Shown: one piece after another, positions 1 through 64,000 of the stretch
Layout: each line of letters starts with the position of its first letter
Position numbering within the stretch: position 1 is the stretch's first letter
Source of the DNA: an uncultured Methanosarcinales archaeon
GTDB taxonomy: Archaea > Nanobdellota > Nanobdellia > Woesearchaeales > CAZOXR01
Assembly: GCA_964566535.1 (NCBI GenBank)
Contig: CAZMIO010000003.1
Coordinates: forward strand, 89,153 to 153,152
Reading direction: 5' to 3'
Length of the DNA: 64,000 nucleotides
Notes under the pieces: model-generated
The model's input: the letters and a program-made list of their open reading frames with translations, nothing else
The model's database searches: none
What the model was told of the DNA's origin: nothing
Program-made: the position numbers and the translations under genes

Positions 1-241
1 CAAAAACAAAAACTTAGTTATAGGCACAAAAAGGACCATGAAGTATGTTAAGTTAGGTAAAGTTGAAAGGATTTATTTAGCCTCAAACTGCAGTGAAGAT
101 GTAAAATCTGATTTGGAATATTATAACAAATTGAGCCCATTAAAGATTAAGAAGCTTAAATATCCAAATGATGAACTGGGTACTCTTTGCAAAAAACCAT
201 ATACTATTTCTGTGTTGTCTATACTAAAGGGTGGAAAGTAG
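1..241 (+). CDS. rpl30e: ribosomal protein L30e, 5'-truncated at the window edge
   Basis: The frame is open from nt 2 with no stop. The text ...LVIGTKRTMKYVKLGKVERIYLASNC...ELGTLCKKPYTISVLSI matches the L30e/L7Ae-fold pattern (ANNCP...ELG..CGK...V..I). It is followed by NusA, as in archaeal operons. Confidence 0.6.
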   Translation, partial: KNKNLVIGTKRTMKYVKLGKVERIYLASNCSEDVKSDLEYYNKLSPLKIKKLKYPNDELGTLCKKPYTISVLSILKGGK

Positions 242-261
242 TGACAAGAATAAAGTATGAC

Positions 262-654
262 ATGAACCTTATGAAGTATATTTCTCTGTTTGAATCTCTA
301 ACTAATACCAAGGTTAAGGATTGTGTAGCTAACGAAAAACTTCTTTTCATAGTTCAAGAAGGCCACATAGGAAAGGCCGTGGGTAAACAAGGAATTAACG
401 TAAAGAAGATTGAAGGTATCTTAAAAAAAGACATTAGAATTGTCGAATTCAGCGAGAATCTTATTCAATTCATACAAAATATGATATATCCATTAAGGGC
501 ATCCAACATAGAAGAAGACCAAGGCACAGTTACAATAACAGGCCCAGACACAAAAACAAAAGGACTTATGATTGGTAGAGAGGGAAAAAACCTAAACTAC
601 CTTAAAGATATCGTAAAAAGGCACTTTAGTGTTGAAGATATTAAAGTGGTGTAA
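262..654 (+). CDS. nusA: archaeal NusA-like KH-domain transcription termination factor
   Basis: It has two KH-like motifs (GKAVGKQGINVKKIEG... and LMIGREGKNLNYLKDIVKRH) and lies immediately downstream of L30e. The start was chosen at MNLMKY after the L30e stop, although the ORF track begins at 187. Confidence 0.6.
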   Translation: MNLMKYISLFESLTNTKVKDCVANEKLLFIVQEGHIGKAVGKQGINVKKIEGILKKDIRIVEFSENLIQFIQNMIYPLRASNIEEDQGTVTITGPDTKTKGLMIGREGKNLNYLKDIVKRHFSVEDIKVV

Positions 655-702
655 TAACAAAACAAAAACCTTTTTAAATAACCAAAATTCTCTAAACTCA
701 TT

Positions 703-1011
703 ATGAAACTTCCTAAAACTTCAAAAAGATATTGCAAATTTTGTAAAAAGCACACTGAACTAAAAATCTCAATAGTTAAGAAGAAGAGTCCTAGAAGTAT
801 GACTTACGGTAGTAAAGTACGTGCTAGGAGAAGGGGAGTTGCAAGAGGCACAGGAAATAGGGGAAGGTATTCTAAACCAGCAATTACTAAATTCAAAAGA
901 ACAGGTAAGAAAGCTACAAAGAAATCAGATTTAAAATATGAATGTAAGGAATGTAAAAAGACTCAGATTCAAAAAAGCGGATTTCGAGCAAAGAAAATCG
1001 AGTTTAAATAA
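703..1011 (+). CDS. rpl44e: ribosomal protein L44e
   Basis: It has a C4 zinc ribbon (CKFCKKH...CKECKK) in a basic protein of about 100 aa with an RARRRG..RG.GN.GR core typical of L44e/L36a. Confidence 0.75.
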   Translation: MKLPKTSKRYCKFCKKHTELKISIVKKKSPRSMTYGSKVRARRRGVARGTGNRGRYSKPAITKFKRTGKKATKKSDLKYECKECKKTQIQKSGFRAKKIEFK

Positions 1012-1025
1012 TTCTATTTAATTAA

Positions 1026-1799
1026 TTATATTATTTCATTTGAATACATATAGATAGATAGAGTAAGCATTACAACAAACATCAACAACCCAGTGATAAT
1101 TACTTTCTGAGTTGGCAGATCTCTTATACTACTTCCAGTCAACCTAGACAATGAGATTGGCTTAACAATAATATTCATTCTAGACCCAAAAACAGAATCT
1201 AAGCAAAGATACTCTCCAGAATCCTTAAACCTAAACTCAACTTCTTCACCAGCAGTATAGAGTTCATCACCTACAAATATCCTTCTGCTGTTGATATAAC
1301 AAACAACTTTATGCCTTCTCGAATCCTCGCTAATCCATCTTATTGTTGTGCCTTCTTCTATTGTTATTATATCCGGAGCAAATGAAAATCTCTCAACAAT
1401 AATTTTCTCTTCAGCAGGCTCAATTGGCACTACCTCTGGTTCCGGCTCAGGTTCTTGATCAATAATTATCTCAACCATATCTTCCGGTTCTATAACTACT
1501 TCTTCACCAGCAGACTCAATATAAATATCATCATCAATAAACATGGGAGTAATCATTATTGCAATTATCACCAGAACAAATAGGAGAATTATATAACCAT
1601 GATGTCTATTTTTCCCTCTAACAGGCCTTCTTCTTTCCTCATGTCTCTGGGCCCTTTCTGGCTGCTCAACTTGAGGCGCAACTTTAGAATTAACTTTCTC
1701 AGCAGCCCTATTACTTACCTTCTTAGCTGCCTTCTTCTCTACTTTAGGCTTCTTCACAGAACCCTTCTTAGTACCCTTTTTCACACTCTTTTTAGCCAT
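1026..1799 (-). CDS. hypothetical membrane protein with a Lys-rich N-terminal tail, a TM helix, an acidic PE-rich linker, a possible cupredoxin-like C-terminal domain and a C-terminal TM helix
   Basis: The long ORF starts at MAKKSVKKGTKKG.... It contains a hydrophobic stretch YIILLFVLVIIAIMITPMF and an EPEPEPE linker. GTTIRWISEDSRRHKVV resembles a cupredoxin strand motif, but no clear Cu ligand set is present. Confidence 0.4.
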   Translation of the reverse strand: MAKKSVKKGTKKGSVKKPKVEKKAAKKVSNRAAEKVNSKVAPQVEQPERAQRHEERRRPVRGKNRHHGYIILLFVLVIIAIMITPMFIDDDIYIESAGEEVVIEPEDMVEIIIDQEPEPEPEVVPIEPAEEKIIVERFSFAPDIITIEEGTTIRWISEDSRRHKVVCYINSRRIFVGDELYTAGEEVEFRFKDSGEYLCLDSVFGSRMNIIVKPISLSRLTGSSIRDLPTQKVIITGLLMFVVMLTLSIYMYSNEII

Positions 1800-1893
1800 A
1801 ATCAGTACTTTAAAAAGGAAGTATTTATAGTTTTTGGTAGAAAACCTTATAAATCCCCTAACATCCACCATTACCTATAATTGGAGGATTAAA

Positions 1894-2076
1894 ATGAAAG
1901 TAAGAGAACCAACAAGCAAATTCATAAAAATAAGATGCCCAAAGTGCAAAAACGAGCAAAACATCTTTGGAAAGACAAGCTCAGAGATAAAATGCCTAGT
2001 TTGCAGTAAGGTATTAGCAGAACCAACAGGCGGAAAAAGCAAAGTTAAAGCTAGAATTCTAGAGGTTTTGGAATAA
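1894..2076 (+). CDS. rps27e: ribosomal protein S27e
   Basis: MKVREPTSKFIKIRCPKCKNEQNIFGKTSSEIKCLVCSKVLAEPTGGK is a C4 zinc finger characteristic of S27e. GGAGG lies about 8 nt upstream of the ATG at 1894. Confidence 0.8.
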   Translation: MKVREPTSKFIKIRCPKCKNEQNIFGKTSSEIKCLVCSKVLAEPTGGKSKVKARILEVLE

Positions 2077-2871
2077 ATGCTTTTAAAAAAACAAGGTTAC
2101 CCTGAAGATGGTGAGCTAGTTTTATGTACCGTTACTAAAATACATTTTCATTCTGTTTTTGTAAACCTAGATGAATACGGAAGATCTGGATTAATCCACA
2201 TTTCTGAAGTTTCTCCAGGAAGAATAAGAAACATTAGAGACTTCGTTTCAGAAGGAAGGAAGGTTGTCTGTAAAGTTCTAAAGGTCAACCAGGAAAAAGG
2301 ACATATTGATCTTTCACTAAGGAGAGTAAACGATAACCAAAAAAGATTAAAGATAAACGAGATAAAACAAGAACAATTAGCAGAAAAGATAGTTGAGTTC
2401 GTAGCAAAAAGCATGGACATGCCCTTGACTACTTTGTACAAACAAGTTACTGAAAAATTACTAAAAAAATATGACGGCCTATACCCCTGCTTCCAGGATG
2501 TGGTAAAGGATGCCGAAATTCTTAAAAAACTAGGCATCGAAGAAAAAGTTGCAAAGACATTAGAAGAAGCAATTAAGCAAAGGATTAAAGAGACAGAAGT
2601 TGAAATAAAGGGAAACTTAACAATACTAACTTACGCCCCAGATGGTGTTGACATAATAAAGCAATCATTAGAAAAAGGAGAAAAAGTAGGAACAGAAATT
2701 GGCAAAGGAAAACTAAGGTTAAGATACGAAGGATCTGGGAAGTATTCTCTCTCAGTAAAATCAGAAAACTACAAGGACGCAGAGAAAATCTTAGAAAAAT
2801 CAACCTCGACAATTATAGGGTTTATTGAAGAGAATGATGGCCAGGCAAGTTTTGCAAGAACTGAAGAATGA
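2077..2871 (+). CDS. eif2a: translation initiation factor 2 alpha subunit (aIF2alpha), S1 domain
   Basis: It has the N-terminal S1 fold (GELVLCTVTKI...GLIHISEV...GRIRNIRDFVSEGRKVVCKVLKV) and is 264 aa long. It follows S27e, which is the conserved archaeal neighbourhood. Confidence 0.85.
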   Translation: MLLKKQGYPEDGELVLCTVTKIHFHSVFVNLDEYGRSGLIHISEVSPGRIRNIRDFVSEGRKVVCKVLKVNQEKGHIDLSLRRVNDNQKRLKINEIKQEQLAEKIVEFVAKSMDMPLTTLYKQVTEKLLKKYDGLYPCFQDVVKDAEILKKLGIEEKVAKTLEEAIKQRIKETEVEIKGNLTILTYAPDGVDIIKQSLEKGEKVGTEIGKGKLRLRYEGSGKYSLSVKSENYKDAEKILEKSTSTIIGFIEENDGQASFARTEE

Positions 2872-3044
2872 AACACATATTTAGATGTCCAGACTGCAAT
2901 ACATATACTCTAAAAGAAGTTTGTCAGAAATGCAATACTAAAACAATTGCCACCCGTCCACCAAAATTCAGTCCTGAAGATAAATACGCAAAATATAGAA
3001 GAACAGTAAAAAAACCATTACTAAAAAAAGAAGGCCTGCTATAA
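2868..3044 (+). CDS. nop10: H/ACA RNP protein Nop10, absent from the ORF track because it is under 60 aa
   Basis: The 58-aa protein MKHIFRCPDCNTYTLKEVCQKCNTKTIATRPPKFSPEDKYAKYRR has a Zn ribbon plus the PP.FSPEDKY motif of Nop10. Its ATG overlaps the aIF2alpha stop as ATGA, and S27e-aIF2a-Nop10 is a conserved archaeal cluster. Confidence 0.7.
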   Translation: MKHIFRCPDCNTYTLKEVCQKCNTKTIATRPPKFSPEDKYAKYRRTVKKPLLKKEGLL

Positions 3045-3045
3045 G

Positions 3046-3834
3046 ATGACAACAATCAAAATAGAAACAATTGGCAAAAAGCCAAAACTAAAAAATCCAA
3101 TTCTAGTTGAAGGTTTACCTGGTATAGGAAATGTTGGAAAAGTAGCAGTTGATTTTATTGTTGAAGAAATAAAAGCAAAAAAATTATTTGAAATCTACTC
3201 TCACACATTCCCACATTCCGTTTTTGTTAACGAAGACAACCTTGTAGAATTACCTAAGGTTGAAATATACTATAAGCAAGGAAAAAGAGACATTTTATTC
3301 CTAGCAGGAGACATCCAACCAATAGATGAAGTATCATCCTACGAATTCTCAGAAAAGATACTCGACATCCTAGAAGAATTCAACGGAAAAGAAGTAATTA
3401 CTCTAGGGGGCATAGGACTTAGTGAAGTTCCAAAAAAACCTAAAATTTACTGTACAGGAAACTCAAAGAAGACAGTAGCAAAATATAAGGACAAGAATGT
3501 CAACCATAAGTTATACGGAGTAGTAGGACCAATTGTGGGAGTCTCAGGCCTTCTCCTAGGCCTAGCACAAAAAAGAAAGATAGATGCAGTATCGTTCCTA
3601 GCAGAAACTTATGCGCATCCAATGTATCTGGGAATGCAAGGCGCAAAAGAAATATTAAAACTACTAAATTCAAAATTAGGATTAAAGATAGACATGAAAA
3701 AGATGGACGAAGAAATACAAGAGATTGAAAAAGATTTGATGAAGAGAACAGAAGAACTAAACGATGTAGTTAAGCAAACTGCAATAAAGAAATTACAAGG
3801 CAAGTTAGGCGAAGAAGTAAATTATATTGGTTGA
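3046..3834 (+). CDS. PAC2-family proteasome-assembly-chaperone-like protein (COG1938)
   Basis: The N-terminal motif NPILVEGLPGIGNVGKVAVDFIVEE is typical of the archaeal PAC2/PbaB family. The gene lies downstream of Nop10, as in many archaea. Confidence 0.6.
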   Translation: MTTIKIETIGKKPKLKNPILVEGLPGIGNVGKVAVDFIVEEIKAKKLFEIYSHTFPHSVFVNEDNLVELPKVEIYYKQGKRDILFLAGDIQPIDEVSSYEFSEKILDILEEFNGKEVITLGGIGLSEVPKKPKIYCTGNSKKTVAKYKDKNVNHKLYGVVGPIVGVSGLLLGLAQKRKIDAVSFLAETYAHPMYLGMQGAKEILKLLNSKLGLKIDMKKMDEEIQEIEKDLMKRTEELNDVVKQTAIKKLQGKLGEEVNYIG

Positions 3835-3880
3835 TTTATTTTCAAAAGGTTTAAATACACATTCTCCAAAGAACTATCTT

Positions 3881-5173
3881 ATGAAAATTAAGAGTGTAAA
3901 AGCAAGAGAAATCCTTAGTTCTGGTTCAACTCCAACAATAGAAGTTACATGTAAGCTAAACTCGGGCATTAAAGGTACTGCTTCTGTTCCCTACGGCGCG
4001 TCTGCTGGTATTCACGAAGCTTTTGTACTCATGGATGGAGGCAAGCGCTATAATGGAAAAGGTATGTTAAAGGCTGTAGGGAATGTAAATAACATAATCT
4101 CTAAAAAAATCATTGGATTAGATGCTTCTAAACAAAGAAAAATTGACGAAACAATGATTGAGCTTGATGGAACAGAAAACAAAAAGAGATTAGGTGCTAA
4201 CGCTATACTCGGAGTAAGCTTAGCAGTCGCAAGAGCAGCAGCAAACCAAAAAAACACACCTATGTACCAACACATAAGGAATATCTTTGCTCTTCCAATA
4301 AAAAAATTCATTCTCCCAAATCCGATGATGGTCATAATTGAAGGAGGAAAGCATGCAGACCAATCTACAGATTTGCAGGAATATCTGGTATCTCCAATTG
4401 GATCAAAGTCTGTTAAGGAAAACATTCGTTCTGGAATTGAGGTTTATTTAGCCCTAAAAAGAATTCTTAAAGAAAAAGGATTAAGTGTAAATGTTGGCAA
4501 CGAAGGAGCTTTTGCTCCAAGCGGATTACCTACAAATGAAACTCCTCTCAAGATTATTAAAGAAGCAATAAGAAAAGCAGGCTACAAAGCAGGAAAAGAC
4601 ATAGGCATCTCATTAGATCCTGCAGCTTCTGAGATATATATAAAAGGTAAATATAAACTTAATAAGGAAAATAAAAAATTAAGTTCTGAACAAATGATAG
4701 ATTACTTCGAAGATTGGGTTAACAAATACCCGATAACAACTTTAGAAGACCCATTGCATGAAGATGACTGGGATAACTGGCCAAAATTAACTGAAAGGTT
4801 AGGCAAAAAAATACCAATTATTGGAGATGATCTAACAGTAACAAATCCTAAAAGATTACAAAAAGCAATTGACCTTAAGGCAATAAATGCAATTTTAATC
4901 AAACTAAATCAAATAGGAACCCTAACAGAAACAGTTGACTGCTGCATGTTGGCAAGAAAACATAAATTCATGACAGTCATAAGTCATAGGGGCGGTGGAG
5001 AAACTAATGACACAACTATGATCGATTTAGCAGTTGCTGTAAACTCTGGCTTTGTCAAAGTAGGACCATCAAGGGGAGAAAGAGTTGGAAAATACAATAG
5101 ATTGATGGAAATAGAAGATGAGTTAGGCACTAAAGCAAAAGTTGCAGGAAAGGATTTTAAGAAGATTGTATAA
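3881..5173 (+). CDS. eno: enolase (phosphopyruvate hydratase)
   Basis: The motifs AREILSSGSTPTIEV, PYGASAGIHEA, KGMLKAVGNVN and IELDGTENKKRLGANAILGVSLAVA are canonical enolase signatures. The start was chosen at MKIKSVKAREIL. Confidence 0.9.
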   Translation: MKIKSVKAREILSSGSTPTIEVTCKLNSGIKGTASVPYGASAGIHEAFVLMDGGKRYNGKGMLKAVGNVNNIISKKIIGLDASKQRKIDETMIELDGTENKKRLGANAILGVSLAVARAAANQKNTPMYQHIRNIFALPIKKFILPNPMMVIIEGGKHADQSTDLQEYLVSPIGSKSVKENIRSGIEVYLALKRILKEKGLSVNVGNEGAFAPSGLPTNETPLKIIKEAIRKAGYKAGKDIGISLDPAASEIYIKGKYKLNKENKKLSSEQMIDYFEDWVNKYPITTLEDPLHEDDWDNWPKLTERLGKKIPIIGDDLTVTNPKRLQKAIDLKAINAILIKLNQIGTLTETVDCCMLARKHKFMTVISHRGGGETNDTTMIDLAVAVNSGFVKVGPSRGERVGKYNRLMEIEDELGTKAKVAGKDFKKIV

Positions 5174-5174
5174 A

Positions 5175-5837
5175 ATGAACCTAAAAATCTACCTATTCAG
5201 ACACGCTCAAACATATTACAACAAAAAGCATTACTTCTGCGGATGGAAAGATTCTAAACTAACTCCCTTTGGCATAAAACAAGCTAAGATAATAGCTGGG
5301 AAACTAAAAAACAAAAAAATAGATATTGCTTACCATACAAGACTTTCAAGATCAAAAGACACCTTAAAAGAAGTTCTAAAATACCACCCTGAATGTAAAA
5401 GAGTAATCACGGATGACCGGATGATTGAACGCTGTTATGGCAAACTGCAAGGCACATCTCATAAAATGTTTATGGAAAAAGAAGGAACAGACTCCTACAA
5501 AACACTTCTACACTGGCACAAAATAGACCACCTAACAGGCAAAGACAAGGCAAAATTTATACAAGAGCTCGGAAAATCAGAGTTTGATATTATCCATAGG
5601 TCCTACAATGTCCCTCCTCCAAAAGGAGAAAGCATAAAGATGGTTGAAAAAAGAGTTCTAGGCTTCATAAAAGACCTTATAAAAAAAGTGAAAAAAGAAA
5701 AGACCCATGTAGCTATCTCTGCTCACGGAAACTCAATGAGGCCATTTCGAAGATATTTTGAAAAACTTAGCATAGAAAAAATGATGAATTTAGAAAATCC
5801 TTGGGATGACTATTTTGAGTATATCATAAAAGCCTAA
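5175..5837 (+). CDS. histidine-phosphatase superfamily protein (phosphoglycerate-mutase-like; candidate phosphoserine phosphatase)
   Basis: It has the N-terminal RHG-type motif (YLFRHAQTYYN) and a later SAHGNSMR motif, which are the branch-1 histidine phosphatase catalytic residues. It sits between enolase and the serine-biosynthesis genes. Confidence 0.55.
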   Translation: MNLKIYLFRHAQTYYNKKHYFCGWKDSKLTPFGIKQAKIIAGKLKNKKIDIAYHTRLSRSKDTLKEVLKYHPECKRVITDDRMIERCYGKLQGTSHKMFMEKEGTDSYKTLLHWHKIDHLTGKDKAKFIQELGKSEFDIIHRSYNVPPPKGESIKMVEKRVLGFIKDLIKKVKKEKTHVAISAHGNSMRPFRRYFEKLSIEKMMNLENPWDDYFEYIIKA

Positions 5838-6035
5838 TCATAACTCCGTAAACCTCACGGACTATTTAAAACCTCTACATTTGAGAATAGAAATATTTTT
5901 ATATAAAACTCCAAATCGTATTCTACTGGTGGACACAATCATCAAAAAAATAATTTGTTCTGGCGGGATGTCATCTAGTAGTTAGTCCAAACTCTTTCTG
6001 GTTCTGTATGAGAACCAGAGAGATAGCTGTACAAA

Positions 6036-7337
6036 ATGGTAACAATAAAACCGTTCAAAGGAATAAGGTACAACAAAGAAAAAGTTATAGACTTCAGTAA
6101 AGTAATAACTCCTCCTTACGATGTCATCAATGAAAAACAAAAACAAGAGTTCCAAGATGCATCAGAATACAATTATGTTAGACTTCTTCTAGGAAAGAAC
6201 GGAGAAAACGGAGAAAAAGATTACAAAGACGTTGCAGAACTTCTAGCAGAATGGCAAAAAAACAAGATCTTAGAACAAGACGGGCAAGATTCAATCTACA
6301 TTTACTCACAAACATTCCAATTAAATGGAAAGCAAGTAACAAGGATAGGGTTTAACTCATTAATAAAACTAGAACCTCACGGACAAGGGGTTCTACCTCA
6401 CGAAAAAACAATGGAAAGACCATTCAAAGATAGGCTAAATTTTATCTCAGCAACAAAAGCAAACCTTGGCTGCATATTCATGCTATATGATGACAGAGAA
6501 AGAATCATCGACACATTAATCAATGAAAAAATAACTAACCTCCAGCCAGATATGGAGTTTACCGATAAAGTCAGCATCCAACATAAATTATGGAAAATCT
6601 CAGACAATGACTTCATAGAAAAAATAAAAACAGAGATGGAAAAATACCAATGCATAATCGCAGATGGCCATCACCGTTACAGATCTAATCTAGAGTACAG
6701 CAACCAAAACCCAGATTTAGAAGATGCAAAATACACCCTCTGCAGTTTTGTAAATTCATTTAATGAAGGCCTTTTAGTTCTACCGATTGACAGATTCATC
6801 CATAGCTTAAAAGAAGCAGATATCGATCATATCTTAACAAAACTAAAAGAATCTTTCGAAATAGAAGAACTAACTAGCCCAGAAGAGCTAGTGGGTAAAA
6901 TAGACTCCACAGATGTAATGATTGACAAAGAAACCAACCAAAAAAACCACGTAATTGGGATGTATTCTTTCCAAAACAAGAAATCTTACTTCCTTAAGTT
7001 AAAAGATAACAACATCCTAAAGGGCATCTATCCAGACAAAACAAACATCTACCAAAGATTAGATATAAACATACTACATAAAATCGTATTCAATAACATT
7101 CTAAATATCAGCGATGAAGACCAATACCAAGGAACCAACATAGAATATACTAAATCAGACCATAGAGCTCTAGACAAACTAGACAACAACAAATACCAGC
7201 TAGCTTTCTTCTTAAATCCCCCATTACTCAGAGAAATATTCTTAACAGCACGAGCAGATGAAACAATGCCTCAGAAATCAACATTCTTCTATCCTAAAAT
7301 ATATTCAGGTTTAGTTATAAATAAAATTGGAGGTTAA
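6036..7337 (+). CDS. DUF1015 family protein
   Basis: The IADGHHRYRS motif and the overall length (433 aa) fit DUF1015. Its 3' end overlaps the downstream aminotransferase gene. Confidence 0.7.
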   Translation: MVTIKPFKGIRYNKEKVIDFSKVITPPYDVINEKQKQEFQDASEYNYVRLLLGKNGENGEKDYKDVAELLAEWQKNKILEQDGQDSIYIYSQTFQLNGKQVTRIGFNSLIKLEPHGQGVLPHEKTMERPFKDRLNFISATKANLGCIFMLYDDRERIIDTLINEKITNLQPDMEFTDKVSIQHKLWKISDNDFIEKIKTEMEKYQCIIADGHHRYRSNLEYSNQNPDLEDAKYTLCSFVNSFNEGLLVLPIDRFIHSLKEADIDHILTKLKESFEIEELTSPEELVGKIDSTDVMIDKETNQKNHVIGMYSFQNKKSYFLKLKDNNILKGIYPDKTNIYQRLDINILHKIVFNNILNISDEDQYQGTNIEYTKSDHRALDKLDNNKYQLAFFLNPPLLREIFLTARADETMPQKSTFFYPKIYSGLVINKIGG

Positions 7338-7341
7338 TAAA

Positions 7342-8403
7342 ATGGCAAAATTGTTTATTCCAGGACCAACAGAAGTAAGAGAAGAGATTAGGCAAGAACT
7401 CGCAAAGCCTATGATTGGCCACAGAAGCGGAGAGTTCAAGAAACTTTTCTCAGACGTTTCTCCAAAACTACAAAAAGTACTCTACACTAATAACAGAGTA
7501 TTCCTATCAACATCATCCGCATTAGGGGTCATGGAAGGCGCTATAAGGAATATTGTCAAAGAACGCTCCCTAAACTTAGTTTGTGGCAGTTTCTCAGACA
7601 GATGGGCAAAAATGGTTGGGGAGTGTGGAAAAGAAGGAGACACCATCGAAGTTGACATGGGCAAAGCAATAAAGTCTGAAATGGTCGAAGAAAAACTATC
7701 TTCAGGAAACTATGACACTCTCTGCTTAACACACAACGAAACATCTACTGGAGTGATGAATCCATTAGAAGAAATCTCGGAGATCGCAAAAAAATATCCA
7801 GACATCGTATTCATGGTAGACGCAACCTCATCAATGTCAGGTGTAAAGATAGACGTAGACAAACTAGGAATTGATGTTTGCTTAGCATCCGTACAAAAAT
7901 GCTTTGCACTACCTCCTGGACTAGCAGTATTCTCATGTTCCGAAAAAGCATTAGAACGTTCAAAAGAAGTCCCAAACAGGGGCTACTACTTTGACTTCCA
8001 GCAATTCCTAAACTACTATGAAAAGCAAAACACAATATCAACACCAGCAATTCCCCATATTTACGCTTTAAACAAACAATTAGACAGAATGTTTGAAGAA
8101 GGAATAGAAAATAGGTTCAATAGACACAAAGAGATGGCAGACTTTACCAGAAAGTGGGCAATAGACAATGGTTTTTCGTTATTTCCTGAAGAAGGATACG
8201 AAAGCATAACTTTAACGTGCATCAACAACACAAAAGGAATAAATGTCGCAGACACAATAAACAAAGTCAAAGAAAAAGGAATGGAATTCGGTAATGGCTA
8301 CCGTGACATCAAAGAAAAGACATTCCGTATCGGCCACATGGGAGATTTAACCTTAGATGAAGTGAGAGAGCTAACTGAGGCTATTAGCGAGGTAATAAAA
8401 TGA
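7342..8403 (+). CDS. class V aminotransferase (phosphoserine / serine-glyoxylate aminotransferase family)
   Basis: It is about 350 aa with an N-terminal IPGPT and a PLP-fold pattern. It is immediately followed by PGDH with an ATGA-type overlap. GGAGG lies 9 nt upstream of ATG 7342. Confidence 0.7.
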   Translation: MAKLFIPGPTEVREEIRQELAKPMIGHRSGEFKKLFSDVSPKLQKVLYTNNRVFLSTSSALGVMEGAIRNIVKERSLNLVCGSFSDRWAKMVGECGKEGDTIEVDMGKAIKSEMVEEKLSSGNYDTLCLTHNETSTGVMNPLEEISEIAKKYPDIVFMVDATSSMSGVKIDVDKLGIDVCLASVQKCFALPPGLAVFSCSEKALERSKEVPNRGYYFDFQQFLNYYEKQNTISTPAIPHIYALNKQLDRMFEEGIENRFNRHKEMADFTRKWAIDNGFSLFPEEGYESITLTCINNTKGINVADTINKVKEKGMEFGNGYRDIKEKTFRIGHMGDLTLDEVRELTEAISEVIK

Positions 8404-9356
8404 AAATACTAATCCCAGACAAAGTAAACGATAAAGCAACTGAAATTCTAAAAACAGCAGGATTCGAAGTCGAAAACAAACCAGGAATCTCACAAGAAGA
8501 ATTAATCCAAATCTGCGCAGATGCAGATGCAATGATAGTCCGTTCAGGAATAAAAATAACAAAGGAAGTCATCCAAGCTGCAAAAAAACTAAAACTAGTT
8601 GTCAGAGCAGGAGTGGGATATGATAACATTGACGCAAATGCAGCAGCAGAAGCAGGAGTCGTTGTTGAAAATACTCCATTTGGAAACACAAATGCAGCAG
8701 CTGAACATACATTAGTTCTATTGATGCTCTTAGCAAAACACATCATCCATGCTCACACCGAATTAAAAGGTGGAATATGGGACAGAAAAAAGTACAAAGC
8801 AACTGAACTAAAAGACAAAACATTAGGAATTATAGGATTAGGAAATGTTGGAAAGAAAGTTGCAAAAGTAGCATTAGCATTCGAGATGAACGTTCTAGTC
8901 CATGACCCATTCGTACTTGACGATGTTCTAACAGAACTCAAGGTAAAAAAAGCAGAACTTGAAGAAATCTTCAAAAACTCAGATTACATTACAGTTCACG
9001 TACCATTAACAGACAAAACAAAAGACATGATTTCAGACGAACAATTCGCTTCAATGAAAGAAGGAGTAAGAATCCTAAATGTAGCAAGAGGCGGAGTAAT
9101 CAACGAAGACGCCCTAGAAAAAGCAATTAATTCTAGAAAAGTAGCAGCAGCAGCATTAGACGTTTACGGCCAAGAACCACCAATCTGCAAATCATTGATA
9201 GCAAACGACAGAGTTATCTGCACACCACATCTAGGCGCATCAACAAAAGAAGCCCAGATTAACGTAGCAGTTGACGCAGCAAACCAGATTGTAGAAGCTT
9301 TAAAGAACAATAAGATTGTCCACTGCGTAAATAAAGTTGAGAAATTGAAGGAATAA
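8400..9356 (+). CDS. serA: D-3-phosphoglycerate dehydrogenase / 2-hydroxyacid dehydrogenase
   Basis: It has the NAD-binding motif GIIGLGNVGKKVA and the catalytic region VNVARGGVINEDAL...CTPHLGAST. It is about 318 aa. Confidence 0.8.
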   Translation: MKILIPDKVNDKATEILKTAGFEVENKPGISQEELIQICADADAMIVRSGIKITKEVIQAAKKLKLVVRAGVGYDNIDANAAAEAGVVVENTPFGNTNAAAEHTLVLLMLLAKHIIHAHTELKGGIWDRKKYKATELKDKTLGIIGLGNVGKKVAKVALAFEMNVLVHDPFVLDDVLTELKVKKAELEEIFKNSDYITVHVPLTDKTKDMISDEQFASMKEGVRILNVARGGVINEDALEKAINSRKVAAAALDVYGQEPPICKSLIANDRVICTPHLGASTKEAQINVAVDAANQIVEALKNNKIVHCVNKVEKLKE

Positions 9357-9360
9357 TCGA

Positions 9361-9672
9361 TTAAAGAAGCTTTTCAAGTGAAACACCCTTCCCCTCTTCC
9401 ACAGCATTTCTGAAGATTACACTAAACTCTTTAGACTCGGGATCTACTTCTTGACCCCAATAATAACCACCCTCCAACCTTACAACTTTTAAGATTGTAG
9501 TATAGAAAGTAGGCCAGGTATTCTCTTTCCCAGTAACGGCACAAATATCAGCAGCAACTTCCTTAGAAACAGGATGATGCATAATTTGATAAAACTTACC
9601 ATTTTTTTCCATGGAGGGTGTTGCATACCTTAACATTACCATTAAAGAAGATAACTTATCTAGATTTATCAA
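9361..9672 (-). CDS. hypothetical protein
   Basis: This 103-aa ORF fills the gap convergent to serA. No motif was recognised. Confidence 0.35.
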   Translation of the reverse strand: MINLDKLSSLMVMLRYATPSMEKNGKFYQIMHHPVSKEVAADICAVTGKENTWPTFYTTILKVVRLEGGYYWGQEVDPESKEFSVIFRNAVEEGKGVSLEKLL

Positions 9673-9732
9673 TCTTATCCTTTCTTATAATTAATAACAA
9701 TTAAATATTTAAAAGAATCTACAAAAAAAGAA

Positions 9733-11280
9733 TTGATGAACTTAGACATTAAAAAACATTGGAATATTGACCAAGAATCAATAAAGGAGCTAGAAAACCA
9801 AAGCCCTTTTTCTAAATCAAAATTCTACATAATAAATGACAAATTCTTTCTGAAGGAAGAAGAAAACAATAAAGCAAAACAAAGAGAACTCAAATTCAAT
9901 GAACTATTGTCAGACAACAACATCTTTATATTAAGAACTTCAAAAGAAGTAATAATCGAAAACAACCATATATACCAATTATTTGATTATCTTCCACAAA
10001 CATCAGAAATAACACCACAACAACTCTCAACTGAACTTTCTAAACTAAAGAAAATCAACACCCAATCAATTAAACACCTTGACAAAGAATCAATTCAATT
10101 CACTCTAAACAACCTAAAATGCAACCTCAAATGCCACTCAGAAAAATTCCCCATAATTAAAAAAACATACGATCATTTAGAAAAAAATCTATTTCCTTTC
10201 CTAAAATACTTCAACTACAATCTCTCACATGGGGACCTTCATCCAAGAAACATCCTATCAAACAAAAACCAAATCTCAATCATTGATTGGGAATTAATAA
10301 ACATCAGAGAAGAACTCTATGACTTAGCATTCTACATCGGCTGCCTAGGAATAGAAGATCCAATGAAACTAACTGACATAGAAGAACTCCTAAACACATT
10401 CACAAATTTAGCCCAACCAACAAAACTATCTGTAACCTTACTCCCAGAACTAGTCTTAGCAACAAGACTAAAGTGGCTAAACAAATGGATTCTAATAAAA
10501 ACAGATCAGAACATAATTCAAATGGAAGTTGATTTGATTGAAATGATCCTAGAAAACATAGACAAACTAAGAAACTTGTGGTTAAACAATTCAAACACCG
10601 ACTTCAAATACTCAAAAAACAACTGGGTCCTACAAGATTCAATGCTAGTAGAAGACATAAATAAAGCAAAAGAAAGATTAAGCAACATAAATATCTTCAA
10701 CCACGAACCAAATGACCTTTCTCAGTTTGCAACTGACTTAAGATTACTAGCAATTGACCACGGCTCTAAAGACAACATCATAGAAGTAATAGAAATCTTA
10801 GAACTAATAGAAGAAAAACAACTTAATCACCAAGATAACACCCCCTTACTAATAGAAAGAGCCATAGCAATGGGAAACTCCTGTTTAGACTTCTCAAAAT
10901 TCAGATTAAAGAACGCACTAGACTATACAAAACAAACAATAAAAAAAATAAAAGACCAAAACAACATCCCAGAACTAAACATCGGCTATTCATTTGTCCT
11001 AAGAAACACTTCAATAGCCTACGCAGAAATGAACCAACTAAATACAGCAATAGATAACGTTGAAGAATTAATCCAATTATCGGAAAACAACGATGACATA
11101 GAAATAAAAGGAGAACTCGGAAGAGCATTATCAAACATAATAACTACACTTCTAGAAAACAAACAAAAGCAACAAACAACCAAATACTTCAATCTCTTAG
11201 AAAAATTATACAACCAAAACAAAACATCAAGAAAAATCAACGGCGCATACCAAGTAGCAAAAGCAAATTTAGCTAAATAA
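9733..11280 (+). CDS. protein-kinase-like (aminoglycoside/choline-kinase fold) protein with a C-terminal helical-repeat domain
   Basis: HGDLHPRNIL (a catalytic-loop HGD motif) and IDWE (DFG-equivalent) are characteristic of the APH/ChoK-like kinase fold. It is 515 aa long. Confidence 0.45.
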   Translation: MMNLDIKKHWNIDQESIKELENQSPFSKSKFYIINDKFFLKEEENNKAKQRELKFNELLSDNNIFILRTSKEVIIENNHIYQLFDYLPQTSEITPQQLSTELSKLKKINTQSIKHLDKESIQFTLNNLKCNLKCHSEKFPIIKKTYDHLEKNLFPFLKYFNYNLSHGDLHPRNILSNKNQISIIDWELINIREELYDLAFYIGCLGIEDPMKLTDIEELLNTFTNLAQPTKLSVTLLPELVLATRLKWLNKWILIKTDQNIIQMEVDLIEMILENIDKLRNLWLNNSNTDFKYSKNNWVLQDSMLVEDINKAKERLSNINIFNHEPNDLSQFATDLRLLAIDHGSKDNIIEVIEILELIEEKQLNHQDNTPLLIERAIAMGNSCLDFSKFRLKNALDYTKQTIKKIKDQNNIPELNIGYSFVLRNTSIAYAEMNQLNTAIDNVEELIQLSENNDDIEIKGELGRALSNIITTLLENKQKQQTTKYFNLLEKLYNQNKTSRKINGAYQVAKANLAK

Positions 11281-11694
11281 TCACTTCTTACCAGGATCTA
11301 TCAAAAAATTACTCCCAAGAATATTCTGCCCAATCAAAATAGCATATTTCATATGAGCCCTATCTGCCAACGTAAACTCTTCCTTTATTTTCTTCCCAGC
11401 AAACTTAACCAAAGTTTCAATAACGGGCCTTAATTTATTCCCGCTTGCCGACTTAACTAACTTAGACCTTATCACAGGACCCAAGTTCAGATTAGCAGCT
11501 AAGTTAACATCAATAGAACTTTTAGTTGCACCAGTATCAATCTTAGCAACAACCTCTTTCTTATGTCCATTATTCCCAAGAACCATAACCTTCTCAGTCA
11601 AACCAATTATCTTCCTCTTATCGTAACGCATTAATCTCCCCTTTAATCGGAGGTATTTAAACCTTTCTGTGATAAATACTACCTGCCAAATCAT
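11281..11694 (-). CDS. retropepsin-like aspartic protease (COG4067 / DUF785-like)
   Basis: IDTGATKSSID carries the D-T/S-G-A aspartyl protease signature. The protein is about 137 aa. Confidence 0.5.
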   Translation of the reverse strand: MIWQVVFITERFKYLRLKGRLMRYDKRKIIGLTEKVMVLGNNGHKKEVVAKIDTGATKSSIDVNLAANLNLGPVIRSKLVKSASGNKLRPVIETLVKFAGKKIKEEFTLADRAHMKYAILIGQNILGSNFLIDPGKK

Positions 11695-11766
11695 GACCGT
11701 TAGTTTGCTACTTTTCCTTTAATCAACAAAACGTTTAAAAACACCCTCTTTCTACCATAACCTATC

Positions 11767-13530
11767 ATGACAATAATAAGAAGCCCAATTTGTACCGTAG
11801 TAGGTCATATTGACCATGGTAAATCATCCATCCTAGATAAGATTAGAGGTACTGCTATCATTGCAGGAGAAGCAGGTAAAATTACTCAAGCAATTGGAGC
11901 ATCTATTATCCCACTAAAAACAATAAGAAAACTTTGCGGAGACTTATTAGACGCACTAAAAATCAAACTTACAATTTCTGGCTTATTATTCATAGACACT
12001 CCAGGTCACGCAGCTTTCAACAACCTAAGAAAGCGTGGTGGAAACTTAGCTGACATTGCAATCATTGTAATAGACATAAACGAAGGAATAAAAGAACAAA
12101 CAATTGAATGTATAGAAATTCTAAAACAATACAAAACACCATTCATCATAGCAGCAAATAAAATTGACTTAATCCCTGGATGGAAAACTAACGACCTACC
12201 TCTACTCCAAAGCCTAGAAGCACAATCTGACACAATAAAAGGAATATTCGAAAAAAAGATGTATGAAATCGTTGGAAAACTAGCAGAATTCGAATTAAAC
12301 TCAGAAAGATTCGATAGAGTAGACGACTTCACAAAACAAATTGCAATTGTACCAACATCAGCAGAAACAGGAGAAGGAATCTCAGAACTTTTAATGGTAA
12401 TAACAGGATTAGCACAAAGATACCTAGAAGACAACCTAGAACTTCATGAACAAGGCCCTGCAAAAGGAACAGTCCTAGAAGTAAAAGAAGACAAAGGACT
12501 AGGAAAAACAATGGATGTTATTCTTTACGATGGAATCCTAAAAAAGAACGACACAATTGTAATCGGCGGATTAAACAACGCAATCTCTACAAGAATAAAA
12601 GCGTTATTAGAACCTGCACCTCTAGCAGAAATGAGGGACAAAAAAAGCAAATTCATGCCAGTAAAAGAAGCAGTAGCAGCAACTGGCGTTAAAATATCAG
12701 CTCCAGAAATTGAAGAAGTAGTAGCAGGCATGCCATTAAGATCATGCAAAAAAGAAGATATTGAAAAAGTAAAAGAAGAGCTGCAAAAAGAAGTAGAAGA
12801 AGTATTGATAGAAACAGATGACAACGGAATAATCCTCAAAGCAGATTCATTAGGGTCCTTAGAAGCATTAACAACTTTACTTAGAGGAAAAAACATCCCA
12901 ATTAGAAAAGCAACAATCGGAGAAATTACAAAAAAAGACATTGCAGAAGCAGAATCAAACTATCAAAAAGACCCATTAACATCAGTTATCTTAGGTTTTA
13001 ATGTGGAAGATGCTTCCCACTTATGTGATGATTATGTAAAAGTCATAACTCACAATGTAATCTACAAATTAATTGAAGATTTTGAAAACTGGCAGCAAGC
13101 ATCATTAAAAAACGCACAAGAACAAGAGTTAGAAGGCCTAGTAAAACCGTGCAAATTCCAAGTGATGAAAGGCTACGTATTCAGACAAAACAATCCAGCA
13201 GTAGTTGGAGTTGATATTTTGGCTGGAATGTTAAAAGTAGGAACTCCAATAATGAACGAACAAGGAGTAGAACTAACTGAAGTAAAAAGCATGCAAGTAG
13301 ACCAGGAAAATGTAGAAAAAGCAGAAAGGGGGAAACAAGCTGCAGTTTCATTGCCAGGAGTTACAGTTGGCAGACAAATAAATGAAGACATGATCTTACT
13401 TTCATCAGTACCAGAAGAACATTTCAAAAAGATGAAAGAATTAAAGAATCTTTTATCCAACGAAGAAAAAGCAATTCTAAAGGAAATAGCAAAGATAAAA
13501 AGAAAAGAAGACCCTGTTTGGGGAATATAA
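11767..13530 (+). CDS. infB: translation initiation factor aIF5B (IF2 homologue), GTPase
   Basis: G1 is VVGHIDHGKSSILDKIRG, with DTPGH and NKID motifs. The 587-aa length is typical of aIF5B. Confidence 0.9.
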   Translation: MTIIRSPICTVVGHIDHGKSSILDKIRGTAIIAGEAGKITQAIGASIIPLKTIRKLCGDLLDALKIKLTISGLLFIDTPGHAAFNNLRKRGGNLADIAIIVIDINEGIKEQTIECIEILKQYKTPFIIAANKIDLIPGWKTNDLPLLQSLEAQSDTIKGIFEKKMYEIVGKLAEFELNSERFDRVDDFTKQIAIVPTSAETGEGISELLMVITGLAQRYLEDNLELHEQGPAKGTVLEVKEDKGLGKTMDVILYDGILKKNDTIVIGGLNNAISTRIKALLEPAPLAEMRDKKSKFMPVKEAVAATGVKISAPEIEEVVAGMPLRSCKKEDIEKVKEELQKEVEEVLIETDDNGIILKADSLGSLEALTTLLRGKNIPIRKATIGEITKKDIAEAESNYQKDPLTSVILGFNVEDASHLCDDYVKVITHNVIYKLIEDFENWQQASLKNAQEQELEGLVKPCKFQVMKGYVFRQNNPAVVGVDILAGMLKVGTPIMNEQGVELTEVKSMQVDQENVEKAERGKQAAVSLPGVTVGRQINEDMILLSSVPEEHFKKMKELKNLLSNEEKAILKEIAKIKRKEDPVWGI

Positions 13531-13985
13531 TGCAAAACATAAAAATCCTCAACAAAAAAGAAATAAAACAAATCCTATCATTAGTAGAACAACAATGGGG
13601 CCCTAACATAGACTTAGATTACGTTTTCTTACAAAACACAAAAAACAAGATCTACATAGTAAACAAAGACATATCTAAACTAAATCTAGACAATCTAAGA
13701 ATAAATTCATTAGGCTTATACTTTGCAGAACTAAACCACAACCAATTAAGGTTAAGTTTCGAAGGCGCTCAAATAATAGGGCCAACCTCAAAGAAAAACG
13801 TCTTAGAGTTAGACGATAATGAACTCAAACAATGGCTAAAAGGAGAAGACCTAGACAAAGAAACTAAACTAAAAGGATACCAAATCATAAAAAACAAAGA
13901 AGATTTCTATGGTTGCGGTAAAGTCATAAACAACAAACTCCTAAATCATGTACCTAAAATAAGAAGAATTTCTGCAATAAACTAA
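13530..13985 (+). CDS. Nip7-like PUA-domain RNA-binding protein (archaeal NIP7 homologue)
   Basis: The pattern ...KIYIVNKDI...LGLYFAELNHNQLRLSFEGAQIIG...GYQII...YGCGKV parallels the Nip7 N-domain plus PUA. The ATG at 13530 overlaps the aIF5B stop, whereas the track start at 13518 is a TTG. Confidence 0.45.
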   Translation: MQNIKILNKKEIKQILSLVEQQWGPNIDLDYVFLQNTKNKIYIVNKDISKLNLDNLRINSLGLYFAELNHNQLRLSFEGAQIIGPTSKKNVLELDDNELKQWLKGEDLDKETKLKGYQIIKNKEDFYGCGKVINNKLLNHVPKIRRISAIN

Positions 13986-13986
13986 A

Positions 13987-14355
13987 TTATCTTTGACTAA
14001 ATGCTTTTCTCTCTGTCCTTACATCTCCAATAATCCTCGAAACCAAATCTCCATGTTCAGATCTAATATCGCTTCTATTTACTCTTTGCTTAAAAGCAAC
14101 ACCATAAATGTCAACTAACATCTTCTCAACATCAGTTACCCTTGCATTGTATAATGTAACAAGAGTATCTTTCCTTCTTGTTAATGGATGAAGTACACCA
14201 TCCTCGCTATTCGAACTAGTCCATCTTAATCCAGGTTTTTGCTCTTGGGCATCATAAATCACATCAAAACCACGGACTTCTCGCCCACCATCAACTTCAC
14301 AACCTACGGTATACGAACCCACATCTACCCATTCTGGCATTTCGTTTTGTTCCAT
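13987..14355 (-). CDS. hypothetical protein (non-host amino-acid composition)
   Basis: This 122-aa protein is Arg/Asp/Glu/Gly-rich with few Lys. It is co-directional with and downstream of the HD-domain ORF. Confidence 0.35.
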   Translation of the reverse strand: MEQNEMPEWVDVGSYTVGCEVDGGREVRGFDVIYDAQEQKPGLRWTSSNSEDGVLHPLTRRKDTLVTLYNARVTDVEKMLVDIYGVAFKQRVNRSDIRSEHGDLVSRIIGDVRTERKAFSQR

Positions 14356-14407
14356 TTTTGTTCATCTGTAATTATAATCTTCACTCCTTGCCTTTTCGAA
14401 TGCTTCC

Positions 14408-15685
14408 CTACCCTTTAATCATAGGAGCTTCATACCTTCCATAAGCTTCCCTAAACTTCCTTATCCCATCAAACACAACATGGCCCATAGCATAATCTTT
14501 GGCACCCCTTCTCCGATAGTGATCTTCCATCTCCTGAATCTCTCCAAAAGTTCTCACAATCAGCTCTGTTCTTAAATCAACTAATAGTTGAGGTTCATAG
14601 TGTTCTAAGAACACATCAATCCCTCTTAACACTTCAATATTCCGCTCAAACCTTTTTACTCTATCCTTAAGTTCAAGTTCATAAAGCCAATTAGTATTAT
14701 CAATAGCATCAGCAGCCTTAACAATCAATGGAGCGGCAATATACAACTCCATTTCTTCGGAATCACCCACTACATTACTAACTAATCCATAATTCTCTAC
14801 ACCTAAACACCCTTCAACCAATTCAGACATATATTCTCCATAATCTTGTCCAACTCCTTTCATATCTCTATCCTTAGTTAACAACCTTAATTGATACAAT
14901 TTTAGTTCTGCATCACTAGAATCAACAACTTCCTTTTCAAGATCATCTTCACCAACAACTACATGACTTCTTCCAAAAGTGAATATTTCTCTAACTCCTT
15001 CATATTCAGGAGGATTACGTATATCTCTAACATATTCAGCTCTCCTAACTTCATCATCAGTCCCTCCAAATAACTCTAATCTATAATCTGTTACATCTTC
15101 AATAACATCGTGCAAAAGACCCAACACTCTATGGTGTAATGGAGCACCATACGCATGAAGATTACCAGCCACCCTGGCAGGATGAACAAAACTACGTGCA
15201 TCCTTCCCAACCTCTCCACCTTTCCTTTGTTTTCCGGTCCAATTATGTCTTCTCTGCGCAAAATTAAATGTTCTAATAGTTCCCTCTCCAACCGCCCATG
15301 GAATCAATATCCTATTTGCAAAATAAAAATCATCTAATCTGCCCCTACCATACCTATCAGCAAAAACTCTCTCTACGCTAACACTATCTTCTCTCAACAA
15401 ACCTCGATCACTAACTTCAAGCCCATCAGTAGAAATTCTATTGTTCCTATAATGCCCCATATCTTCAAGTGTCCTCTGAGGTCCTCTAAGTCTATAAACC
15501 ACTTCTGTAGCAACACTTCTTCTATTAACTCTTCTTCCCGTCCTCACAATATCAAAAACTAGTCTCTGCGCATCAGATTCACTCTCCAACATCCCAGGAA
15601 GTCTACATCTCTTAATACGTTCTTCTAATTTACCGATATCATGTTCAGCCCCATTAATTGGCTCTTTGTCGTCGTCCATAGCCAT
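14408..15685 (-). CDS. HD-domain phosphohydrolase, RelA/SpoT-like (candidate (p)ppGpp hydrolase); non-host composition
   Basis: GLLHDVIEDVT matches the RelA/SpoT HD signature (LLHDVVEDT) and KAADAIDN is similar to the downstream KLADRLHN motif. It has 425 aa and very low Lys content. Confidence 0.45.
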   Translation of the reverse strand: MAMDDDKEPINGAEHDIGKLEERIKRCRLPGMLESESDAQRLVFDIVRTGRRVNRRSVATEVVYRLRGPQRTLEDMGHYRNNRISTDGLEVSDRGLLREDSVSVERVFADRYGRGRLDDFYFANRILIPWAVGEGTIRTFNFAQRRHNWTGKQRKGGEVGKDARSFVHPARVAGNLHAYGAPLHHRVLGLLHDVIEDVTDYRLELFGGTDDEVRRAEYVRDIRNPPEYEGVREIFTFGRSHVVVGEDDLEKEVVDSSDAELKLYQLRLLTKDRDMKGVGQDYGEYMSELVEGCLGVENYGLVSNVVGDSEEMELYIAAPLIVKAADAIDNTNWLYELELKDRVKRFERNIEVLRGIDVFLEHYEPQLLVDLRTELIVRTFGEIQEMEDHYRRRGAKDYAMGHVVFDGIRKFREAYGRYEAPMIKG

Positions 15686-15749
15686 AAGATAACCTTTCGC
15701 GTTTTAAATAGTTTTCCAAACAATCATTACTAAAAAGTAACTAACTACA

Positions 15750-16148
15750 TTATTGGAAACTAACCTTCATTTCAACGTTCCCTTTCAATCCATCAACAAA
15801 TCCCCTATCTAAATCTCTAGCCCCTTTATCACTTCTAATCCCTAAGGTTCTCTTAGAATTAAACTCAGATTTCCTAATAACAATCTCTTCAGAATCATCA
15901 AAGTCAGGATTAATCTGAGCACTTATCACTTCTTCCTTATTCTTCATTTTTATCGTTATTTTCAACGATTTATCATTATTTTTTATTTTATTTTCAATGA
16001 ATTTTTTTAGTAATGGCAGTTCAAAATCAGCCCTGACCCCAACTATACAATCGCCATTTAAAGTTAACTCTTTATCCTTAGTAAACTCAATAGTTGTCTT
16101 ATGATTACTTAATATATTAGAATGTCCAAATGCAGAAAATTCATACAT
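15750..16148 (-). CDS. hypothetical protein (DUF371-like?)
   Basis: The ORF was trimmed to start at MYEFSAFGHSNIL so that it does not overlap the upstream small gene. Confidence 0.35.
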   Translation of the reverse strand: MYEFSAFGHSNILSNHKTTIEFTKDKELTLNGDCIVGVRADFELPLLKKFIENKIKNNDKSLKITIKMKNKEEVISAQINPDFDDSEEIVIRKSEFNSKRTLGIRSDKGARDLDRGFVDGLKGNVEMKVSFQ

Positions 16149-16152
16149 TTTA

Positions 16153-16371
16153 CTAAACAATATCTTCAATTGGTTTCTTGCTCTTCTTCTGAGATTCCTT
16201 AGCCATTTTCTCAAGATCTACGCCCAATTCCTTCAAAGCCTTAACATGCATCTGCATTAACTGCTCTACAACCTGAAGAATCTTAGCCATTTCCTGCCTT
16301 TCTTTAGCCAAAGTACTCAAAGCACCTTTATGAAAGCCAATCTGTTCGTCTTTATTTACTTTTTTTGTCAT
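16153..16371 (-). CDS. small helical hypothetical protein
   Basis: This 72-aa protein is charged and predicted helical. It sits in tandem with the downstream gene. Confidence 0.3.
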   Translation of the reverse strand: MTKKVNKDEQIGFHKGALSTLAKERQEMAKILQVVEQLMQMHVKALKELGVDLEKMAKESQKKSKKPIEDIV

Positions 16372-16408
16372 TTTAACTTAGATTCTTTCCCCTATATTTA
16401 AAACTTCC

Positions 16409-16909
16409 TTAAGAAGACTTATGCCCCTGTTCCATATACCCTAAATGTTTAGGTGGCCTTAATTGTTCTTCTGTAGGTTCAATACCAATCATCTTACAAA
16501 CGTCAATAAATACTTCCCGTTGTTGAACATACCCCGTTAACATACTCAAAGCCTCATCGTAAGAAACCCATTGATAGTCACTATGCTCACCTTCAGCTGT
16601 TGCTATATCTACTTGAGAACCAACAGGCGCACGTACTGCATAAGTTACTAAGTCAATATGTATCGGATTACCACTTTTTTCAGTATCAAATCCAATGTAG
16701 TGTCTCGTATCTTCAATAATCTCTAGATGCCTCAATCCTTGAGCTTCTTCTCTAGTCTCTCTTATCGCTGCCTCAATATCACTCTCCCCTTCTTCTATAC
16801 CTCCACCAGGACTCTCCCAAAATCCTTTCCTAGCTCTAAGTAATAAGAATCTATAATCTCCATTATTTTCATCGTATACTATTGCCCTTACATTATTTCT
16901 TGTTTTCAT
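16409..16909 (-). CDS. Nudix hydrolase
   Basis: The Nudix box GGGIEEGESDIEAAIRETREEAQG matches GX5EX7REUXEEXGU. Confidence 0.75.
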   Translation of the reverse strand: MKTRNNVRAIVYDENNGDYRFLLLRARKGFWESPGGGIEEGESDIEAAIRETREEAQGLRHLEIIEDTRHYIGFDTEKSGNPIHIDLVTYAVRAPVGSQVDIATAEGEHSDYQWVSYDEALSMLTGYVQQREVFIDVCKMIGIEPTEEQLRPPKHLGYMEQGHKSS

Positions 16910-17018
16910 ACGCTAAAGGACCCATAGGCATTATATAAATCTTATGGTAGTAACAACACCAAAAACTCATTCAACAATCTTTATAAATCAAACTACAACC
17001 CATTTCATAAGGGGTAGT

Positions 17019-18896
17019 ATGGATAAAACAAATTTCCTTGATATTATAAACGAGCCAAAAGACTTAAGGCTATTAAACAAAGTACAATTAAAGTACTTAG
17101 CAAACGAACTAAGGCAATACATAATTAACACAGTTTCTAAAACAGGCGGACATCTAGCACCATCTTTAGGAGTAGTAGAGCTAACAATAGCGCTACATTA
17201 CGTTTTCAACTCTCCAACTGACAGAATTGTATGGGACGTAGGTCACCAGTCTTATCCTCACAAACTTCTAACAGGCAGAAAAGACATTTTTAGCACATTA
17301 AGACAATATAAGGGAATGTCAGGCTTCCCAAAAACAGAAGAATCTGATCATGACGCATTCAATACTGGACATTCCTCAACTTCAATCTCAGCAGCGCTAG
17401 GGATAGCCAAAGCAAGAGACCTAAAAGAGGAAGATCATAAAGTCATAGCTGTAATAGGGGACGGAGCAATGACTGGCGGATTAGCCTTTGAAGGACTTAA
17501 TCATGCAGGATCTTCAAAAACAAATCTTATAGTTATCCTAAATGACAACAAGATGTCCATCTCCCCAAATGTTGGAGCTCTCTCATCATACCTAGGTAAA
17601 ATGGTTACTAATCCTAAGTACCATGAAATAAGAAAAAAACTAGAACATTCACTAAGAAGAGTTCCAAGAATTGGTTCAAAGGCAGCTGAAAAAGCAATGA
17701 ATTTAGAAGATACCTTACGAGCATTATCAAATCCAGGAATGTTGTTCAAAGAACTCGGTTTTAGCTACTTCGGCCCAATTGATGGACATAACCTTGATGA
17801 CCTAATCAAAGCACTTCACAACATAAAGCTAATAGAAGGCCCAATCCTTCTACATATACACACAAAAAAAGGAAAAGGCTACTCTCATGCAGAAAACAAT
17901 AAAACAAAGTTCCATGGAATAAGTCCTTTCAATATAGACGATGGAGAAAAGGTAAAATGCGCAAATGCTCCAACTTACACCGAAATATTCTCAAAAACAA
18001 TCGTAAAGTTAGCCCAAGAAAACGAAAAAATAACTGCAATAACAGCAGCAATGGCACCAGGAACTGGACTCGATGATTTCTCAAAACAATTCCCAGAAAG
18101 ATTCTTCGATGTAGGCATAGCAGAACAGCATGCAGTTACTTTTGCAGCAGGATTAGCAATAAACGGATTCAAACCAATCTGCGCAATCTACTCAACTTTC
18201 CTACAAAGAGCATTCGATCAAATCATACATGATGTTTGCCTACAAAAACTTCCAGTCATCTTCGCAATTGACCGTGCAGGCTTAGTTGGAGAAGACGGAC
18301 CAACACATCACGGACCATTTGACATCTCATTCCTAAGACACATTCCTAACCTAGTAATTATGGCACCAAAAGACGAAAACGAATTCCAACACATGTTAAA
18401 AACAGCAGAGCAACATAACGGCCCAGTTGCAATAAGATACCCAAGAGCTTGTGGGTTAGGAATAGAATTAGATGAAAAACTAACCTCATTACCAATGGGA
18501 AAAGCAGAGATAATTGAGGAAGGAAAAGATGTTTTAATCCTAGCAATCGGAACGTGCGTTCAAAAATCAATAGAAGCAGCAGAAGAACTAGAAAAAAACA
18601 ATATCAAACCAACAATAGTAAACGCAAGATTCGCAAAACCTCTAGACGAACAATTAATAATTAAATTAGCAAACAAAATCCCAAATATCCTAACAGTAGA
18701 AGAAAACACCCTAGAAGGCGGCTTCGGCTCATCAATATTAGAAATTCTAGAGAAGAACAACATCAAAGCAAACGTCGAAAGAATAGGGGTCCCAGATAAG
18801 TTCGTCGAAGCAGGACCAATCGACGTTTTAAAGAAAAGTATAGGCCTAACAAAAGAGAATATTGCAAAAGTTGCAACTAAATTAGTAAAAAAATGA
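17019..18896 (+). CDS. dxs: 1-deoxy-D-xylulose-5-phosphate synthase
   Basis: GGHLAPSLGVVELTIALHYVFNSPTDRIVWDVGHQSYPHKLLTGR, the TPP motif GDGAMTGGLAFEGLNHAG and ILNDN match Dxs. The start was chosen at MDKTNFLD. Confidence 0.9.
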   Translation: MDKTNFLDIINEPKDLRLLNKVQLKYLANELRQYIINTVSKTGGHLAPSLGVVELTIALHYVFNSPTDRIVWDVGHQSYPHKLLTGRKDIFSTLRQYKGMSGFPKTEESDHDAFNTGHSSTSISAALGIAKARDLKEEDHKVIAVIGDGAMTGGLAFEGLNHAGSSKTNLIVILNDNKMSISPNVGALSSYLGKMVTNPKYHEIRKKLEHSLRRVPRIGSKAAEKAMNLEDTLRALSNPGMLFKELGFSYFGPIDGHNLDDLIKALHNIKLIEGPILLHIHTKKGKGYSHAENNKTKFHGISPFNIDDGEKVKCANAPTYTEIFSKTIVKLAQENEKITAITAAMAPGTGLDDFSKQFPERFFDVGIAEQHAVTFAAGLAINGFKPICAIYSTFLQRAFDQIIHDVCLQKLPVIFAIDRAGLVGEDGPTHHGPFDISFLRHIPNLVIMAPKDENEFQHMLKTAEQHNGPVAIRYPRACGLGIELDEKLTSLPMGKAEIIEEGKDVLILAIGTCVQKSIEAAEELEKNNIKPTIVNARFAKPLDEQLIIKLANKIPNILTVEENTLEGGFGSSILEILEKNNIKANVERIGVPDKFVEAGPIDVLKKSIGLTKENIAKVATKLVKK

Positions 18897-19936
18897 TAAG
18901 AAAGCCAACCAAAGAGATTAAAATCGGTAACGTAACCATCGGCAACAATAATCCTATCGCCATCCAATCGATGACAAACACATTAACTAAGGATGTAACT
19001 GCCACAATTAACCAAATCAAAGAACTCCAAGAATTAGGCTGCGAAATAGTAAGAGTTTCTGTACCAGACCAAGAATCAGTCAACGCCTTAAAAGAAATAA
19101 AACAAAACATAAACATACCGTTAGTAGCAGATATTCATTTCGACGCAAAACTAGCAATTGAAGCAGCAAAATACGCAGACAAACTAAGAATCAATCCAGG
19201 AAACATCGGTAATGAAGAAAAAATTAAGCAAGTTATCAACGCAGCAAAAGAAAACAACATCCCAATCAGAATTGGAGTTAACCTAGGCTCATTAGAAAAA
19301 GACCTAGAAAAAGAATACGGCTTAACACCAAAAGCAATGCTAGAATCAGTTAAAAGACAAATAGCAATCTTCGAAAAAAACGATTTCCATAACATCGTAG
19401 TAGCACTAAAAACGTCAGACATCAAAAAAACAATTGAAGTCAACAGAATGTTCGCAAAAGAATACGACTACCCTATACATCTAGGAATAACAGAAGCAGG
19501 CTCTGGGTTCTCAGGCACAATAAAATCATCAATTGGAATTGGAACATTACTACAAGATGGAATCGGAGACACAATCAGAGTTTCACTATCAGCCCAACCA
19601 AACGAAGAAGTAAAAGTAGCAAAACAAATATTATCTTCATTAAAGATAAGAAAGTTCGGTGTAGAAATAACCTCTTGCCCAACCTGCGCAAGAGCAAACC
19701 TTGACGTAATCCAAACAACAAAAGAATTAGAAAAACTAACCGAAAAAAGTAAAACTCCAATCAGCATAGCAGTAATGGGCTGCGCAGTAAACGGACCAGG
19801 CGAAGCAAAAGAAGCCGATATTGGCGTAGTCGGGGGAATTGACGAATGCCTACTCTACAAAAAAGGAGAGATAATAAGAAAAATAAAAAAAGAAGATATT
19901 TCTAAAGTTTTATTGGATGAGATTGAAGGAAGATGA
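18893..19936 (+). CDS. ispG: 4-hydroxy-3-methylbut-2-enyl diphosphate synthase
   Basis: PIAIQSMTNT, VRVSVPD, LVADIHFD, LRINPGNIG, HLGITEAG and CPTC...GCAVNGPGE are collinear with bacterial GcpE. It overlaps the dxs stop. Confidence 0.9.
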   Translation: MIRKPTKEIKIGNVTIGNNNPIAIQSMTNTLTKDVTATINQIKELQELGCEIVRVSVPDQESVNALKEIKQNINIPLVADIHFDAKLAIEAAKYADKLRINPGNIGNEEKIKQVINAAKENNIPIRIGVNLGSLEKDLEKEYGLTPKAMLESVKRQIAIFEKNDFHNIVVALKTSDIKKTIEVNRMFAKEYDYPIHLGITEAGSGFSGTIKSSIGIGTLLQDGIGDTIRVSLSAQPNEEVKVAKQILSSLKIRKFGVEITSCPTCARANLDVIQTTKELEKLTEKSKTPISIAVMGCAVNGPGEAKEADIGVVGGIDECLLYKKGEIIRKIKKEDISKVLLDEIEGR

Positions 19937-20361
19937 AGGCAAGAATAATCCCAATGCCGCCGAGGGGGAGCGTAGGTGAAGATTACACTCAAGTTGGTGG
20001 TCCACCTTATTTATTATTTGAAGGCGAAGCTGAAGGATATGATATAGTTCTTGGTTATAGGATCATTCCCGGAGACTCACAGCAGGTTGCACACAGAGTC
20101 CAATCTGCAGATCTTAGATTAGAGACCGATATCAGAGCAATACCTACAGGAGACATTTCAATCGCAGCAGAATATGAAAGCGAGAGTACTGGTGATTTAG
20201 TAGAAGCAGTAATTAGGGAGTCTAGAAACTTTGCTAAATTAGGAAATGCTGACTACTATTTTGTTGATTTGACTAGTCCAGGAATTATAACTTCACCCGT
20301 GCCACCATTCCGAGGGAGACCATATGTTGTTGTTAGACCTTTATTATTTAGAGGGATATAA
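19933..20361 (+). CDS. hypothetical protein (non-host composition), translationally coupled to ispG
   Basis: An ATGA overlap joins it to the ispG stop. It is 142 aa, Gly/Pro/Arg/Asp/Glu-rich, with 2 Lys. Confidence 0.35.
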   Translation: MKARIIPMPPRGSVGEDYTQVGGPPYLLFEGEAEGYDIVLGYRIIPGDSQQVAHRVQSADLRLETDIRAIPTGDISIAAEYESESTGDLVEAVIRESRNFAKLGNADYYFVDLTSPGIITSPVPPFRGRPYVVVRPLLFRGI

Positions 20362-20424
20362 TAACTATTCCTTGTTCTTATCCTAACAACACATTTATAA
20401 ACAAATTCTTTAGATTAATTACCT

Positions 20425-21642
20425 ATGTACGAAATACTAAAACTATCATTAATCTTAATAGTAATGATAATTATTATAGCTAGAAAGCTAGACCTAATCT
20501 ACGCCATCTTATCAGGAATCATACTAACAGGATTCTTATTCAACCACTCGAGAGGATTCATACCTGACTTCACAGAAACAATAACTGACTTCAAAGTAAT
20601 CAATATCCTAATTGTCTTCTACTTCGTATTCTACCTAAGTAACCTACTCACAGACGCAGGAATCTTAAAAAAAATGCTAGCATCATTAGAAAAGTTCATC
20701 AAAGACATACGTTTCGTAATAATCTCATTACCTTTGATGATAGGTATTGTTCCAGCACCATCCGGAGCAATGCTCTCAGCACCCTTTGTCAACGAATTAG
20801 GGGACAGAGTAAAATTATCACCAACTAGAAAATTAATAATCAACTATTGGTATAGGCATGTAACAGAATACCTAAATCCAATCTATCCAGGACCAATTAT
20901 CTTAACTGCCCTATTAGGAATTACCTTCACCCAATTATTCACATTAAACATACCTATAATGTTGTTCGTAATAATCCTAGGATTCTTCATGTTTGTCATA
21001 AACATAAAATCAACCGAAAAAAACGATGAAAAACCAACAAAGAATGACCTTAAAAACATACTAAATGGAATACTTCCGATCTTCATAGCAATCCTACTAC
21101 CAATAATCTTCAAGATAAATATTTCAATATCATTAATAGTTGCAATCCTCCTAATAATTGTAGTAAACAAATTAAACATCCAAACGCTAAAGCCAGTCTT
21201 CAAAAAAGCATTCAAACCAAATATTTTAGTCTTAATATTCCTGATAATGTACTTCAAAGTTATCTTAGAAAACTCAAAAGCAGTTGAATTAGTCTCAAAT
21301 CAATTCATAACATTAGGATTCCCACCAATCTTCTTAATAATCTTACTACCTTTGGTTGTAGGTTTCATGACTGGAATGACAATAGCTTATGTTGGACTAG
21401 CCTTCCCCTTACTAATACCACTTATGCAAACTCCAACAGGACTAAATATGTCATTTGTCATGCTCGCCTATGTAGCAGGATTCGTAGGCGTATTAGCAAC
21501 ACCAACTCACTTATGTTTCTCAGTAACGAAAGAATACTTCAAGGCCCCATACACAAAACTCTACAAAAAACTATTACCTGCATTAACACTTCTACTAACA
21601 TTCGCAATAATTCTAGCTCTATTCGGTTGGAGCGGGTTCTAG
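20425..21642 (+). CDS. polytopic membrane protein / putative permease
   Basis: It is 405 aa with about 10-12 hydrophobic segments. Confidence 0.5.
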   Translation: MYEILKLSLILIVMIIIIARKLDLIYAILSGIILTGFLFNHSRGFIPDFTETITDFKVINILIVFYFVFYLSNLLTDAGILKKMLASLEKFIKDIRFVIISLPLMIGIVPAPSGAMLSAPFVNELGDRVKLSPTRKLIINYWYRHVTEYLNPIYPGPIILTALLGITFTQLFTLNIPIMLFVIILGFFMFVINIKSTEKNDEKPTKNDLKNILNGILPIFIAILLPIIFKINISISLIVAILLIIVVNKLNIQTLKPVFKKAFKPNILVLIFLIMYFKVILENSKAVELVSNQFITLGFPPIFLIILLPLVVGFMTGMTIAYVGLAFPLLIPLMQTPTGLNMSFVMLAYVAGFVGVLATPTHLCFSVTKEYFKAPYTKLYKKLLPALTLLLTFAIILALFGWSGF

Positions 21643-21709
21643 AACACCACTATAAAGTGATAACAAACCAAAAGCTTTATATACTAGTAATTGAGTCTTA
21701 CTTACTGAT

Positions 21710-22705
21710 ATGTTACAAAATCAATTTGCAGATCCAAGATATACAGGTTTAGATACTTTTCTAGCTGGCGATACATTTGCAGGCATAGAAAGCGCTTATT
21801 CTCCAGACACTGCACATCATGTTCAAAGAATGACTGCACAGTTTTACAAAGTACTGGGTCGAAATCCCGCTAAAGAAGCTGAAATTCCATCAAGAGTAGC
21901 AGCAGCTGAAGCAATTGTAGAACAATTAACAACAGATGAAGTAGTAAATTCAATTGATAAGTGGAGACAACTAATCTATAGCTGTACTGATGCACCAGAT
22001 TTTATGCCAGATGATCTTCCTTCATGGGTAACCCCTGACGAATATCCAGGAGACCTCACTTCAGGTATACTAGCTTATTTTATAAGACCTAGTGAAGCTT
22101 TAGCCGAATCTGCTCATTTAGATGAGGCATACGATATTGTTGATAAGTTACCTGACTTCATGAAACCTAGGACAGTTAGAGCAATTACAAGAGCAGGACA
22201 ATCGCCATCTACTCATCTAGTAGGAAGAAATACTTTTGGATTACCCTCAGCAAAATATGCTCATGACATTGCAGAAAATGTTTACGCAACAGAAGAGCTA
22301 GCTGAACTTACCGAAGTTTATACTCGTTTCCTTAGAAATCCAGATAATACGCAAGTTGAGAATCTAGCAAGAATAGTATTAAACCCACTCCACGCAAAAG
22401 TAGAGGCAGATTATAGGAAAACACCTTACCATTCACCAGAACATTGGCAGGGATTAAGAAATTATGCATCTGCTATGGCACAACCCGAGGGAAGAACAAA
22501 TGTTGGTTTAAATATTGCTAATAAACTTGCAAGAACTGGTTTAAAAGAATCTGGAATGCAAAGTATCATGGATTATGCCCAACAAAAACAAGTTGGTAGA
22601 GATCAACTAAGAGGGCAAGTTGCAAAGCTCTCAAGAAAATTACGTGACGGTACTACGCCACAACCACAAACCTTAGGTGATTTTAATCAATTACTAATGT
22701 CTTAA
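21710..22705 (+). CDS. hypothetical protein (non-host composition)
   Basis: It is 331 aa with about 4 percent Lys against a host-typical content well above 10 percent. No motif was recognised. Confidence 0.35.
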   Translation: MLQNQFADPRYTGLDTFLAGDTFAGIESAYSPDTAHHVQRMTAQFYKVLGRNPAKEAEIPSRVAAAEAIVEQLTTDEVVNSIDKWRQLIYSCTDAPDFMPDDLPSWVTPDEYPGDLTSGILAYFIRPSEALAESAHLDEAYDIVDKLPDFMKPRTVRAITRAGQSPSTHLVGRNTFGLPSAKYAHDIAENVYATEELAELTEVYTRFLRNPDNTQVENLARIVLNPLHAKVEADYRKTPYHSPEHWQGLRNYASAMAQPEGRTNVGLNIANKLARTGLKESGMQSIMDYAQQKQVGRDQLRGQVAKLSRKLRDGTTPQPQTLGDFNQLLMS

Positions 22706-22817
22706 ATTTCTAACATCGTGGATACCTTAAAATCTTTGAAAACTAATTCTAGCTATATTCGGTTGGAGTGGATTTTAACAACAAAATATTTATATCATCT
22801 AATCACAAAAGAAAGGT

Positions 22818-23360
22818 ATGGTACTACTAAAATCTATAACTAAACTGAATAAAGGAGAATCCGCGCCAGACTTCTCATTAGAGAACATTGATGATACAGT
22901 TACAAACCTATCTGACTTCAAAGGAAAAGCAGTTGTAATCATATTCATGTGCAATCACTGCCCCTATGTCAAACCAAAACTGCAGGAGATAGCTGATATT
23001 GATAATGACTATGAAGATGTCGTAGTCATTGGCATAAACTCAAATGACCCAACTAACTATGAAGAAGACAATTTCGAAAACATGAAAATTATAGCTAAAC
23101 AATTTGGTTATAAACATTATCTAGTTGACGAAACTCAAGAAGTAGCAAAAAGCTATGGTGCAACTTGTACTCCAGACCCTTTCATTTTTGATAAAGATCA
23201 TAAATTAGTATTTCACGGAAGAATAAATGATTCTATGGAACCAACTGACCCAATAACTGAAAAAACAATGAGAAATGTCTTAGATAAACTGTTAGCTGGA
23301 GAAGAAATCACTGAATGGTTCTTACCTAGTCTTGGTTGCAGTATTAAGTGGAAGAATTAA
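22818..23360 (+). CDS. thioredoxin-fold redoxin (AhpC/TSA or PRX-like family)
   Basis: The FMCNHCPYV CxxC-type motif follows a beta-strand (KAVVIIF), which is a Trx-fold arrangement. Confidence 0.6.
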   Translation: MVLLKSITKLNKGESAPDFSLENIDDTVTNLSDFKGKAVVIIFMCNHCPYVKPKLQEIADIDNDYEDVVVIGINSNDPTNYEEDNFENMKIIAKQFGYKHYLVDETQEVAKSYGATCTPDPFIFDKDHKLVFHGRINDSMEPTDPITEKTMRNVLDKLLAGEEITEWFLPSLGCSIKWKN

Positions 23361-23673
23361 AGTCCAACTGATCATCCTGGACATAATTAAGATTCTGTTT
23401 CAACGATATTTCCGCTTTCGTTAATTCTTTTGCAAGATATGCTAAATGTTGATTTTTCAATTTTATATGTTTAATAACAGTATTATACACAGAAGGCACA
23501 TCATGACCTTTAAACAAATATTCAATCACATTATCCTTCTTACAAAATCCTGCTTCTATCTGATTCTCATTAATTCTAATCAGAAAATATCCATGGTCCA
23601 TGTCAAATTCTTTATCAGAGTCAAACGTACATTCAATTATCTTACAATCCTCACTTAAAGTCGGTTTTGTCAT
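23344..23673 (-). CDS. hypothetical protein
   Basis: This 109-aa protein overlaps the redoxin 3' end convergently. Confidence 0.3.
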   Translation of the reverse strand: MTKPTLSEDCKIIECTFDSDKEFDMDHGYFLIRINENQIEAGFCKKDNVIEYLFKGHDVPSVYNTVIKHIKLKNQHLAYLAKELTKAEISLKQNLNYVQDDQLDFNSST

Positions 23674-23749
23674 TATATTGGTTATCTATTATCACTATAT
23701 AAATTTTAGGGTTACCTTTAAAAACTAATTCTTACTCCCTATCTACAGC

Positions 23750-24880
23750 ATGAAAACACTATCAATATTAGGCTCAACAGGATCAATAGGAACACAAACA
23801 CTAGAGTTAGTTAGAAACAATCCTAATGAATTCAAAGTCCTAGGCTTAACTGTAAACAAAAACATCGAACTTCTAAAACAACAAATAGACGAATTCAATC
23901 CAGTTTCAGTTGCAGTAATGGACGAACAAAAAGCAGACGAACTAAAAGTTGACATCCCAGTCTACAAAGGATTAGAAGGAATAAACAAAATTGCAACATT
24001 ACAAGAATCAAACACAATCATAAACTCCCTTGTAGGATCAATAGGAGTAATTCCAACAATAAAAGCAATTAAAGAAAAAAAGAACATTGCTTTAGCAAAC
24101 AAAGAAACATTAGTAACAGCAGGAGACATAGTAATGGAAGAAGTAAGAAAACATCAAGTAAACTTAATGCCAATTGATTCTGAACATTCTGCAATATTTC
24201 AATGCCTAAACGGAGAAAAAATAAACGAACTAAAAAAAATAATCATAACTTGCTCAGGCGGAGCATTCAAAAACAAAACAGAAGAAGAACTAAAAACAGT
24301 AACAGCAAAAGACGCTTTAAAACACCCTACCTGGAACATGGGTGCAAAGATAACGATTGACTCAGCAACTCTAATGAACAAAGGCTTTGAAGTTATTGAA
24401 GCACATCACTTATACAACATTCCTTACGAACAAATTGAAGTTATCATACATCCAGAGTCAATCATCCATTCATTAGTTGAATTCCAAGACACCTCAATCA
24501 TAGCACAATTAGGATACCCAGATATGAAAATACCTATCCAATACGCATTAACATATCCAAAGAGAATAAAGAACAACTTAAAATCCCTAAACCTCAACGA
24601 ATTAAAGCAATTAAACTTCAAAACCCCTAACCATCAATTATTCCCATGCCTAAATTACGCTTACGAAGCAGGAAAAACAAAAGGAACCTTACCAGCAGTA
24701 CTAAACGCAGCAAACGAAGTTGCAGTACAACAATTCTTAGAAAATAAAATATCTTTCCTAGACATCGCAAAAACAATAAAACAAGCCCTAGACTCACATA
24801 ATATAATCAAAAACCCAGACTTAGCTGAAATCTTAGAAGTTGATAAGCAAACAAGAGAAAACGCTTCACTCAAAAGCTAA
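23750..24880 (+). CDS. dxr: 1-deoxy-D-xylulose-5-phosphate reductoisomerase
   Basis: LSILGSTGSIGTQTL, LANKE(T/S)LV, DSEHSAIFQ, GSGGAF and HP.W.MG are Dxr signatures. It is about 376 aa. Confidence 0.9.
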   Translation: MKTLSILGSTGSIGTQTLELVRNNPNEFKVLGLTVNKNIELLKQQIDEFNPVSVAVMDEQKADELKVDIPVYKGLEGINKIATLQESNTIINSLVGSIGVIPTIKAIKEKKNIALANKETLVTAGDIVMEEVRKHQVNLMPIDSEHSAIFQCLNGEKINELKKIIITCSGGAFKNKTEEELKTVTAKDALKHPTWNMGAKITIDSATLMNKGFEVIEAHHLYNIPYEQIEVIIHPESIIHSLVEFQDTSIIAQLGYPDMKIPIQYALTYPKRIKNNLKSLNLNELKQLNFKTPNHQLFPCLNYAYEAGKTKGTLPAVLNAANEVAVQQFLENKISFLDIAKTIKQALDSHNIIKNPDLAEILEVDKQTRENASLKS

Positions 24881-24948
24881 TCTCCTTCTCGACCTATATT
24901 CAATAACAATTAACCTTATATATACCATAACCCCTTAATTTACTTACA

Positions 24949-25092
24949 ATGGTAGAAACATTTAAGTGCGATTGCGGCAATGTATGTACCTTAGAGGACG
25001 GAGAAGAACAGACAGAACACTTCGGAGATGGTGACATGAACAATGTAGGCATCATCTCAAAATGCAAATGTTGCAATAAGATACTAAATTAA
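24949..25092 (+). CDS. small Cys-rich (zinc-ribbon-like) protein, absent from the ORF track
   Basis: This 47-aa protein, MVETFKCDCGNVCTLEDGEEQTEHFGDGDMNNVGIISKCKCCNKILN, carries two Cys pairs (CDC and CKCC) flanking an acidic loop. Confidence 0.3.
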   Translation: MVETFKCDCGNVCTLEDGEEQTEHFGDGDMNNVGIISKCKCCNKILN

Positions 25093-25094
25093 CG

Positions 25095-25562
25095 ATGGAA
25101 GACAAGAAGCTAGTCTGTAAGGAAGACAAAGAAGGTAAACTTCACTGTACAGAACAAAAAGTACACAAATTCATAGATGATAAGCTATTAGGGATGCTAG
25201 ATGTAGTTCTACACATCCTTCTATTCATTTTAATTGTAGCTTTGTTGGTAGCAATACTATTCGAGCTAAAAACATTATTCTTCGTACACCTATTCAATGC
25301 AAGCGTAAATGTAATTATAGACCACATCTTATTCGCATTCATTTTAGTAGAGTTATTCACAATTCTTTACTCTTACCTAAAGAAACACTACATAAAAGTT
25401 GAACGTGTAGTAGAAGTAGGAATAATCTCATTAGTAAGAGACCTAATATTCCGAATCCCAGACATAGAAACAGGTAAAATCTACGCAATCGCAGTAACCT
25501 TATTAGTTTTAGGCGCAATATTCTTTGTAGAAAAGCACTTCTCAAAAGATAGGAATAATTAA
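25095..25562 (+). CDS. small 4-TM membrane protein (PsiE-like?)
   Basis: It is 155 aa with four hydrophobic helices. The family assignment is tentative. Confidence 0.4.
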   Translation: MEDKKLVCKEDKEGKLHCTEQKVHKFIDDKLLGMLDVVLHILLFILIVALLVAILFELKTLFFVHLFNASVNVIIDHILFAFILVELFTILYSYLKKHYIKVERVVEVGIISLVRDLIFRIPDIETGKIYAIAVTLLVLGAIFFVEKHFSKDRNN

Positions 25563-25634
25563 CACTAATTCTTGTTTAACCTAAGAACATTAAACCAAAA
25601 AAGTTATAACTAAATCCTCATTTCTTAACCGGAT

Positions 25635-26258
25635 ATGGCAGTCATATCTTCAGAACAATATCAAGCAAGACTTCTAGCTACCTTGGCACATTTACAAGAT
25701 TCGGATATAAAAGATCAAATAGGCCCTAAATTAGGAGGGCGGGGAGGTACAGCTTTTTATCCTATGGGTGATGTACAATTGCCTGGAGAGGATCCATTAT
25801 ACTTAGGTCTTAAATTAAGAAGTAATTCTGAAGAAGAAATCGCAAAAGAATTACAACTCTTTGAATTCTTGTACACCTTAGGCTGCCCAGTACCTTATTT
25901 AAGTGTTGTTGTAACCAATGGGGAAGATGTAGGAATATTAACAGAAGACCTTACACGTAATGGGGAACTAGACTTAACAGAGATTATCCTACCTCACTTT
26001 ATCCCTGACTCATTGGACAACTGTGCAGAACTAAGGGAACAATACGGAGGTTCTTGTATGGATATAAACCAAACAGGCATTACAGCTTATGGAAAATCTT
26101 ACTTCGTTGCTCATGAACCATACACAACAGGGATAGGAAGAGGCTGTTTTCTTGATATAGAACATTTTGAATTCCCACCAGACATAAAAGAACTAGAACA
26201 ACAAGTAAAACAAGAAGCACCAAAGTATCTCAGAGAACCATTATTATTAAGGGTATAA
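25635..26258 (+). CDS. hypothetical protein (non-host composition)
   Basis: It is 207 aa, Gly/Leu/Glu/Pro-rich with few Lys. Confidence 0.35.
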   Translation: MAVISSEQYQARLLATLAHLQDSDIKDQIGPKLGGRGGTAFYPMGDVQLPGEDPLYLGLKLRSNSEEEIAKELQLFEFLYTLGCPVPYLSVVVTNGEDVGILTEDLTRNGELDLTEIILPHFIPDSLDNCAELREQYGGSCMDINQTGITAYGKSYFVAHEPYTTGIGRGCFLDIEHFEFPPDIKELEQQVKQEAPKYLREPLLLRV

Positions 26259-26270
26259 TATTTTAGAAAA

Positions 26271-27122
26271 TCAAAGCAGCTCAACAATTCCAGAAGGCAA
26301 CTTAGCAACCTTAACACCAGCTTCCTCAAAAGCTTTAATCTTAGATTCAGCAGTTCCAGAATCACCAGAAATAATAGCACCTGCATGACCCATCCTCTTT
26401 CCTTTAGGCGCAGTAATTCCAGCAATGTAAGCTACAACCTTCTTAGTAACGTTCTTCTTAATAAACTCAGCAGCTTTTTCTTCCTGGTCTCCACCAATCT
26501 CACCAAGTAAAACAATCTTCTCAGTATCCTTATCCTTTTCAAACAACTTCAAAACATCAATAAAGTTAGTTCCAATTATAGCATCCCCACCAATTCCAAT
26601 ACAAGTACTTTGTCCTATACCTTTACGCGTTAACTCATTAATAACTTCATAAGTAAGTGTACCAGACCGAGAAACAACACCAACATTACCTTCTAAAAAG
26701 ATATGATTTGGCATTATCCCAATCTTAGACTGCCCAGGAGATATCATCCCAGGACAATTAGGACCAACAACAATCTTACCTTTATCCCGAGCAACATCCA
26801 TAACCTTAATCACATCATGAATTGGAGTATCTTCTGTAATAAAGACAACATTCAAACCATTTGAAAGTGCATCAATTGCAGCATCTTTAGCAAACTTTGC
26901 AGGAACAAACAAAACTGAAAAATCTGCCGAATGTTCAGCAACAGCCTCCGCCATTGAATTATAAACAGGAACTCCATGAACTTCCTGACCACCTTTCCCA
27001 GGAGTCACTCCAGCAACTACTTGAGTCCCGTAATCAATCATCCTCCGAGTATGAAAACTACCTTGCGTTCCAGTTATACCTTGAACAATTACTTTAGTAT
27101 TTTTATCAATCAATATGCTCAT
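26271..27122 (-). CDS. sucD: succinyl-CoA synthetase alpha subunit
   Basis: VIVQGITGTQGSFH, the phosphohistidine loop and the CoA-binding fold place it as SucD. It is 283 aa. Confidence 0.9.
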   Translation of the reverse strand: MSILIDKNTKVIVQGITGTQGSFHTRRMIDYGTQVVAGVTPGKGGQEVHGVPVYNSMAEAVAEHSADFSVLFVPAKFAKDAAIDALSNGLNVVFITEDTPIHDVIKVMDVARDKGKIVVGPNCPGMISPGQSKIGIMPNHIFLEGNVGVVSRSGTLTYEVINELTRKGIGQSTCIGIGGDAIIGTNFIDVLKLFEKDKDTEKIVLLGEIGGDQEEKAAEFIKKNVTKKVVAYIAGITAPKGKRMGHAGAIISGDSGTAESKIKAFEEAGVKVAKLPSGIVELL

Positions 27123-28223
27123 TTATTTCACCAACGAAACTATCTTCTCTGCACATTCTCCCATCGTAGCTAATGTATCTATCTTATTCTCAGTAAGTAT
27201 CTTCTGACCTTCAGCCTCATTAGTACCAATTAACCTTACAACCATAGGAATCTTAATCTCATTCTTAGATATATAATCAACTAAACCTTGAGCAATATTA
27301 TCACACCTTGTAATCCCGCCAAAAATATTAATAAATATCCCTTTTGGATCCTTCTTCATACAAATTTCCAAACTCTTCTCCATCTTCTCTACAGATGCTC
27401 CACCACCAACATCTAAAAAGTTAGCAGGCTTTCCACCATAATGACCGATTGCATCAAGTGTTGCCATAACCAACCCAGCGCCATTCCCAATTATCGCAAT
27501 ATTTCCATCAAGCTCAACATATGCAACTCCAGCTTTATTAGCTTCCTTCTCTATAGGGGTCAATTCACTCTCTTTCTGAGAAGTAAACTCAGGGTGCCTA
27601 AATAAAGCATTATCATCAATTATAACTTTAGAATCTGCAGCAACTAAACCTTTAGGAGTTATCGCAAGAGGATTAATCTCAACTAGTTCAGCATCACTCT
27701 CAACCATACTCTTAGCTAATTTCTCAACAATCTCAACCAATTCAGTAGCATGTTCAAAACCTTTCAACTTCTCCATCAAACTTCCAGGAGAAAACTCACT
27801 CATTGGCATCTTAATTACTTTGGAAGGAGAGGTCTTTGCAAGCTCCTCAATATCAACTCCTCCTTCAAGAGATACTATCAGTGTCAAGCCCTTCTCAACT
27901 CTGTTAACCACAATAGAAACATAAAGCTCTCCAAGAAAATCTAACTTTTCACATACTAAAATCTGATCAACCTTTTCTCCTTTCAGATCCATACCAAGAA
28001 TTGACTTAGCAACATCCTCAATATCCTCTTTAGTTGCAAACTTAACCCCGCCAGATTTACCTCTACCACCGACCAAAACCTGAGCCTTAATCACATACTC
28101 AGAACTATCTAACTCACTCAACTTACCTTGGATCTCATCAACAGAATTAACTGGAAAACCTTCCTGGATCCTAATTCCGTTCTTCTTGAAAATCGCCTTA
28201 CCTTGATATTCTTTCAGTTTCAT
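27123..28223 (-). CDS. sucC: succinyl-CoA synthetase beta subunit (ATP-grasp)
   Basis: MKLKEYQGKAIFKKNGI is the ATP-grasp N-terminus typical of SucC. It lies immediately upstream of sucD. Confidence 0.85.
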   Translation of the reverse strand: MKLKEYQGKAIFKKNGIRIQEGFPVNSVDEIQGKLSELDSSEYVIKAQVLVGGRGKSGGVKFATKEDIEDVAKSILGMDLKGEKVDQILVCEKLDFLGELYVSIVVNRVEKGLTLIVSLEGGVDIEELAKTSPSKVIKMPMSEFSPGSLMEKLKGFEHATELVEIVEKLAKSMVESDAELVEINPLAITPKGLVAADSKVIIDDNALFRHPEFTSQKESELTPIEKEANKAGVAYVELDGNIAIIGNGAGLVMATLDAIGHYGGKPANFLDVGGGASVEKMEKSLEICMKKDPKGIFINIFGGITRCDNIAQGLVDYISKNEIKIPMVVRLIGTNEAEGQKILTENKIDTLATMGECAEKIVSLVK

Positions 28224-29227
28224 AAAGCATCCCTAAAACTAAACCCATATTTTATTGCCTGTACATTCTTATCCACAAACTTAGGCGGAAGAACATCTTC
28301 AATATTTATAAGCATTATGTTTATCCCCAAATACTTCAGTATTTTCCCCAAAGCAATCATATTAACAAAAACCTTATTCCCGAACTTAGAAACCGCATCT
28401 TCCTTAAATCCAAACTGATCCCTATTTTTACATTGAACAGCACAATCAATACATTTTTTACCACAGATTGTATCGTCAATTATCAATTCCTTAGCTGGAA
28501 ACCACTGTCTTGTCCTTGCAAACTTCAACAACAAATCAGCTTCATCAATTATCGGATTCTCAATCTTATTCTCAGAAAATATCAAATCAGCAGAAATATT
28601 ACCGCTCCTAACTGCAGAGTCATACTCCATATTCAAAGAAACCTCATTACCAAGCTGAGATAATATATGTGCAAGCGAAAATGACAACAGCTTTATCCCC
28701 TGACCAGCTTCTCCAACAATCTTAATCCTCCTTTCTTTCTCCGCATTCTCATAATCTCCAATGTGTTTGATCAGCTTCTGTATCTCTATTCCAAACATAC
28801 TCTTCTTTAGTAAAACACCTTTCTCAAAACCAAACTTAGATATATTCTCAATAAACTTATTCTTTGAGTAAGCATACATTACAATCTTATAACAACCAGT
28901 CTCAATCAACTTCTTCTCCAAATGCTCCATAAGCTTCCTAATGTAACCTTTACCTCTATGTTCCTTACTATTATATACCCAGTAAATTGTAAAAACATTA
29001 AACAGCAACCATCCAAATAAGAACGCAACGACTTCCCCATTCTCTTCAACAACATAAAATGCCGCCTGTTTATCCTTCATTAACTCAGCAAGACCATCAC
29101 CAGTAAAATTAGCTTTCAAAGCCTTACGAATCTTATCAGGCTCTTTATCGTAAGTCTCATCAATAACATTCTCCATCAGCTTACCGACAGCTTCAGCATC
29201 CTTCTTCTCAATCTTCCTAATTTCCAT
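28220..29227 (-). CDS. GNAT acetyltransferase fused to a 2-oxoacid:ferredoxin oxidoreductase gamma subunit
   Basis: The N-terminal about 150 aa have a GNAT fold (FLFGW...HRGKGYIRKLMEH). The C-terminal about 180 aa (KIVGEAGQGIKLLSFSLAHILSQLG...) match the Por/Kor gamma subunit. Confidence 0.6.
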   Translation of the reverse strand: MEIRKIEKKDAEAVGKLMENVIDETYDKEPDKIRKALKANFTGDGLAELMKDKQAAFYVVEENGEVVAFLFGWLLFNVFTIYWVYNSKEHRGKGYIRKLMEHLEKKLIETGCYKIVMYAYSKNKFIENISKFGFEKGVLLKKSMFGIEIQKLIKHIGDYENAEKERRIKIVGEAGQGIKLLSFSLAHILSQLGNEVSLNMEYDSAVRSGNISADLIFSENKIENPIIDEADLLLKFARTRQWFPAKELIIDDTICGKKCIDCAVQCKNRDQFGFKEDAVSKFGNKVFVNMIALGKILKYLGINIMLINIEDVLPPKFVDKNVQAIKYGFSFRDAL

Positions 29228-29957
29228 TTTTCACAATACCTAACTCACCATCCTTTAACAACCCAGTTGGATTTAGATTAATCTTATAATCATCCTTAAC
29301 CTTTTCCAACATTTCATAACCATTCTTAAATCCTAATCTTCTTCCATTATTCTCAATACAATTAGAAATAACATCAATAAAAGCAAAACCATCCCATTCA
29401 ATCGCTTCCTTCATACATTTCTTAAGATGCTCTATCTGATAAACTGAACATCGAGCATAAAAGTGATTCTTATTAGAAGTTATTATCCCTTGGATATTCA
29501 AAGGACTAAATGTATTACCTAACGGACTAGTCAACGTCTTAATCCCCTCAGGTGTAGTCGGAGCCATCTGCCCCCCAGTCATACCATAAATCTCATTATT
29601 AATACAAATAACTGTAATATTCACATCTCTCCTAGAAGTATGTAGTAAATGATTCCCACCAATTCCAGTCAAATCTCCATCACCACTAAAAACAACAACA
29701 TTTAATTTCTCATTCCCCCCCTTAATTCCTTCAGCAAACGAAAGTGCCCTTCCATGAGTTCCATGTACACTATCTATATTGTAATATCCTGCAGCCCTTC
29801 CGCTGCACCCAATACCTGAAACAATAGCCAACTCCTCTTTCTTAAGCCCCATAGACTCAAAAGTAAAAGCTAACTGCTTAAACACAGTCCCAATCGAACA
29901 TCCAGGACACCATGTTGTAGGCATTCTATCCCATTTGATATAATCTTTATAGTTCAT
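29217..29957 (-). CDS. 2-oxoacid:ferredoxin oxidoreductase beta subunit (TPP-binding)
   Basis: WCPGCSIGT, GIGCSGRA and the TPP motif FSGDGD match the Por/Kor beta subunit. Confidence 0.8.
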   Translation of the reverse strand: MNYKDYIKWDRMPTTWCPGCSIGTVFKQLAFTFESMGLKKEELAIVSGIGCSGRAAGYYNIDSVHGTHGRALSFAEGIKGGNEKLNVVVFSGDGDLTGIGGNHLLHTSRRDVNITVICINNEIYGMTGGQMAPTTPEGIKTLTSPLGNTFSPLNIQGIITSNKNHFYARCSVYQIEHLKKCMKEAIEWDGFAFIDVISNCIENNGRRLGFKNGYEMLEKVKDDYKINLNPTGLLKDGELGIVKNGN

Positions 29958-30964
29958 TTTAATTTCTCTTTGATATCTTTAAGCTTAATCTCTCCACCTA
30001 ATACTGCAATACCTTCAACCTCTCTCTTCAACACCTTCTCAACCTCCCCTTTGTACTGACCATCGTTCATCTCAATTACCACAATCCGTTTATACTTCTC
30101 ACATACTTTCTTAAGTTCAGAATCAAGCATAGGAAATATCCTAATAGGCCTAAAGATAGAATATTCTTTCTTAAGCGGCAAGATTACTCTAGACGCAATA
30201 CCAAAAGAAATCAGCAAAGTATCAGAATCCTTATTCTCAAGGTACTCATAAAAATTATACTTCTTAGCAACGTCATTAATCCTCTTCTTATAGTCAGCAT
30301 ACCACTTTCTGTAATAAACAGGATCCTTGGTATGGGGGATTCCGTCCTTAGATAACAAACCAGTAAAATGCCTAGTACCCGAACCAAGCGGTTTCATCTC
30401 CCTAGGCTTAACCTTAATATCAACACCCTCAACATCAACAGTCTCAGACAAATGTCCTAAAAAACCATCTAATAATAAAATCACAGGACTTCTTGATTCT
30501 TCAGCAGCATTAAAAGCCTCAATTGAATACTTATAGCACTCTTCAACAGAGTTCGGATAAAAAACAATTGGATTGTAATCTCCATGACTTCCATACTTAG
30601 TCTGTAAAATATCTCCCTGTGAAGGCAGCGTAGGCATACCGGTACTCGGGCCAACTCTTTGTACATTTACTACTACCAGCGGAACTTCCATCATATGTGC
30701 TAACCCAATTGACTCTTGCTTAAGTGAAATCCCAGGACCAGATGAACTAGTCATAGACTTCCTACCAGCCAAACTTGCACCAATTACAATATTAATCGCA
30801 GCAATCTCATCCTCTGCATGTACAAATCCAATCTCTTCACTTTTCTTCGCAAGAATATGCATAATCTCAGAAGCAGGAGTAATGGGATAAGCTGCAAAAA
30901 AACTCATACCTGCCTTCATTGCTCCAATCGCAACAGCCTCATTACCCATCATTAACTTCTTCAT
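29954..30964 (-). CDS. 2-oxoacid:ferredoxin oxidoreductase alpha subunit
   Basis: MMGNEAVAIGAMKAG..AAYPITPASEI is the typical N-terminus of the Por/Kor alpha subunit. Confidence 0.8.
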   Translation of the reverse strand: MKKLMMGNEAVAIGAMKAGMSFFAAYPITPASEIMHILAKKSEEIGFVHAEDEIAAINIVIGASLAGRKSMTSSSGPGISLKQESIGLAHMMEVPLVVVNVQRVGPSTGMPTLPSQGDILQTKYGSHGDYNPIVFYPNSVEECYKYSIEAFNAAEESRSPVILLLDGFLGHLSETVDVEGVDIKVKPREMKPLGSGTRHFTGLLSKDGIPHTKDPVYYRKWYADYKKRINDVAKKYNFYEYLENKDSDTLLISFGIASRVILPLKKEYSIFRPIRIFPMLDSELKKVCEKYKRIVVIEMNDGQYKGEVEKVLKREVEGIAVLGGEIKLKDIKEKLK

Positions 30965-31173
30965 TTTTTTGGCGCAACCTCAATCGAAAAGTCAGGGCAA
31001 TACTTCATGCAAAGCTGACATTGAATACATTTATTTAAAGAAATCATCTCATCTTCCTTAAACTCAAGATTCTTAACAGGGCAGATATTAATACAGATAA
31101 AGCAGTGCTTACAATAATCTCCGCACCATGTCAATACATTATCCAGTTTCTTCCTTTCTTTCTCTTCAACCAT
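30961..31173 (-). CDS. 2-oxoacid:ferredoxin oxidoreductase delta subunit (2x[4Fe-4S] ferredoxin)
   Basis: It has two CxxCxxCxxxCP motifs (CKHCFICINICP and CIQCQLCMKYCP). Confidence 0.7.
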   Translation of the reverse strand: MVEEKERKKLDNVLTWCGDYCKHCFICINICPVKNLEFKEDEMISLNKCIQCQLCMKYCPDFSIEVAPKK

Positions 31174-31317
31174 TAAAAAGAAGGTGCATCATCTATATAT
31201 AAATTTAATGTTTGGATAATTACAAAATCCCACCAAAACAACCATAACCTTTTTAAACTAACTAACAATCCAACACACCATAAACACTTATACTATATAC
31301 TACTAAATACATACAAA

Positions 31318-32199
31318 ATGGACATTAGGAACATACAAAAAACAGGCAACATGCACTATGTTTACCTGCCAACAAGTTGGTGTAAAAAATACAATATCAG
31401 TTCAGATTCTAAAGTAGGCTTAACCACAAATAGTGATGGTTCAATCTCAATCTCACAGCAAACTAAAGAAGTAGAAGGCAAAATATTAAACCTAACTCTA
31501 TCAGAAGCAACATCTGATATCTTAATAAAACTGATCATGGCATGCTACATCAACCCAATAAAATCATTCAAAATCAAATTCGAAAAAAAAGTAGACCTAG
31601 CAAAAATCTTAGGACAAAAGAAATCAATCAGCGCATTAGAATTCGTTGAGCTCGACGGAAACCACATAACTCATGAATCATCAATATTTGTTAAGGACAC
31701 TCATTCTCTGTTAAAAACAATGGTAAAAAAGATTAAAAACCTAATTGGCGTAATGATCAACCATTATGACAGAGAAATCATCGAAAAATATGAAGAAGAA
31801 ATTGACAGAAGTAAACTGTTCATTACAAAATCAGTTACTGGCTCGTTAGTCTTAAACGAACCAACAAAACTAAAGACCATTGAACTACATTACATAGCTT
31901 TACTAACTTACGACCTTGAAAGGATGGTAGACTCTCTTATACTTGTAGACCCAAAAGAAAAAGATTTACTAAAAAAGACATTATCAGTAATCGATACAAT
32001 CTCAAATATTCTTGAAGAGCTAGACCAACTTACATTCACTAAAGTAATAGCATTAGAAAAGAAAATCTCATTGATTAAAACCCCAGTCGTCGAGAATTTA
32101 AAAACTTACGGTCAAAGAAGGATAAAAAGACACTTCTCAAACATCTCTGTAGTGCTGTTTGACTGGGCAATTACAAAGGAGGTAGAGAAAACTAAATAG
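31318..32199 (+). CDS. AbrB/SpoVT-type DNA-binding domain fused to a PhoU-like domain (putative phosphate-uptake regulator)
   Basis: The N-terminal swapped-hairpin motif (KTGNMHYVYLPTSWCKKYNI) is followed by a helical domain of about 200 aa. The architecture is known from archaeal PhoU-domain proteins. Confidence 0.45.
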   Translation: MDIRNIQKTGNMHYVYLPTSWCKKYNISSDSKVGLTTNSDGSISISQQTKEVEGKILNLTLSEATSDILIKLIMACYINPIKSFKIKFEKKVDLAKILGQKKSISALEFVELDGNHITHESSIFVKDTHSLLKTMVKKIKNLIGVMINHYDREIIEKYEEEIDRSKLFITKSVTGSLVLNEPTKLKTIELHYIALLTYDLERMVDSLILVDPKEKDLLKKTLSVIDTISNILEELDQLTFTKVIALEKKISLIKTPVVENLKTYGQRRIKRHFSNISVVLFDWAITKEVEKTK

Positions 32200-32224
32200 T
32201 ATACATAAAGTATAGACTATAACG

Positions 32225-32261
32225 TTTTAAATACATAAATTTCTTATTTGATAGGGGGGAG
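32225..32261 (+). promoter_or_regulatory. candidate promoter and ribosome-binding region of the ATP synthase operon
   Basis: A TATA-like ttttaaatac box lies about 40 nt upstream of the atpH ATG. A purine-rich GGGGGGAG Shine-Dalgarno-like run sits 6-13 nt upstream. Confidence 0.3.
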
Positions 32262-32266
32262 TAAAA

Positions 32267-32575
32267 ATGTTTGAAATACTAAAAGACCTAAAAAAAGCAG
32301 AAGAAGAATCAAAGGATATACTAATTGATGCAAAAGAAAAAGCAGATCTTTCTATAAAGAACGCTAAAGAAAAAGGAAAAGAAAACCTAGCGAAGCTTGC
32401 TGAAAAGTTCAACAAGCAAAAAGAAGAACAATTAGAAACCACAAAAACAGAACTAGAAACAGAAACAAACGACATCGAAGACAAAGGAAAAAAAGACATT
32501 GCAGAGTTAAAAAAGAACTCTACATCAAATAAAACAACAGCAATAGACGAAACAAAAAAAGCAATACTAAAATAA
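32267..32575 (+). CDS. atpH: A-type ATP synthase subunit H
   Basis: It is a small, highly charged helical protein (102 aa) at the head of an atpHIKECFABD-ordered operon. Confidence 0.55.
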   Translation: MFEILKDLKKAEEESKDILIDAKEKADLSIKNAKEKGKENLAKLAEKFNKQKEEQLETTKTELETETNDIEDKGKKDIAELKKNSTSNKTTAIDETKKAILK

Positions 32576-32578
32576 AAA

Positions 32579-34555
32579 ATGTTCAGATCGCACGATATGA
32601 AGAAGGTAGTGATTTTTGCTCTTAATAATCACAGAGACACTATCCTTTCAAAGATACAAAAACTAGGTTTAATGCAGCCTGTTGACCTCAAAAAAAGCGA
32701 AGTCAAAGAGCTAAACAAACCATTAGATAATTCTAACTTAAGGAAAATATCAGATTCCCTCCTAAGAATCTCAAGGTTAGTTAACATATTAAAAATTCCC
32801 CCTAAGAAACCCTCATTTGTCCAATCAATTCTTGGACTAGACTTATTAGATAAAAAACCAGTCCAGCATCAAAATTACACTAAAGTACTACAAGAATCGG
32901 AATCATTTCTAAATAAACACGAAAAAGAATTAATCAATCTAGAAGACGACCACTCAAAACTCCTGGAAAGAGAAGAAGAACTTGGTGGGTTTCATGTAAT
33001 TGTAGAACTATTTGGTCAGCACAACATCCCCTTAGAACTCCTAGCATCAACTGAAAAGATCTCAATCGTAACTGGACGTGTCTCAAATGAACACAAGCAA
33101 AAACTAGAGCAGGAATTAAACGAAAAATTAAACTCAGAAGTCCATATCATCACAAAAGAACAAGATAAGAAAGAATCAATCATAACTGTAGTCTCATTAA
33201 AAGAAAAACTTCCAGACTTAAACTTCTTAATGAAGAAATATAACGTTTCACAATTCACGATTCCAGAATGGGGAATAAAAAAGGACCCTAAGAACTATGT
33301 TGAAACAGAACTCAAGAGTGTTGAGCTAAAAAAGGAAGAGATTATGGGCAAAATAAGCAAATATGCCTCTAACACATTTGAAGGAGCAGTAATCCTAAGA
33401 GAAGAACTAGAAATTCTAAAACACCGTTACGAGACAATACATTCTATGCTCGACTCAGAAAAATTCTTCGTACTTCAAGGATGGATTCTAGCAAACAAAC
33501 TAAAACATTTCGAAACTGAACTAAAGACATCAGTAAACGAAAGTATAATAATCAAAGTAGAAGACCCCAAGAAAGATGACAATCCACCAGTAGAATTATC
33601 AAATAAAAAACACTTCAAGCCATTTGAGATGCTAACTGAACTTTATGCACTACCTAAATATAAAGACCTAGACCCCACTTTCATCGTAGGTCCATTATTC
33701 CTTATTTTCGCAGCATTCATGTTAACAGATGCAGTTTACGGATTTTTCTTAGTTATACTAGGGATATTAATCTTAAAGAAATTCGCAAAATACTCAGAAA
33801 GTATGAAACAAATTGCAGTTATCATCTTAGGCATGGGGCTACTCACTGTAATGTTTGGTATTTTAACGGGTTCCTATTTTGGTGACTTCCCAAAGTACAT
33901 CTGGGGAATGGAACCTAAAGATTTAGCAATATGGAAAGACCCGCTAGAAGATCCATTATATTTCCTAATCATCGCAATTGGAACAGCAGTCATTTACTTA
34001 AACATCGGATTCATCCTAGGAGTTATTGAAGACTTCAGGAAACGAGACTTCAAAACAATGTTTAAGGAAAGATTAGTCTGGTTTATGCTCCAGGCAGGGA
34101 TAGCATTACTAATATTGAAGGCAAATCCAATTTTATTCTCACTCCTTGGCAAAGATATTGGTTTAGCAACATTAATCATCACAATTTCAGTACTATCTAT
34201 AGTGATAACATCAGGACCATTAGGTTTACTATCTATAACAGGACTCATGGGGGACATGATTTCATTTTCACGTCTTTTCGCACTATCATTATCTACAGCA
34301 GGAATTGCCCTAGCAGTCAACTTGCTGGCAAATCTTGTTAAAGACACACCATTTGTGGGAATAATCTTGGCAGCAATCATATTCTTAATTGGACATGCAT
34401 TTGGGTTTGTAATGAATTCAATAGGTAGTTTTGTACATTCACTAAGGTTACAATTCGTAGAATTCTTCGGAAGATTCTATGAAGGTGGTGGAGATAAATT
34501 CACCCCACTAAAGGAAGACCGTTATTATACAGAGGTTAAAGAAGATGACAATTGA
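32579..34555 (+). CDS. atpI: A-type ATP synthase subunit I (stator a-subunit)
   Basis: It is 658 aa, with a soluble N-terminal half and a C-terminal polytopic membrane domain containing the conserved Arg-bearing helix (..SFSRLFALSLS..). Confidence 0.85.
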   Translation: MFRSHDMKKVVIFALNNHRDTILSKIQKLGLMQPVDLKKSEVKELNKPLDNSNLRKISDSLLRISRLVNILKIPPKKPSFVQSILGLDLLDKKPVQHQNYTKVLQESESFLNKHEKELINLEDDHSKLLEREEELGGFHVIVELFGQHNIPLELLASTEKISIVTGRVSNEHKQKLEQELNEKLNSEVHIITKEQDKKESIITVVSLKEKLPDLNFLMKKYNVSQFTIPEWGIKKDPKNYVETELKSVELKKEEIMGKISKYASNTFEGAVILREELEILKHRYETIHSMLDSEKFFVLQGWILANKLKHFETELKTSVNESIIIKVEDPKKDDNPPVELSNKKHFKPFEMLTELYALPKYKDLDPTFIVGPLFLIFAAFMLTDAVYGFFLVILGILILKKFAKYSESMKQIAVIILGMGLLTVMFGILTGSYFGDFPKYIWGMEPKDLAIWKDPLEDPLYFLIIAIGTAVIYLNIGFILGVIEDFRKRDFKTMFKERLVWFMLQAGIALLILKANPILFSLLGKDIGLATLIITISVLSIVITSGPLGLLSITGLMGDMISFSRLFALSLSTAGIALAVNLLANLVKDTPFVGIILAAIIFLIGHAFGFVMNSIGSFVHSLRLQFVEFFGRFYEGGGDKFTPLKEDRYYTEVKEDDN

Positions 34556-37500
34556 GGATGTAGCTAACATCATCACAATTCCAATACAAAAGAATGGAGT
34601 TCCAGCTACTATCCAGGTTATTAACCAAACAGTAGCAGATACAGCATCTACTGCAATAACCAACATCTCAAACACAGCAGCAGATGCAGTAATCACCGTT
34701 TCAAACACAGCAGCAGATGTAGCAGTTAATACAACTAAAGCAGCAACAGTTCTATTAGGAATGGATTTCGGGAACCTAGATGGAAAAGCAGTAGCAATCA
34801 TTGGAGCAGGAATAGCAGTTGCAGCAGCAGGAATTGCATCAGCAATCGGAGCAGGAATTGTTGGTTCTACTGGAGCAAGAGAATCTGCAGAGGATCCAAA
34901 AAGATTTTCACAATCATTACTATTCCAAGCCCTACCTCAAACTCAGGGAATTTATGGTTTTTTAATAGCAATCCTAATCATGTTAGGCGCAGGAGTAATA
35001 GGCCCTGCAAAAGAAATAACTTTATCTCAAGGACTTGGCGCCCTAGGAGCTGGGTTAGCAGTTGGACTTGCAGCAGTATCAGCAATCGGTCAAGGGTTAG
35101 CCGCATCTGCTGGATTAGGAGCAACAGCAAGAGACAAAAAGATGTTCGGAAAATCAATCCTATTCTCAGTACTTCCAGAAACACAAGCACTATACGGATT
35201 CCTTGTAGCTATCCTTATATTAGTAGGATTCGGACTTTTCGGAACTGCACCAGTAGACATACCAATCGCAGCTGGTTGGGCAGCAGTTGGAGCAGGTCTT
35301 GCAATAGGTCTTGCAGGTATCAGTGCAATCGGTCAGGGAATCGCTGCAGCAGGAAGCATTGGGGCAGTCTTAGAAAAAAGCAAGGCATTTGGTAAATCAG
35401 TTATATTCGCAGTACTCCCAGAAACACAAGCCCTATACGGATTCATAATCGCAATCTTAATCCTCATTGGATTCGGAATCCTAGGAACAGCAACTACAGC
35501 ACTTTCATTTGGAGCAGCACTATTCACAATTGCAGCAGGATTAAGTGTTGGTCTTGCAGCAGTATCGGCAATCGGTCAGGGAATCGCAGCATCTTCAGGG
35601 GTAAATGCAGTAGCCTCAAATGACAAATCATTCGGAAAATCAATCCTATTCTCAGTACTCCCAGAAACACAAGCACTATACGGCTTTTTAATTGCCATCC
35701 TTCTTCTAGTTGGAGCAGGAATAATTGGAGCTGCAAAAGCAGGCATAACTACCCCAATAGGAGTCATTGCAATCGGTGCAGGACTTGCAGCAGGTATTGC
35801 AGGTATCAGTGCAATCGGTCAGGGAATCGCAGCCAGCGCAGGAATTAATGCAGTAAGTCAAAAACCAAAATCATTCGGAAAAGCTATTCTTTTCAGTGTC
35901 CTCCCAGAAACACAAGCACTATACGGCTTCCTAATAGCTATCCTCTTATTAGTTGGAGGGGGAATATTAGGAACAGCAAAGCTTGGAATTGAAATTCACG
36001 TTGGATTAATAGCAATCGGAGCAGGCCTTGCAACAGGTCTTGCAGCAATCTCAGCAGTAGGTCAGGGAATCGCAGCCTCATCAGGAATAGCAACAGTAGC
36101 TAAAGACGAAAAATCATTCGGAAAATCAATCCTATTCAGCGTCTTACCAGAAACACAAGCACTATACGGCTTCCTAATAGCAATCTTATTAATGGTAGGC
36201 GGAGGATTACTAGGTGCAATCAAATCAGGATTAAATATATCAACAGGACTTATTGCAATCGGTGCAGGCTTAGCAACTGGTCTTGCAGCAGTATCAGCAA
36301 TCGGTCAGGGAATCGCAGCCTCATCAGGCATTAACACAGTTTCAAAAAATCCAAAATCATTCGGAAAATCAATCCTATTCTCAGTACTTCCAGAAACACA
36401 AGCCCTATACGGCTTCCTAATAGCAATCCTACTAATGGTAGGCGGAGGAATAGTTGGAGCAACAACAACTGGATTATCATCCGGAATTGGATTAATCGCA
36501 GTTGGATGTGGTATAGCAGTTGGATTTGCAGCAGTCTCAGCAGTAGGTCAGGGAATCGCAGCCAGCGCAGGAATCAATGCAGTAAACGAAAACCCAAAAT
36601 CATTCGGAAAATCAATCCTATTCTCAGTCTTACCAGAAACACAAGCACTATACGGCTTCCTAATAGCAATCCTACTAATGGTAGGCGGAGGATTAGTTGG
36701 AATAGTCAAACAAGGAATAGACCTCCCTATAGGATTAGTGGCAATCGGAGCTGCCATTGCAACAGGAATTGCAGGTATCAGCGCAGTAGGTCAGGGAATG
36801 GCAGCATCATCTGGAATAGCAACAGTAGCTAAAGACGAAAAATCATTCGGAAAATCAATCCTATTCTCAGTCTTACCAGAAACACAAGCACTATACGGCT
36901 TCCTAATAGCAATCCTACTAATGGTAGGGGGAGGATTATTGGGTGTAATCAAAGAAGGCATAAGCATAGCTATTGGTTTTGTGGCAATCGGTGCAGGACT
37001 TGCAGCAGGTTTAGCAGCAGTCTCAGCAGTTGGTCAAGGAATCGCGGCCTCATCCGGTATTAATACAGTTTCAAGAAATCCAAAATCATTCGGAAAATCA
37101 ATCCTATTCAGCGTCTTACCAGAAACACAAGCACTATACGGCTTCCTAATCGCTGTACTTCTACTTGTAGGCGGAGGAATAATCGGAGTAATAAATCCTA
37201 ATATCAACTTACCAGTTGGATTAATAGCAATCGGTGCAGGACTTGCAACAGGTTTAGCAGCAGTCTCAGCAGTAGGTCAGGGAATGGCAGCAGCTGCAGG
37301 AGCAGAAGCAGCATCTGAAGATCCAAAATCATTCGGAAAATCAATCCTATTCAGCGTCTTACCAGAAACACAAGCACTATACGGCTTCCTAATAGCAATC
37401 CTACTAGTAGCTTCAGGAGGAATACTGGGAGCAGCAAAACCAGGCCTTACAGTACCGATTGGACTTGTAGCAGTTGGTGCAGGAGTATCTATCGGAGTTG

Positions 37501-37916
37501 CATGTTTGTCTGCTCTTGGTCAAGGAATCGCAGCATCCTCCGGTATCGGATCTATACTTGAAAGAAAGAATATTTTTGGAAAGTCAGTATTGTTCTCAGT
37601 ACTTCCAGAAACACAAGCTCTTTACGGAATTATCATATCCATACTTCTTTTGACAGGAGTTGGACTTTTAGGTACAATAAAATCAGGGATAACAATTACA
37701 CAAGGTATTGGTGGAATTGGAATTGGAATAGCAATGGGTCTAGCCGCAGTTAGTGCAGTAGGTCAAGGAATTGTGTCTGCATCTTCAATAGGTGCTGCAG
37801 TAAGAGACCAAAAATCAACTGGAAAAAGCCTAGTATTAAGTGTTATTCCAGAAACATACGCAATATTTGGATTATTAATATCAATACTATTATTGATAGG
37901 ATTAAAATTTATATGA
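34545..37916 (+). CDS. atpK: A-type ATP synthase proteolipid (c subunit), 13 fused hairpins in one 1123-aa polypeptide
   Basis: Thirteen tandem units of about 81 aa have the form GAGLA.GLAA.SA.GQG.A...KSFGKSILFSVLPETQALYGFLIAILL. Twelve carry the E of P-E-T-Q, and the first has P-Q-T-Q. The start is uncertain, either M at 34545 or MDFGNLD at 34758. Confidence 0.85.
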   Translation: MTIEDVANIITIPIQKNGVPATIQVINQTVADTASTAITNISNTAADAVITVSNTAADVAVNTTKAATVLLGMDFGNLDGKAVAIIGAGIAVAAAGIASAIGAGIVGSTGARESAEDPKRFSQSLLFQALPQTQGIYGFLIAILIMLGAGVIGPAKEITLSQGLGALGAGLAVGLAAVSAIGQGLAASAGLGATARDKKMFGKSILFSVLPETQALYGFLVAILILVGFGLFGTAPVDIPIAAGWAAVGAGLAIGLAGISAIGQGIAAAGSIGAVLEKSKAFGKSVIFAVLPETQALYGFIIAILILIGFGILGTATTALSFGAALFTIAAGLSVGLAAVSAIGQGIAASSGVNAVASNDKSFGKSILFSVLPETQALYGFLIAILLLVGAGIIGAAKAGITTPIGVIAIGAGLAAGIAGISAIGQGIAASAGINAVSQKPKSFGKAILFSVLPETQALYGFLIAILLLVGGGILGTAKLGIEIHVGLIAIGAGLATGLAAISAVGQGIAASSGIATVAKDEKSFGKSILFSVLPETQALYGFLIAILLMVGGGLLGAIKSGLNISTGLIAIGAGLATGLAAVSAIGQGIAASSGINTVSKNPKSFGKSILFSVLPETQALYGFLIAILLMVGGGIVGATTTGLSSGIGLIAVGCGIAVGFAAVSAVGQGIAASAGINAVNENPKSFGKSILFSVLPETQALYGFLIAILLMVGGGLVGIVKQGIDLPIGLVAIGAAIATGIAGISAVGQGMAASSGIATVAKDEKSFGKSILFSVLPETQALYGFLIAILLMVGGGLLGVIKEGISIAIGFVAIGAGLAAGLAAVSAVGQGIAASSGINTVSRNPKSFGKSILFSVLPETQALYGFLIAVLLLVGGGIIGVINPNINLPVGLIAIGAGLATGLAAVSAVGQGMAAAAGAEAASEDPKSFGKSILFSVLPETQALYGFLIAILLVASGGILGAAKPGLTVPIGLVAVGAGVSIGVACLSALGQGIAASSGIGSILERKNIFGKSVLFSVLPETQALYGIIISILLLTGVGLLGTIKSGITITQGIGGIGIGIAMGLAAVSAVGQGIVSASSIGAAVRDQKSTGKSLVLSVIPETYAIFGLLISILLLIGLKFI
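34830..37900 (+). repeat. intragenic tandem repeat with a period of about 243 nt and about 13 copies, encoding the c-subunit hairpins
   Basis: The string ccagaaacacaag recurs near 35175, 35418, 35661, 35904, 36148, 36390, 36634, 36877, 37120, 37360 and 37605. The central copies are nearly identical over more than 100 nt. Confidence 0.9.
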
Positions 37917-37919
37917 TGA

Positions 37920-38489
37920 ATGGTGATACAAATGAACGGTGCGCAAAATATAAAAAACAAAATTTTGGAAGAAGCAAAGATAGAAGCTGATAAAATATTA
38001 GCAGAAGCTAAACTAGAAGAAGATAAGATAGCTAGCAACAACAAAAAGGAAGAAGAAAACTACACAAAAAAAAGAGAAGACGAAATAGAAAAAGCAGTAA
38101 AACTCTTCAAAGACAAAACATTAGCTCAAGCTAGATTAAAGGCAAAAAGAGATTACTTAGATGAACGTGAAACAATTATAGAAAAATACATCAAAGAAGG
38201 CATAAAATCAATAAGCAGTTCATCAAAGGACTACCAGGAATATATGAAAAAAATCCTGACAAAAAACATAAAACTCCTTTCAGGAGAGATAACAGTTTTC
38301 TGCAACAAAAGTGACCAACCACTGGTAAAAAAGATTGTAGGGGATGAAGCAAAAGTAGAAACCGCTAGAATTACTGGTGGAGTTACTATGGAAGACTCAA
38401 CCGGAGTTAAAATTGACGAGTCAATTGAATCAAAGGTAGAAAGAGTTAAGGATACGTTAAGACAAAAAATAGTAAAGTCAATCGAGTAA
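37920..38489 (+). CDS. atpE: A-type ATP synthase subunit E
   Basis: It is 189 aa, with a charged helical N-terminus (ILEEAKIEADKILAEAK), and sits at the operon position after K. Confidence 0.7.
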   Translation: MVIQMNGAQNIKNKILEEAKIEADKILAEAKLEEDKIASNNKKEEENYTKKREDEIEKAVKLFKDKTLAQARLKAKRDYLDERETIIEKYIKEGIKSISSSSKDYQEYMKKILTKNIKLLSGEITVFCNKSDQPLVKKIVGDEAKVETARITGGVTMEDSTGVKIDESIESKVERVKDTLRQKIVKSIE

Positions 38490-38493
38490 AAAA

Positions 38494-39537
38494 ATGGATG
38501 TAACAATACCTTTAGTAATAGGAGCAGCAACTTTAGCAGGAGTTGTAGTAATAGCTCCAGTTACAAAGTACGCATTGGATATCTATCCTTTCCTGTATGC
38601 CAACACAAGGTGTTCTTCTAGACTAAGTTTTTTACTGACTAAGAAGTCATACGAAGAATTATTGGCATCAACAAGTAAAGATGAGGCTTTTGCTTTGCTA
38701 GAGGATTCCTATTATAGTAAGATTGTTGAACATTCAAAAGATTTTTTTTCATTTTCAGAATCATTAGAAGATGACGCTTACAATACTTATAACTGGCTTT
38801 CAACAATTGTACCTCCAGTTATAGCTCCAATAATCAATTCCCTAAATATGAAGTTCGAGATTAGTGAAATAAAAAAGATATTAAATGCATTAAAGGAAAA
38901 CAAGGATGTCGAAGAAATAAAGTTCATAAGTGACCCTGAGTTGAAATTAAAACTAGAGTCAGCAAAAGACTTCCAGTCATTAACAGTAGCATTAGAGGGG
39001 ACCCATTACAATGTAGTATTTCAGAATAAATCATTAGACCAATTAAGTGAACTCAATACTCAACTTGACAAATATTATCTTGGGAACCTTATTAGTACAA
39101 TCAATGTTGTTACAGACAAAAAGGCAGCAGAACCATTCTTGGAATATGCAAGGGTTCTTATTGACATGTTTAACATTAGAGCGTTGATAAGAGGGATAGG
39201 CGCAAACAAAAACACCGAGCTTATAGAATCTGGAAATCTAAACAAGGAAGAACTCACCGGGGTAACTGATATTGCTCAATTAGGATCAACACTAACTAAC
39301 AGCATATATGGGGAGTTCATTGGAGATATCAACAATTTGAATATTGAAAATGGATTCTATAAATTCTTTTTGAAACAAGCAGGTAACGTAGTAGCAAAAT
39401 ACACAATTAAGTCAGGTTCAGTTGTAAGGTTCATAATCATGAAAGAAATAGAAACAAGAAACTTAAATTCATTAATAAAACTAAAATCAGAAGGCTTCCA
39501 ACAGGAAAAAATAAGGCCTTTGTTGATGGTGGAATAA
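38494..39537 (+). CDS. atpC: A-type ATP synthase subunit C
   Basis: It is 347 aa and helical, in the operon position between E and F. Confidence 0.7.
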   Translation: MDVTIPLVIGAATLAGVVVIAPVTKYALDIYPFLYANTRCSSRLSFLLTKKSYEELLASTSKDEAFALLEDSYYSKIVEHSKDFFSFSESLEDDAYNTYNWLSTIVPPVIAPIINSLNMKFEISEIKKILNALKENKDVEEIKFISDPELKLKLESAKDFQSLTVALEGTHYNVVFQNKSLDQLSELNTQLDKYYLGNLISTINVVTDKKAAEPFLEYARVLIDMFNIRALIRGIGANKNTELIESGNLNKEELTGVTDIAQLGSTLTNSIYGEFIGDINNLNIENGFYKFFLKQAGNVVAKYTIKSGSVVRFIIMKEIETRNLNSLIKLKSEGFQQEKIRPLLMVE

Positions 39538-39538
39538 G

Positions 39539-39838
39539 ATGGACATAGCAATAATAGCAGATAAAGACACAATAATTGGATTCAAATTAGCAGGAGTAAG
39601 AAACTCAGCAGTATTCAACGAAAAAACAATAAAAGAAGACATAATAAAATTCAAAGAGTCTCATATTTTAATCTTGACAGAAAATATTGCAAAGACTGTA
39701 AGGGAAAACAAATTAGAAAAACTAATTGAAGGAGTGATTGTTGAAGTTCCTGATAAAAATGGATCAACAGGACTTGCAACAAACGAAATATCAAGATTAT
39801 TTGAAGAGGCAATAGGTGTAAAACTTAAAGAAAATTAA
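39539..39838 (+). CDS. atpF: A-type ATP synthase subunit F
   Basis: It is 99 aa, starting [20 protein letters not shown], which is typical of A/V-type F subunits. Confidence 0.7.
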
Positions 39839-39854
39839 CCTCGGAGGGATTATA

Positions 39855-41639
39855 ATGGAATCAAAAACAGAATCAAACGGAAAAATCATCAAAATTGCAG
39901 GACCAGTTGTAGTTGCATCTGGTATGGCTGGAGTTAAGATGTATGAGGTCGTAAGAGTGGGAAAAGAAAGACTTATTGGAGAAGTCATTGAGCTCTTAGA
40001 AGACAAAGCAACAATCCAGGTTTATGAAGAAACATCTGGAATTGCACCAGGAGCAGAAGTTGTAGCAACAGGATCATCACTATCAGTTGAATTAGGTCCA
40101 GGAGTCATCGGAAATATCTATGACGGAATCATGAGGCCTTTAAACATCATCCAGGAAAAGTCTGGAGAATTCATTGCTAGAGGAATTGAAGCTGACTCAA
40201 TTGACCACAAAAAGAAATGGCCCTTTAAGCCACTAGCAAAAAAAGGCGACAAAGTAACTGGTGGACAGATCATAGGAGAAGTTACAGAAACATCAATGGT
40301 CGTACAAAGAATAATGGTCCCTTCAGATGTTGAGGGGGAACTTACCGAGATAGTTGGTGAAGGATCTTATACCGTAAAATCAACAATAGCAAAAGTAAAA
40401 ACAAAAGATGGAGAAACAGAAATTAATCTGATGCAAAAATGGCCAGTTAGGATTCCAAGACCTAACAAAGACAAACAAGAACCATCAATCCCATTAATAA
40501 CTGGACAAAGAATATTAGATACATTTAATCCATTAGCAAAAGGGGGAACAGCAGCTATCCCAGGTGGATTCGGAACTGGTAAGACTGTAACTCAGCAATC
40601 ATTGGCTAAATGGTGTGATGCAGATATCATAGTCTACATTGGATGTGGAGAACGAGGAAATGAGATGACAGATGTTCTAAAAACATTCCCTCATCTAACA
40701 GATCCAAGATCAGGTAAACCATTATTAGAAAGAACAGTTATCATCGCAAATACATCAAACATGCCAGTGGCAGCAAGAGAAGCATCAGTCTATACTGGAA
40801 TTACAATTGCTGAATATTTCAGAGACATGGGCTATGATGTAGCATTGATGGCTGACTCAACCTCAAGATGGGCAGAAGCAATGAGAGAAATTTCATCTAG
40901 ACTGGAAGAGATGCCAGGGGAAGAAGGTTATCCCGCTTATTTAGCTACAAGACTTTCTCAATTCTATGAAAGAGCAGGCCGTGTCAAAACCTTAAGCGGG
41001 AAAGAAGGCTCAGTTTCAGTTATTGGAGCTATCAGTCCTCCAGGTGGAGACTTCTCAGAACCAGTTACTCAAAATACGCTAAGAGTTAACAAAACATTCT
41101 GGGCATTAGACAAGAGCTTAGCATCCAGAAGACATTTCCCGGCAATTAATTGGTTAAACTCTTATTCATTATACTTAGAAAGCGTAACAGCTTGGTTTAA
41201 TGAACATTCAGGGGAATCATGGAGAGACTTAAGGAACAAAGCAATGGAACTTCTACAAAAAGAAGAACAATTGCAAGAAATTGTTCAATTGGTTGGTCCT
41301 GATGCTTTACCAGACACCGAAAGGTTGATCTTGGAAGTTACCAAAATCTTAAGAGAAGACTTCCTTCAGCAAAACGCTTATCACGATGTGGATGCTTTCT
41401 GTCCAATCAGAAAACAGACTTTAATGTTGAAATTAATACTAGAGTTCTATGATATGGCACAGGCTGCATTAAAAGAAGGAGCTCCAATTGACTCAATTGC
41501 AGGAATGAAGATAAAAGATTCACTTGCAAGGATGAAAGAACATAGCAACGACACATTTGAACAACATTACGAGGAGTTGAAGAAAAACATGACAACAGAG
41601 TTTAGCCAGATTAAATCTGGGGGTGATTCAAATGAGTAG
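39855..41639 (+). CDS. atpA: A-type ATP synthase catalytic subunit A
   Basis: It has the P-loop [10 protein letters not shown], is 594 aa, and contains the non-homologous insert typical of A/V-type A subunits. Confidence 0.95.
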
Positions 41640-43008
41640 TATAATAGAATATTCAAGCATAAAAGAAATCGCAGGACCGTTGATGATAGTTGAAAAGGTA
41701 AAAAACGTTGCTTACGGTGAATTAGTTGAAATAAAGATAGGAAAAGAAAAAAGAACCGGACAAGTTCTTGAAGCAAGAGACGACATAGCAGTTGTTCAGG
41801 TGTTCGAAGGAACTAGGGGCCTTGCAACAAAAGGAGTAACAGCAAGATTCACTGGGGAAACAATGAAGGTTGGCTTAAGCAAAGATGTTATTGGTAGAAT
41901 CTTTAACGGAATTGGAAAGCCAATTGACAAGGGTCCTGAAATCATAGCAGAAAAGAGAATGGATGTTAATGGACTAGCAATAAATCCAACTGCAAGAGAA
42001 TTCCCAGAGGAATTCATTCAAACAGGAATTTCCACAATTGATGTGATGAACACATTAGTGAGAGGTCAAAAACTTCCATTATTCTCAGAAGCGGGACTTC
42101 CTCATAATGAGATTGCAGCTCAGATTGCAAGACAGGCAGCTGTTAAGGGAAAAGATAATTTTGCGGTAATATTTGCAGCAATGGGAATCACTTTCGAAGA
42201 AGCAAAATTCTTCATGAATGACTTCGAAAGAACAGGAGCAATTGAAAACATGGTGGCTTTCATCAACCTAGCTGACGACCCAGCAATTGAAAGGATCATT
42301 ACACCAAGAATCGCCTTAACAACTGCTGAATACCTAGCTTACGAAAAAGACATGCATATCTTAGTTATTTTAACTGATATGACAAACTATTGCGAAGCTT
42401 TAAGGGAAATTGCAGCAGCTAGAAACGAGATTCCTGGAAGACGTGGATATCCTGGATACATGTATACTGACCTAGCAATGAACTACGAAAGAGCTGGAAA
42501 GATACACGGCAAAAAAGGATCTGTAACTCAGATTCCTATATTGACAATGCCGCAAGGGGACATTTCTCACCCAATTCCAGACCTAACTGGCTACATTACA
42601 GAAGGACAGATTGTAGTTTCAAAAGAACTACACAGAAAAGGAATCTATCCACCGATAAATCCATTACCATCTTTATCTAGATTGATGAACGAAGGTATAG
42701 GGGAAGGAAAAACAAGAGAAGACCATTCTGGAGTTTCTAACCAGCTTTATGCTGGCTATGCAGAAGGAAACGACTTAAGAGACTTAGTAGCAGTTGTTGG
42801 AGAAGAAGCACTGTCTGATAAGGATAAAAAGTTCTTAAAGTTCGCAGAAGGCTTTGAAGACAAGTTCATAAGACAAGGTAGAGATGAAAATAGGGACATT
42901 GATTTATCCTTACAAGTTGGATGGGATTTATTCAAGTCATTACCTGTCGAAGAATTAAAGAAACTAGACTTAAAGCACATTGAAAAGTTTTTGAAGAAAC
43001 AAGCATAA
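41623..43008 (+). CDS. atpB: A-type ATP synthase subunit B
   Basis: It is 461 aa and homologous to A/V-type B subunits (..[18 protein letters not shown]..). It overlaps the atpA 3' end. Confidence 0.95.
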
Positions 43009-43012
43009 GAAC

Positions 43013-43642
43013 ATGGCGTCTCAAATAAAAGCAGCAACACGAATGGAATTGTTAAGGCTGAAGAAAAAAGTAGCTTTAGCTGGAAAAGGACATAAATTGC
43101 TGAAAGAAAAGAGAGATGCCCTAGTTTCTGAATTCTTCAAATTAATCGACAGCCTAAAAGCAATAAGAAAAGAAATGGAAGACAAGATTTCAGTTGCATT
43201 CAACTCTTTAATCATGGCACAAGCAATTTCTGGTGTTGGAGAAATTGAACGTGCAGCAGACTCCACAAAAGAAGTGGGAGAAATAGAATTCAAACCCAAT
43301 AACATAATGGGAGTTAAAGTTCCTATTTTTAATTTTAAGAAGGCTGAAACAACAATAGCAGATAAAGGATATTCTTTGTTCTCAACATCTTTAGAGTTAG
43401 ACACTGCATCAAAGAACTTCGAAGAAGTTCTAAATATAATCGTAAAGCTAGCAGAAGCAGAAGCAACAGTAAGAAGACTAGCAGAAGAAATAAAGAAAAC
43501 CAAAAGAAAAGTAAACGCTTTAGAAAGAATCTTAATCCCAAGACTAAATGACGATATTGTATATATTAAGATGCGTTTAGAAGAGATGGAAAGAGAAAAC
43601 TTCTCAAGATTAAAGGTAATTAAGAAGCGTATTTCAGAATGA
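43013..43642 (+). CDS. atpD: A-type ATP synthase subunit D (central stalk)
   Basis: It is a 209-aa coiled-coil protein starting MASQIKAATRMELLRLKKKVALAGKGHKLLKEKRDAL. Confidence 0.85.
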   Translation: MASQIKAATRMELLRLKKKVALAGKGHKLLKEKRDALVSEFFKLIDSLKAIRKEMEDKISVAFNSLIMAQAISGVGEIERAADSTKEVGEIEFKPNNIMGVKVPIFNFKKAETTIADKGYSLFSTSLELDTASKNFEEVLNIIVKLAEAEATVRRLAEEIKKTKRKVNALERILIPRLNDDIVYIKMRLEEMERENFSRLKVIKKRISE

Positions 43643-43788
43643 AACCAATCCCCATCTGGGAAAAATGGATAAAAAACCCAGAACAAAGAGAAAAGCTATT
43701 CAAAGTCATCTTCTTCTTAATGATTTTAGTTAACGTAATGATTGTAGTTGGATTTTTTCTGTTTGTTTGTTTTATGTTTAATAGGTAA
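43639..43788 (+). CDS. small hydrophobic ORF (49 aa) overlapping the atpD stop, absent from the ORF track
   Basis: The protein MKPIPIWEKWIKNPEQREKLFKVIFFLMILVNVMIVVGFFLFVCFMFNR has a single TM helix. The ATG at 43639 overlaps the atpD TGA. Confidence 0.25.
   Translation: MKPIPIWEKWIKNPEQREKLFKVIFFLMILVNVMIVVGFFLFVCFMFNR
43751..43778 (+). terminator. oligo-T tract at the end of the ATP synthase operon
   Basis: The sequence gattttttctgtttgtttgttttatgttt is a T-rich run, and archaeal terminators are oligo-T tracts. It is followed by a gap of about 70 nt before the next gene. Confidence 0.3.
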
Positions 43789-43850
43789 AACAATCTTTAA
43801 ATTATATATTATAATAAACTTTATATTGACTGGCCAGTTCCACACTTACA

Positions 43851-44171
43851 ATGAATGAGGCAAAAAAATACTCAGTAATCGGAGGTTTAGCCGGAGTAGT
43901 AACTTTGGCCATACTAGATTTTACAATAGTTGGGAACGGATTAGATATGGATACAATCAGAACATTTGGTGCTAGTAGCATACTTGCAGCTTATACACTT
44001 GGCTCGGCGGTTGGAGGAGCAGCTTCAACCTACAGAGAACAAGCAAGAATTAGAGAATCAGGGCAAGGTATAGGCACATATTCACGATCAGATGTTCCTT
44101 TTATACTTGGAAATTCAACTCTATCGCTGCTTGGAAGTTATGCTACATATGCTAATAAATTTGGATTATAA
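43851..44171 (+). CDS. small Gly/Ala/Ser-rich membrane protein (non-host composition)
   Basis: It is 106 aa with 3 Lys and two hydrophobic segments. Confidence 0.3.
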   Translation: MNEAKKYSVIGGLAGVVTLAILDFTIVGNGLDMDTIRTFGASSILAAYTLGSAVGGAASTYREQARIRESGQGIGTYSRSDVPFILGNSTLSLLGSYATYANKFGL

Positions 44172-44191
44172 GGGAAAAGTTATTCAACAAC

Positions 44192-44974
44192 CTACCCCTC
44201 ACACTTCAACTTAAGCTTCTCAATAAACTTCTTATTTTTCTCAGAAATATCTTTAAGTTCAATATTCACTTCACTAAATTTTGAAAAGAGTTCTCCAACC
44301 TGTTTGTCAGAAAGGTTTCTATCAAGCCAAGGGTAAAGCACTTCATCTTCCTTTTTTATATGCTCATCTAAAAGCTCTTTATATTCAACAAGATGTTTCT
44401 TAATAGTATCTACATCTTTTTCTTCTAAAGCAGATAAAATCTTCTTCACATGATTCCTTCCAGTATCGTGGTCTTCAAGCATTACCTTAATTATATCCAA
44501 ATCTTCATCAAAACATTTGAAAAGAATATCTTCTTCCTTTGCATGATGATATTTATCTGCATATTCTTTAATAAAGCTAACAATCTCTTTAATTAGATCC
44601 TCATCAGATTCAACATCCAGTTTCTCAACAATTGTAGGTATTAATCTTAAAAGCCCCTTAATTACAACATGTTCTTCAACAAGTCCCTTTATCGGAGGAG
44701 AGTACTGCAATTCTCCTTCCGCTTTTACTTTCCGCTCTATCTTAGGTAATTCTCCAGTCTGACCAGGATATATAACTTCTCTAATTTTCAATAACAATTC
44801 CCTCTCCTGCTCCTCAGTAATGTTATGAATCTCAATAATATCTCTAAGCTTACACGTCCCAACACCACAAGTAGTACATGCAATCCCAGCTTTTTCAAGA
44901 ATATCTCCAACCTCTGAAAACTCATCAATAATATCCTTGATGTTCCTATCCAATTGATAATTCATATCACTCAT
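44192..44974 (-). CDS. hemerythrin-like (HHE) domain protein with an N-terminal Cys-cluster domain (RIC/ScdA-like architecture)
   Basis: The N-terminal motif is ACTTCGVGTC. The C-terminal H..E....LFP-type repeats are HHAKEEDILFKCF and DEHIKKEDEVLYPWL. Confidence 0.45.
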   Translation of the reverse strand: MSDMNYQLDRNIKDIIDEFSEVGDILEKAGIACTTCGVGTCKLRDIIEIHNITEEQERELLLKIREVIYPGQTGELPKIERKVKAEGELQYSPPIKGLVEEHVVIKGLLRLIPTIVEKLDVESDEDLIKEIVSFIKEYADKYHHAKEEDILFKCFDEDLDIIKVMLEDHDTGRNHVKKILSALEEKDVDTIKKHLVEYKELLDEHIKKEDEVLYPWLDRNLSDKQVGELFSKFSEVNIELKDISEKNKKFIEKLKLKCEG

Positions 44975-45097
44975 TTTTAAATCCTCACCATAACCAGAGA
45001 AACACTTAACCTATTTTTAAATCTTCTCATTAACCTCATTTTCTGTTAAAATAAAAACAAAAACTATATATAATCCAAATCCAAAAATTAACCTAAC

Positions 45098-45517
45098 ATG
45101 AAAGTCTCAGACATTATGACTAAAATAATAAAAACTTCTTCACATGCAACAATCAGTGAAGCAGCTAAACTTATGGACTCAAAGAACATTGGTTCATTAC
45201 TAGTGGAAGAAGATTCAAGAATAACAGGAATAATAACAGAAAGAGACATCCTAAAAAAAATAGTAGCCAAGGACAAAGACCCAAGAACCACATCCATAAA
45301 AGAAGTCATGAGAGCTCCAATCATAACAATCAGCTCAGATCAAAGCATAGAAGAAGCAAATGATATAATGATTAAAAATCAAATAAGAAGACTCCCAGTT
45401 GAAAGTGCAGGAACAATAACTGGTATGATAACATCAAGAGACGTCTCTAAAAACTTAAAATTCCTGTTAGGAAGAAAACTAACCAGCTACAACAGGACAG
45501 AGTATAAAAAAGATTAA
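45098..45517 (+). CDS. CBS-domain pair protein
   Basis: It has two CBS motifs (...SLLVEEDSRITGIITERDIL... and ...RLPVESAGTITGMITSRDV...). Confidence 0.7.
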   Translation: MKVSDIMTKIIKTSSHATISEAAKLMDSKNIGSLLVEEDSRITGIITERDILKKIVAKDKDPRTTSIKEVMRAPIITISSDQSIEEANDIMIKNQIRRLPVESAGTITGMITSRDVSKNLKFLLGRKLTSYNRTEYKKD

Positions 45518-46869
45518 CTTCTCTCATTCAAAGGCTTATAACTGCCAATATCCAACACATTCTTATAAGCAGGCCTTATAATTCTTTTACCGCTTATCAA
45601 CTCCTCGATCCTATGCGCAGACCATCCAACAATCCGGGCCATAGCAAACAATGGGGTATAAACCTCAATTGGAATTCCCAAGCAATCATAAACAAAACCT
45701 GAATAAAAGTCAACATTAGGCGAAATAACCTTTGCATTCTTTTTATACTCAGCAAAAACCTTAGGTGTCAATTTCTCAACAGCCACGTAAAGCTCATACT
45801 CATCTAATCGTCCACTTTCTTCAGCCAGTTCCCTAGCCTTCTCTTTCAATAAAACAGCCCGAGGATCAGATTTAGTATAAACTGCATGACCTAACCCAAA
45901 TACCTTACCAGATTTATCAAAAGCCTCTTTCTTCATAATCTTAAGCAAGTACTCAGAAACCTCTTCCTCACTCTTCCAATCGGAAACATTCTCCTTAATA
46001 TCAGCCATCATCTGACTAACTTTAATATTAGCTCCACCATGCAATGGCCCCTTCAACGAACCAATAGCAGCAGCAATTGCAGAGTAAGTATCAGTTCCAG
46101 AAGAACTAACAACATGTGTTGTAAACGAAGAATTATTCCCACCACCATGTTCTGCATGCAGTACCATAACTAAATCAAGCAACTTAGCCTGCAATTCAGT
46201 ATACTTCTTATTCCCTTTCAACATATAAAGGAAGTTCTCAGCAGTACCAAGCTCAGCCTTAGGGTGCCTAATTATCAAATGCTTATGGTCATAGATATGC
46301 CTTCTTGCATAATATGAATAAGCTATTATTGTTGGAAACTTAGCAATAAGATTCACACTCTGCTTAATTAAGTTCAAAGATGATGTATCATCAGCATTCT
46401 CATCAAGTGCATACAAAGCCAGTACACATCTTGCTAACATATTCATAACATCCTTACCTTTTAGATTCAATATCATATCTTTTGTAAAGTGTTCAGGCAA
46501 ATCCCTTAAACTAGCCAAATATTTAGAGAACTCATCAAGTTCCCCCTTATTAGGAAGCCGACCACACAATAAAAGAAATGCAGTTTCACCAAAACCATGC
46601 CTATTGTCTGCCTGAAACCCTTTTACAAGATCAAAAACATCAACACCACTGTATGCCAACCTTCCATCTATAGGCTGAGCCTTCCCATCAACCTTATCAT
46701 AACCCCTAACATCTCCAACATGTGTTAACCCTACTAAAACACCTGTAAAATCTTCATTCCGAAGCCCTCTCTTAACACTATATTTATTGTACAATTCTTC
46801 CTTAATAACACTTGATTGTTCAGAAAGTTCAGAAAGTTTTTTCAAAAATTCTCCATTCATATTAATCAC
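45514..46869 (-). CDS. gltA: citrate synthase
   Basis: [18 protein letters not shown], the [14 protein letters not shown] region and HAVY..DPR match citrate synthase active-site regions. Confidence 0.85.
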
Positions 46870-47956
46870 TCCCCATCTTGTTTATTATAGCATCCGCCAT
46901 ATGACTAGTACCAACAGCACTAGGATCATCACGACTTGGCTTAAAATCATAAGTAACATCCTTACCCTCTTTAATAACTTCAGCAACTGCCTTGTCTAAT
47001 TTATCAGCAGCCTCATTCTCACCCAAATACCTCAGCATCATAACCCCACTCAGTATCAAAGCAGTAGGGTTAACCTTATTCATTCCCTTATACTTTGGCG
47101 CAGAACCATGAGTTGCTTCAAAAACCGCAATCTCATCTCCAATGTTAGCTCCAGGCGCAACTCCAAGGCCCCCAATTAATCCAGCGCCTAAATCAGAAAT
47201 TATATCTCCATAAAGATTAGGTAAAACTAAAACATCATACAGTTCAGGCTTTTGAACTAGCTGCATACACATATTATCAATCAACATATGTTCATACGAA
47301 ACATCAGAATACTCTTTTGCAACTGACTCAGAAACTTGCTGAAACAATCCGTCTGTAAACTTCATAATATTTGATTTTGTAATTGAAGTAACTTTCTTCC
47401 TATTATTTTTCTTAGCATAATCAAAAGCAAACTTCACAATTCTTTCTGTTCCAAAAACAGATATTGGTTTTATACTTACTGCAGAATCTTCTCTTATTTT
47501 CTTCCCACCCAAACCGTTAATATCAGAAATCAGCTTCTTAACATCATCAGAATCCTTCTCAAACTCAATCCCTGCATACAAATCCTCAGTATTTTCCCGA
47601 ACAATAACAATGTCAACATCCTCAGGTTTCTTAAGCAGAGACTTTACACCAGGATAATATTTACAAGGCCTAACACAAGCATACAAATCAAGCTCCTGCC
47701 TTAACTGAACATTCACACTTCTAAAACCAGAACCAAGCGGAGTAGTGATAGGTGCTTTCAAAGCAACCTTATTTTTCTTTATAGAATCAATAACAGATTG
47801 GGGAAGTGGTGTTCCTTCTTTCTCCATAACATCAATGCCCGCATCAACAATATCCCATTCGAACTCAACACCAGTTGCATCAAGACATCTTTTAGTAGCC
47901 TCTGCTAACTCTGGACCCACACCATCTCCTCGAATTAAAGTAACTTTATGCGCCAT
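46862..47956 (-). CDS. isocitrate / isopropylmalate dehydrogenase family, probably isocitrate dehydrogenase given the TCA context
   Basis: [29 protein letters not shown] and the D..D metal site NLYGDIISD match the family. It is 364 aa. Confidence 0.75.
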
Positions 47957-47957
47957 T

Positions 47958-49892
47958 TTATGATCTGAAATAATTAAGCTTTCCGCCTTTCAATAATATT
48001 TCAATATCTTTACTACTTAATTGGCAATTTAGCCCTATTTTTATATTTTTAGTTTTATTAACGAGAATTAGCTGTTTTCCTGCCTTCAAACCATCTCTCA
48101 TCCCATTTATCTCCAACTCATCACCTAACTCAATCTTATCATAATCCTCAGAATTCTCAAAAAACAAAGGAACAATACCAAAATTAATCAGATTCTGCAA
48201 ATGTATCCTTTCAATTGACTTAGCAATAACAGCCTTAACACCTAAGTTAGCTGGACACAAAGCAGCATGCTCTCTTGATGAACCTTGACCATAGCTTGCT
48301 CCAGCAATTATAACATTTCCAATTCCTTTTCCCTTATTCTCTAAAGCCCTAGAAACAAATTTGTCATCAACAGACTCAAAAACAAAAGTGGAATACTTCT
48401 CAACATTAGATCTAAACTTCAATCTTGGACCAGCAGGCATAATATCATCCGTTGTTATTTTATCTCCAACTTTAATAGCAACAACACCAGAAATATCATC
48501 AACTTCAGAAAACTTTGGCAATTCCTTAATATTTGGACCCTTAACTACATCTCCAGAACCATCAGGCTGAATAACCATACTATCATCAACAAAATAACTC
48601 TCTGGAACATCAACAGAAGGAATCTCAGAATCATTAGAATCAACAACCTCTCCACTCAAAGCAGAAACAGCAGCAACAATTGGACTAACTAAATAAATTT
48701 CAGCATCTTTTGTACCAGACCTACCTAAAAAATTCCTATTATTTGTCCGTAAACTTACACCTTTACTCTTAGGACTATGTCCAGCTCCAATACAAAATCC
48801 ACAAGCAGACTCAACAATCCGAGCACCAGCTTTAATCATCTCAGACAAAGCACCATTCTCAGAAATCATCTCCAAAACTTGTCTAGAACCTGGAGAAATT
48901 ATCAATTCAACATCAGAACTAACTTTTTTACCTTTTAAAATTCCAGCAACTGTCATCAAATCCTCATAAGAAGAGTTCGTACAGCTGCCAATACAAACTT
49001 GATCAACTTTCATCCCTTTAATATTAGAAACCATATCAATATTATCAGGAGAATGAGGTTTTGCAACCATCGGCTCTAATTCATCTAAATTTATTGAAAT
49101 TACCTTCTCATACTCAGCATCTGAATCAGCCTTTAACTCAATCCAATCTCCATCACGACCTTGTTTCTGAAGAAAGTCCTTAGTAACATCATCACTTGGA
49201 AAAATAGAAGTGGTAACTCCTAATTCAGCCCCCATATTAGTTATTGTTGCTCGCATAGGAACCGATAATTCATTAATACCTCCACCATACTCAACAGCAT
49301 AACCAACATTTCCTTTTGTTGTTAAGGTTGAAAGAACTTTTAGAATAATATCTTTAGCACTAACATATGATTTTAATTTACCTTTCAATTCAACTTTAAT
49401 AACCTTAGGAACAACAATATCATAAGAATAACCAGCCATTGCTAATGCAACATCTAATCCTCCAGCCCCCATTGCCAGGCAACAAATACCGCCAGCAGTG
49501 GGAGTATGACTGTCAGATCCTAGTAAAGTTTTCCCAGGCTTTGCAAACCGTTCTAAATGAACCTGATGACAAATCCCATTCCCAGCCTTAGAAAACAATA
49601 TTCCATATTTATTAGCAACAGTTTGCAAATATTTGTGATCATCCGCATTCTCAAAACCTTGCTGCAGAGTATTATGATCGACATAACTAATAGAAAGCTC
49701 AGTCTTAACTTTAGGAACGCTCAAAGCCTCAAACTGCAGATAAGCCATAGTCCCAGTAGCATCCTGAGTCAGAGTCTGATCTATCTTCAACCCTACTTCC
49801 TTACCTGAATTCTCCTCAATACCATGCATTGAGAATATTTTCTGATATATATTCTTACCACTAGTCATGTTATTTCCCTTATAAAATAGCAA
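47958..49892 (-). CDS. aconitase-family hydratase (fused catalytic and swivel domains)
   Basis: GSDSHT, the [11 protein letters not shown] region, the C..C cluster ligands (SCTNSS, CGFCIG) and the C-terminal swivel motif [15 protein letters not shown] match aconitase. It is 644 aa. Confidence 0.8.
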
Positions 49893-49972
49893 ACATGCCT
49901 CTTTTTTAAAGTTTGTCTAAAAATAGGTTAATTCAAAATATTTTTATACAAACTACCATTCCTCAACATAAA

Positions 49973-50296
49973 ATGCCAGATGCTAGTAGAAGACAAGTTA
50001 TTGATGACCTATTTAGTGAAAGAGCAGTAAGTGGTACAGAATTAATAACAGCTCTTCTATCAGACGCTGTAGGATTAATACGTCCGCCAGGAAATACAAG
50101 GGCAGCTGCTGTAGTAGCGTATGATAATCAACCAAAAGGAATAGCCATCCTTGCATCAACAAGAGAGGGATTAGAAGGAAGATTACCTAAAACTTTCCCA
50201 AGTAGAGCAAGAGAAGTCCGTGTCTACTATGGCCATGGTTCAGATGATTACGTCACATTCACAAACCAAGGCGGAAGATATCAATTAAGCCAGTAA
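49973..50296 (+). CDS. hypothetical protein (non-host composition)
   Basis: It is about 107 aa from MPDASRRQ and is Arg/Gly/Ala-rich. Confidence 0.3.
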   Translation: MPDASRRQVIDDLFSERAVSGTELITALLSDAVGLIRPPGNTRAAAVVAYDNQPKGIAILASTREGLEGRLPKTFPSRAREVRVYYGHGSDDYVTFTNQGGRYQLSQ

Positions 50297-50359
50297 ATTT
50301 CTCAAATCCAAGAACAAAAATTCTAAATTAAATTTAAGAAATATTAACAAAAACACAAT

Positions 50360-50707
50360 CTATCGTCCTTGAACAATACCGTATAATGCTACAATTATTC
50401 CATCTTCTCTATCTTGAACTGCTTTAACATCTTCATCACTCACACCCTCAGGTACTGGCCTATACGGTAACATAAAAGTATAATCTCGACTACCATCACC
50501 AGAAGTACCAGCACTTGCAAATTGATAAGGAAAATGATCCTGAGCAACCGGAATACCATCCTCTCCTTGACGTACAGTTATCCTTACTGAATGTAAAATA
50601 GGTTCTAACTCATCAACAAAACCCCTCATTCTTTCTTCTGGAACAGGACCAATCTCAATCATCCTTTGTCCCATAACATTCATATCAAGAGGTTGTTGTG
50701 TTGCCAT
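50360..50707 (-). CDS. hypothetical protein (non-host composition)
   Basis: It is 115 aa, Pro/Gly/Asp/Glu/Arg-rich, with about 1 Lys. Confidence 0.3.
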   Translation of the reverse strand: MATQQPLDMNVMGQRMIEIGPVPEERMRGFVDELEPILHSVRITVRQGEDGIPVAQDHFPYQFASAGTSGDGSRDYTFMLPYRPVPEGVSDEDVKAVQDREDGIIVALYGIVQGR

Positions 50708-50756
50708 ATTTTACGGATAATCTAAGTTAATTTATAAATTTTTTCTAATATTAAAC

Positions 50757-51344
50757 CTACTTCTGATACCATTCCCTCTCAGGCACTTCAACTTTCTGTA
50801 TCTCTTTATCCTTAACCTTCTTACCTTCCCTAATAATGTACTTCCCTAATTCTCCAACAACAGTTGAATCAGCAGGAACATCCTTAATGATAATAGCCCC
50901 AGCACCAATCTTAGAATTATCTCCAACTTTAGAAGGACCTAAAATTTTACAACCAACACCCAAAACAACATGATTCCCAATGGTAGGGTGCCTTTTCTCT
51001 CCTTTCTTATCAGTCCACCAACCATGACCACCTAAAGTAACTTCATGATACATCATAACATCATTACCAATTTCAGCAGTTTCTCCAATAACAATACCCA
51101 TTCCATGATCAATAAAGAATCTCTTCCCAATCTTCGCTCCAGGATGAATCTCAATACCAGTAAAAAATCTACCTAACTGAGAAATCAAACGAGGAACAAA
51201 AGGAATATTAAGCTTAAAAAGAAAGTGGGCCACCCTATGTAAAAGAATAGCATGAACCCCTTGGTAGAGGAATACCTCTAAAAAATTAATCCCTTTCTTT
51301 AATGCAGGATCCTTTCTATAAGCCGTCCTTATTGTATCAAACAT
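50757..51344 (-). CDS. cysE: serine O-acetyltransferase (hexapeptide-repeat)
   Basis: It has the N-terminal SAT helical domain and the hexapeptide region ([31 protein letters not shown]). Confidence 0.8.
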
Positions 51345-52265
51345 CTATTCTTCTCCAAACAAAGGAGTGCTTAAATACCTTTCGCCGTGGTCAGGTAAAA
51401 CAACAACAACTTTCTTACCCTTACCAAGTTTATTAGCAACTTGCAAAGCAGCCCAAGCAGCAGCACCAGAAGAAATTCCAACAAAAAGCCCTTCTTCTTT
51501 AGCTAACTTCCTAGCTGTTTCAAAAGCATCCTCATTACTTACCTTAACAATTTCATCATACACTTCAGTATTCAAAACAGTAGGAACAAAACCAGCTCCA
51601 ATACCTTGAATCTTATGCGGTCCAGGATCTCCACCGGATAAAACAGCAGAATCAACCGGCTCAACAGCAACTACATGAACTTTCTTCCCCTTCTCCTTTA
51701 GCAATTCACCAACACCAGTTATTGTTCCACCAGTTCCAATTCCAGATACAAAAGCATCCAGTTCAGGAACCTGCTCTATAACTTCAACTGCGGTAGTCTT
51801 CCTATGCACTTCAGGATTTGCAGGATTATTAAACTGCTGCGGTTGAACCCATCCTTTCTCTTCAGATAATTCTTTAGCCTTATCAATAGCACCTTTCATC
51901 CCTTTAGTACCATCGGTCAGAACAAGTTCAGCTCCAAAAGCCTTAAGAACCTTCCTCCGCTCAACACTCATAGTCTCAGGCATAGTTAATACCATCTTAT
52001 AACCCTTAACAGCTGCAACAAAAGCTAGTGCAATACCAGTATTGCCAGATGTTGGCTCAACTAAAGTATCTCCTGCCTTAAGCTTACCTTCTTTTTCAGC
52101 AGCCTCAATCATACTTAACCCAATTCTATCTTTTACAGAACTCAAAGGATTAAACATCTCAAGCTTTGCATATATTTCAGCAGAATCCTCTCCACCTAAC
52201 TTATTTAACTTAACAACTGGTGTATCACCAATCAATTCCAATACATTATTTACAACTTTTGCCAT
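51345..52265 (-). CDS. cysK: cysteine synthase / O-acetylserine sulfhydrylase (PLP fold type II)
   Basis: [15 protein letters not shown] is the PLP-lysine motif. [10 protein letters not shown] and [10 protein letters not shown] match the family. Confidence 0.9.
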
Positions 52266-52279
52266 TTTACATCCTCCTT

Positions 52280-52516
52280 CTATATGTTATATTCAATCTT
52301 ACCTTTTCCAAATTCAATTTTAGCCCATGCCCTCTCATGAGCATAGTAAGTGAACAATTTTATAATTGTATCAATAGAACCAATAGTTAAAGCTAAAGCT
52401 ACTTCTTTTGTAAGAAAGTAAGCAACCAAAGAAGTGATTACAACAGCTATTACTCTCCATGAGATAGCCTTCACAATACTTCTTTTATGGGTTTCGCCCA
52501 TTTTACTTTTCCTCAA
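52280..52516 (-). CDS. small 2-TM membrane protein (DUF2061-like?)
   Basis: It is 78 aa and includes [25 protein letters not shown]. Confidence 0.35.
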
Positions 52517-52803
52517 AATCTACTGATCTGTCATCAGCAGTAATTGATATCATTTTTTGCATTTTATGCACCTCCGAGTTAAAGGGAGCTAAAAGCTATA
52601 GCTCTTAGTCTCCAGAAGATCTAGTATATATCTATTATAGAATCGCTATTTTAAACAATGAATTGTGTATTAACAACACATGCAACAACATCTACTTAAA
52701 GAAAAAATACTTGTTTCCTTCTTAATCTCTTCTCTCATAAAAAACAGTATTATTTACAAGTTTATAAAGGTTTTGTTTTAGACTATTAATTAGAAATACG
52801 TTC

Positions 52804-53673
52804 TTATCCTAAATAGAATGTACTTCCCTTATAACCTTCCTGAAGGCCACTAACGGGAGTCATTCTAACAGCAACATTACCATCAGGCATAAGTGTTTGA
52901 AGTTTCCCAGTTAAATCTGCCTTATCAATAGGCCCTTTTAACGCAGACATATGTTGCAAAACTCCTAATCCAAAATTCCTTCCACCTTCTCTTAATTCTA
53001 AATACACTGGCATAAACATCAATTCAACTAGGTCAAGAGGACTTCCATCTTCCATCGCTAGATGTTCAACACCAATATCAGTTCCTTCAAAACGTGAAGC
53101 AAAATCACCTGCATCAAAGTCTACAGTATTTCTTTGAAAATCTCCAAAGTATGCCCTAAGTCCTCTTTCAAAATCAACATCTCCATCTAATTGATTTACT
53201 CTTAATCCATCACTATTAGAAAAACCAACCTTCCCTGTTACATAGCCAGCTCCATCATTAGTCCCAAACAATGCTTTTAATCCATATTTAATCTCAGTTG
53301 CTACACGAACCCCTCCCCTATCAACATGTTTACGGGGCGCATCTGGACTAATTGATAGCATATAGAGATCTCCTTCCATTCTACGTCCTAAAAGCGCGTG
53401 AGCCCCAACTAAATAACTATCTAATGATGTTCGATCTTCTGGAAAATGAATCTCTGCTGTTGCTGTATGTGATTTAACATAAGGAACCCTCTTAAAAGCG
53501 CGTGAGCCCCAACCTCCAGTTGTATCTCTTTCCCCAATTACCACAGAATTACCAATAGAAGCCAATACATGAGGTTGACCTTGAGCTAAAACCCTTAAAT
53601 CTTGTTTTAAACCAAGAGCACCATAAACATCTTCTGGTGTAACTCCTCTTAAAGAACCCTCATCTGGTGCCAT
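52804..53673 (-). CDS. hypothetical beta-rich protein (non-host composition)
   Basis: It is 289 aa, Gly/Asp/Arg-rich, with alternating hydrophobic patterns (VRVATEIKYGLKALF, YVTGKVGF) suggestive of beta-strands. Confidence 0.35.
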   Translation of the reverse strand: MAPDEGSLRGVTPEDVYGALGLKQDLRVLAQGQPHVLASIGNSVVIGERDTTGGWGSRAFKRVPYVKSHTATAEIHFPEDRTSLDSYLVGAHALLGRRMEGDLYMLSISPDAPRKHVDRGGVRVATEIKYGLKALFGTNDGAGYVTGKVGFSNSDGLRVNQLDGDVDFERGLRAYFGDFQRNTVDFDAGDFASRFEGTDIGVEHLAMEDGSPLDLVELMFMPVYLELREGGRNFGLGVLQHMSALKGPIDKADLTGKLQTLMPDGNVAVRMTPVSGLQEGYKGSTFYLG

Positions 53674-53776
53674 ATCACTAACCTAAATAAGAACTCATAT
53701 AAAAATAATTTCTTTATGAAAATAACCTCATAGTAATCATACAATCAATAAATTTATACAAATTATCAGCCATAAC

Positions 53777-54187
53777 ATGAAACCTATGTACGCGTTAATG
53801 GGTGTAGCTGCTCTATACGCTGCTGCTACAATAGGATGTTCTCAAGGTCCTGAATATAGTAATATAAAAGCTCTAGGTCCTACACTCCCCAGAGGTGCTA
53901 TTAATGCAATAGTAGATGCTAGAGAAACAGTAAAAGGAAGAGATGGAGTAGTAGAAGATCGAGAAACTACAGTGGATGATTTTGGTGGAGTAAGAGACCA
54001 ATATCCTAACATTGGTAACAGAGCTACAGCACTTCTAGCAGCTTCTAATACATCGGCAAAAGATGTAATGGGAATTTATGATTGGGTAAGAGAACAAAAT
54101 CCTGACTATACCCATGAACAAGCAGCAGCTGGTCCTCCACTTGCAGAAGTTAGGATCCGTGCAGAAAGCGTAGTCGATACTTTATAA
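53777..54187 (+). CDS. putative secreted or lipoprotein (non-host composition)
   Basis: The N-terminal MKPMYALMGVAALYAAATIGCSQG resembles a signal peptide with a lipobox-like Cys. It is 136 aa. Confidence 0.35.
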   Translation: MKPMYALMGVAALYAAATIGCSQGPEYSNIKALGPTLPRGAINAIVDARETVKGRDGVVEDRETTVDDFGGVRDQYPNIGNRATALLAASNTSAKDVMGIYDWVREQNPDYTHEQAAAGPPLAEVRIRAESVVDTL

Positions 54188-54258
54188 TATTTGTAAATAT
54201 AACTTCAATTCTAGCCTTAACTGGATATGTGATACTATCTAAAGAAAACAGAATTTTT

Positions 54259-55464
54259 TTAATACTTAGAATTTCGTTGAATCATTCTTAATCTCCAACC
54301 AGGATCTTCTAGAGCCCGAGCATATACCTTTTCAAGATCTTCCATTATCCCATTTGGAGTATCCGGATCAACACCAAACCTATCAATCACTCTCCTTCTC
54401 TCATCTGGATGGAAAAGAAAAACTTGTCTATCAACTAAATCCACAAGCCAATCGTAAAAAAATGTTGGCTCTCCTAAGATCCTATCAATCCCTCTCAGTA
54501 TAACTGCACCTTTCTTTGCTAATCCATTTGGTGTATTAATTGGTTTTCCACCTAATCCAGCAATATTCCTCATCATAATAGTTAATTCTCTCTGACTTGG
54601 TGCATCACTTTGAGCAACAACATATGTATCTTGATATTGTTCTTCACTTCCAATTGCGCTAAGAATAACATCCGATACTTTATCAACATGGATATAAGGA
54701 CTTCTACCACTACCTTCTCCTGGAATAAAAGCTCTCATTGCATGTTGTTTAATTTTTACTAGCCCACCCTTTACTGAAGAACTATCTGTTAGAGGTATAA
54801 AACCATACAATAACATATCTAAAATTGGTGATTCTGAATCTGGTGTTGAATAAACTATTAGTAACCTTAAAATTAAGTGATTATCAGGTAATCCAATTCT
54901 AATTCTTTCTTCTGCCCTAAGCTTAGACTTACTGTAAGGCATAATTGGCCCTTCATCTATCCCTAAATCTACAGAACGACCATACCTAAGATAATGCTCT
55001 TCTGTTAATCCATCCCTAGTAAAGGCAGAGTAATCTTCATCTCTAACATCTGTTACTGACATTGGTTCATATACAGTAGTCCCACTAGTTTGTATAAAAA
55101 GGGGTTTATCACCCTCACATACTCTTTCTAAGCTTGTAGCAAATTTATCAATTGGACCAACATTTACTGATTGATATTCATCAAAATACTTATCTTTAAA
55201 TGAAATAAATGTAGCAGCACTTACTATTGCACGAATATCATGATTCCCAAAAAGTCTTTCTAAAAAAGCATCATAATCTTCTTGAGGATTTCTTAAATCA
55301 AATATTTCCTCTTTATACAAGGGGTTGGCAATATCTTGAGGATTTCTAGTTACCCCAACTACTTCATAACCTTCATTTAATAGCCTTTGAACTAAGTTTG
55401 ACCCAACAAACCCAGAACAGCCTGTAAGTACAACAGTTCCTTTATTTTCTTCTAATCTATTCAT
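54259..55464 (-). CDS. extended SDR NAD-dependent epimerase/dehydratase-like protein with a C-terminal extension (non-host composition)
   Basis: It has the Rossmann motif TGCSGFVGSNL and the catalytic YSKSK (YxxxK). It is 401 aa. Confidence 0.55.
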   Translation of the reverse strand: MNRLEENKGTVVLTGCSGFVGSNLVQRLLNEGYEVVGVTRNPQDIANPLYKEEIFDLRNPQEDYDAFLERLFGNHDIRAIVSAATFISFKDKYFDEYQSVNVGPIDKFATSLERVCEGDKPLFIQTSGTTVYEPMSVTDVRDEDYSAFTRDGLTEEHYLRYGRSVDLGIDEGPIMPYSKSKLRAEERIRIGLPDNHLILRLLIVYSTPDSESPILDMLLYGFIPLTDSSSVKGGLVKIKQHAMRAFIPGEGSGRSPYIHVDKVSDVILSAIGSEEQYQDTYVVAQSDAPSQRELTIMMRNIAGLGGKPINTPNGLAKKGAVILRGIDRILGEPTFFYDWLVDLVDRQVFLFHPDERRRVIDRFGVDPDTPNGIMEDLEKVYARALEDPGWRLRMIQRNSKY

Positions 55465-55588
55465 TTTAAATTAACACTTAAGTTAAAGCAGTGGTTAAAA
55501 TGAATGGTATTAAAAATCTTCCTATATTTATCACTATTAAGAAGTCATTTTCATAATATTTTTAAAGCCTTTACCGTTATCCAGCCCC

Positions 55589-56986
55589 ATGGAGCTTAAA
55601 TCTGGAGATAATGTTGTAATAGCTGGTGGTGGACCTGCTGGTAGTTTAGCAGCTATCATTCTCATGGATCATGCTAGTACAATGGACCTTCCCCTAGAAG
55701 TAACAGTCCTCGAAAAAAAAGATTTTGATAAACAAGGTCATGGAGGATGCAATTCTTGTGCTGGAGTAGTTTCTACCCAATTAGTTGATGATTTATCCAA
55801 AATGGGGATCCACATCCCTGAACATGTAATTCAAAGATATATTGACGGTTACACTGTCGAAACACCTAGGGAATCTTTATCTATGACAGATGCTAATGAG
55901 CATATTGTTACAGTATTTAGAGGAAATGGACCTGGACGTGCAAGTTATGACGAATCTGTAAGTTTTGATGGATTTTCAAAAAGTGAAGCAGAAAAAAGAG
56001 GAGCTCAGTTCGTAAATACAACTGTAACCTCAATAACACCTCCCAAATCTTTAGAAGAAAGAGTAGCAATTACTACAAAGGTTTCAGCAAAAGAAGGTGA
56101 AGTTGTTTATGAAGCTGACCTTCTTATTGGAGCTCTTGGAATGCCTGGAGTAAAAATCTTTGAAGATGCAGGTTTTGGTTACAAGAAAGCAAGAACTGTT
56201 AGACTTGCTCAAACTGAAATTGCAATGGATCCAGAAACAATAGGGGATATATTTGGGAAACACGTTCATGTTTACTACCTTGATATTCCTGGAATCTGGC
56301 ATGCTGCAATTACTCCAAAAAGAGAATACATAACTGTCTCAATTTTAAGTTCAGGCAATTCATCCAGAGAAACCTCTCGCTCCTTAAGACAAAAATTAGA
56401 TCAATTTCTTAATCATGATGCAATAACAAGGAAAGTCACAGATAGACTACCAGACGATCAAGCAATTGCCGATGCTTTAGAACGGGGGATGGTACTAGAA
56501 CCAAGTTGTTTTTGTGCTCCAGAAATGCCCTACAAAGATTCAGTTAATCCTTATGGGGATAGAATTGCCATTATAGGGGATGCAGCATATTCAAGATTAT
56601 TCAAAAACGGCGTTGAGTCCGCTTTTACAACAGCTGAAATGGCAGTAAAAGCAGCACTAGATCATGGAGTATCAAGAGAAGAATTAAAAGCGCATTATCA
56701 TGAACCAGCAGCTAGGAGATTTAATGATGATAACCGATATGGTAGGGCCCTTTTTAGAATTGGGGGTTACTCATCAAGAGTTAGAGGGATGGTTGATTCC
56801 CACCTTAGGGTTGCTCAAACTGACTCAGATAATGGAAGAAGATTAAAAGACATGTACTGGTCAATGTCTACTGCTGGTAAGCCCTATAGAGATATTTTTG
56901 CAGATGTATTACACCCGGGTCTTTTAATGGAAATAGGCATTGCCTCAGTAAGAGGTGTAGTACCAGCTTATGTTAGAAGAAGATAA
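55589..56986 (+). CDS. FAD-dependent oxidoreductase (geranylgeranyl-reductase / flavin monooxygenase-like; non-host composition)
   Basis: The N-terminal VVIAGGGPAGSLAA is a dinucleotide-binding motif. It is 465 aa. Confidence 0.5.
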   Translation: MELKSGDNVVIAGGGPAGSLAAIILMDHASTMDLPLEVTVLEKKDFDKQGHGGCNSCAGVVSTQLVDDLSKMGIHIPEHVIQRYIDGYTVETPRESLSMTDANEHIVTVFRGNGPGRASYDESVSFDGFSKSEAEKRGAQFVNTTVTSITPPKSLEERVAITTKVSAKEGEVVYEADLLIGALGMPGVKIFEDAGFGYKKARTVRLAQTEIAMDPETIGDIFGKHVHVYYLDIPGIWHAAITPKREYITVSILSSGNSSRETSRSLRQKLDQFLNHDAITRKVTDRLPDDQAIADALERGMVLEPSCFCAPEMPYKDSVNPYGDRIAIIGDAAYSRLFKNGVESAFTTAEMAVKAALDHGVSREELKAHYHEPAARRFNDDNRYGRALFRIGGYSSRVRGMVDSHLRVAQTDSDNGRRLKDMYWSMSTAGKPYRDIFADVLHPGLLMEIGIASVRGVVPAYVRRR

Positions 56987-57072
56987 ATAATCTATTCCTA
57001 AAACCAAACATACACTCCAAACTATATGTTAAATCAATACCTTTTTATACCACCACATTAACCAAAACTTCA

Positions 57073-57618
57073 ATGGAAAACAAAAAAAATTACATCAAAG
57101 GAATGGTTTTTGCAGCGTTATTCGCAGCATTAACAGCAGCAGTTTCTCCAATCAAAATTCCGTTAGGATTCACACCAGTCCCAATCACATTACAAACATT
57201 GATGGTACTTTTAGCAGGAGCGCTACTAGGAGCTAACCTAGGAGCTTTATCTCAATTTCTATATGTATTAGTTGGAGCATTAGGATTACCAGTATTTGCA
57301 GGTGGCGGCTCAGGTTTTGGAGCTTTATTCGGACCAACCGGCGGTTATCTTTTCGGTTTCATTGCAGCAGCTTATGCAGTAGGAAAACTAGTTGAAAAAA
57401 CAAAAAAACCTTCTCTAGTACAAATAATCATAGCAATGGTTGTTGGATCATTAGTAATATATGTGTTCGGGGTAACTGGAGCAATAGTCGTAACAGGAAG
57501 ACCTTTAACTGAAATTCTAATTGGATGGGTTCTACCCTTCCTTATTGGAGATACAGTAAAACTAATTGCAGCAGCACTAATAGCAAGAAAAGTAGATATG
57601 AGTAGATATCTCCAATAA
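57073..57618 (+). CDS. bioY: biotin ECF transporter S component
   Basis: It is about 180 aa with six TM helices and a Gly-rich core (GGSGFGALFGPTGGYLFGF) typical of BioY. Confidence 0.8.
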   Translation: MENKKNYIKGMVFAALFAALTAAVSPIKIPLGFTPVPITLQTLMVLLAGALLGANLGALSQFLYVLVGALGLPVFAGGGSGFGALFGPTGGYLFGFIAAAYAVGKLVEKTKKPSLVQIIIAMVVGSLVIYVFGVTGAIVVTGRPLTEILIGWVLPFLIGDTVKLIAAALIARKVDMSRYLQ

Positions 57619-57631
57619 TTCTACTAATAGA

Positions 57632-58330
57632 ATGATACAAATATCCAATATCAGCTATAAGTATGAAGACGCATTAATTCTAAAAGATATTAACCTAAAT
57701 ATAAAAGAAAAAGATTTCTTAGCAATCATAGGCCACAACGGCTCAGGTAAAACAACCCTAATAAAACACATCAACGGACTATTAACACCATTAAAAGGAA
57801 CCGTAACAGTAGATAACCTAAACACAAAAAACAACGATTGGGAAATCAAACAAAAAGTGGGAATAGTCTTCCAAAACCCAGAAGACCAACTAATTAGTTC
57901 TATTGTTGAAGAAGACATTGCATTTGGACTAGAAAATCTAAACATACCTTCAAATGAAATTCAAGATAAAGTAAAAAACATCCTAAAAAAGCTAAACATA
58001 GAACACTTAGCCAAAAAAAACGTAAATAATCTTTCTTTTGGTCAAAAACAACTCGTAGCACTAGCAGGAGTCTTAGTGATGAGGCCAAAATACATAATCT
58101 TTGACGAACCAACAACCGTTCTTGACCCCAAAAACAAATCAAACATCTTAAAAACAATGGACGAGTTAAACAAAGAAGGAATTACAATCATCTTAATCAC
58201 AAACAACTTAGCTGACATTGAAAAATACGTAAAAGATATCGTTCTACTTAAAAAAGGAGAAATAATCTTCAACAACAAAAAAGAAAAGCTTACCAAGGAT
58301 ATACTAAAAGAGGCTGATATGCATGAATAG
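57632..58330 (+). CDS. ECF transporter ATPase component (EcfA/CbiO)
   Basis: It has Walker A GHNGSGKTT, the ABC signature LSFGQKQ and Walker B IIFDEPT. Confidence 0.8.
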   Translation: MIQISNISYKYEDALILKDINLNIKEKDFLAIIGHNGSGKTTLIKHINGLLTPLKGTVTVDNLNTKNNDWEIKQKVGIVFQNPEDQLISSIVEEDIAFGLENLNIPSNEIQDKVKNILKKLNIEHLAKKNVNNLSFGQKQLVALAGVLVMRPKYIIFDEPTTVLDPKNKSNILKTMDELNKEGITIILITNNLADIEKYVKDIVLLKKGEIIFNNKKEKLTKDILKEADMHE

Positions 58331-59042
58331 TCTATTCGGCCAATACCAATACAAAAACACATTCATACATAGATTAGACCCAAGAATAAAAATAATTCTC
58401 GTCTTATTCACAAGTATGTTACTATTCTCATTAAAAACTTACACATCTTTCATTATAATCACTGTTTTAATCTCAACATTGTTAATCATCTCAAAAATAA
58501 ACATAACTACATTACTAAAAAACCTAAGACCGTTCTTATTCTTCTTCACTTTTATTTTCCTAATGTATTTTTTCTTCTCAAGAGAAGAATTAGCTAAAGG
58601 AATATTGACAATCTGGAGATTTGTACTACTTATCCTAACCTCATCAATACTAACATTCACAACCTCCATAAGCAATATGGTCTACGCAATTGAAAAACTA
58701 GGAAGGCCATTAAAAATAATAAAAGTCAGTCCAAGAAACATAGCAGTGATGTTATCAATAACAATAAGATTCATACCATTACTATTCACAGAAGCAAATA
58801 TAGTCAGAGACGCACAAAAATCAAGAGGGGCAGATCTTAAAAAACCAAAACACATCATAGGCTTCGTAAATGCTTTACTAAGAAAAACATTTAATAAAGC
58901 CTCTACTTTAGCAGATTCAATGGAATCAAGATGTTATAGGGATTATAGTTACTCTCATTTTAAAGAATTAAAACTAACAACAAAAGATATCGTATCTTTT
59001 GCCATCATCATAACTTTATTCGGTGCTTTAATATGGGTATAG
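58323..59042 (+). CDS. ECF transporter transmembrane component (EcfT/CbiQ)
   Basis: It is 239 aa and polytopic, with the conserved ARG motif region (AQKSRGAD). It overlaps the ecfA 3' end. Confidence 0.7.
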   Translation: MNSLFGQYQYKNTFIHRLDPRIKIILVLFTSMLLFSLKTYTSFIIITVLISTLLIISKINITTLLKNLRPFLFFFTFIFLMYFFFSREELAKGILTIWRFVLLILTSSILTFTTSISNMVYAIEKLGRPLKIIKVSPRNIAVMLSITIRFIPLLFTEANIVRDAQKSRGADLKKPKHIIGFVNALLRKTFNKASTLADSMESRCYRDYSYSHFKELKLTTKDIVSFAIIITLFGALIWV

Positions 59043-59293
59043 ACGAAGACTTCGGAGAAGACATACTGGTTAAAGTAATCAGCGTTAAAGGAAAATGCGA
59101 ATATGGTCACCATAAAGGCCACAAATTCCCTCATCCCTTCCTTGGCTTATGCCCTTACGCACAACATACTTTATGGCCCTACATTACTGCAAAAAGATTT
59201 GGCGGAAAAATACCTTGGGAGAAAAACAATAAACTAAAAATCAGCTGCCCAAACCCAGATGACTTAGTAGTTTTCGAATTAAGCATAAAATGA
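59033..59293 (+). CDS. small Cys/His-rich protein (TIGR04076-like?)
   Basis: It is 86 aa. The motifs CEYGHHKGHKF and CPYAQH suggest metal binding. Confidence 0.35.
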   Translation: MGIDEDFGEDILVKVISVKGKCEYGHHKGHKFPHPFLGLCPYAQHTLWPYITAKRFGGKIPWEKNNKLKISCPNPDDLVVFELSIK

Positions 59294-59652
59294 ACCTAAG
59301 AGCACATCATCTTCTCTGTAAGAAATACTTTCAAGGCAAAGGTTATAGTGATGAATTCGTTAAAAACTACTACGAAGTTCTAAAACAACTAAACTCAAAC
59401 CCAACAATAAGAGTAACCAACTCACCAGACATCCTCTGCAGCAAATGTCCACATCTCAACAACAACAAATGCTCAAAAAAACCAGATTCCGAAATAAAAG
59501 TTAGCAAAAAAGACACCAAAATAATAAACATTCTTAAACTAAAACCAAACCAAGAAATAAAAGTAAACGAAGCAGACGAATTAGTTAACCTTAATCTAAA
59601 CGAATTAAAAGAACTCTGCAAAAACTGTGAATGGAAAGAGTATTGTAAATAA
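59290..59652 (+). CDS. DUF1284-like Cys-rich protein
   Basis: The N-terminal LRAHHLLC, plus CSKCPHLNNNKC and the C-terminal CKNCEW..C, match the LRPHHLLC-type DUF1284. Confidence 0.5.
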   Translation: MNLRAHHLLCKKYFQGKGYSDEFVKNYYEVLKQLNSNPTIRVTNSPDILCSKCPHLNNNKCSKKPDSEIKVSKKDTKIINILKLKPNQEIKVNEADELVNLNLNELKELCKNCEWKEYCK

Positions 59653-59693
59653 CTTTTTATTTAAGCTATGTTCTTATATTCTAAGCTAAAAAG

Positions 59694-60875
59694 ATGGGAA
59701 ACGCTATTTATCTATCAAATAGACATTTTGTACCTGACCACCCCATAGAACAATTAGCAGTTTTAGACAGCCTCAACCTCAGAAAACCAGGCCATGCTGA
59801 ATATTTCATTGAAACTCACTTCGGAGAAAAAGGTGTTTCAACAACTACAGAAAAGAGTACCAGAACAAGAGAAGAAATTGCTGCCATCTACTGCGGTGAC
59901 CCAGATATAAGAAATATTTACTGGCGCTATCTTAATCTAACATTAGCACGAGCCAAAGACGAAGTAGCAGAACAACTACAACCCCACCAAAGAAAATTAT
60001 ACTTTGATCGTGAACGAGACGCTGCAAGAGAAAGGGAATCGGAAGGTCCATCTGTACAAAGACTAAATGATTTAGTTGAAAATACACTTGGGGGATATCT
60101 ACCAAGAACTGAATTAGAAGAAAGGACTGAATCTAGAGAGTTTAGAGCATGGACATATGAAGCTGCCAGGCCCTACCTCCCAGGGGATTATTATGAATTT
60201 TGGGATGACAAACAGGGTTATAAGGATAAACTCAATGCCATTGACTTAAATGATCCAGATGAACTATATCTATTTGTCAGGAACCTGTTAGGCATAACAG
60301 TAACTAGAGCAGAAATAGATCACTTAATGACTGATGATACAAGAGATAAAATACTAGACTTAACTGCAGAATGTAGAACTGATTTCGTAGAATTTCAAAA
60401 ATACCAAACAGTCGATGATGATGGGTCCTTTATATCTCAAATGAGAAAATGGAATCCTTATGCATTTTGGGACGGGAATGTTTGGGATAGGTTAGATGGC
60501 AGACATATAGATTCAGAAGGGGATGTTCGAAAAGCATCAGCCATAATGAGAGGTTTATTTCGTTTTCATGGTTCCAACAGAAAATTGCTTTATAAAGATC
60601 CACGGAACGGAGATATGAGAGTTAGAGTAGAAAAATACCCTCAAATGAAAAATCTCAGAGAAGCTAACGAACTTTGTGATTACACTGATTACCAATTAGA
60701 GGTTATTTTAGAAGCCCCAATTAGAGGAATAGATAAACTATTCTTAATAGTTGATTTTGACAAGGAAATGGAGGAAAGAGATCAACAAGAGATACTAAAT
60801 AACCTCCATGCACTATATGCAAGAGACTTTGAATTAAGAAGGAGAAGTTTTAAGCAAAGAAGAAGACCATTGTAA
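59694..60875 (+). CDS. hypothetical protein (non-host composition)
   Basis: It is 393 aa, Arg/Asp/Glu-rich with low Lys. No motif was recognised. Confidence 0.35.
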   Translation: MGNAIYLSNRHFVPDHPIEQLAVLDSLNLRKPGHAEYFIETHFGEKGVSTTTEKSTRTREEIAAIYCGDPDIRNIYWRYLNLTLARAKDEVAEQLQPHQRKLYFDRERDAARERESEGPSVQRLNDLVENTLGGYLPRTELEERTESREFRAWTYEAARPYLPGDYYEFWDDKQGYKDKLNAIDLNDPDELYLFVRNLLGITVTRAEIDHLMTDDTRDKILDLTAECRTDFVEFQKYQTVDDDGSFISQMRKWNPYAFWDGNVWDRLDGRHIDSEGDVRKASAIMRGLFRFHGSNRKLLYKDPRNGDMRVRVEKYPQMKNLREANELCDYTDYQLEVILEAPIRGIDKLFLIVDFDKEMEERDQQEILNNLHALYARDFELRRRSFKQRRRPL

Positions 60876-61240
60876 CTAAAAAGTCAAAAACAAATCAAAT
60901 ACCGAACCACAATGCGTCTTCTCAACAACCCCTTGAGTTGCTTGATCAGGAAGATAATAACTACTACACCAAATCGGAAGAATCATCAGTATCAACAACA
61001 CAACCAAAATAATTATCACAATCAACCACTTCTTTGATATCATTATACTATACATCAACTATTTAGTTTATAATATTTTCCCTAAAAAAAGCACACTTCA
61101 CCTATAATTTAAAAAGTTAGACATATAAATAAACTCAAAGTATTCACTCTTTACAGTACATAACCCATTCCTATTTTAACAAACTTTAAATACCCACTTA
61201 AGTTAACAACCATAAACAATATTTATAGCGAGGTGCTAAA

Positions 61241-62020
61241 ATGGTAATATTTGATAAAGTTGAAGAAAAAGATGTAACAAGAGCAATTATTTCAGGTTTT
61301 GAAAAAGATCTTCTAGACCATGTTGAGAGCGACGTAATAATTGTAGGGGGAGGCCCTTCTGGTTTAACAGCAGCAAAAGTTTTAGCAGAAAAAGGCGTTA
61401 AAGTTCTAATTGTAGAAAGAAACAATTATCTAGGCGGCGGATTCTGGATTGGTGGATTCTTAATGAACAAAATTACTGTTAGGGCTCCAGGACAAAAAGT
61501 GCTTGATGAAATCGGAGTTCCATACAAAGAATATGTAAAAGGACTATATGTGGCAGACGGACCACATGCCTGCTCAAAATTAATAGCAGCAGCTTGCGAT
61601 GCAGGAGCAAAAATACTTAACATGACAAAGGTTGATGATGTAGTTATTAGGGAAAATTGTGTTGCAGGAGTTGTTATCAACTGGACTCCAATATCAGCAT
61701 TACCTAGGGAAATAACCTGTGTTGATCCTATCGCAATACAATCAAAAGTTGTAATTGACGGAACAGGTCATGATGCAGAAGTTCTAAAAGCATTAGAGTC
61801 AAGAGGAATCCTAAAAACAAAAGGCTTTGGTGCAATGTGGGTTGAAAAATCAGAAGATGCAGTAGTTGAGCATACTGGAGAAGCATACCCTGGACTAATT
61901 GCGATGGGAATGGCTGTATCAACCTTACACGGATTGCCAAGAATGGGTCCAACATTCGGATCAATGCTTCTATCTGGAAAGAAAGCAGCAGAAGAAGCAT
62001 TAAAAATGCTTGGAAAATAA
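61241..62020 (+). CDS. thi4: thiazole synthase / ribose-1,5-bisphosphate isomerase family (Thi4)
   Basis: The FAD/NAD motif [14 protein letters not shown] is followed by ERNNYLGGG. The protein is 259 aa, and these are archaeal Thi4 hallmarks. Confidence 0.85.
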
Positions 62021-62043
62021 TTTTTTATTTTTTTATCTAATTT

Positions 62044-63315
62044 CTACAAACCCCAAGGCTTCAAAACCCTTCTCAAAGTTTCCTTACCTTGCATATAAGC
62101 TAAGAAAACCCCATAATTAGTAATTGGAACTCCAACCGACTCCAAATCACGAAGCCGAGCAGCAAGCTTCTGACTATCTATCATACACCCACCACAATGA
62201 ATTATTAATTTATATTTAGAAATATCTTTCTTATCTCTAAACTCCCTCCCAAATGCATACTCCACTTCCACCCCAGAATATTTCTTCTTAATAAAGTTAG
62301 GTATCTGCACCGTTCCAATATCTTCAGCAATCCTAGAATGGTTGCAAGCCTCCGTAATCAATATCTTATCTCCCTCACATAAATCATCCATCGCCTTGAT
62401 TCCATCAGCAAACAACGTAAGCTTCCCCTTACTCATAAAGTTAATCATCATAATAGAAAAAGTAGTAACATCATACTCGGGAGGCGTCCAAGGATCAATA
62501 ATATCAATTGCTTGTGAATCAGTAACTATACACTTAATCTTCTTCTCCTTCAAACCATCAAGAACCTTAAGATACCTCTCTTTCTCTAAAACATCTCCTG
62601 CACGAGCCTTACCCAAATCCATCCTAAATGAAACAGGATAAGCAAAGTTCCGAGTAATATACTCCTCAGCCATCAATTGAGGTCTCAAGTATCTCCCAGG
62701 CGGAGTCTCTGCATCCATAGGAATATTCAACAAATAGTATTCATCCCTCACAACAAAAGGAAGTAATTCCAATTTCTTATTCTTAGATGTAAAATTCTCA
62801 AGAATAAAATTCAATAACCGAGCTCTATCATTTTCATCAACAGCTTTTAATTTTATTTTTTTTATAAAGTTATTTTCAATGATATTTTTTCCAATGGAAT
62901 TTAAGTCAATTTCATTATCATTAAAAATATTATAAACAATAAATATTTGCTTATCATATTCTCTAGCCTGAGAAATAATTCCATTCTCAACCCCAAAATC
63001 AGAATCACTAGGATTTACCACCAAAAGCACTAAATCACACTCTTTAAGGTCATTCTCAGCCTTCTTCCTTTTCTTCTCACCTAATTCTCCACTTTCATCC
63101 ATCCCAGCAGTATCAAATAACTTTACAGGACCCATTCCATGAATCTCACATAAAGTAATTTTAGTATCAGCAGTCGTCCCAGGCGTAACATCAACAATAG
63201 AACATTCCTGCTGAGTCAAAAGATTCATCAAACTACTTTTACCAGAATTAACCTTCCCAAATATCCCAATATTATCTCTTTGGATCACCATAACCATCCC
63301 CCATTCTCCTACCAA
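62044..63315 (-). CDS. hydF: [FeFe]-hydrogenase maturase GTPase HydF
   Basis: It has the N-terminal GTPase motifs (GKVNSGKSSLMN, DTAG). The C-terminal CNH...(46 aa)...HCGGC matches the HydF CxHx44-53HCxxC [4Fe-4S] motif. Confidence 0.7.
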   Translation of the reverse strand: MVGEWGMVMVIQRDNIGIFGKVNSGKSSLMNLLTQQECSIVDVTPGTTADTKITLCEIHGMGPVKLFDTAGMDESGELGEKKRKKAENDLKECDLVLLVVNPSDSDFGVENGIISQAREYDKQIFIVYNIFNDNEIDLNSIGKNIIENNFIKKIKLKAVDENDRARLLNFILENFTSKNKKLELLPFVVRDEYYLLNIPMDAETPPGRYLRPQLMAEEYITRNFAYPVSFRMDLGKARAGDVLEKERYLKVLDGLKEKKIKCIVTDSQAIDIIDPWTPPEYDVTTFSIMMINFMSKGKLTLFADGIKAMDDLCEGDKILITEACNHSRIAEDIGTVQIPNFIKKKYSGVEVEYAFGREFRDKKDISKYKLIIHCGGCMIDSQKLAARLRDLESVGVPITNYGVFLAYMQGKETLRRVLKPWGL

Positions 63316-64000
63316 CCGACCTCACAACTCTCGTAACACAACCAGCACAATCAATAGGATTCTCATAAATGCAAACTTTGTCAGGATACAACTGATAAAA
63401 TTCCCTATATTTCATTGGAGTAATATTCGGCATCAATAAATTAGCACCAGACTGCAATGCCTTCTCCCTACCATCGCTAGGATTCAAAGTTTGCAAAGCA
63501 GTTGTAGCAGAAATAAAAATATCCTTACATACCAATCTAGTAACAGCAATCATTTTCAAACTCATATCAAAACTCCCATCCTTCTCTCCAACTAAAGGAG
63601 TTTCAGGATGGCAAATATATGGCCCCATCCCAGCCATGTTAATTCCTAATTCTTCATAAAGCAAAATATCATCAGCTAAATCAGAAACTGTTTGACCAGG
63701 CAACCCAATCATCGGACCAGTTCCAACTTGATAACCAACCTCTTTCAACTTCTTAATCAACAAAAGCCTCTCATCAAAAGAATTCTTAGTAGCAGAACCA
63801 GCAGGATGCAAACTCTCAAACAATTCCTTATTAGAAGTCTCAAACCTTATCAAACATCTTTTAGCACCAGCAGAAAAAAACTTCTTATACTCCTCAACCG
63901 ACCTCTCACCCAAACTCAAAGCAACCCTACAATCACACTTCTCCAAAATCTTCTTAATCAACCCTTCAATCACTTCAGCAGAATAATAATCATCCTCACC
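63272..64000 (-). CDS. hydE: radical-SAM maturase, HydE/BioB-like, 5'-truncated by the window edge
   Basis: The C-terminal two-thirds of a BioB/HydE-type TIM barrel are present (...GYQVGTGPMIGLPGQT...GMGPYICHPETPL). It overlaps the HydF start, and its N-terminal CxxxCxxC lies beyond nt 64000. Confidence 0.55.
   Translation of the reverse strand, partial: GEDDYYSAEVIEGLIKKILEKCDCRVALSLGERSVEEYKKFFSAGAKRCLIRFETSNKELFESLHPAGSATKNSFDERLLLIKKLKEVGYQVGTGPMIGLPGQTVSDLADDILLYEELGINMAGMGPYICHPETPLVGEKDGSFDMSLKMIAVTRLVCKDIFISATTALQTLNPSDGREKALQSGANLLMPNITPMKYREFYQLYPDKVCIYENPIDCAGCVTRVVRSVGRRMGDGYGDPKR

Follow-up and report, generated by a model that had tools for sequence, protein, structure and literature searches.

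Known systems and the present locus

Lawrence and Ochman reportedly described, in 1997, compositionally atypical genes acquired by horizontal transfer and their subsequent amelioration. Marine prokaryotes possess a flexible genome with gene turnover at hot spots, together with lineage-restricted ORFans. Lysine-poor proteins that escape modification or degradation aimed at lysine are represented by ‘lysine deserts’ and by lysine-poor toxin A chains, and the small alarmone hydrolase/synthetase modules of RelA/SpoT homologues include toxSAS-type pairs. Bacterial-type genes occur in DPANN archaea, an example being the MEP pathway of Woesearchaeota subgroup J (PMC8421398, PMC8204110).

The window analysed here is a 64,000-nt stretch of a marine Candidatus Woesearchaeota (DPANN) contig of ~35% GC. 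As in amelioration, it contains an atypical gene subset that is patchy among relatives and differs from its neighbours in a codon-position-specific manner. In this case, however, the departure lies mainly in the amino acids (Arg in place of Lys, acidic proteins), the synonymous sites are AT-richer than those of the host, with GC3 under rather than over the host value, and the genes are scattered singly instead of forming a large island, with no integrase, tRNA or mobile-element genes in the window. The resemblance to marine flexible genomes and ORFans is that the genes are orphans that differ among close relatives at recurrent core-gene junctions; unlike those, they are fixed in the nearly clonal population of the single species sampled, and they share one uniform protein composition that is distinct from the core and from most other DPANN accessory genes. 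The strong Arg-over-Lys bias of a defined protein subset recalls lysine deserts, but several of the proteins are ordinary enzymes (NUDIX, SDR, flavoprotein), and there is no sign that the Lys-poor proteins exit the cell or encounter a system that targets lysine.

Two compositional classes of genes

The window is composed of two compositional classes of genes. The distribution of K/(K+R) is bimodal, a two-component Gaussian mixture being preferred over one component by a delta BIC of 19. The low component (mean 0.31, weight 0.21) consists exactly of 13 ORFs flagged as a population of about that size in a first-pass annotation, plus a NUDIX gene (16409–16909) that it had omitted. All 13 exist where they were placed, one of them (49973–50296) with an alternative upstream TTG start at 49913. 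Their separation from the Lys-rich neighbours is confirmed: the flagged ORFs contain 0.9–4.9% Lys and 3.9–11.5% Arg and have K/(K+R) values of 0.10–0.50, compared with 0.55–1.0 for the remaining window genes, and per-gene binomial P values against the host ratio of 0.76 range from 2e-2 to 4e-18. The class accounts for ~1 gene in 5 and includes three of the 11 genes immediately downstream of the window.

Pooled over the flagged ORFs and the other genes, respectively, Lys is 3.8 versus 9.9%, Arg 8.1 versus 3.1%, Asp 7.7 versus 5.1%, Pro 4.7 versus 3.4%, Ile 5.6 versus 9.9% and Asn 3.2 versus 5.0%. The ORFs had been described as rich in Arg, Asp, Glu, Gly and Pro. This description fits Arg, Asp and Pro; Gly is slightly raised (8.7 versus 7.5%) and the ‘Glu-rich’ label is wrong, because Glu is no higher than in the other genes (7.55 versus 7.51%). 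The products are soluble, acidic proteins.

The Lys-poor genes and their homologues

On the minus strand, the ORF at 13987–14355 (122 aa, K 4.1%, R 10.7%) is an orphan, and it is followed by 14408–15685 (425 aa, K 3.8%, R 11.5%), which includes an LLHDVIEDV motif, and by the NUDIX hydrolase gene (166 aa, K 3.6%, R 7.2%). The HDxxED motif of the 14408 product and its weak matches to RelA/SpoT hydrolase domains suggest an HD hydrolase-like protein of RelA/SpoT type that has diverged very far; the scores are far under the family cut-offs, and the likeness to RelA/SpoT modules concerns this one gene, not the class. Three plus-strand orphans come next: 19933–20361 (142 aa, K 1.4%, R 8.5%, P 9.2%), whose ATG start and the ispG/GcpE (18893–19936) stop codon overlap; 21710–22705 (331 aa), which has an all-helical prediction of low confidence; and 25635–26258 (207 aa, pI 4.5), the weakest member of the class with a K/(K+R) of 0.50.

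The plus-strand ORF at 43851–44171 (106 aa) is Gly-rich with one predicted membrane segment and sits at the point where a publicly available MAG assembly for this species breaks. It is followed by the orphans 49973–50296 (plus strand; 107 aa, or 127 aa from the TTG start) and 50360–50707 (minus strand; 115 aa, K 0.9%, pI 4.5). Four Lys-poor genes lie side by side in a block that opens with a Gly-rich orphan at 52804–53673 (minus strand, 289 aa). The block continues with 53777–54187 (plus strand, 136 aa), whose lipoprotein-like N-terminus (…AAATIGC) makes it the sole export candidate, an NAD-dependent epimerase/SDR-like protein at 54259–55464 (minus strand, 401 aa) with no relative detected beyond its own species, and a geranylgeranyl-reductase-like FAD-dependent oxidoreductase at 55589–56986 (plus strand, 465 aa). 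The closest relatives of the latter are 49–50% identical, one being named Nanoarchaeia; those at 30–35% identity have mostly bacterial names, and some are Lys-poor. The last ORF, 59694–60875 (plus strand; 393 aa, K 4.8%, R 10.7%), is a strict orphan that matched only itself among 1.84 billion representative proteins.

Known domains or recognisable folds are present in four of the Lys-poor ORFs, and 10 have no match in any family library. Pfam matches were obtained for 3 of the 14, compared with ~46 of 53 native genes (Fisher p=6e-6), a native tally that was made by hand and includes several genes not scanned directly. The 14408 product falls among three protein clusters in 5.8 billion, whereas 59694 and 54259 find only themselves, and none of the 14 has a homologue in 80 DPANN loci around aIF5B. 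Where homologues of two of the genes are found in other organisms they are Lys-rich (P0003, K 14.7%; P0004 and P0006, K 10–12%), indicating that the composition is not dictated by the fold. Searches found no donor and no plasmid or defence signal for the Lys-poor genes. The proposal that they are of viral origin drew nothing from PHROGs, IMG/VR or INPHARED. Nor is a secreted class supported, since a signal-like N-terminus is found in 1 of 14 and a predicted membrane segment in 2 of 14, one of which is the N-terminal dinucleotide-binding stretch of 55589. No motif, domain or export signal is common to the set.

An insertion scar and a variable junction

The ORF at 21710–22705 lies within a ~1.1-kb segment bounded by a 34-nt direct repeat that is an insertion scar. 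Copy 1 (21608–21641) corresponds to the last 10 codons of a DUF401 gene lying upstream of the ORF and runs into its stop codon (21640–21642), encoding ...ILALFGWSGF before the stop. Copy 2 (22744–22777) is a displaced fragment of the 3′ end of DUF401, still in frame (...ILAIFGWSGF and stop). The copies are identical at 30 of 34 positions (z=10.7 versus shuffles), and synonymous positions in copy 2 are more AT-rich. A flanking repeat is found at one of the nine Lys-poor blocks.

Two of the window ORFs, 13987–14355 and 14408–15685, occupy the junction between genes for PUA and DUF371 proteins. These two genes adjoin directly in loci L005, L007 and L010; the junction contains differing Lys-poor genes in the window and in L085, L008, L009 and L011. 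L085 is a sister species with aIF5B and DXS 95% identical to those of the window. All five Lys-rich genes of the compared stretch are present in L085, plus one extra Lys-rich gene. One of the five Lys-poor genes, counted over both genomes, is held in common, and two of the three from the window (13987–14355 and 16409–16909) are missing from L085. In this single comparable region, the Lys-poor genes behave as accessory genes. The shared gene, 14408, is 77% identical between the two species, similar to DUF371 at 75%; DUF371 is still 46–54% identical in distant relatives, where a homologue of 14408 is undetectable.

In three relatives whose aIF5B sequences are mutually 70–75% identical, the junction contains syntenic pairs of Lys-poor genes, one encoding an HDxxED protein and the other a weakly RelA_SpoT synthetase-like protein. 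These genes are 26–31% identical to each other, and homology between them and 14408 is not detectable. As a test of whether related archaea share the composition, as expected from vertical inheritance, this one locus with analogous genes is ambiguous. Lys-poor, non-conserved genes with low GC3 and low skew are also found in other skewed Woesearchaeota loci and in 63 AT-rich DPANN loci. The non-conserved genes of other DPANN loci are mostly Lys-rich, however (262 versus 30), so ‘accessory’ status alone fails to explain the composition.

Synonymous sites and strand bias

Native genes in either orientation are alike on the plus strand, with an AT3 skew of +0.40 and a third-position C/(C+T) of 0.48–0.52. 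The strand-specific synonymous bias is weaker in the Lys-poor genes, where the corresponding values are +0.11 and 0.26–0.32 (p=8e-7; p=8e-6 and 3e-5 per orientation). C/(C+T) is most native-like (0.41) in the gene common to L085; it is 0.33–0.34 in the two genes missing from L085, and L085-specific genes have low values as well, a gradient that fits differences in age. Some native genes, probably highly expressed, also have low C/(C+T), so the measure is no pure clock.

These data bear on the possibility that the Lys-poor genes are a native, vertically inherited and fast-evolving functional class, in which selection keeps the acidic Arg-for-Lys composition (for partner-cell interaction or alarmone signalling, for example) and orphans arise by divergence. 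The junction genes of the three relatives might reflect vertical residence over a long period, and fully AT-type synonymous sites, including the first positions of Arg and Leu codons, fit long residence in AT-rich genomes. Gene 14408 is older than the L085 split and has kept its Arg residues: K/R swaps are few and balanced (2 versus 3 among ~65 sites at dS 0.65), far below the expectation for neutral AGA>AAA drift and with no sign of drift toward Lys. Selection would also suit a composition that the fold does not determine. Long residents should nevertheless have reached the strand-specific equilibrium of their neighbours, and the Lys-poor genes have not. The loss of detectable 14408 homologues over distances at which the equally fast DUF371 is readily recognised, the scar at 21710, the two genes absent from the sister species and the lack of any uniting motif, domain or export signal all argue in the same direction, and we consider this explanation rather unlikely, if still worth serious attention.

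The codons of the Lys-poor genes had been called host-like and AT-rich. They are AT-rich and AGA-dominated, with AGR making up 83% of Arg codons compared with 88% in other genes; however, GC3 is below that of the neighbours (0.20 versus 0.28, p=2e-6) and the third-position C/T choice differs sharply. On the window plus strand, after correction for the very strong strand bias, C/(C+T) is 0.29, whereas the local equilibrium value is 0.50 (p=3e-7).

These values weigh against old transfer from a GC-richer lineage, in which synonymous sites would have ameliorated in place while the amino acids lagged. High GC1 and GC2 with low GC3 is what would be predicted if change were fastest at third positions, and the raised Arg, Pro and Gly with lowered Lys, Ile and Asn resemble GC-richer proteomes; the bacterial names and occasional lysine poverty among the distant relatives of 55589 would also fit. 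A C/(C+T) below the local equilibrium, however, rules out monotonic decay from a C-rich state as the cause. Arg (AGR) and Leu (TTR) codons are no less AT-type than those of native genes, and CGN codons are already equally rare, even though CGN-to-AGR conversion requires a transversion. Alanine is not elevated, and Ala (7.2%) and Tyr (4.4%) match a GC content of ~30–40%, not 60%. The nearest relatives of 55589 (the Nanoarchaeia protein among them) and of 14408 are Lys-rich or intermediate, and ordinary GC-rich donors should have left detectable homologues in 1.8–5.8 billion proteins, where none was found. We regard such an origin as distinctly improbable; the source was probably not GC-rich. 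Of the earlier suggestion of scattered acquisitions, the acquired or accessory behaviour is retained (scar, variable junction, L085 differences, absence from the 80 loci, orphans, weaker bias) and the higher-GC source is not.

Transfer might also be dispensed with altogether if Lys enrichment, through AT pressure and nitrogen or cost economy, were strongest in abundant core proteins and the Lys-poor genes were weakly expressed natives. The Lys-rich set does consist mostly of housekeeping and central-metabolism genes, and K/(K+R) tracks third-position C/(C+T) over all genes (rho 0.50). Yet the distribution is bimodal rather than graded, AT pressure should enrich weakly constrained genes in Lys, Asn and Ile instead of depleting them, and the window has Lys-rich hypothetical genes at 1026, 9361, 31318 and 59033. 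With the mostly Lys-rich non-conserved DPANN genes against it, and the scar and the presence–absence pattern left unexplained, this account has little to recommend it.

Coding status

Coding status is established for 14408–15685, the sole testable gene, by comparison with its L085 orthologue (dN/dS 0.20 at dS 0.65, with dS of 0.45–0.68 for the neighbours), and the Lys-poor genes as a set appear to be real. They show clear GC1>GC2>GC3 periodicity, no long competing ORF overlaps them, and all have TATA-like boxes 25–30 nt upstream of the start codon. Although ten ORFs lack family matches and two AlphaFold single-sequence models are unconfident, an artefact of spurious ORFs, wrong frames or chimeric assembly is effectively refuted by these features, by purifying selection on 14408, by the known domains in four ORFs, by the gene-by-gene interleaving of the two classes (one start codon overlapping a native stop) and by the recovery of the same DNA at 99.97–100% identity, in every contig seen of the species, from independent NCBI, JGI, ENA and Logan assemblies.

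A probable later layer of flexible genes

The reading that we favour, with a probability of roughly 0.55, is that the Lys-poor ORFs make up the flexible (accessory) part of the gene content of this marine Woesearchaeote, inserted into an older Lys-rich core. The two classes, the coding status of 14408, the accessory behaviour in the one comparable region, the single scar and the weaker skew are direct results; how old the genes are relative to their neighbours, what kind of source they came from and why they are poor in lysine are inferred. The immediate source would have had synonymous sites that were already AT-rich, as might be the case for other archaea with AT-rich genomes or for mobile elements of theirs that have yet to be sampled, and the proteins would retain the composition of that pool, with Arg in place of Lys, raised Asp and Pro, lowered Ile and Asn and an acidic pI. 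Essentially no AT-rich organisms are known to have Lys-poor proteomes, so the proposed source pool itself lacks an explanation.

On this flexible-complement reading, the Lys-poor ORFs would be working protein genes under ordinary archaeal promoters, placed one at a time or a few together among the genes of the much older core and turning over among close relatives. Having arrived later than their neighbours, they would have accumulated less of the strand-specific mutation bias of the genome. The bacterial-type DPANN genes offer a point of comparison within the window, which has dxs, ispG and dxr and in which the named members of the 55589 family are mainly bacterial. The MEP genes, in contrast to the Lys-poor set, are fully Lys-rich and fully strand-skewed and thus look native. 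The Lys-poor genes are a layer separate from the MEP genes and probably later than them.

Composition and extent of the Lys-poor class

All 13 ORFs that the first-pass annotation set apart as Lys-poor are present as described, with Lys contents of 0.9–4.9% and K/(K+R) values of 0.10–0.50, as compared with 0.55–1.0 for the other genes. A two-component mixture describes K/(K+R) better than a single component by 19 BIC units, and the low component is composed of exactly these 13 ORFs and a NUDIX gene (16409–16909) that had been overlooked. The distinct Lys-poor class is therefore confirmed and slightly extended. It continues beyond the window, where three of the next 11 downstream genes belong to it; together with the window counts, this indicates that about one gene in five is Lys-poor.

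The enrichment in Arg, Asp, Glu, Gly and Pro that had been ascribed to the flagged ORFs holds in part. When pooled and compared with native genes, they are enriched 2.6-fold in Arg, 1.5-fold in Asp and 1.4-fold in Pro, but Glu is not raised and Gly is barely increased. Tyr is enriched 1.6-fold, and Lys, Ile and Asn fall to 0.39, 0.57 and 0.65 of the native level. The Lys-poor proteins are acidic (median pI 5.3 versus 7.6) and soluble, and their genes are higher in GC1 and GC2 and lower in GC3 than native genes. With respect to composition the class resembles a genomic island, since K/(K+R), GC1–3 and strand-corrected third positions all differ; its members are not significantly clustered within the window (runs test, p = 0.09).

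Strand bias and synonymous sites

Fourfold-degenerate sites of native genes contain 0.60 A and 0.25 T in + strand genes, and 0.22 A and 0.61 T in − strand genes. These mirror-image third positions indicate that one DNA strand is strongly A+C-rich whatever the orientation of the gene. This is the + strand of the window, on which genes in either orientation have a third-position AT skew of about +0.40 and a GC skew of about −0.55, and no switch occurs across the 64 kb. Four Woesearchaeota loci (L046, L055, L061 and L069) share such asymmetry, which is absent from most DPANN loci; a comparable strand disparity has been reported for a CPR bacterium (PMC7143001).

Because the contrast between NNT and NNC codons is confounded by gene orientation, the two classes were compared on a common strand. 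Third-position G/(G+A) on the window + strand is 0.13 in Lys-poor and 0.11 in native genes (p = 0.95). Third-position C/(C+T) is lower in the Lys-poor genes, both for + strand genes (0.26 versus 0.48, p = 8e-6) and for − strand genes (0.32 versus 0.52, p = 3e-5), as are AT3 skew on the + strand (+0.11 versus +0.40, p = 8e-7) and GC3 (0.20 versus 0.28, p = 2e-6). Of the 17 genes with the lowest C/(C+T), 13 are Lys-poor, and the others are native genes that are probably highly expressed. The most economical interpretation is a shorter residence of the Lys-poor genes on the strand they now occupy.

The gene shared with L085, the locus of a Tara sister species, has the most native-like C/(C+T) (0.41), and two genes absent from L085 have values of 0.33–0.34. 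Lineage-specific genes of L085 are likewise low in C/(C+T), including one that is Lys-rich. In other strongly skewed Woesearchaeota loci, Lys poverty is tied to non-conservation, low GC3 and low skew, and across 63 AT-rich DPANN loci a K/(K+R) below 0.5 is found in 14–29% of singletons versus 0–4% of widely conserved genes.

Coding status and individual genes

The evidence indicates that the Lys-poor ORFs are genuine genes, with direct evidence of selection for one of them, ORF 14408–15685. Members of the class show strong GC1>GC2>GC3 periodicity, are free of overlapping competing ORFs and have TATA-like boxes 25–30 nt 5′ of their start codons; ORF 19933–20361 overlaps the ispG stop codon. Four members have recognizable folds: the NUDIX protein, an SDR/epimerase (54259–55464), a geranylgeranyl-reductase-like flavoprotein (55589–56986) and a very divergent protein resembling RelA/SpoT-type HD hydrolases (14408–15685). 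The other ten of the 14 have no match in Pfam, NCBIfam, PHROGs or PADLOC. PDB sequence searches with four of these orphans returned no match, and AlphaFold single-sequence models of ORFs 52804–53673 and 21710–22705 are unusable (pLDDT 34–37).

The HD hydrolase-like gene and its L085 counterpart, the one orthologue pair on hand for the class, have a dS of 0.65, within the 0.45–0.68 of neighboring genes, and a dN/dS of 0.20. The HDxxED motif is kept in three homologues. The match to TIGR00691 (E = 6e-4) scores 18 bits, far under the 499-bit cut-off, PDB matches are weak (7oiw, E = 3.5e-3; 1vj7, E = 2e-2) and there is no Pfam match. We infer that the member matching TIGR02032 (E = 5e-11) is the flavoprotein 55589–56986, of which Pfam covers just the N-terminal dinucleotide-binding part.

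Several local features were observed within or beside these genes. ORF 52804–53673 contains a 24-nt direct repeat (53386–53409 and 53490–53513; 96% identical, 104 nt apart), which implies an internal duplication in the encoded protein. A same-species ENA contig (k141_252229, locus L090) lacks 40 nt at 55294–55333, a stretch that is internal to the SDR gene or lies at its 5′ end; the gene is called there as 383 rather than 401 aa. A 22-nt motif, TTTAAAT(N5)CACTTAAGTTAA, is common to 55465–55486, in the divergent promoter region of the SDR and flavoprotein genes, and 61185–61206, upstream of thi4, and may be a shared promoter or operator element.

Insertion scar and comparison with relatives

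The orphan ORF 21710–22705 is bracketed by a 34-nt direct repeat (30/34 identical; z = 10.7 versus shuffles). Copy 1 forms the final ten codons and stop of the upstream DUF401 gene, and copy 2 is an in-frame remnant 3′ of the Lys-poor ORF. This repeat is a physical insertion scar. No flanking repeats were found at the remaining eight of the nine Lys-poor blocks.

The comparison of gene presence with close relatives covers the region at 11–19 kb of the window. The aIF5B of the nearest GTDB species is only 62–65% identical to that of the window, and the L085 aIF5B and DXS proteins are 95% identical. The order aIF5B–PUA–DUF371 is conserved across relatives, and PUA and DUF371 adjoin in three of them. 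In the window, L085 and three other relatives, the PUA–DUF371 junction is filled by 1.7–4.3 kb of genes that differ between genomes, all of them Lys-poorer than their neighbors. L085 contains the HD hydrolase-like gene but lacks ORF 13987–14355 and the NUDIX gene, and has two other Lys-poor genes instead.

Three relatives whose aIF5B proteins are 70–75% identical to one another hold analogous Lys-poor HDxxED and RelA_SpoT-like genes at this junction, with a mutual identity of just 26–31%. Profile–profile comparison did not link ORF 14408–15685 to their HD proteins, or the 368-aa protein of L085 to their RelA_SpoT-like proteins. The junction module (L008 6987–10475, L009 13377–17445, L011 11551–15190, L085 2495–5600) comprises an HDxxED protein of 420–535 aa and a protein of 368–389 aa, fused in L009 (795 aa). 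The smaller partner has weak RelA_SpoT synthetase matches in L009 and L011, and the module may be a fast-evolving archaeal alarmone synthetase–hydrolase pair.

Homologues and searches for an origin

Homologues of the Lys-poor genes are scarce. None of the 14 has a homologue in 80 DPANN loci. The HD hydrolase-like protein falls in three clusters among 5.8 billion proteins, the SDR protein matches only itself, and ORF 59694–60875 is alone among 1.84 billion representatives in an exhaustive search. The flavoprotein is the only one of the 14 that belongs to a broad family; its nearest relatives are 49–50% identical, one of them from a Nanoarchaeia MAG, and at 30–35% identity the names are mostly bacterial. 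Homologues elsewhere contain 14.7% Lys (P0003) or 10–12% (P0004 and P0006), and the median K/(K+R) of flavoprotein family homologues is 0.64. Since homologues elsewhere are not Lys-poor, the composition belongs to the window copies and not to the folds.

A viral origin or a secreted class had also been proposed; neither is supported by the searches, or by hydropathy and pI in the case of secretion. IMG/VR scans with three ORFs found no relatives, and by simple hydropathy a signal-like N-terminus is present only in the lipoprotein-like ORF 53777–54187. One hydrophobic or membrane segment is predicted in each of ORF 43851–44171 and the flavoprotein; the remaining proteins are predicted to be soluble. 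No Lys-poor ORF has a recombinase or phage match in Pfam, PHROGs or NCBIfam.

Searches directed at specific origins likewise gave no support. For a provirus, PHROGs matches are confined to the four known-fold members and absent from the ten orphans, and for a phage, INPHARED tblastn with the 11 ORFs lacking a strong family match gave no match. PLSDB, a collection poor in archaeal plasmids, gave no tblastn match. PADLOC matched one of the 14 ORFs (candidate family PDC-S07, E = 2e-9), and no anti-phage defense system could be assembled. Integron cassettes are disfavored: the 14 ORFs have no k-mer or motif in common in their flanking sequence, and no integrase was found. The organisms recovered by a metagenome scan with CysK were all distant (≤69% identity), and the scan retrieved no copy of the Lys-poor genes.

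Native content of the window

The window has a GC content of about 35% and encodes archaeal aIF5B, an A-type ATPase operon, TCA-cycle enzymes, 2-oxoacid:ferredoxin oxidoreductase and HydF. Exact protein look-ups place the same proteins in MAGs named Candidatus Woesearchaeota, and in Tara Oceans and other marine assemblies. No tRNA or tmRNA was found in the window, and an Rfam scan of it gave no match. The ATPase proteolipid (c/K subunit) gene (34545–37916, +) encodes 1123 aa with 13 ATP-synt_C domains; its DNA contains eight 243-nt tandem units with 76% identity and forms the GC peak of the window (about 43%). The only other known 13-hairpin c subunit is that of Methanopyrus kandleri. The bacterial MEP pathway genes dxs (16944–18896), ispG (18893–19936) and dxr (23750–24880) are Lys-rich and fully skewed, as is typical of native genes; this pathway is reported to be specific to Woesearchaeota subgroup J (PMC8421398).

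Genes for HydF and two radical-SAM maturases (HydE/HydG-like) lie at 62044–63973 and downstream (10804–14438 of locus L089), which implies an [FeFe]-hydrogenase in this archaeon. At 28220–29227 (−), a GNAT acetyltransferase domain is N-terminally fused to a 2-oxoacid:ferredoxin oxidoreductase gamma-type domain (POR). The public MAG GCA_030750365.1 is split into two contigs at about 43500–46560, around Lys-poor ORF 43851–44171 and the hemerythrin, CBS and citrate synthase genes; this segment may be strain-variable or difficult to assemble.

Explanations for the Lys-poor class

We favor, with a probability of roughly 0.55, a later-arriving, flexible gene layer drawn from a pool with a distinct composition and AT-rich synonymous sites. 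Its immediate source would already have carried AT-rich synonymous sites and little skew; candidates are other AT-rich archaea or unsampled mobile elements, and gene movement between strands may be an alternative to such a source. An AT-rich, low-skew source does not account for the shortage of lysine, since non-conserved DPANN genes are mostly Lys-rich (262, versus 30 Lys-poor).

A native gene class held Lys-poor by selection is the next explanation to consider, although we think it rather unlikely. Two observations keep it in play: ORF 14408–15685 has retained its Arg residues and shows no drift to Lys at a dS of 0.65, and analogous genes of the same kind occupy the same junction in three relatives. 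Those genes are not detectably related to the one in the window.

The first-pass annotation proposed old transfers from a higher-GC lineage, ameliorated in place. The higher GC1 and GC2 are in keeping with this idea, but the synonymous sites fit it poorly, and we consider it improbable. Third-position C/(C+T) on the + strand is 0.29 versus an equilibrium of 0.50; a value under the local equilibrium cannot be produced by simple decay from a C-rich state, and GC3 (0.20 versus 0.28) does not approach the host value from above. Arg (AGR) and Leu (TTR) codons match those of native genes in their AT-type first positions. Tyr is raised but Ala is not, relatives elsewhere range from intermediate to Lys-rich, and ordinary GC-rich donors should leave detectable homologues.

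An expression-linked effect is very unlikely. High expression does not account for the synonymous difference: codon usage (RSCU) in the Lys-poor genes is unlike that of the probable highly expressed natives (TTC 0.22 versus 0.63; AAG and CAG not raised). Very unlikely, too, is that lysine-avoiding proteins, with Arg at positive sites and an acidic surface, are selected for action in or on a partner cell. Such proteins could be effectors that this DPANN archaeon, presumably a symbiont, passes to its host, where they would be exposed to tagging or degradation directed at lysine, or to a different intracellular milieu. That the class is an artefact can be dismissed for practical purposes; independently made assemblies of the same species are 99.97–100% identical to the window.

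Significance

The Lys-poor layer is a variant of a known theme, that atypical composition marks acquired genes. Unusual here are an amino-acid signal despite AT-rich codons, the scattering of the genes singly, and an independent signal of relative age from strand-corrected synonymous composition. As a caution, proteins that look GC-rich are not safe evidence for GC-rich donors.

Almost all knowledge of DPANN archaea comes from metagenomes, and the majority of their lineage-specific genes lack an assigned function. The Lys/Arg ratio and strand-corrected synonymous composition provide an inexpensive means of separating the old core of such a genome from a later layer, here about 20% of genes. 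If the later layer was acquired, a composition this uniform and unusual suggests that it came from one unsampled source (for example a host, a virus or a mobile element), and locating that source would help to expose the organism's partners. If selection maintains the composition, it marks a candidate set of interaction genes, and if the proteins do act on a partner cell, the class would amount to a fast-evolving set of interaction tools specific to this lineage, and not to passive foreign DNA.

Follow-up and report, generated by a model that had tools for sequence, protein, structure and literature searches.

Layout and composition of the locus

The window, that is, the whole 64-kb stretch of DNA that was analysed, carries two co-directional ORFs of 425 and 122 aa on its minus strand, separated by 52 nt. 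Both are present where the first-pass annotation had placed them, and the features considered below are as follows.

15702 to 15710, minus strand: TATTTAAAA, candidate archaeal TATA box (read off the sequence)
14408 to 15685, minus strand: 425-aa ORF, RSH-type (HD_4-like) hydrolase homologue (ORF listing)
15281 to 15685, minus strand: N-terminal extension of the 425-aa protein, residues 1-135 (family alignments)
14537 to 15280, minus strand: RSH-type HD hydrolase domain, residues 136-383 (hhalign, custom HMM, NCBIfam, Foldseek)
15179 to 15229, minus strand: motif QRKGGEVGKDARSFVHP, residues 153-169 (aligned to the RSH motif)
15095 to 15118, minus strand: motif LLHDVIED, residues 190-197 (matches 'LLHDvvED' of Rel/SpoT)
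14693 to 14722, minus strand: motif VKAADAIDNT, residues 322-331 (equivalent to 'KLADRLHNMRT' of Rel/SpoT)
13987 to 14355, minus strand: 122-aa ORF, divergent member of a small partner family (ORF listing)
14005 to 14160, minus strand: C-terminal half of the 122-aa protein, residues 66-117, predicted to be helical (shares homology with the partner family)

It is possible that TATTTAAAA, 17-25 nt 5′ of the ATG, serves as a TATA box. For the longer gene, NCBI takes the ATG at 15679 as the start and labels the resulting 423-aa product a hypothetical protein; for the shorter gene, a start at 14340 is also possible and would give 117 aa.

The two ORFs had initially been described as a cassette of atypical, foreign composition. 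At the amino-acid level the bias is genuine: the two ORFs have R/(R+K) values of 0.75 and 0.72, as opposed to about 0.2 for their neighbours, K+I+N amounts to 12% versus 25-37%, and GC1 and GC2 are raised. GC3 (0.24-0.26) and overall GC (0.385 versus about 0.35) are hardly different from those of the neighbours. However, the bias is not specific to the cassette, since about 15 of the 65 ORFs in the whole 64-kb window, or about a fifth, share an R-rich composition. The idea of a foreign island was rejected on other grounds as well, because neither a tRNA nor an Rfam RNA was found around the gene pair, nor any flanking repeats above the chance level, and because synteny with distant relatives speaks against a recent insertion. 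The shared gene order is a 72-aa ORF, DUF371, the hydrolase, a variable gene, PUA and aIF5B. Relatives with an aIF5B of only 57% identity have the hydrolase gene at the same syntenic site. The gene has therefore long resided at this locus, and its description as acquired is not supported.

Purifying selection acts on the 425-aa gene, with a dN/dS of 0.21 relative to its 77%-identical orthologue in the closest relative (locus L001). It evolves faster than its surroundings: between the window and the related locus L050, the hydrolases are 28.5% identical, versus 44-63% for the neighbouring proteins.

The 425-aa protein and the RSH hydrolase domain

A resemblance of the 425-aa protein to the hydrolase domain of RelA/SpoT had been proposed from two motifs, GLLHDVIEDVT (residues 189-199) and KAADAIDN (residues 323-330). 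This resemblance proves to be far above chance, and by its sequence the protein is homologous, remotely but genuinely, to the RelA/SpoT-type (HD_4) pyrophosphohydrolase domain. When an alignment of 18 family members was compared by hhalign with 18 bacterial long-RSH hydrolase domains, the match had a probability of 98% and an E-value of 2.4e-13. It covers 157 columns, corresponding to residues 136-383, and takes in the whole RSH hydrolase domain, extending beyond the H...HD core to the RSH-specific 'KLADRLHN' helix. A custom HMM built from these 18 bacterial domains matched only the 425-aa ORF among all window ORFs of at least 50 aa, with an E-value of 1.8e-10. All of the curated models, in contrast, stay below their cut-offs. 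Pfam HD (PF01966) reaches 15.6 bits against a cut-off of 22, Pfam HD_4 (PF13328) gives no match at E<=0.1, and NCBIfam spoT_relA matches residues 140-202 with an E-value of 5.7e-4 but with only 18.3 bits against a cut-off of 499.

Comparisons with solved structures point in the same direction. When the family profile was run against the sequences of solved structures, 12 of the top 20 matches were Rel, SpoT, Mesh1, Lmo0812 or (p)ppApp hydrolase (E 0.002-0.25), and all of the informative matches were RSH hydrolases, not other HD families. Foldseek gave its best probabilities for B. subtilis Rel (0.97), SpoT (0.97) and S. aureus Rel (0.80), the entries 6yxa and 7qpr both being matched at 0.97, with E-values that are all >0.1. 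Overall, the hydrolase domains of long RSH enzymes (Rel, SpoT; 1vj7, 5xnx, 6yxa, 7qpr) are the best matches in sequence profile and, more tentatively, in fold, and their catalytic residues align one to one with those of the 425-aa protein.

The metal-binding residues H...HD...D, which had been named as the point to check, are all intact in the alignments (H168, H192-D193 and D326). Neither of the two findings that the first-pass annotation had named as refuting, a lack of significant matches to RelA/SpoT HD domains or missing His/Asp ligands, was made. In the first motif, QRKGGEVGKDARSFVHP, R154 aligns with the Arg that binds substrate, and H168 with the His that is the first metal ligand, in 'Q.R.SGEPY..HP' of Rel/SpoT; H168 is invariant and R154 nearly so in alignments of 18-31 family members. 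In LLHDVIED, alignment to Rel/SpoT identifies H192-D193 as metal ligands and E196-D197 as the catalytic pair. H192 is invariant in both the 18- and the 31-member alignments, D193 and E196 are invariant in the 18 closer members and nearly so in the 31, and position 197 is E or D throughout the family. In VKAADAIDNT, the same alignment makes D326 the last metal ligand and places K323 and N330 at substrate-contact positions. K323, D329, N330 and T331 are invariant in the family, and D326 is nearly invariant, being replaced by E in the L050 protein (P0012).

Outside these motifs the protein departs from the bacterial enzymes. Relative to Rel/SpoT it has two insertions, at about residues 203-255 (~50 residues) and 292-316 (~25 residues), and it ends in a C-terminal helical tail. 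The N-terminal extension is conserved within the family at C27, L33-E34, D38-A39, R48, R51, E61, Y64, Y79, I84 and F108, and is modelled by AF2 as mostly helices with two short strands. The extension (residues 1-135) had no match in Pfam or in profile searches against the sequences of solved structures, and it shows no similarity to the N-terminal regions of the paired synthetases described below.

The family is small. An exhaustive search of 1.84 billion proteins yielded about 30 representatives at E<=1e-3, mostly from DPANN archaea, and its low-scoring end is made up of proteins recognised by Pfam HD_4. The members whose sources were traced come from DPANN-type archaeal MAGs and metagenome contigs. 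One of them, from a Ca. Woesearchaeota MAG (P0001), is 100% identical to the 425-aa protein and is recorded as a hypothetical protein. The family is found at two stable chromosomal sites, among core genes.

The small partner family and the synthetase slot

The 122-aa ORF is, to judge from profile searches, a divergent member of a new family of small proteins (108-150 aa) found alongside the hydrolase family. Even when the window ORF is left out of the family profile, the profile matches it with an E-value of 1.2e-6 and 23.9 bits, while 2000 shuffles score at most 5.6 bits; of the 795 ORFs in the window and in loci L001-L008, no other non-family ORF has E <0.3. The similarity is confined to the C-terminal half, where hhalign aligns residues 66-117 with the partner family (76% probability, E 2.2e-5). 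The N-terminal half has lost the invariant and most conserved motif of the family, IAWMPDxxQQHxNPQ, in place of which the window copy has LRWTSSNSEDGVLHPL, so that the alignment retains only the W and one P.

The partner ORF of the first-pass annotation is real and conserved. A small partner lies immediately downstream of the hydrolase in five lineages (L003/L008, L005, L039-41, L042-44 and window/L046), and once downstream of a RelA_SpoT synthetase (P0045 in L045). The copy in L046 (P0004), which stands beside an identical hydrolase C-terminus, is 97% identical to the 122-aa protein; the two genes differ by three non-synonymous and no synonymous changes, a comparison that does not demonstrate selection. 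In the AF2 model of another family member (P0035; pLDDT 82.5), three helices come after four strands. Foldseek searches with the small-partner model against the PDB and viral structures gave nothing significant, the likeness to WGR and SH3-like domains being weak and of low probability. Searches with the small protein in Pfam, NCBIfam and PADLOC gave no match, and the PADLOC defence-system models did not match the hydrolase either. The possibility that the 122-aa ORF is the remnant of a synthetase was also considered and discarded, as it has no similarity to synthetases.

The gene that occupies the slot 3′ of the hydrolase varies among relatives, with products of 122 aa; 223 and 371 aa; 798 aa together with a methyltransferase-like protein; 475 aa; 401 aa; or 349 aa. 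In L050, where the order is a 63-aa ORF, DUF371, hydrolase, 475-aa RelA_SpoT protein, PUA and aIF5B, a bona fide RelA_SpoT synthetase fills the position held in the window by the 122-aa ORF. Only in L050 is the hydrolase paired unambiguously with a synthetase that passes Pfam, and this pairing strengthens the link to alarmone metabolism that had first been drawn from motifs. A weaker second case is L051, in which the slot holds a synthetase-like 401-aa gene (BLASTP E 2e-5 to the L045 synthetase). In L045 itself, a 493-aa HD-motif protein precedes a 429-aa RelA_SpoT protein (Pfam E 1.1e-18) and then the small partner; the 493-aa protein resembles the hydrolase at the level of motifs only (QRSRRPIASH, GLPHDLPEDV and IVKGMDLTDTT; hhalign P 0.013).

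Most loci of the hydrolase family, namely L003-L005 and L039-44, are without a recognisable synthetase. The 64-kb window likewise contains no RelA_SpoT (PF04607) synthetase that could be the partner, as judged by a synthetase HMM and by tblastn with archaeal synthetases, and a local source of substrate is therefore missing. In L001, a 371-aa gene takes the place of the 122-aa ORF, and its motifs DNSGLQFVF, EDYYSRREGDYHAIHF and EIILMET look co-linear with synthetase motifs, an alignment that hhalign also returns. As a hidden synthetase, however, it is not significant in the RSH-synthetase HMM (E 0.6), in hhalign (P 0.24) or in Smith-Waterman comparisons with synthetases (z -0.8 to 0.6). The 349-aa gene of L052 is negative for synthetase similarity by hhalign and HMM, and in the 798-aa gene of L047 the similarity is limited to a short PK.N.YQSMH stretch (E 7e-4 to 1.6e-5, small databases).

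Possible functions of the gene pair

Two questions related to function are: (i) which substrate the 425-aa enzyme acts on; and (ii) which biological purpose the association with a small protein and, in some relatives, with a synthetase might serve.

With respect to the first, the 425-aa protein may be regarded as an archaeal counterpart, enlarged and highly divergent, of the small alarmone hydrolases (SAHs) of bacteria, and it most likely strips the 3′-diphosphate from (p)ppGpp- or (p)ppApp-type nucleotides. Alternatively, the substrate could be another 3′-pyrophosphorylated product of a RelA_SpoT-type nucleotidyltransferase. Profile-profile comparison places its catalytic domain with that of the SAHs (Mesh1, PbcSpo, PaSpo and the (p)ppApp hydrolase Aph1; HD_4, PF13328), with which it shares the H...HD...D metal site, the E-D pair after HD, the K..D...N helix, and a stand-alone organization with no synthetase domain in the polypeptide. 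Unlike the SAHs, which are single-domain proteins of about 150-200 aa, it has 425 aa, owing to the ~135-residue N-terminal domain, the two insertions and the C-terminal tail; it is too divergent for curated models, and a dedicated small protein accompanies it. It differs from the long RSH enzymes in having no fused synthetase, TGS or ACT domains. The L050 and L045 synthetases are instead encoded by separate genes, with their own N-terminal extension of ~280 residues.

With respect to the second, a bacterial precedent is provided by the tricistronic toxin-antitoxin system of Cellulomonas marina, aTfaRel (SAH) - faRel (toxSAS) - aT2faRel (Jimmy et al., 10.1101/575399). The hydrolase of L050 and the HD-motif gene of L045 likewise precede a synthetase gene that runs in the same direction, and in L045 the synthetase is followed by the small protein. 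In contrast to the bacterial system, the window is without a synthetase, the hosts are archaeal, and the hydrolase is far larger than ATfaRel. The layout of hydrolase followed by RelA_SpoT synthetase in sister genomes corresponds to that of bacterial SAH-toxSAS operons, including the three-gene form with a small antitoxin. The window carries a synthetase-less version of this layout, because only the small protein is present in the slot of the synthetase. On balance, we consider it probable, by a modest measure, that the gene pair represents a synthetase-less hydrolase and its accessory protein, derived from an archaeal hydrolase/synthetase module that resembles the bacterial SAH-toxSAS operons. 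The hydrolase would then presumably degrade the product of a synthetase that is encoded elsewhere in the genome or comes from outside, and the 122-aa protein would be a binding or accessory subunit that either regulates the hydrolase or acts as an antitoxin-like partner. Weighing against this reading are the sub-threshold scores in curated models, the missing local synthetase, the failure to detect (p)ppGpp in the archaea tested so far, the other substrates open to RSH-fold hydrolases, and a small partner that matches no recognisable fold or family and, in the window, has lost the main motif of its own group. The pair may follow a toxin-antitoxin or a signalling logic; the toxin-neutralising role that had been suggested at the outset is an analogy.

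A rather unlikely alternative is that the enzyme has a housekeeping function comparable to that of Mesh1, in which case an RSH hydrolase fold would act on something other than an alarmone, for example NADPH, pAp-type nucleotides or a different phosphorylated metabolite. The small protein would then be a regulatory subunit, and the synthetase that occasionally lies next door would be incidental to the role played in this genome. RSH-fold hydrolases can take other substrates, Mesh1 also being an NADPH phosphatase, and the absence of a synthetase from the window and of a recognisable one from most family loci, the two stable sites among core genes and the purifying selection are all in keeping with a housekeeping role. 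However, the RSH-specific substrate motifs are fully retained (R154, the E-D pair and K...D...N), the neighbouring slot of both L050 and L051 is taken by a synthetase or synthetase-like gene, and L045 ties a synthetase to the small partner. Because the hydrolase family has only about 30 representatives, such a recurrence of synthetases is unlikely to be a coincidence.

It is similarly improbable that the pair is the remnant of a toxin-antitoxin or defence system, in which the hydrolase would be a type IV and the small protein a type II-like antitoxin, both left over when the toxic synthetase was lost. The two would now be orphan antitoxins directed against incoming toxSAS-type enzymes from viruses or neighbours, or would be decaying. 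The layout fits the bacterial operons of SAH, toxSAS and small antitoxin, the slot gene 3′ of the hydrolase differs in every relative, a turnover typical of conflict systems, and the hydrolase evolves faster than its neighbours. On the other hand, PADLOC finds neither protein, the locus lies among core genes and not in a defence island, the toxicity of archaeal synthetases of this type would have to be assumed, and the dN/dS of the hydrolase speaks against decay. This explanation overlaps with the derived-module reading that we favour; the main difference is the biological purpose assigned.

Finally, a generic HD-superfamily phosphohydrolase or nuclease, with a motif likeness to RSH enzymes that is convergent or at the superfamily level, is already disfavoured and seems highly improbable, since the sub-threshold curated matches and the Foldseek E-values that would allow it are set against a profile-profile match over the whole domain and its 'KLADRLHN' helix, solved-structure matches confined to RSH hydrolases, a profile tail that reaches HD_4 members, and the synthetase neighbour in L050.

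Alarmone ((p)ppGpp, (p)ppApp) metabolism is a central system of stress and conflict in bacteria. Its existence and role in archaea are unsettled (PMC8646023, PMC3153485): (p)ppGpp has gone undetected in the archaea tested so far, including model archaea (PMC8646023), and archaeal SAS and SAH genes are sporadic and have been viewed as transfers (Atkinson et al. 2011, PMC3153485). RelA/SpoT annotations were reported in DPANN archaea, in ~42% of Woesearchaeota MAGs (Li et al. 2021, PMC8407392), so that the mere presence of RSH genes in archaea is no novelty. The earlier annotations concern the same superfamily and the same broad lineages as the present family (PMC8407392, PMC3153485), but they rest on standard models, which the 425-aa hydrolase family fails. 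In the literature searched, we found no description of the pairing of this hydrolase family with the small protein family.

As a tentative and wider suggestion, DPANN archaea may possess a three-part, RSH-derived module of their own that combines an enlarged hydrolase and a novel small beta+alpha protein with a RelA_SpoT synthetase bearing a long N-terminal extension, and that would function as an alarmone circuit or as a toxin-antitoxin or defence system of the toxSAS type, with the window representing a derived, synthetase-less state. If so, the window pair could be a stand-alone scavenger of alarmone-type nucleotides or of tRNA pyrophosphorylation, or could confer immunity against them, and these would come from hosts, viruses or a distant locus. 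The hydrolase, the synthetase and the small protein form a testable trio for alarmone turnover or toxSAS-like systems in ultra-small symbiotic archaea. What is new here is a previously unannotated, mostly archaeal hydrolase family that is missed by standard models and yet has the full set of catalytic residues, and RSH hydrolases are under-counted by present annotation.

The gene pair and its composition

Two co-directional ORFs, the longer with RelA/SpoT-like motifs, do lie at 13987-15685, as the first-pass annotation had described, and both are on the minus strand:

14408-15685, minus strand: 425-aa ORF (the hydrolase)
13987-14355, minus strand: 122-aa ORF, co-directional, 52 nt downstream of the 425-aa ORF
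Residues 189-199 of the 425-aa protein: motif GLLHDVIEDVT
Residues 323-330 of the 425-aa protein: motif KAADAIDN

An NCBI entry from a Candidatus Woesearchaeota (DPANN) MAG, annotated as 'hypothetical protein', has the same sequence as the 425-aa product (100% identity). Neither RNA genes (tRNAs included) nor meaningful repeats were found within or beside the pair, and the opposite-strand ORFs there are short and overlapped.

Both ORFs favour arginine and contain little K, I or N, with R/(R+K) of 0.75 (425-aa) and 0.72 (122-aa) versus about 0.2 in flanking genes, and K+I+N of about 12% versus 25-37%; GC3 is host-like (0.24-0.26 in both), and total GC is raised only slightly. The atypical composition reported by the first-pass annotation is thus real, but it is not the signature of a cassette, because about 15 of the 65 window ORFs, scattered throughout, share it (nine of ten such ORFs tested with Pfam belong to no family). 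Nor does the reading of the pair as foreign and acquired hold, given this window-wide composition and the syntenic position of the hydrolase in a relative, L050.

The composition of the window is bimodal: the R-rich ORFs (R/(R+K) 0.5-0.9) have GC3 values of 0.15-0.26, below that of the K-rich core genes. This class consists of interspersed, mostly orphan genes (e.g., 19933-20361, 21710-22705, 25635-26258, 43851-44171, 49913-50707, 52804-56986 and 59694-60875) and includes the hydrolase, the 122-aa ORF and a nearby NUDIX hydrolase gene.

A diverged RSH-type hydrolase

The 425-aa protein goes unrecognised by curated models: with Pfam HD it reaches 15.6 bits (cut-off 22), HD_4 gives no match, and the NCBIfam spoT_relA match (E 5.7e-4) is limited to residues 140-202. 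A custom HMM, trained on 18 hydrolase domains taken from bacterial long RSH (RelA/SpoT homologue) genes fetched by metagenome scan, has the 425-aa ORF as its sole match in the window (E 1.8e-10). The protein is nearly an orphan, with three matching proteins among 5.8 billion clusters in a word-indexed search; an exhaustive profile search found 30 matching representatives among 1.84 billion, the weakest being proteins that pass Pfam HD_4. When the family profile was searched against sequences of solved structures, 12 of the 20 top matches were hydrolase-bearing RSH proteins, namely Rel (M. tuberculosis, B. subtilis, S. dysgalactiae, S. aureus), SpoT, Lmo0812, a (p)ppApp hydrolase and Mesh1/HDDC3. 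By hhalign, an 18-member family alignment matches the 18 RSH hydrolase domains with 98% probability (E 2.4e-13, 157 columns) over residues 136-383, i.e., the whole hydrolase domain and beyond the H...HD core. The AF2 model is all-helical (pLDDT 71.7, pTM 0.77), and Foldseek assigns its highest probabilities to B. subtilis Rel (0.97), SpoT (0.97) and S. aureus Rel (0.80), with E-values that fall short of significance owing to the multi-domain, helical nature of the query. On these several independent tests we assign the protein, as had been proposed, to the RSH hydrolase superfamily; a generic HD hydrolase, with the sub-threshold Pfam HD score on one side and an alignment extending past the HD core on the other, is unlikely.

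The catalytic residues, including the expected metal ligands H168, H192-D193 and D326, align one to one with Rel and are invariant or nearly so across the family:

R154, H168: in 'QRKGGE...FVHP' (Rel counterpart 'Q.R.SGEPY..HP')
H192-D193, E196-D197: in 'LLHDVIED'
K323, D326, N330: in 'VKAADAIDNT' (counterpart 'KLADRLHNMRT')

Unlike bacterial RSH enzymes, the family has an extra conserved N-terminal extension of ~135 residues, two insertions (about residues 203-255 and 292-316) and a C-terminal helical tail; these parts matched no known domain, in keeping with the first-pass annotation. The gene is under purifying selection, with a dN/dS of 0.21 against its 77%-identical orthologue in L001 (neighbours' range 0.02-0.33).

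The small partner family and gene neighbourhoods

Searched alone, the 122-aa ORF finds only a 97%-identical copy (locus L046), from which it differs by three non-synonymous and no synonymous changes, too few to judge selection. In more distant loci, an ORF of 119-150 aa directly follows the hydrolase-family gene, its start codon often overlapping or abutting the stop codon. Twelve such proteins were collected and have an invariant motif, IAWMPDxxQQHxNPQ. A profile of these 12 alone, with the 122-aa ORF left out, matches that ORF at E 1.2e-6 (23.9 bits versus at most 5.6 bits in 2000 shuffles), the only non-family ORF at E <0.3 among 795 searched in the window and L001-L008; hhalign gives 76% probability (E 2.2e-5). 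The partner ORF is therefore genuine, its homology lying in the C-terminal half (residues 66-117) and the signature motif being lost from the N-terminal half. A predicted model of one family member (P0035; pLDDT 82.5) has four beta-strands followed by three helices, and has no significant match among solved and viral structures.

The hydrolase family occupies two chromosomal settings, A (that of the window) and B, and a third gene order is found at L045:

Setting A: 72-aa ORF, DUF371, hydrolase, variable gene(s), convergent PUA gene, aIF5B
Variable slot, window: 122-aa small protein
Variable slot, L001: 223-aa methyltransferase-like gene and 371-aa protein without assigned family
Variable slot, L047: 798-aa protein and the same methyltransferase-like gene as L001
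Variable slot, L050: 475-aa protein matching Pfam RelA_SpoT (PF04607) and a synthetase HMM (E 3e-16)
Variable slot, L051: 401-aa synthetase-like protein (BLASTP E 2e-5 to the L045 synthetase)
Variable slot, L052: 349-aa protein without assigned family
Setting B (L003/L008, L005, L039-L044): XPD-type helicase, hydrolase, small partner, nitroreductase, DNA ligase; L004 is without the small gene
L045: 493-aa protein (HD-like motifs only), 429-aa RelA_SpoT synthetase, small partner

L050 and the window are truly syntenic (identities: aIF5B 57%, PUA 44%, DUF371 44%, 72-aa ORF 63%, hydrolase 28.5%), and the L045 synthetase (Pfam RelA_SpoT E 1.1e-18) is 28% identical over 457 residues to that of L050. 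From these gene orders, the hydrolase family, one archaeal synthetase family and the small partner family are therefore pairwise linked by neighbourhood. Within the 64-kb window, the search for a synthetase partner found none, nor a methyltransferase-like or 798-aa-like gene.

No two relatives carry the same set of genes between hydrolase and PUA gene (L001 3817-5600; L047 1556-4382; L051 1470-2675; L052 2447-3496), with the methyltransferase-like genes of L001 and L047 42% identical. Several large slot proteins have degenerate synthetase-like motifs (G.Q.V for G.R.V; E.ILMET or ELMGET for E.QIRT), which no statistical test run confirmed. Directly upstream of the hydrolase are the DUF371 gene (15750-16214, minus) and a 72-aa lysine-rich ORF (16153-16371, minus), positions kept in L001 and L050; in L047 DUF371 is at the contig edge, and L052 has only the 72-aa homologue. 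Either plain synteny or a functional link may account for their adjacency. The L003 and L006 contigs, labelled Methanosarcinales, share gene order with the Woesearchaeota/Nanoarchaeia loci L004 and L005, and leading residues of neighbouring ORFs look closely alike; the Methanosarcinales assignment may stem from faulty binning or classification.

Possible function and other genes of the window

RSH genes in DPANN archaea are not new, because archaeal RSH genes have been recorded as sporadic (Atkinson et al. 2011, PMC3153485) and RelA/SpoT annotations, of predicted bacterial origin, occur in 41.7% of Woesearchaeota MAGs (Li et al. 2021, PMC8407392); (p)ppGpp was undetected in Haloferax or Sulfolobus (PMC8646023). 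The hydrolase family and its small partner are described nowhere in the literature examined. The catalytic domain is that of small alarmone hydrolases (SAHs) and long RSHs, and the gene order in relatives is that of toxSAS (toxic small alarmone synthetase) operons with SAH antitoxins; however, the window hydrolase is larger, has extra domains and has diverged past curated thresholds, the traceable family members have an archaeal (DPANN-type) distribution, and the window has a new small partner and no synthetase.

Directly supported are an RSH-fold hydrolase whose active site is intact, a conserved small partner, and, in a syntenic relative, a synthetase at the corresponding position. We suggest that the hydrolase acts on what a RelA_SpoT-type nucleotidyltransferase makes, perhaps (p)ppGpp, (p)ppApp or a tRNA end carrying pyrophosphate, and strips off the 3'-pyrophosphate. 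The ancestral module would have comprised hydrolase and synthetase, with or without the small protein, mirroring bacterial SAH-toxSAS operons, including the tricistronic aTfaRel-faRel-aT2faRel (Jimmy et al., 10.1101/575399). The window would be a synthetase-less derivative whose retained pair degrades a product that either comes from outside or is made by a synthetase encoded at another genomic locus. The small protein, the weakest link of the proposal, could regulate the hydrolase or bind the synthetase. Two alternatives are each less probable. One is a housekeeping hydrolase of the Mesh1 kind that acts on a non-alarmone substrate; the synthetase and synthetase-like genes next to the hydrolase in L050 and L051 speak against it. 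Orphan antitoxins left from a lost toxin-antitoxin or defence module seem an equally tentative reading; the purifying selection on the hydrolase gene argues against its decay. The interpretation of the first-pass annotation is, overall, partly supported.

In the same co-directional gene string as the pair is the NUDIX hydrolase gene (16409-16909, minus; Pfam E 9e-20, PADLOC PDC-S07 E 2.3e-9). It is R-rich like the pair and represents a lineage-specific insertion, with no counterpart in the syntenic L001 and L050. Degradation of (p)ppGpp is known for some members of the NUDIX family. Elsewhere, a 1123-aa ORF (34545-37916, plus) has 13 tandem ATP-synt_C (PF00137) hairpin domains (E 2.5e-221); a proteolipid rotor ring may be encoded here, largely or entirely, as a single polypeptide chain. 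Its GC is 0.43-0.45 versus about 0.35 elsewhere, and it sits among ORFs suggestive of an A/V-type ATPase operon (about 32579-43008). Finally, this Woesearchaeote has bacterial-type genes of the MEP isoprenoid pathway, the mevalonate route being the normal one in archaea; DXS (16944-18896), IspG/GcpE (18893-19936) and DXR (23750-24880), all on the plus strand, each have strong Pfam matches.

Follow-up and report, generated by a model that had tools for sequence, protein, structure and literature searches.

Bacterial-type MEP pathway genes in the chromosome of an uncultured marine Woesearchaeota archaeon

The 64-kb stretch of DNA analysed here (the window) comes from the chromosome of a marine archaeon that has not been cultured, a member of Candidatus Woesearchaeota (DPANN). 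It encodes three enzymes of the MEP pathway, Dxs, IspG and Dxr. Taken as a whole, the evidence is very probably best explained by bacterial MEP genes that are integrated into the Woesearchaeota chromosome and shared across the clade. This agrees with the interpretation given in the initial annotation, and it has been known for Woesearchaeota since 2018. The pathway was described by Castelle & Banfield (2018), as cited in PMC8204110 and PMC8421398, with further reports in PMC6107057 (2018), PMC8204110 (2021), PMC8421398 (2021) and PMC10936187 (2024).

Identity and layout of the MEP genes

To assign the three products, we required a score above the curated NCBIfam equivalog cut-off. Dxs scored 889 bits against TIGR00204 (cut-off 466) and contains the Pfam domains DXP_synthase_N (E=3e-124), Transket_pyr and Transketolase_C. 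Escherichia coli Dxs (2o1s) matched it over its full length (residues 7–613, E=2e-185). The alignment includes the ThDP motif GDGAMTGG...ILNDN, which fits GDG-X(25-30)-N(D)N, and the active-site stretches IAEQHAVTFAAGLA and DRAGLVGEDGPTHHG, with AEQHAV and DRAG.VG.DG.TH.G kept. The longest ORF for dxs begins at 16944; we preferred the start at 17019 because the Pfam match begins 7 residues downstream of it, NCBI calls a product of this length, and TTTATAAA and GGGGT lie upstream, the latter just 5' of the ATG.

IspG matched Pfam GcpE (E=8e-147), NF001540 (480 bits, cut-off 345), TIGR00612 (421 bits, cut-off 280) and the structure 3noy (E=1e-99). Its [4Fe-4S] ligands, three Cys and a Glu, are kept (SCPTCAR and GCAVNGPGEA, compared with ACPTCGR and GCVVNAIGEA in 3noy). 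Dxr has all three of the three Pfam Dxr domains (each E about 1e-41), scored 552 bits against NF009114 (cut-off 461) and matched 6mh4 (E=8.5e-120), with conservation of the NADPH motif GSTGSIG (residues 8–14) and, in the catalytic domain, of the metal-binding D-x-E and E (PIDSEHSAIFQ, NKGFEVIEA). An identical Dxr protein is present in NCBI, JGI, ENA and Tara, annotated as Dxr of a Candidatus Woesearchaeota archaeon.

The domains of Dxs also occur in transketolase and pyruvate dehydrogenase E1, and the ORFs could be divergent paralogues (transketolase-like, another reductoisomerase or a TIM-barrel protein) rather than working MEP enzymes, a concern that the initial annotation had itself raised. 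We regard this as very improbable: the best transketolase model gave Dxs 232 bits, under its cut-off of 488, and pyruvate dehydrogenase E1 models were far under theirs, whereas the equivalog scores of all three genes lie far over the cut-offs, each protein aligns over its full length with a solved structure of its own family, and the residues that bind cofactors and metals are kept. The three calls made in the initial annotation were exact to the base. Likeness to the bacterial enzymes (2o1s, 3noy and 6mh4) extends to length, domain order and cofactor and metal motifs, and the chemistry is presumably the same, but the host here is an archaeon.

Table 1 Features of the MEP locus and other window genes discussed in the text.
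Feature	Position	Strand	Remarks
NUDIX gene	16409–16909		Divergently transcribed; canonical Nudix box
Putative archaeal promoter and ribosome-binding site, dxs–ispG unit	16980–17015	+	Read from sequence; TATA-like TTTATAAA 16980–16987, GGGGT 17011–17015
dxs	17019–18896	+	625-aa product called by NCBI
ispG (gcpE)	18893–19936	+	HMBPP synthase, two-domain bacterial type, 347 aa
142-aa ORFan	19933–20361	+	ATG overlaps ispG stop (ATGA)
DUF401 / TIGR00529-family membrane protein	20425–21642	+	Pfam DUF401 E=1e-53; between ispG and dxr
331-aa ORFan	21710–22705		
TATA-like TATATAAA	23696–23703	+	Read from sequence; 46 nt upstream of dxr ATG
dxr (ispC)	23750–24880	+	DXP reductoisomerase, 376 aa
Thi4	61241–62020		DXP-independent thiazole synthase

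Only dxs and ispG are adjacent among the MEP genes of the window, with the start of ispG overlapping the stop of dxs by 4 bases. dxr lies 3.8 kb downstream, separated from them by five ORFs (the 142-aa ORFan, DUF401, the 331-aa ORFan, AhpC and DUF4346), and the TATA-like TATATAAA upstream suggests that it may form its own transcription unit. From the overlap of its start with the ispG stop, the 142-aa ORFan appears to be translationally coupled to ispG. The MEP genes neighbour aIF5B, PUA and DUF371; pyruvate:ferredoxin oxidoreductase genes also neighbour the region.

Integration into an archaeal chromosome

The window encodes archaeal L44e, aIF2alpha, PAC2 and aIF5B, and an A-type ATPase operon belongs to the same context. 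S27e, Nop10, L7Ae and an RpoH/B/A operon (with a split RpoB) are found in copies of the locus, at least 99.7% identical, from other assemblies. The archaeal character that the initial annotation had ascribed to the surroundings (on the basis of L44e, S27e, aIF2alpha, Nop10, aIF5B and the A-type ATPase) is thereby confirmed. The c subunit of the ATPase is fused, with 13 hairpins.

The MEP genes are bacterial and DPANN MAGs are often contaminated, so on a priori grounds alone the contig could be an assembly or binning chimera in which bacterial genes were joined to archaeal DNA. At least six independent assemblies (NCBI MAGs, two JGI metagenomes, two from ENA and a further NCBI metagenome) are 99.7–100% identical to the window. 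Loci from four assemblies (L001–L004) are colinear with it from 13750/15547 to 28398/34880, across both junctions of the MEP region, and gene order and junctions recur in assemblies from different samples and pipelines. The tetranucleotide correlation of the MEP region with the whole window (0.93–0.96) is as elsewhere, with no break. Codon usage is native, replication-strand skew included; a sister species with proteins 75–80% identical has a syntenic aIF5B-PUA-...-dxs-ispG-...-dxr arrangement; and more distant Woesearchaeota have the cluster amid archaeal ribosomal protein genes. A chimera is therefore extremely improbable, and the initial annotation's conclusion that the genes are integrated and not contamination holds.

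Third-position composition of dxs, ispG and dxr resembles that of native plus-strand genes such as aIF5B. Under a synonymous-codon model of native plus-strand genes, the MEP genes had likelihoods of −0.76 to −0.86, compared with −0.80 to −1.04 for native genes, which puts them with the best-fitting of the native genes; the fit of Dxr exceeds that of every native gene. A comparison that pooled both strands (MEP versus 'core' genes, r=0.80) had suggested a difference, which we rejected as an artefact: absolute strand skew is strong in this genome, so the two strands should not be mixed. Per-gene and strand-matched analyses reverse that impression. The host-like codon usage and lysine richness described in the initial annotation were both borne out. 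In composition, the MEP genes can no longer be told apart from native genes; they are ameliorated.

The genes interleaved with them are a different matter in composition, which is atypical for the ORFans, and the NUDIX, 142-aa, 331-aa and 207-aa ORFs resemble recent arrivals. The 142-aa ORFan is K-poor and R-rich, has no Pfam or NCBIfam match, and is called in four independent assemblies; its single-sequence AlphaFold model was uninformative (pLDDT 35), and it has no similarity to a 121-aa ORF in the same slot of the sister-species locus, L095. The 331-aa ORF had zero homologues among 1.84 billion representatives. We rejected the NUDIX gene as a type 1 IDI: it has a canonical Nudix box, its only NCBIfam matches were sub-threshold ones to RNA/NTP pyrophosphohydrolases, and L095 lacks it. 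The DUF401 protein occupies the same ispG–dxr slot in L095 (63% identity), and the sister species has non-homologous ORFs in the slots of the window ORFans. These replaceable ORFans might be functional, fast-turnover accessory or host-interaction genes riding a conserved operon, a systematic feature of Woesearchaeota gene turnover rather than annotation noise, although we consider this unlikely. Scans of the 64-kb window for tRNAs and Rfam families found nothing.

Phylogeny and arrangement in relatives

Among 185,579 species genomes, the nearest Dxr sequences came from 11 Woesearchaeota/Nanoarchaeota MAGs (63–72% identity); bacterial sequences came next, none of them above 60%. A neighbour-joining tree of 46 Dxr sequences placed all Woesearchaeota/Nanoarchaeota members, the window included (14/14), in one clade (bootstrap 97%) nested among bacterial sequences, which is the outcome, for Dxr, of the phylogenetic check proposed in the initial annotation. 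The window Dxr is sister to that of the MAG Yap2000.bin4.8 (70% identity). In the same tree, the clade joins an unclassified 'bacterium' MAG with 55% bootstrap and Firestonebacteria with 39%. Neighbouring genes in the 'bacterium' MAG (L018) are uninformative as to its bacterial status; the Firestonebacteria locus (L019) is clearly bacterial, with RseP and a penicillin-binding protein (PBP). The gene order of the window differs from the usual bacterial dxr-rseP-ispG, found for example in L019. Published trees have pointed to Firmicutes (PMC8421398) or to the FCB group (PMC6107057) as donor.

In several relatives (L093, L094, L096 and others), dxs-ispG-dxr-ispDF-ispE-ispH are contiguous between archaeal ribosomal protein genes. 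The cluster is fragmented in both the window and L095, where Dxs is 80% identical and in syntenic position. Identity of the MEP genes to those of the sister species (75–80%) is close to that of the housekeeping protein aIF5B (77%), which indicates purifying selection.

The resemblance of the NUDIX, 142-aa, 331-aa and 207-aa ORFs next to them to recent arrivals would fit a recent, strain-specific horizontal acquisition of the MEP genes themselves. Against this stand their native codon usage and strand skew, their synteny in the sister species, and a monophyletic Woesearchaeota clade of more than 120 protein clusters at 67–75% identity, and the chance that the genes are so young is negligible. 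An ancient, clade-wide acquisition is the reading that we retain.

Two described groups are close to the window. The monophyletic clade of 52 genomes described by Castelle et al. (2021, PMC8204110; Castelle & Banfield 2018) has homologous enzymes (Dxr 63–70% identical) in archaeal context and invites the same explanation, in which genes transferred from bacteria long ago have since been inherited vertically; its genomes keep one block beside ribosomal protein genes, sometimes with a polyprenyl synthase, whereas the block is broken in the window. Yap2000.bin4.8 (Huang subgroup J, PMC8421398) shares the phylum, a marine origin and dispersal of the genes over several loci. Its dxr, however, is preceded by bcd-etfBA-plsC-plsC-gpsA and lies away from dxs-ispG, rather than 3.8 kb from them, and its ispDF, ispE and ispH are documented, whereas none was found for the window genome. 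By Dxr grouping, the window belongs to the Woesearchaeota MEP clade; its lack of co-location in one cluster appears to be a difference of arrangement and not of pathway identity.

Completeness and meaning of the pathway

Relatives encode all seven MEP activities (dxs, dxr, ispD, ispE, ispF, ispG and ispH). We did not find ispDF, ispE or ispH in the 64-kb window or in flanks of ~8–10 kb on either side (~80 kb examined), and tblastn of relatives' IspDF, IspE, IspH and polyprenyl synthase against the window and fetched flanks gave none for this genome. A profile of IspH from nine Woesearchaeota sequences was searched against 5.8 billion proteins; the best 120 matches were all from other Woesearchaeota, and none of these could be linked to the contigs of the genome studied here. 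HMG-CoA synthase and reductase, mevalonate kinase, IPK and related enzymes were likewise absent from the window and flanks. Woesearchaeota have been described as having the MEP route only, and subgroup J as being without GGGP and DGGGP synthases (Huang et al. 2021, PMC8421398).

The fragmented cluster here and in L095, the lack of ispDF, ispE and ispH within ~80 kb and the failure to recover an IspH of this genome among the best 120 profile matches could together mean that the pathway is a relic, its cluster broken, ispDF, ispE and ispH lost, and the rest decaying or repurposed, for example for DXP supply. This is improbable. All three genes are intact, keep their catalytic motifs and are as similar to the sister species as aIF5B is, and to our knowledge neither Dxr nor IspG has a role beyond the MEP pathway. 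In Yap2000.bin4.8, the closest named MAG, the genes are dispersed too, and ispE and ispH are nevertheless present at another locus (PMC8421398, supplement). The view in the initial annotation that Dxs does not merely serve thiamine synthesis also stands: such a role is unlikely because the window encodes Thi4.

In the explanation that we favour, integrated and clade-wide MEP genes, the bacterial genes would have entered an ancestor shared by a large group of Woesearchaeota and then passed vertically to its descendants. Dxs would convert pyruvate and glyceraldehyde-3-phosphate to DXP, Dxr would convert DXP to MEP with NADPH, and IspG, a [4Fe-4S] enzyme, would reduce MEcPP to HMBPP. With ispDF, ispE and ispH probably encoded elsewhere in the genome, the pathway would yield IPP and DMAPP and replace the archaeal mevalonate route. 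IspG and IspH may receive their electrons from reduced ferredoxin, which the neighbouring pyruvate:ferredoxin oxidoreductase, for one, could provide.

The mevalonate route is the textbook archaeal source of isoprenoid precursors and the MEP route the bacterial one, a distinction known as the lipid divide. An archaeal MEP pathway crosses this divide, with DPANN archaea having rebuilt core lipid-precursor metabolism from bacterial genes. The window is a further example and not a discovery, the point having been made repeatedly for Woesearchaeota since 2018. What it adds is modest: the full amelioration of the MEP genes, their synteny in two sister species, and the break-up, in one marine subclade, of a cluster that was ancestrally contiguous.

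Identity, context and integrity of the MEP genes

The initial annotation had placed bacterial-type dxs, ispG and dxr within an archaeal genome, as integrated genes rather than contamination. The ORF list contains plus-strand frames for all three. By Pfam, Dxs carries DXP_synthase_N (E = 3e-124), Transket_pyr and Transketolase_C; IspG carries GcpE (E = 8e-147); and Dxr carries DXP_reductoisom, DXP_redisom_C and DXPR_C (each ~1e-41). Scores exceeded the NCBIfam equivalog cut-offs for dxs (889 versus 466 bits), ispG (480 versus 345 bits) and dxr (552 versus 461 bits), and the NCBIfam transketolase and E1 models fell far under their own cut-offs on Dxs. Full-length alignments to structures retained GDG...NDN, AEQHAV and DRAG.VG.DG.TH.G in Dxs (E. 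coli 2o1s), CPTC and GC.VN..GE in IspG (3noy), and GSTGSIG, DSEHSA and NKGFEVIEA in Dxr (6mh4). All three lines agree on Dxs, IspG and Dxr rather than paralogues.

For Dxs, the annotated start at 17019 is a better choice than 16944, where the longest ORF begins, since the Pfam match begins 7 residues downstream of it and the NCBI product is 625 aa. As read from the sequence, a TATA-like TTTATAAA and a GGGGT precede this start. The ispG start overlaps the dxs stop, and dxr has its own putative TATA-like element. The stop codon of ispG and the ATG of a 142-aa ORFan overlap in the sequence ATGA, implying that a species-specific ORF may be translationally coupled to a conserved pathway gene; structure prediction for this ORFan was uninformative.

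Coordinates of features in the window
Feature	Position	Strand	Remark
dxs	17019-18896	+	longest ORF from 16944
TATA-like element, dxs	16980-16987		
GGGGT, dxs	17011-17015		
ispG	18893-19936	+	
ATGA overlap	19933-19936		ispG stop and 142-aa ORFan start
TATA-like element, dxr	23696-23703		putative
dxr	23750-24880	+	
Pyruvate:ferredoxin oxidoreductase gamma subunit	28220-29227	-	N-terminal GNAT acetyltransferase domain
ATPase K (c) subunit	34545-37916	+	
Thi4-type thiazole synthase	61241-62020	+	DXP-independent route
hydF and hydE	62044-63973 and beyond	-	[FeFe]-hydrogenase maturase genes
425-aa protein	14408-15685	-	second-class ORF
Other second-class ORFs	13987-14355, 16409-16909, 19933-20361, 21710-22705, 25635-26258, 43851-44171, 49913-50296, 50360-50707, 52804-53673, 53777-54187, 54259-55464, 55589-56986, 59694-60875		

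The genomic backbone is archaeal, as had been proposed. The window encodes L44e, aIF2alpha, PAC2, enolase, aIF5B, pyruvate:ferredoxin oxidoreductase (POR), succinyl-CoA synthetase, a complete A-type ATPase operon, citrate synthase, isocitrate dehydrogenase (IDH), aconitase, Thi4, HydF and HydE, and near-identical copies of the locus from other assemblies (at least 99.7%) carry S27e, Nop10, L7Ae and an archaeal RpoH/split RpoB/split RpoA operon directly upstream. The thi4 gene adjoins hydF and hydE, and hydG lies just beyond the window end.

Four independent lines of evidence show that the contig is not chimeric. The exact Dxr protein is present on 17 contigs; loci at 99.7–100% identity to the window come from two NCBI MAGs, one NCBI metagenome assembly, two JGI metagenomes and two ENA assemblies, and four of these loci (L001-L004) are colinear across the junctions at 16.9 kb and at 24.9 kb. 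In 4-kb windows, the tetranucleotide correlation of the MEP region to the whole window is 0.93–0.96, as elsewhere, the sole outlier being the repetitive ATPase c-subunit gene. GC content is level at 0.33–0.38. The fourth line is codon usage. Third codon positions have an absolute strand asymmetry over positions 1-64000, the plus strand being A+C-rich regardless of gene orientation (A3+C3 of 0.52–0.81 in plus-strand versus 0.17–0.43 in minus-strand genes), with no switch anywhere across the 64 kb. Because of this strong skew, comparisons pooled over both strands mislead and strand matching is required. When matched, Dxs, IspG and Dxr lie at the well-fitting end of the native synonymous-codon range, with Dxr fitting the native model better than every native gene. 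Their K/(K+R) of 0.75–0.90 is likewise native-like, bearing out the host-like codon usage and lysine-richness first described.

Host clade and origin of the genes

An identical Dxr is named in NCBI as Candidatus Woesearchaeota archaeon. With one genome per GTDB species, the closest Dxr proteins belong to 11 Woesearchaeota/Nanoarchaeota MAGs (63–72% identity), followed by bacterial ones at no more than 60%. In a neighbour-joining tree of 46 sequences (Kimura distances, 100 bootstraps), all 14 Woesearchaeota-type Dxr form one clade with 97% support, within which the window Dxr is sister to that of Yap2000.bin4.8, the closest named MAG. This clade is nested among bacterial sequences, but support for its bacterial sister is 55% (an unclassified MAG) or 39% (Firestonebacteria). 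A dxr-rseP-ispG arrangement and a penicillin-binding protein mark the Firestonebacteria locus as truly bacterial. The Woesearchaeota clade is large, with more than 120 protein clusters at 67–75% identity.

Four of the 11 nearest MAGs are TPA MAGs labelled 'Methanosarcinales', and all fall within the same clade. These four (L007, L010, L011 and L016; in full, 'uncultured Methanosarcinales archaeon') have a Woesearchaeota-type Dxr and 33–37% GC, and two of them (L010 and L011) contain the full Woesearchaeota-type MEP cluster; these labels are probably wrong. A Micrarchaeia MAG (JAVZCX010000003.1; L027 6123-11164) encodes a 52% identical Dxr, with homologues of aIF2alpha and PAC2 ~2 kb upstream of it. 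This Dxr lies outside the Woesearchaeota clade in the tree, which points to dxr in a second DPANN lineage, possibly an independent one.

The finding and its first interpretation both hold, but the finding is already known: a Woesearchaeota MEP pathway has been described repeatedly. It was reported by Castelle & Banfield 2018, as cited in PMC8204110 and PMC8421398. In subgroup J, ispDF is fused, dxr and ispG are closest to Firmicutes, and neither GGGPS nor DGGGPS is present (PMC8421398). MEP enzymes in a few DPANN archaea have been ascribed to HGT (PMC6107057), and the pathway is on record for marine MAGs of Woesearchaeota and Nanoarchaeota (PMC10936187). The sole difference here is the fragmented gene arrangement in the window's marine subclade.

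The ATPase rotor and ORFs of atypical composition

In the ATPase K (c) subunit, 13 tandem ATP-synt_C hairpins are joined in one polypeptide of 1123 aa, and the same product occurs in a JGI assembly. Its DNA repeats are only 76% alike, and the (L/I)PET(Q/Y)A carboxylate motif is retained in every hairpin (13/13), so that one protein would make up the entire c ring. This resembles Methanopyrus kandleri, whose rotor has 13 hairpins (PMC2359735). Some 40 relatives of 965–1186 aa, most annotated as hypothetical, occur in Nanoarchaeota/Woesearchaeota, Methanopyrus, Euryarchaeota MAGs, Promethearchaeota (Asgard) and CPR Gracilibacteria. Together with the window's subunit, these similar-length proteins indicate that the M. 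kandleri rotor is not unique.

A second class, about 16 ORFs out of 64, is K-poor and R-rich (K/(K+R) of 0.1–0.5 versus mostly 0.6–0.9 in other ORFs). Its members have a lower GC3 and a weaker strand skew, and most are without a family assignment; three are interleaved with the MEP genes. The 331-aa ORF at 21710-22705 had no homologue among 1.84 billion representatives, and ORFs at equivalent syntenic slots in the sister species are unrelated. The members of this class appear to be species-specific ORFans that can be replaced. The 425-aa protein has an HD-like 'LLHDVIEDV' and a weak TIGR00691 (RelA/SpoT N-terminus) match (E = 6e-4, far below cut-off), and may be a divergent HD-domain hydrolase.

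Gene arrangement and role of the pathway

In relatives (L093, L094, L096 and L009-L017), the MEP block runs dxs-ispG-dxr-ispDF-ispE-ispH, at times followed by a polyprenyl synthase, and is flanked by archaeal genes for ribosomal proteins and RNA polymerase. It is broken up in the subclade to which the window belongs. The Yap2000.bin4.8 locus (L008 4508-11128) has bcd-etfBA-plsC-plsC-gpsA directly 5' of dxr (acyl-CoA dehydrogenase, etfB/A, two PlsC-type acyltransferases and a bacterial-type GpsA, assigned from ORF translations alone), which echoes the published link between MEP and bacterial lipid genes; ispE and ispH of this MAG are adjacent at another locus (PMC8421398 supplement). Locus L095, of a sister species found in the same ENA sample, keeps the order aIF5B-PUA-[ORF]-DUF371-dxs-ispG-[ORF]-DUF401-dxr, then directly the citrate synthase-IDH-aconitase block. 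Its Dxs, IspG and Dxr are 80%, 77% and 75% identical to those of the window and its aIF5B 77%; conservation as strong as that of housekeeping genes argues for purifying selection on the MEP genes. No ispDF, ispE or ispH was found in the window or its 8–10 kb flanks, and a profile search returned no IspH assignable to this genome among the matches listed. We infer that the genome has a complete MEP pathway.

Dxs forms DXP from pyruvate and glyceraldehyde-3-phosphate, MEP is the product of Dxr, and IspG reduces MEcPP to HMBPP with ferredoxin or flavodoxin as electron donor. POR, which is encoded nearby and includes a ferredoxin subunit, would be a plausible electron source for IspG. The presence of Thi4 means that thiazole synthesis does not need DXP, and pdxT, which Huang et al. 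(PMC8421398) list as a gain of subgroup J, implies a DXP-independent PLP route in that subgroup. As first argued, Dxs is thus unlikely to serve just thiamine or PLP synthesis, and isoprenoid precursor synthesis is the only evident role of dxs, ispG and dxr.

What the first reader, a model, noticed from the sequence alone, without database searches (positions are those of the whole stretch)
34911..34950. The first hairpin lacks the ion-binding carboxylate (P-Q-T-Q instead of P-E-T-Q), giving 12 sites per 13 hairpins
Hairpins 2-13 all carry LPETQALYG. Hairpin 1 reads LPQTQGIYG, with codon caa at about 34938-34940. If real, the rotor has 12 ion sites on a 13-hairpin ring (predicted 4 ions per ATP), the partial site-loss strategy known from V-type and duplicated archaeal proteolipids. 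The Q(GQG)...E-T-Q..Y constellation also resembles Na+-binding signatures of A/V-type c subunits.
Basis: partly seen in the sequence, partly recalled or inferred. Interest (0 to 1): 0.7.

Follow-up and report, generated by a model that had tools for sequence, protein, structure and literature searches.

The report
Single-chain ATP synthase rotor, one dead site
An uncultured DPANN archaeon builds the whole membrane rotor of its ATP synthase as one protein of 13 linked helical hairpins, and the ion site at the seam between the last and first hairpin is deliberately disabled, so the ring should carry 12 ions per turn (4 per ATP).

Summary
Window 34545..37916 (+) encodes a 1123-aa A/V-type c/K subunit with 13 hairpins, inside a complete H-I-K-E-C-F-A-B-D operon. 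Hairpin 1 reads LPQTQGIYG, with Gln132 = CAA at 34938-34940. The other 12 hairpins have GAA (Glu) at that position. The gene is 100% identical in three other metagenome assemblies. Four relatives encode the same Gln as CAG.

One detail is wrong: hairpin 13 reads IPETYAIFG, not LPETQALYG. That difference matters. Aligned to E. hirae NtpK, each site combines Glu and the inner-helix Gln of hairpin j with the carbonyl, Thr, Gln and Tyr of hairpin j-1. Four changes (E→Q132, Q→A103, Q→Y1105, Y→F1108) all fall on the hairpin 13/hairpin 1 seam. The other 12 interfaces keep every NtpK Na+ ligand.

Across 65 fused rotors, 85 of 86 carboxylate-less hairpins are cyclically preceded by a hairpin that lost Q or Y. 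The same design occurs with 2, 3, 4, 6, 12 and 13 hairpins. Relatives carry 12, 11, 10 or 9 carboxylates on 13 hairpins.

This is a new variant of known kinds: the Methanopyrus 13/13 rotor, V-type site loss, and the A. woodii ring with 10 sites on 11 hairpins. Na+ coupling, ring closure and 4 ions per ATP are inferred, not shown.

The parts
32267..32575 (+). Putative atpH: small, charged coiled-coil protein in the usual first position of the operon.
   Evidence: ORF. No Pfam hit. Assigned by position only.
32579..34555 (+). atpI, the stator a/I subunit. Both stator arginines are present (SFSRLFALSL and HSLRLQFVEFF).
   Evidence: PF01496. The C-terminal half best matches E. hirae Na+ V-ATPase subunit I (8wci_P, E = 4e-19), with both Arg aligned.
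34545..37916 (+). atpK: a 1123-aa single-chain rotor of 13 hairpins (26 TM helices). Its start overlaps the atpI stop by 11 nt.
   Evidence: 13 PF00137 stretches. AF2 pLDDT 79.9, pTM 0.80. Foldseek top hit is NtpK 2bl2_A, TM 0.88, rmsd 1.2 A.
34545..34763 (+). N-terminal tail (aa 1-73). It is polar and S/T/N-rich with three N-x-S/T sequons, and is predicted disordered. It is probably extracellular.
   Evidence: pLDDT below 50 for residues 1-76. Sequon density is 41 per 1000 aa, against 1 per 1000 aa in the rest. Relatives have tails of 0-90 aa.
34764..35006 (+). Hairpin 1 (aa 74-154), the carboxylate-less hairpin. It resembles the NtpK first hairpin.
34851..34853 (+). Ala103 (GCA) in GAG. This is the inner-helix position that is Gln (GQG) in hairpins 2-13 and Gln110 in NtpK.
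34938..34940 (+). Gln132 (CAA) at the carboxylate position. This is the codon named in the finding.
   Evidence: Identical in L001-L003. Encoded as CAG in L004-L007.
34941..34955 (+). Thr133, Gln134 and Tyr137 of hairpin 1. They are retained and are predicted to complete the site of Glu212 in hairpin 2.
   Evidence: Invariant in 14 aligned 13-hairpin proteins. They align to NtpK T64, Q65 and Y68.
35004..37676 (+). Hairpins 2-12, each with GQG and LPETQALYG. The Glu codons (all GAA) start at 35178, 35421, 35664, 35907, 36150, 36393, 36636, 36879, 37122, 37365 and 37608.
   Evidence: TRF reports a 243-nt period.
36596..36928 (+). Span bounded by the longest exact intragenic repeat (90 nt: 36596-36685 = 36839-36928). 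The 12-hairpin variant L008 has its deletion junction here.
37677..37913 (+). Hairpin 13 (aa 1045-1123): GQG and IPETYAIFG. It keeps its own Glu1103 but has lost the Gln and Tyr it would offer to the next site.
37857..37868 (+). Tyr1105 (TAC, replacing Gln) and Phe1108 (TTT, replacing Tyr). This is hairpin 13's half of the dead seam and matches NtpK E-T-Y141...L144.
37920..43642 (+). Rest of the operon: atpE 37920..38489, atpC 38494..39537, atpF 39539..39838, atpA 39855..41639, atpB 41623..43008, atpD 43013..43642.
   Evidence: Pfam families PF01991, PF01992, PF01990, PF00006 with PF22919 (twice, for A and B) and PF01813.

Best explanation
atpK encodes the entire membrane rotor of an A-type ATP synthase of an uncultured DPANN (Woesearchaeota/Nanoarchaeota) archaeon. 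It is one polypeptide of 13 covalently linked hairpins.

As in E. hirae NtpK, each ion site lies between neighbouring outer helices. Hairpin j supplies the Glu and the inner-helix Gln. The outer helix of hairpin j-1 supplies a backbone carbonyl, Thr, Gln and Tyr. Twelve interfaces (Glu212 to Glu1103) are complete and carry the full Na+-type ligand set.

The thirteenth interface is the non-covalent seam where C-terminal hairpin 13 meets N-terminal hairpin 1. It has been dismantled on both sides: E→Q132 and Q→A103 in hairpin 1, and Q→Y1105 and Y→F1108 in hairpin 13. Hairpin 1 still keeps Thr133, Gln134 and Tyr137, because these serve Glu212 of hairpin 2.

One turn should therefore move 12 ions for 3 ATP, or 4 per ATP. 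That is eleven single steps and one double step, in which the uncharged seam passes the stator arginines without ion exchange.

Shown here: the sequence facts, their conservation, the homology of positions to NtpK, and the cyclic co-variation. Inferred: closure of the monomer into a ring, the number of functional sites, Na+ as the ion, and the ion/ATP ratio.
For: - Sequence: searches give the site table. Four of the six site positions are changed at the seam, and none is changed at the other 12 interfaces.
- Positional homology to NtpK: E = 2.4e-20; numbering. [quoted passage not shown]
- Structure: a two-hairpin unit of the AF2 model superposes on NtpK at 1.2 A with TM 0.88.
- Cyclic neighbour test on 65 complete fused rotors: 85 of 86 hairpins without a carboxylate are preceded, cyclically, by a hairpin that lost Q(+2) or Y(+5). 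Only 21 of 508 Glu hairpins are. On distinct architectures the counts are 38/1 against 15/219 (Fisher p = 5e-33, though the sequences are related).
- Direction control: preceding hairpin 38/39, following hairpin 2/39, same hairpin 1/39. The rule also holds from the last hairpin to the first, which argues that they are neighbours.
- Conservation: hairpin 1 is A|Q..QY and the last hairpin is E-T-Y..F in all close relatives. T133, Q134 and Y137 are invariant. The Gln codon is CAA here and CAG in four relatives.
- Replication: identical DNA in three other assemblies.
- Working enzyme context: complete operon and both stator Arg present.
- Precedents that a ring tolerates a dead site: V-type c subunits, and the A. 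woodii ring with 10 sites on 11 hairpins (PMC9171764; PMC3604715).
Against: - No experimental data exist for this protein or any close relative.
- Ring closure by the monomer rests on the cyclic co-variation, on pTM 0.80, and on analogy to Methanopyrus. I could not read model coordinates to measure hairpin 13/hairpin 1 contacts.
- The hairpin count could be 12 in part of the population or in reality (L008).
- A complete Na+ ligand set predicts Na+ binding but does not prove the physiological ion.
- In an engineered F-type single-chain c10, one E56Q in the first hairpin abolished ATP synthesis (PMC8809890). Tolerance of a dead site is therefore not automatic. It is assumed here from V/A-type precedent.
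- The co-variation counts come from related sequences, so the p-value overstates independence.
Confidence: 0.8

Rival explanations
1. The architecture is the same (12 live sites and one dead seam), but the coupling ion is H+, or H+ and Na+ promiscuously, rather than Na+.
For: Sequence motifs only predict binding capacity. No Na+-specific partner (a Na+ pump or antiporter) was seen among the window genes I scanned. I did not search for one systematically. From general knowledge, some archaeal enzymes with the motif use both ions.
Against: All five NtpK Na+ ligands plus Tyr are present at all 12 sites. This meets the Gln/Glu/Thr Na+ motif given in PMC7793690. M. kandleri hairpins with the same set are classed as Na+-binding in PMC2359735. 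The best solved matches for both K and I come from the Na+ V-ATPase of E. hirae.
Confidence: 0.35
2. The true gene has 12 hairpins (11 sites), and the 13-hairpin form is an assembly artefact. The converse is also possible: the 12-hairpin contig is the artefact.
For: L008 (sample 3300035100) is the same gene minus one 243-nt unit. The junction lies in a 90-nt exact repeat, and there are two nearby SNPs. Central units are 73-85% identical. Several relatives have 12 hairpins.
Against: The 13-unit version was assembled identically in the window and in three other samples. The longest exact repeat (90 nt) is shorter than usual read lengths. Collapse, not expansion, is the usual assembler error. Many relatives on long contigs have 13 hairpins. 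Either way, hairpin 1 and the dead seam are unaffected.
Confidence: 0.1
3. Hairpin 1 is not a ring member. It might sit inside the ring or act as an anchor, so the ring would be 12 hairpins with 12 sites.
For: Hairpin 1 is the most divergent unit, at 25-42% protein identity to the others. It follows a long N-terminal tail. From general knowledge, eukaryotic c'' has an extra helix inside the ring.
Against: Hairpin 1 keeps the Gly-rich inner helix and the invariant L-P-x-T-Q-x-x-Y-G. These residues make sense only if they complete the site of Glu212. If hairpin 13 were the neighbour of hairpin 2, that site would lack Gln and Tyr. Hairpins 1 and 2 together superpose and align on the NtpK four-helix unit. 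The same first hairpin occurs in 2-, 3-, 4- and 6-hairpin subunits, which must all be in the ring.
Confidence: 0.05
4. Two copies form a 26-hairpin ring with 24 sites, giving 8 ions per ATP.
For: V-type rings can be large. By my calculation, ten four-helix NtpK subunits make 20 hairpins.
Against: Related lineages have 6-hairpin subunits and their tandem 12-hairpin fusions. This points to rings of 12-13 hairpins. The 13-hairpin M. kandleri protein is interpreted as a monomeric ring (PMC3639240; PMC2359735). No known ring is as large as 26 hairpins.
Confidence: 0.04
5. CAA is a sequencing or assembly error for GAA, and all 13 sites are live as in Methanopyrus.
For: The two codons differ by a single base.
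Against: The DNA is identical in four assemblies. Gln is present in every DPANN relative, with the CAG codon in four of them. Three further coordinated substitutions fall at the same interface.
Confidence: 0.01

Closest known systems
Methanopyrus kandleri AtpK, the monomeric 13-hairpin rotor (Lolkema & Boekema 2003, cited in PMC2359735 and PMC3639240)
   Same: It is a homologue: P0024 is 1021 aa, 50% identical, E = 1.5e-273. It is also one polypeptide of 13 hairpins and 26 TM helices with the same GQG / P-E-T-Q-x-x-Y motifs, encoded in an A-type operon.
   Different: All 13 Methanopyrus hairpins keep the carboxylate and the full ligand set (PMC2359735). It has no dead seam, no hairpin 1 Gln, no E-T-Y last hairpin and no N-terminal tail. 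It has Q→R in hairpins 6, 9 and 12 instead.
E. hirae NtpK, a V-type Na+ proteolipid with two hairpins and one site (PDB 2BL2)
   Same: It is the best solved match by sequence (E = 2.4e-20) and by fold (TM 0.88, 1.2 A, 36% identity). Its first hairpin has no carboxylate but keeps T-Q-x-x-Y. Its last hairpin has E-T-Y. The site is built from two hairpins. Hairpin 1 and hairpin 13 of the window protein resemble its first and second hairpins respectively.
   Different: NtpK has 4 helices and one site per two hairpins, and the ring needs many copies. The window protein looks like an NtpK with 11 complete hairpins inserted between the two halves. It has G63 where the window protein has Q132.
Acetobacterium woodii F/V-hybrid rotor (nine single-hairpin c subunits plus one V-type c1)
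   Same: It is a ring with exactly one site missing: 11 hairpins and 10 Na+ sites (PMC9171764; PMC3604715). It is a working ATP synthase.
   Different: It is F-type, heteromeric and assembled from three gene products. I recall that Gln replaces Glu in c1, but I could not verify this because the primary paper is not held.
Multi-hairpin archaeal c subunits with partial site loss (duplicated, or triplicated as in Methanocaldococcus)
   Same: The principle is the same. In the representatives fetched here, 3- and 4-hairpin proteins follow exactly the window pattern: a Gln first hairpin, complete middle hairpins and an E-T-F last hairpin (for example P0104 and P0096).
   Different: They have 2-4 hairpins per chain, so one in 2-4 sites is lost and several chains make a ring. 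I did not examine the M. jannaschii sequence itself. The statement of 3 hairpins with 2 carboxylates for that species is from memory of Ruppert et al. 1999.
Engineered single-chain c10 of Bacillus PS3 FoF1 (Mitome et al.; PMC8809890)
   Same: It is a whole rotor as one polypeptide, with site mutations placed in defined hairpins.
   Different: It is artificial and F-type. A single E56Q in its first hairpin abolished ATP synthesis. The natural A-type ring carries that very change as a conserved feature, together with three compensating changes.

Membership tests
A/V-type ATPase proteolipid (subunit c/K, PF00137) | Helical-hairpin domain matching PF00137 | tested here: met
   13 stretches, E = 2.5e-221, 716.7 bits against a cut-off of 24.
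A/V-type ATPase proteolipid (subunit c/K, PF00137) | Encoded in an A/V-type ATPase operon next to subunit I/a | tested here: met
   Gene order H-I-K-E-C-F-A-B-D, with Pfam support for I, E, C, F, A, B and D.
A/V-type ATPase proteolipid (subunit c/K, PF00137) | Conserved carboxylate in the outer helix | tested here: met
   Glu in 12 of 13 hairpins, aligned to NtpK E139.
Monomeric 13-hairpin rotor of the Methanopyrus type | One ORF with 13 tandem hairpins, homologous to M. kandleri AtpK | tested here: met
   13 hairpins. P0024 is 50% identical with 89% coverage.
Monomeric 13-hairpin rotor of the Methanopyrus type | Every hairpin keeps the complete ion-binding set (13 sites) | tested here: not met
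   Hairpin 1 has Q132 and A103. Hairpin 13 has Y1105 and F1108. Methanopyrus proteins have Glu in 13 of 13 hairpins.
Monomeric 13-hairpin rotor of the Methanopyrus type | The polypeptide closes into a ring by itself | tested here: inconclusive
   Supported indirectly by the last-to-first co-variation and by pTM 0.80.
V-type (NtpK-like) proteolipid with partial site loss | First hairpin without a carboxylate that still donates T, Q and Y to the next hairpin's site; last hairpin E-T-Y/F | tested here: met
   Alignment, scores, site table.
V-type (NtpK-like) proteolipid with partial site loss | Four transmembrane helices and one site per two hairpins | tested here: not met
   26 helices and 12 carboxylates per 13 hairpins.
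Na+-binding c subunits | Gln in helix 1, carboxylate in helix 2 and Ser/Thr after it (motif as given in PMC7793690), plus the extra NtpK ligands Gln65 and Leu61 C=O | tested here: met
   Present at 12 of 13 interfaces.
Na+-binding c subunits | Na+-dependent activity, Na+ transport, or Na+ protection from DCCD | not testable with these tools
   Needs biochemistry.
F/V hybrid rotor (A. woodii type) | F-type enzyme with a heteromeric ring of single-hairpin and V-type c subunits | tested here: not met
   The operon is A-type with a single K gene. The only resemblance is having one site fewer than hairpins.

The most novel reading that the evidence does not exclude
DPANN archaea carry a family of single-chain rotor rings in which the ion-to-ATP ratio is hard-wired in the gene. 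It is tuned in unit steps on a ring of constant size: 12, 11, 10 or 9 live sites on 13 hairpins, or 4.0 to 3.0 ions per ATP. The tuning works by paired substitutions that kill one inter-hairpin interface at a time. The window protein is the 12-site, integer 4.0 member. That would be a natural gearbox acting by site deletion rather than by ring size. It would also provide a defined single-polypeptide rotor for structural and single-molecule work.
Probability: 0.45. Interest if true: 0.75.

Novelty: new variant of a known kind. Interest (0 to 1): 0.58.

Why it matters
The number of ions per ATP is a basic parameter of bioenergetics. It is usually thought to be set by how many c subunits assemble into the ring.

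Here the whole ring is one gene product, so the stoichiometry can be read from the sequence. The gene shows a different way of setting the ratio: keep 13 hairpins and silence chosen interfaces. The window enzyme would have an integer 4 ions per ATP. Its relatives would have 3.67, 3.33 and 3.0.

It also poses a clear mechanistic question. An engineered single-chain F-type ring is killed by one E→Q in its first hairpin (PMC8809890). Nature conserves exactly that change in an A-type ring, together with three partner substitutions. How the dead seam passes the stator can now be tested on a defined molecule.

In the literature I could search, the only 13-hairpin rotor described is that of Methanopyrus, with all 13 sites intact. 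No solved structure of any single-chain rotor appeared in the PDB search.

Tried and rejected
- **Sequencing error at CAA.** Rejected.
- **Repeat collapse affecting hairpin 1.** Rejected, because hairpin 1 DNA is only 44-54% identical to the other units.
- **My first regex parser.** It missed V-type 'V-E-T-Y' hairpins and gave a few false hairpins. I replaced it with an HMM built from the 13 window hairpins.
- **blastn of L008 against the window.** It returned nothing for technical reasons. I replaced it with a direct register comparison.
- **The A. woodii primary paper (PMC4228694).** It is not held, so the Gln-for-Glu detail in c1 stays unverified. The figure of 10 sites on 11 hairpins was taken.
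- **Literature searches for DPANN, metagenomic or single-polypeptide fused rotors.** They found nothing relevant beyond Methanopyrus and the engineered c10. This library lacks most subscription journals, so absence is weak evidence.
- **Foldseek of the full model against the PDB.** It found only two-hairpin matches and no single-chain ring.
- **Measuring ring closure.** I could not do this, because model coordinates are not exposed.
- **Other readings considered and rated low.** These were hairpin 1 lying outside the ring and a dimeric 26-hairpin ring (see rivals).
- **First attempt to translate the atpI C-terminus.** It was out of frame and was corrected.
Full report
**What is there.**
Window 34545..37916 (+) is one ORF of 1123 aa. 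Pfam finds 13 ATP-synt_C hairpins in it (PF00137, E = 2.5e-221). TRF sees the 243-nt period.

The ORF lies in a complete archaeal A-type ATPase operon. The order is H (32267), I (32579), K, E (37920), C (38494), F (39539), A (39855), B (41623) and D (43013). The stator subunit I keeps both functional arginines. Its best solved match is subunit I of the E. hirae Na+ V-ATPase.

The same protein occurs in public data. A cluster member is labelled Candidatus Woesearchaeota, and the relatives are Nanoarchaeota/Nanobdellota MAGs. The host is therefore an uncultured DPANN archaeon.

**Checking the observation.**
Hairpins 2-12 read LPETQALYG, and all 12 Glu codons are GAA.

Hairpin 13 reads IPETYAIFG. 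It has GAG, with Ala103.

Several results exclude error.
- Hairpin 1 DNA is only 44-54% identical to the other units.
- The gene is base-for-base identical in three other metagenome assemblies.
- All close relatives have Gln there.
- Four genome relatives encode it as CAG, with other synonymous differences around it.

The unit count is less secure. One assembly (L008) lacks exactly one 243-nt unit, with the junction in a 90-nt exact repeat. Four assemblies, the window among them, agree on 13.

**Is the Gln at the ion-site position?**
Yes. Hairpins 1+2 align over the full length of E. hirae NtpK (E = 2.4e-20). Hairpin 1 LPQTQGIYG aligns with NtpK LPGTQGLYG, so Q132 matches G63. Hairpin 2 aligns with the hairpin that carries E139.

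I checked the NtpK numbering (L61, T64, Q65, Y68, Q110, E139). The literature names Glu139, Gln110, Thr64, Gln65 and the Leu61 carbonyl as the Na+ ligands. It stresses that two hairpins together supply them (PMC2359735).

An AlphaFold model (pLDDT 79.9, pTM 0.80, 26 TM helices) has a two-hairpin unit that superposes on NtpK at 1.2 A, with TM 0.88.

**What it is: a dead seam, not just a dead residue.**
I transferred the NtpK geometry to the window protein. Site j uses Glu and the inner Gln of hairpin j, and the carbonyl, Thr, Gln and Tyr of hairpin j-1.

On that scheme 12 interfaces are complete. One interface has four of six positions changed: Q132 and A103 in hairpin 1, and Y1105 and F1108 in hairpin 13. 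That interface joins the C-terminal hairpin to the N-terminal hairpin.

Hairpin 1 keeps T133, Q134 and Y137, which are invariant in 14 aligned proteins. This makes sense only if they complete the site of Glu212.

Hairpin 1 resembles the NtpK first hairpin (score 141 against 103). Hairpin 13 resembles the second (93 against 77). The middle hairpins are neutral. Most two-hairpin V-type proteins in the 1.84-billion-protein library align best to residues 80-230, which is hairpins 1+2. The protein therefore looks like a V-type two-hairpin subunit with 11 complete hairpins in between.

**Family evidence.**
I analysed 65 complete fused rotors. In them, 85 of 86 hairpins without a carboxylate are cyclically preceded by a hairpin that lost Q(+2) or Y(+5). 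Only 21 of 508 Glu hairpins are.

The association is directional. It holds for the preceding hairpin in 38 of 39 cases, for the following hairpin in 2 of 39, and for the same hairpin in 1 of 39. The sequences are related, so the Fisher p of 5e-33 overstates independence. The rule also holds across the chain ends, which is sequence-level evidence that the ends are neighbours.

The same design is a Gln first hairpin, complete middle hairpins and an E-T-Y/F last hairpin. It occurs with 2, 3, 4, 6, 12 and 13 hairpins.

Among 13-hairpin proteins I found 12, 11, 10 and 9 carboxylates. Each extra loss is an adjacent pair: E-T-Q..M followed by P-Q-T-Q. Methanopyrus proteins keep 13 of 13, as published.

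**Mechanism.**
The following is inferred, not shown. The monomer closes into a 13-hairpin ring. Twelve Na+-type sites load and unload at subunit I. The uncharged seam passes the stator arginines without exchange. One turn gives 12 ions for 3 ATP, or 4.0 per ATP.

There are precedents for rings with silent positions. V-type c subunits are one. The A. woodii ring, with 10 sites on 11 hairpins, is another.

There is also a caution. In an engineered single-chain F-type c10, one E56Q in the first hairpin abolished ATP synthesis. Tolerance of a dead site probably depends on the A/V-type stator and on the three accompanying substitutions.

The ion identity is predicted only from the complete ligand set.

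**Comparison and novelty.**
It is a member of the A/V proteolipid family and a homologue of the Methanopyrus monomeric rotor. It fails that rotor's defining property of 13 complete sites. It works like an NtpK-type subunit at its seam, but it is not a four-helix protein.

I found no paper describing DPANN fused rotors or a rotor with 12 sites on 13 hairpins. The library is incomplete. No single-chain rotor structure appeared in the PDB search.

I rate it a new variant of a known kind. It is of moderate to good interest, mainly because the family offers a natural series of gear ratios on a defined single polypeptide.

**Limits.**
- Raw reads could not be inspected.
- There is no biochemistry.
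- The detail that Gln replaces Glu in A. woodii c1, and the M. jannaschii figure of 3 hairpins with 2 carboxylates, are from memory only.

Noticed in passing
Window 36596-36928; L008 (JGI sample 3300035100): A 12-hairpin version of the same gene exists. It lacks exactly one 243-nt unit, has its junction inside a 90-nt exact repeat, and carries two SNPs at 36186 and 36189. This is either real recombinational variation in hairpin number or assembler collapse.
   Followed up: partly
Window 34545-34763 (AtpK aa 1-73): The polar N-terminal tail is predicted disordered. It has three N-x-S/T sequons (41 per 1000 aa, against 1 per 1000 aa in the rest). Relatives have equally sequon-rich tails of 0-90 aa. 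It is probably an extracellular, glycosylated appendage at the mouth of the ring.
   Followed up: partly
Relatives P0005-P0016 and P0022/P0026/P0034 (DPANN MAGs): Many relatives have additional internal dead sites. Each is an adjacent pair: a hairpin with P-E-T-Q-A-L-M followed by a hairpin with P-Q-T-Q. This gives 11, 10 or 9 carboxylates on 13 hairpins, and 10 or 9 on 12.
   Followed up: partly
P0043-P0070, P0090 (Thermoplasmata/Thermoplasmatota); P0021, P0023, P0035: These c subunits have an N-terminal signal-like segment, an extracellular PKD domain and 6 hairpins (5 carboxylates). Tandem fusions of two such 6-hairpin blocks also occur (12 hairpins, 10 carboxylates). A folded extracellular domain on a rotor ring is unusual.
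   Followed up: partly
P0071-P0075 and P0079-P0085 (Promethearchaeota/Thorarchaeota); P0076-P0078, P0086 and P0087 (Gracilibacteria, Vampirococcus): Single-chain rotors also occur elsewhere. Asgard archaea have 15-hairpin and 8-hairpin forms, and CPR bacteria have 12- and 10-hairpin F-type forms (Pfam stretch counts). All hairpins seem to keep the carboxylate, in contrast to the DPANN family.
   Followed up: partly
P0024, P0031, P0033 (Methanopyrus AtpK): Hairpins 6, 9 and 12 have Arg in place of the Gln two residues after the Glu (P-E-T-R). This is a period-three pattern in the second half of the ring and is unexplained.
   Followed up: no
Window 16944-19936 and 23750-24880: Genes for the bacterial-type MEP isoprenoid pathway lie on this archaeal contig: DXS, IspG/GcpE and DXR.
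   Followed up: no
Window 26271-31173 (-) and 45514-49892 (-): There is a TCA-type gene set: succinyl-CoA synthetase, a four-subunit 2-oxoacid:ferredoxin oxidoreductase whose gamma subunit carries a fused GNAT acetyltransferase domain (28220-29227), citrate synthase, isocitrate dehydrogenase and aconitase. This is richer metabolism than usually expected of DPANN archaea.
   Followed up: no
Cluster of P0001 (NCBI MDP7179905.1 / MDP7457536.1): In NCBI MAGs the same gene appears only as a 237-aa fragment annotated 'V-type ATP synthase subunit K'. Several relatives are called 'hypothetical protein'. Fused rotors are probably under-recognised in MAG annotation.
   Followed up: no
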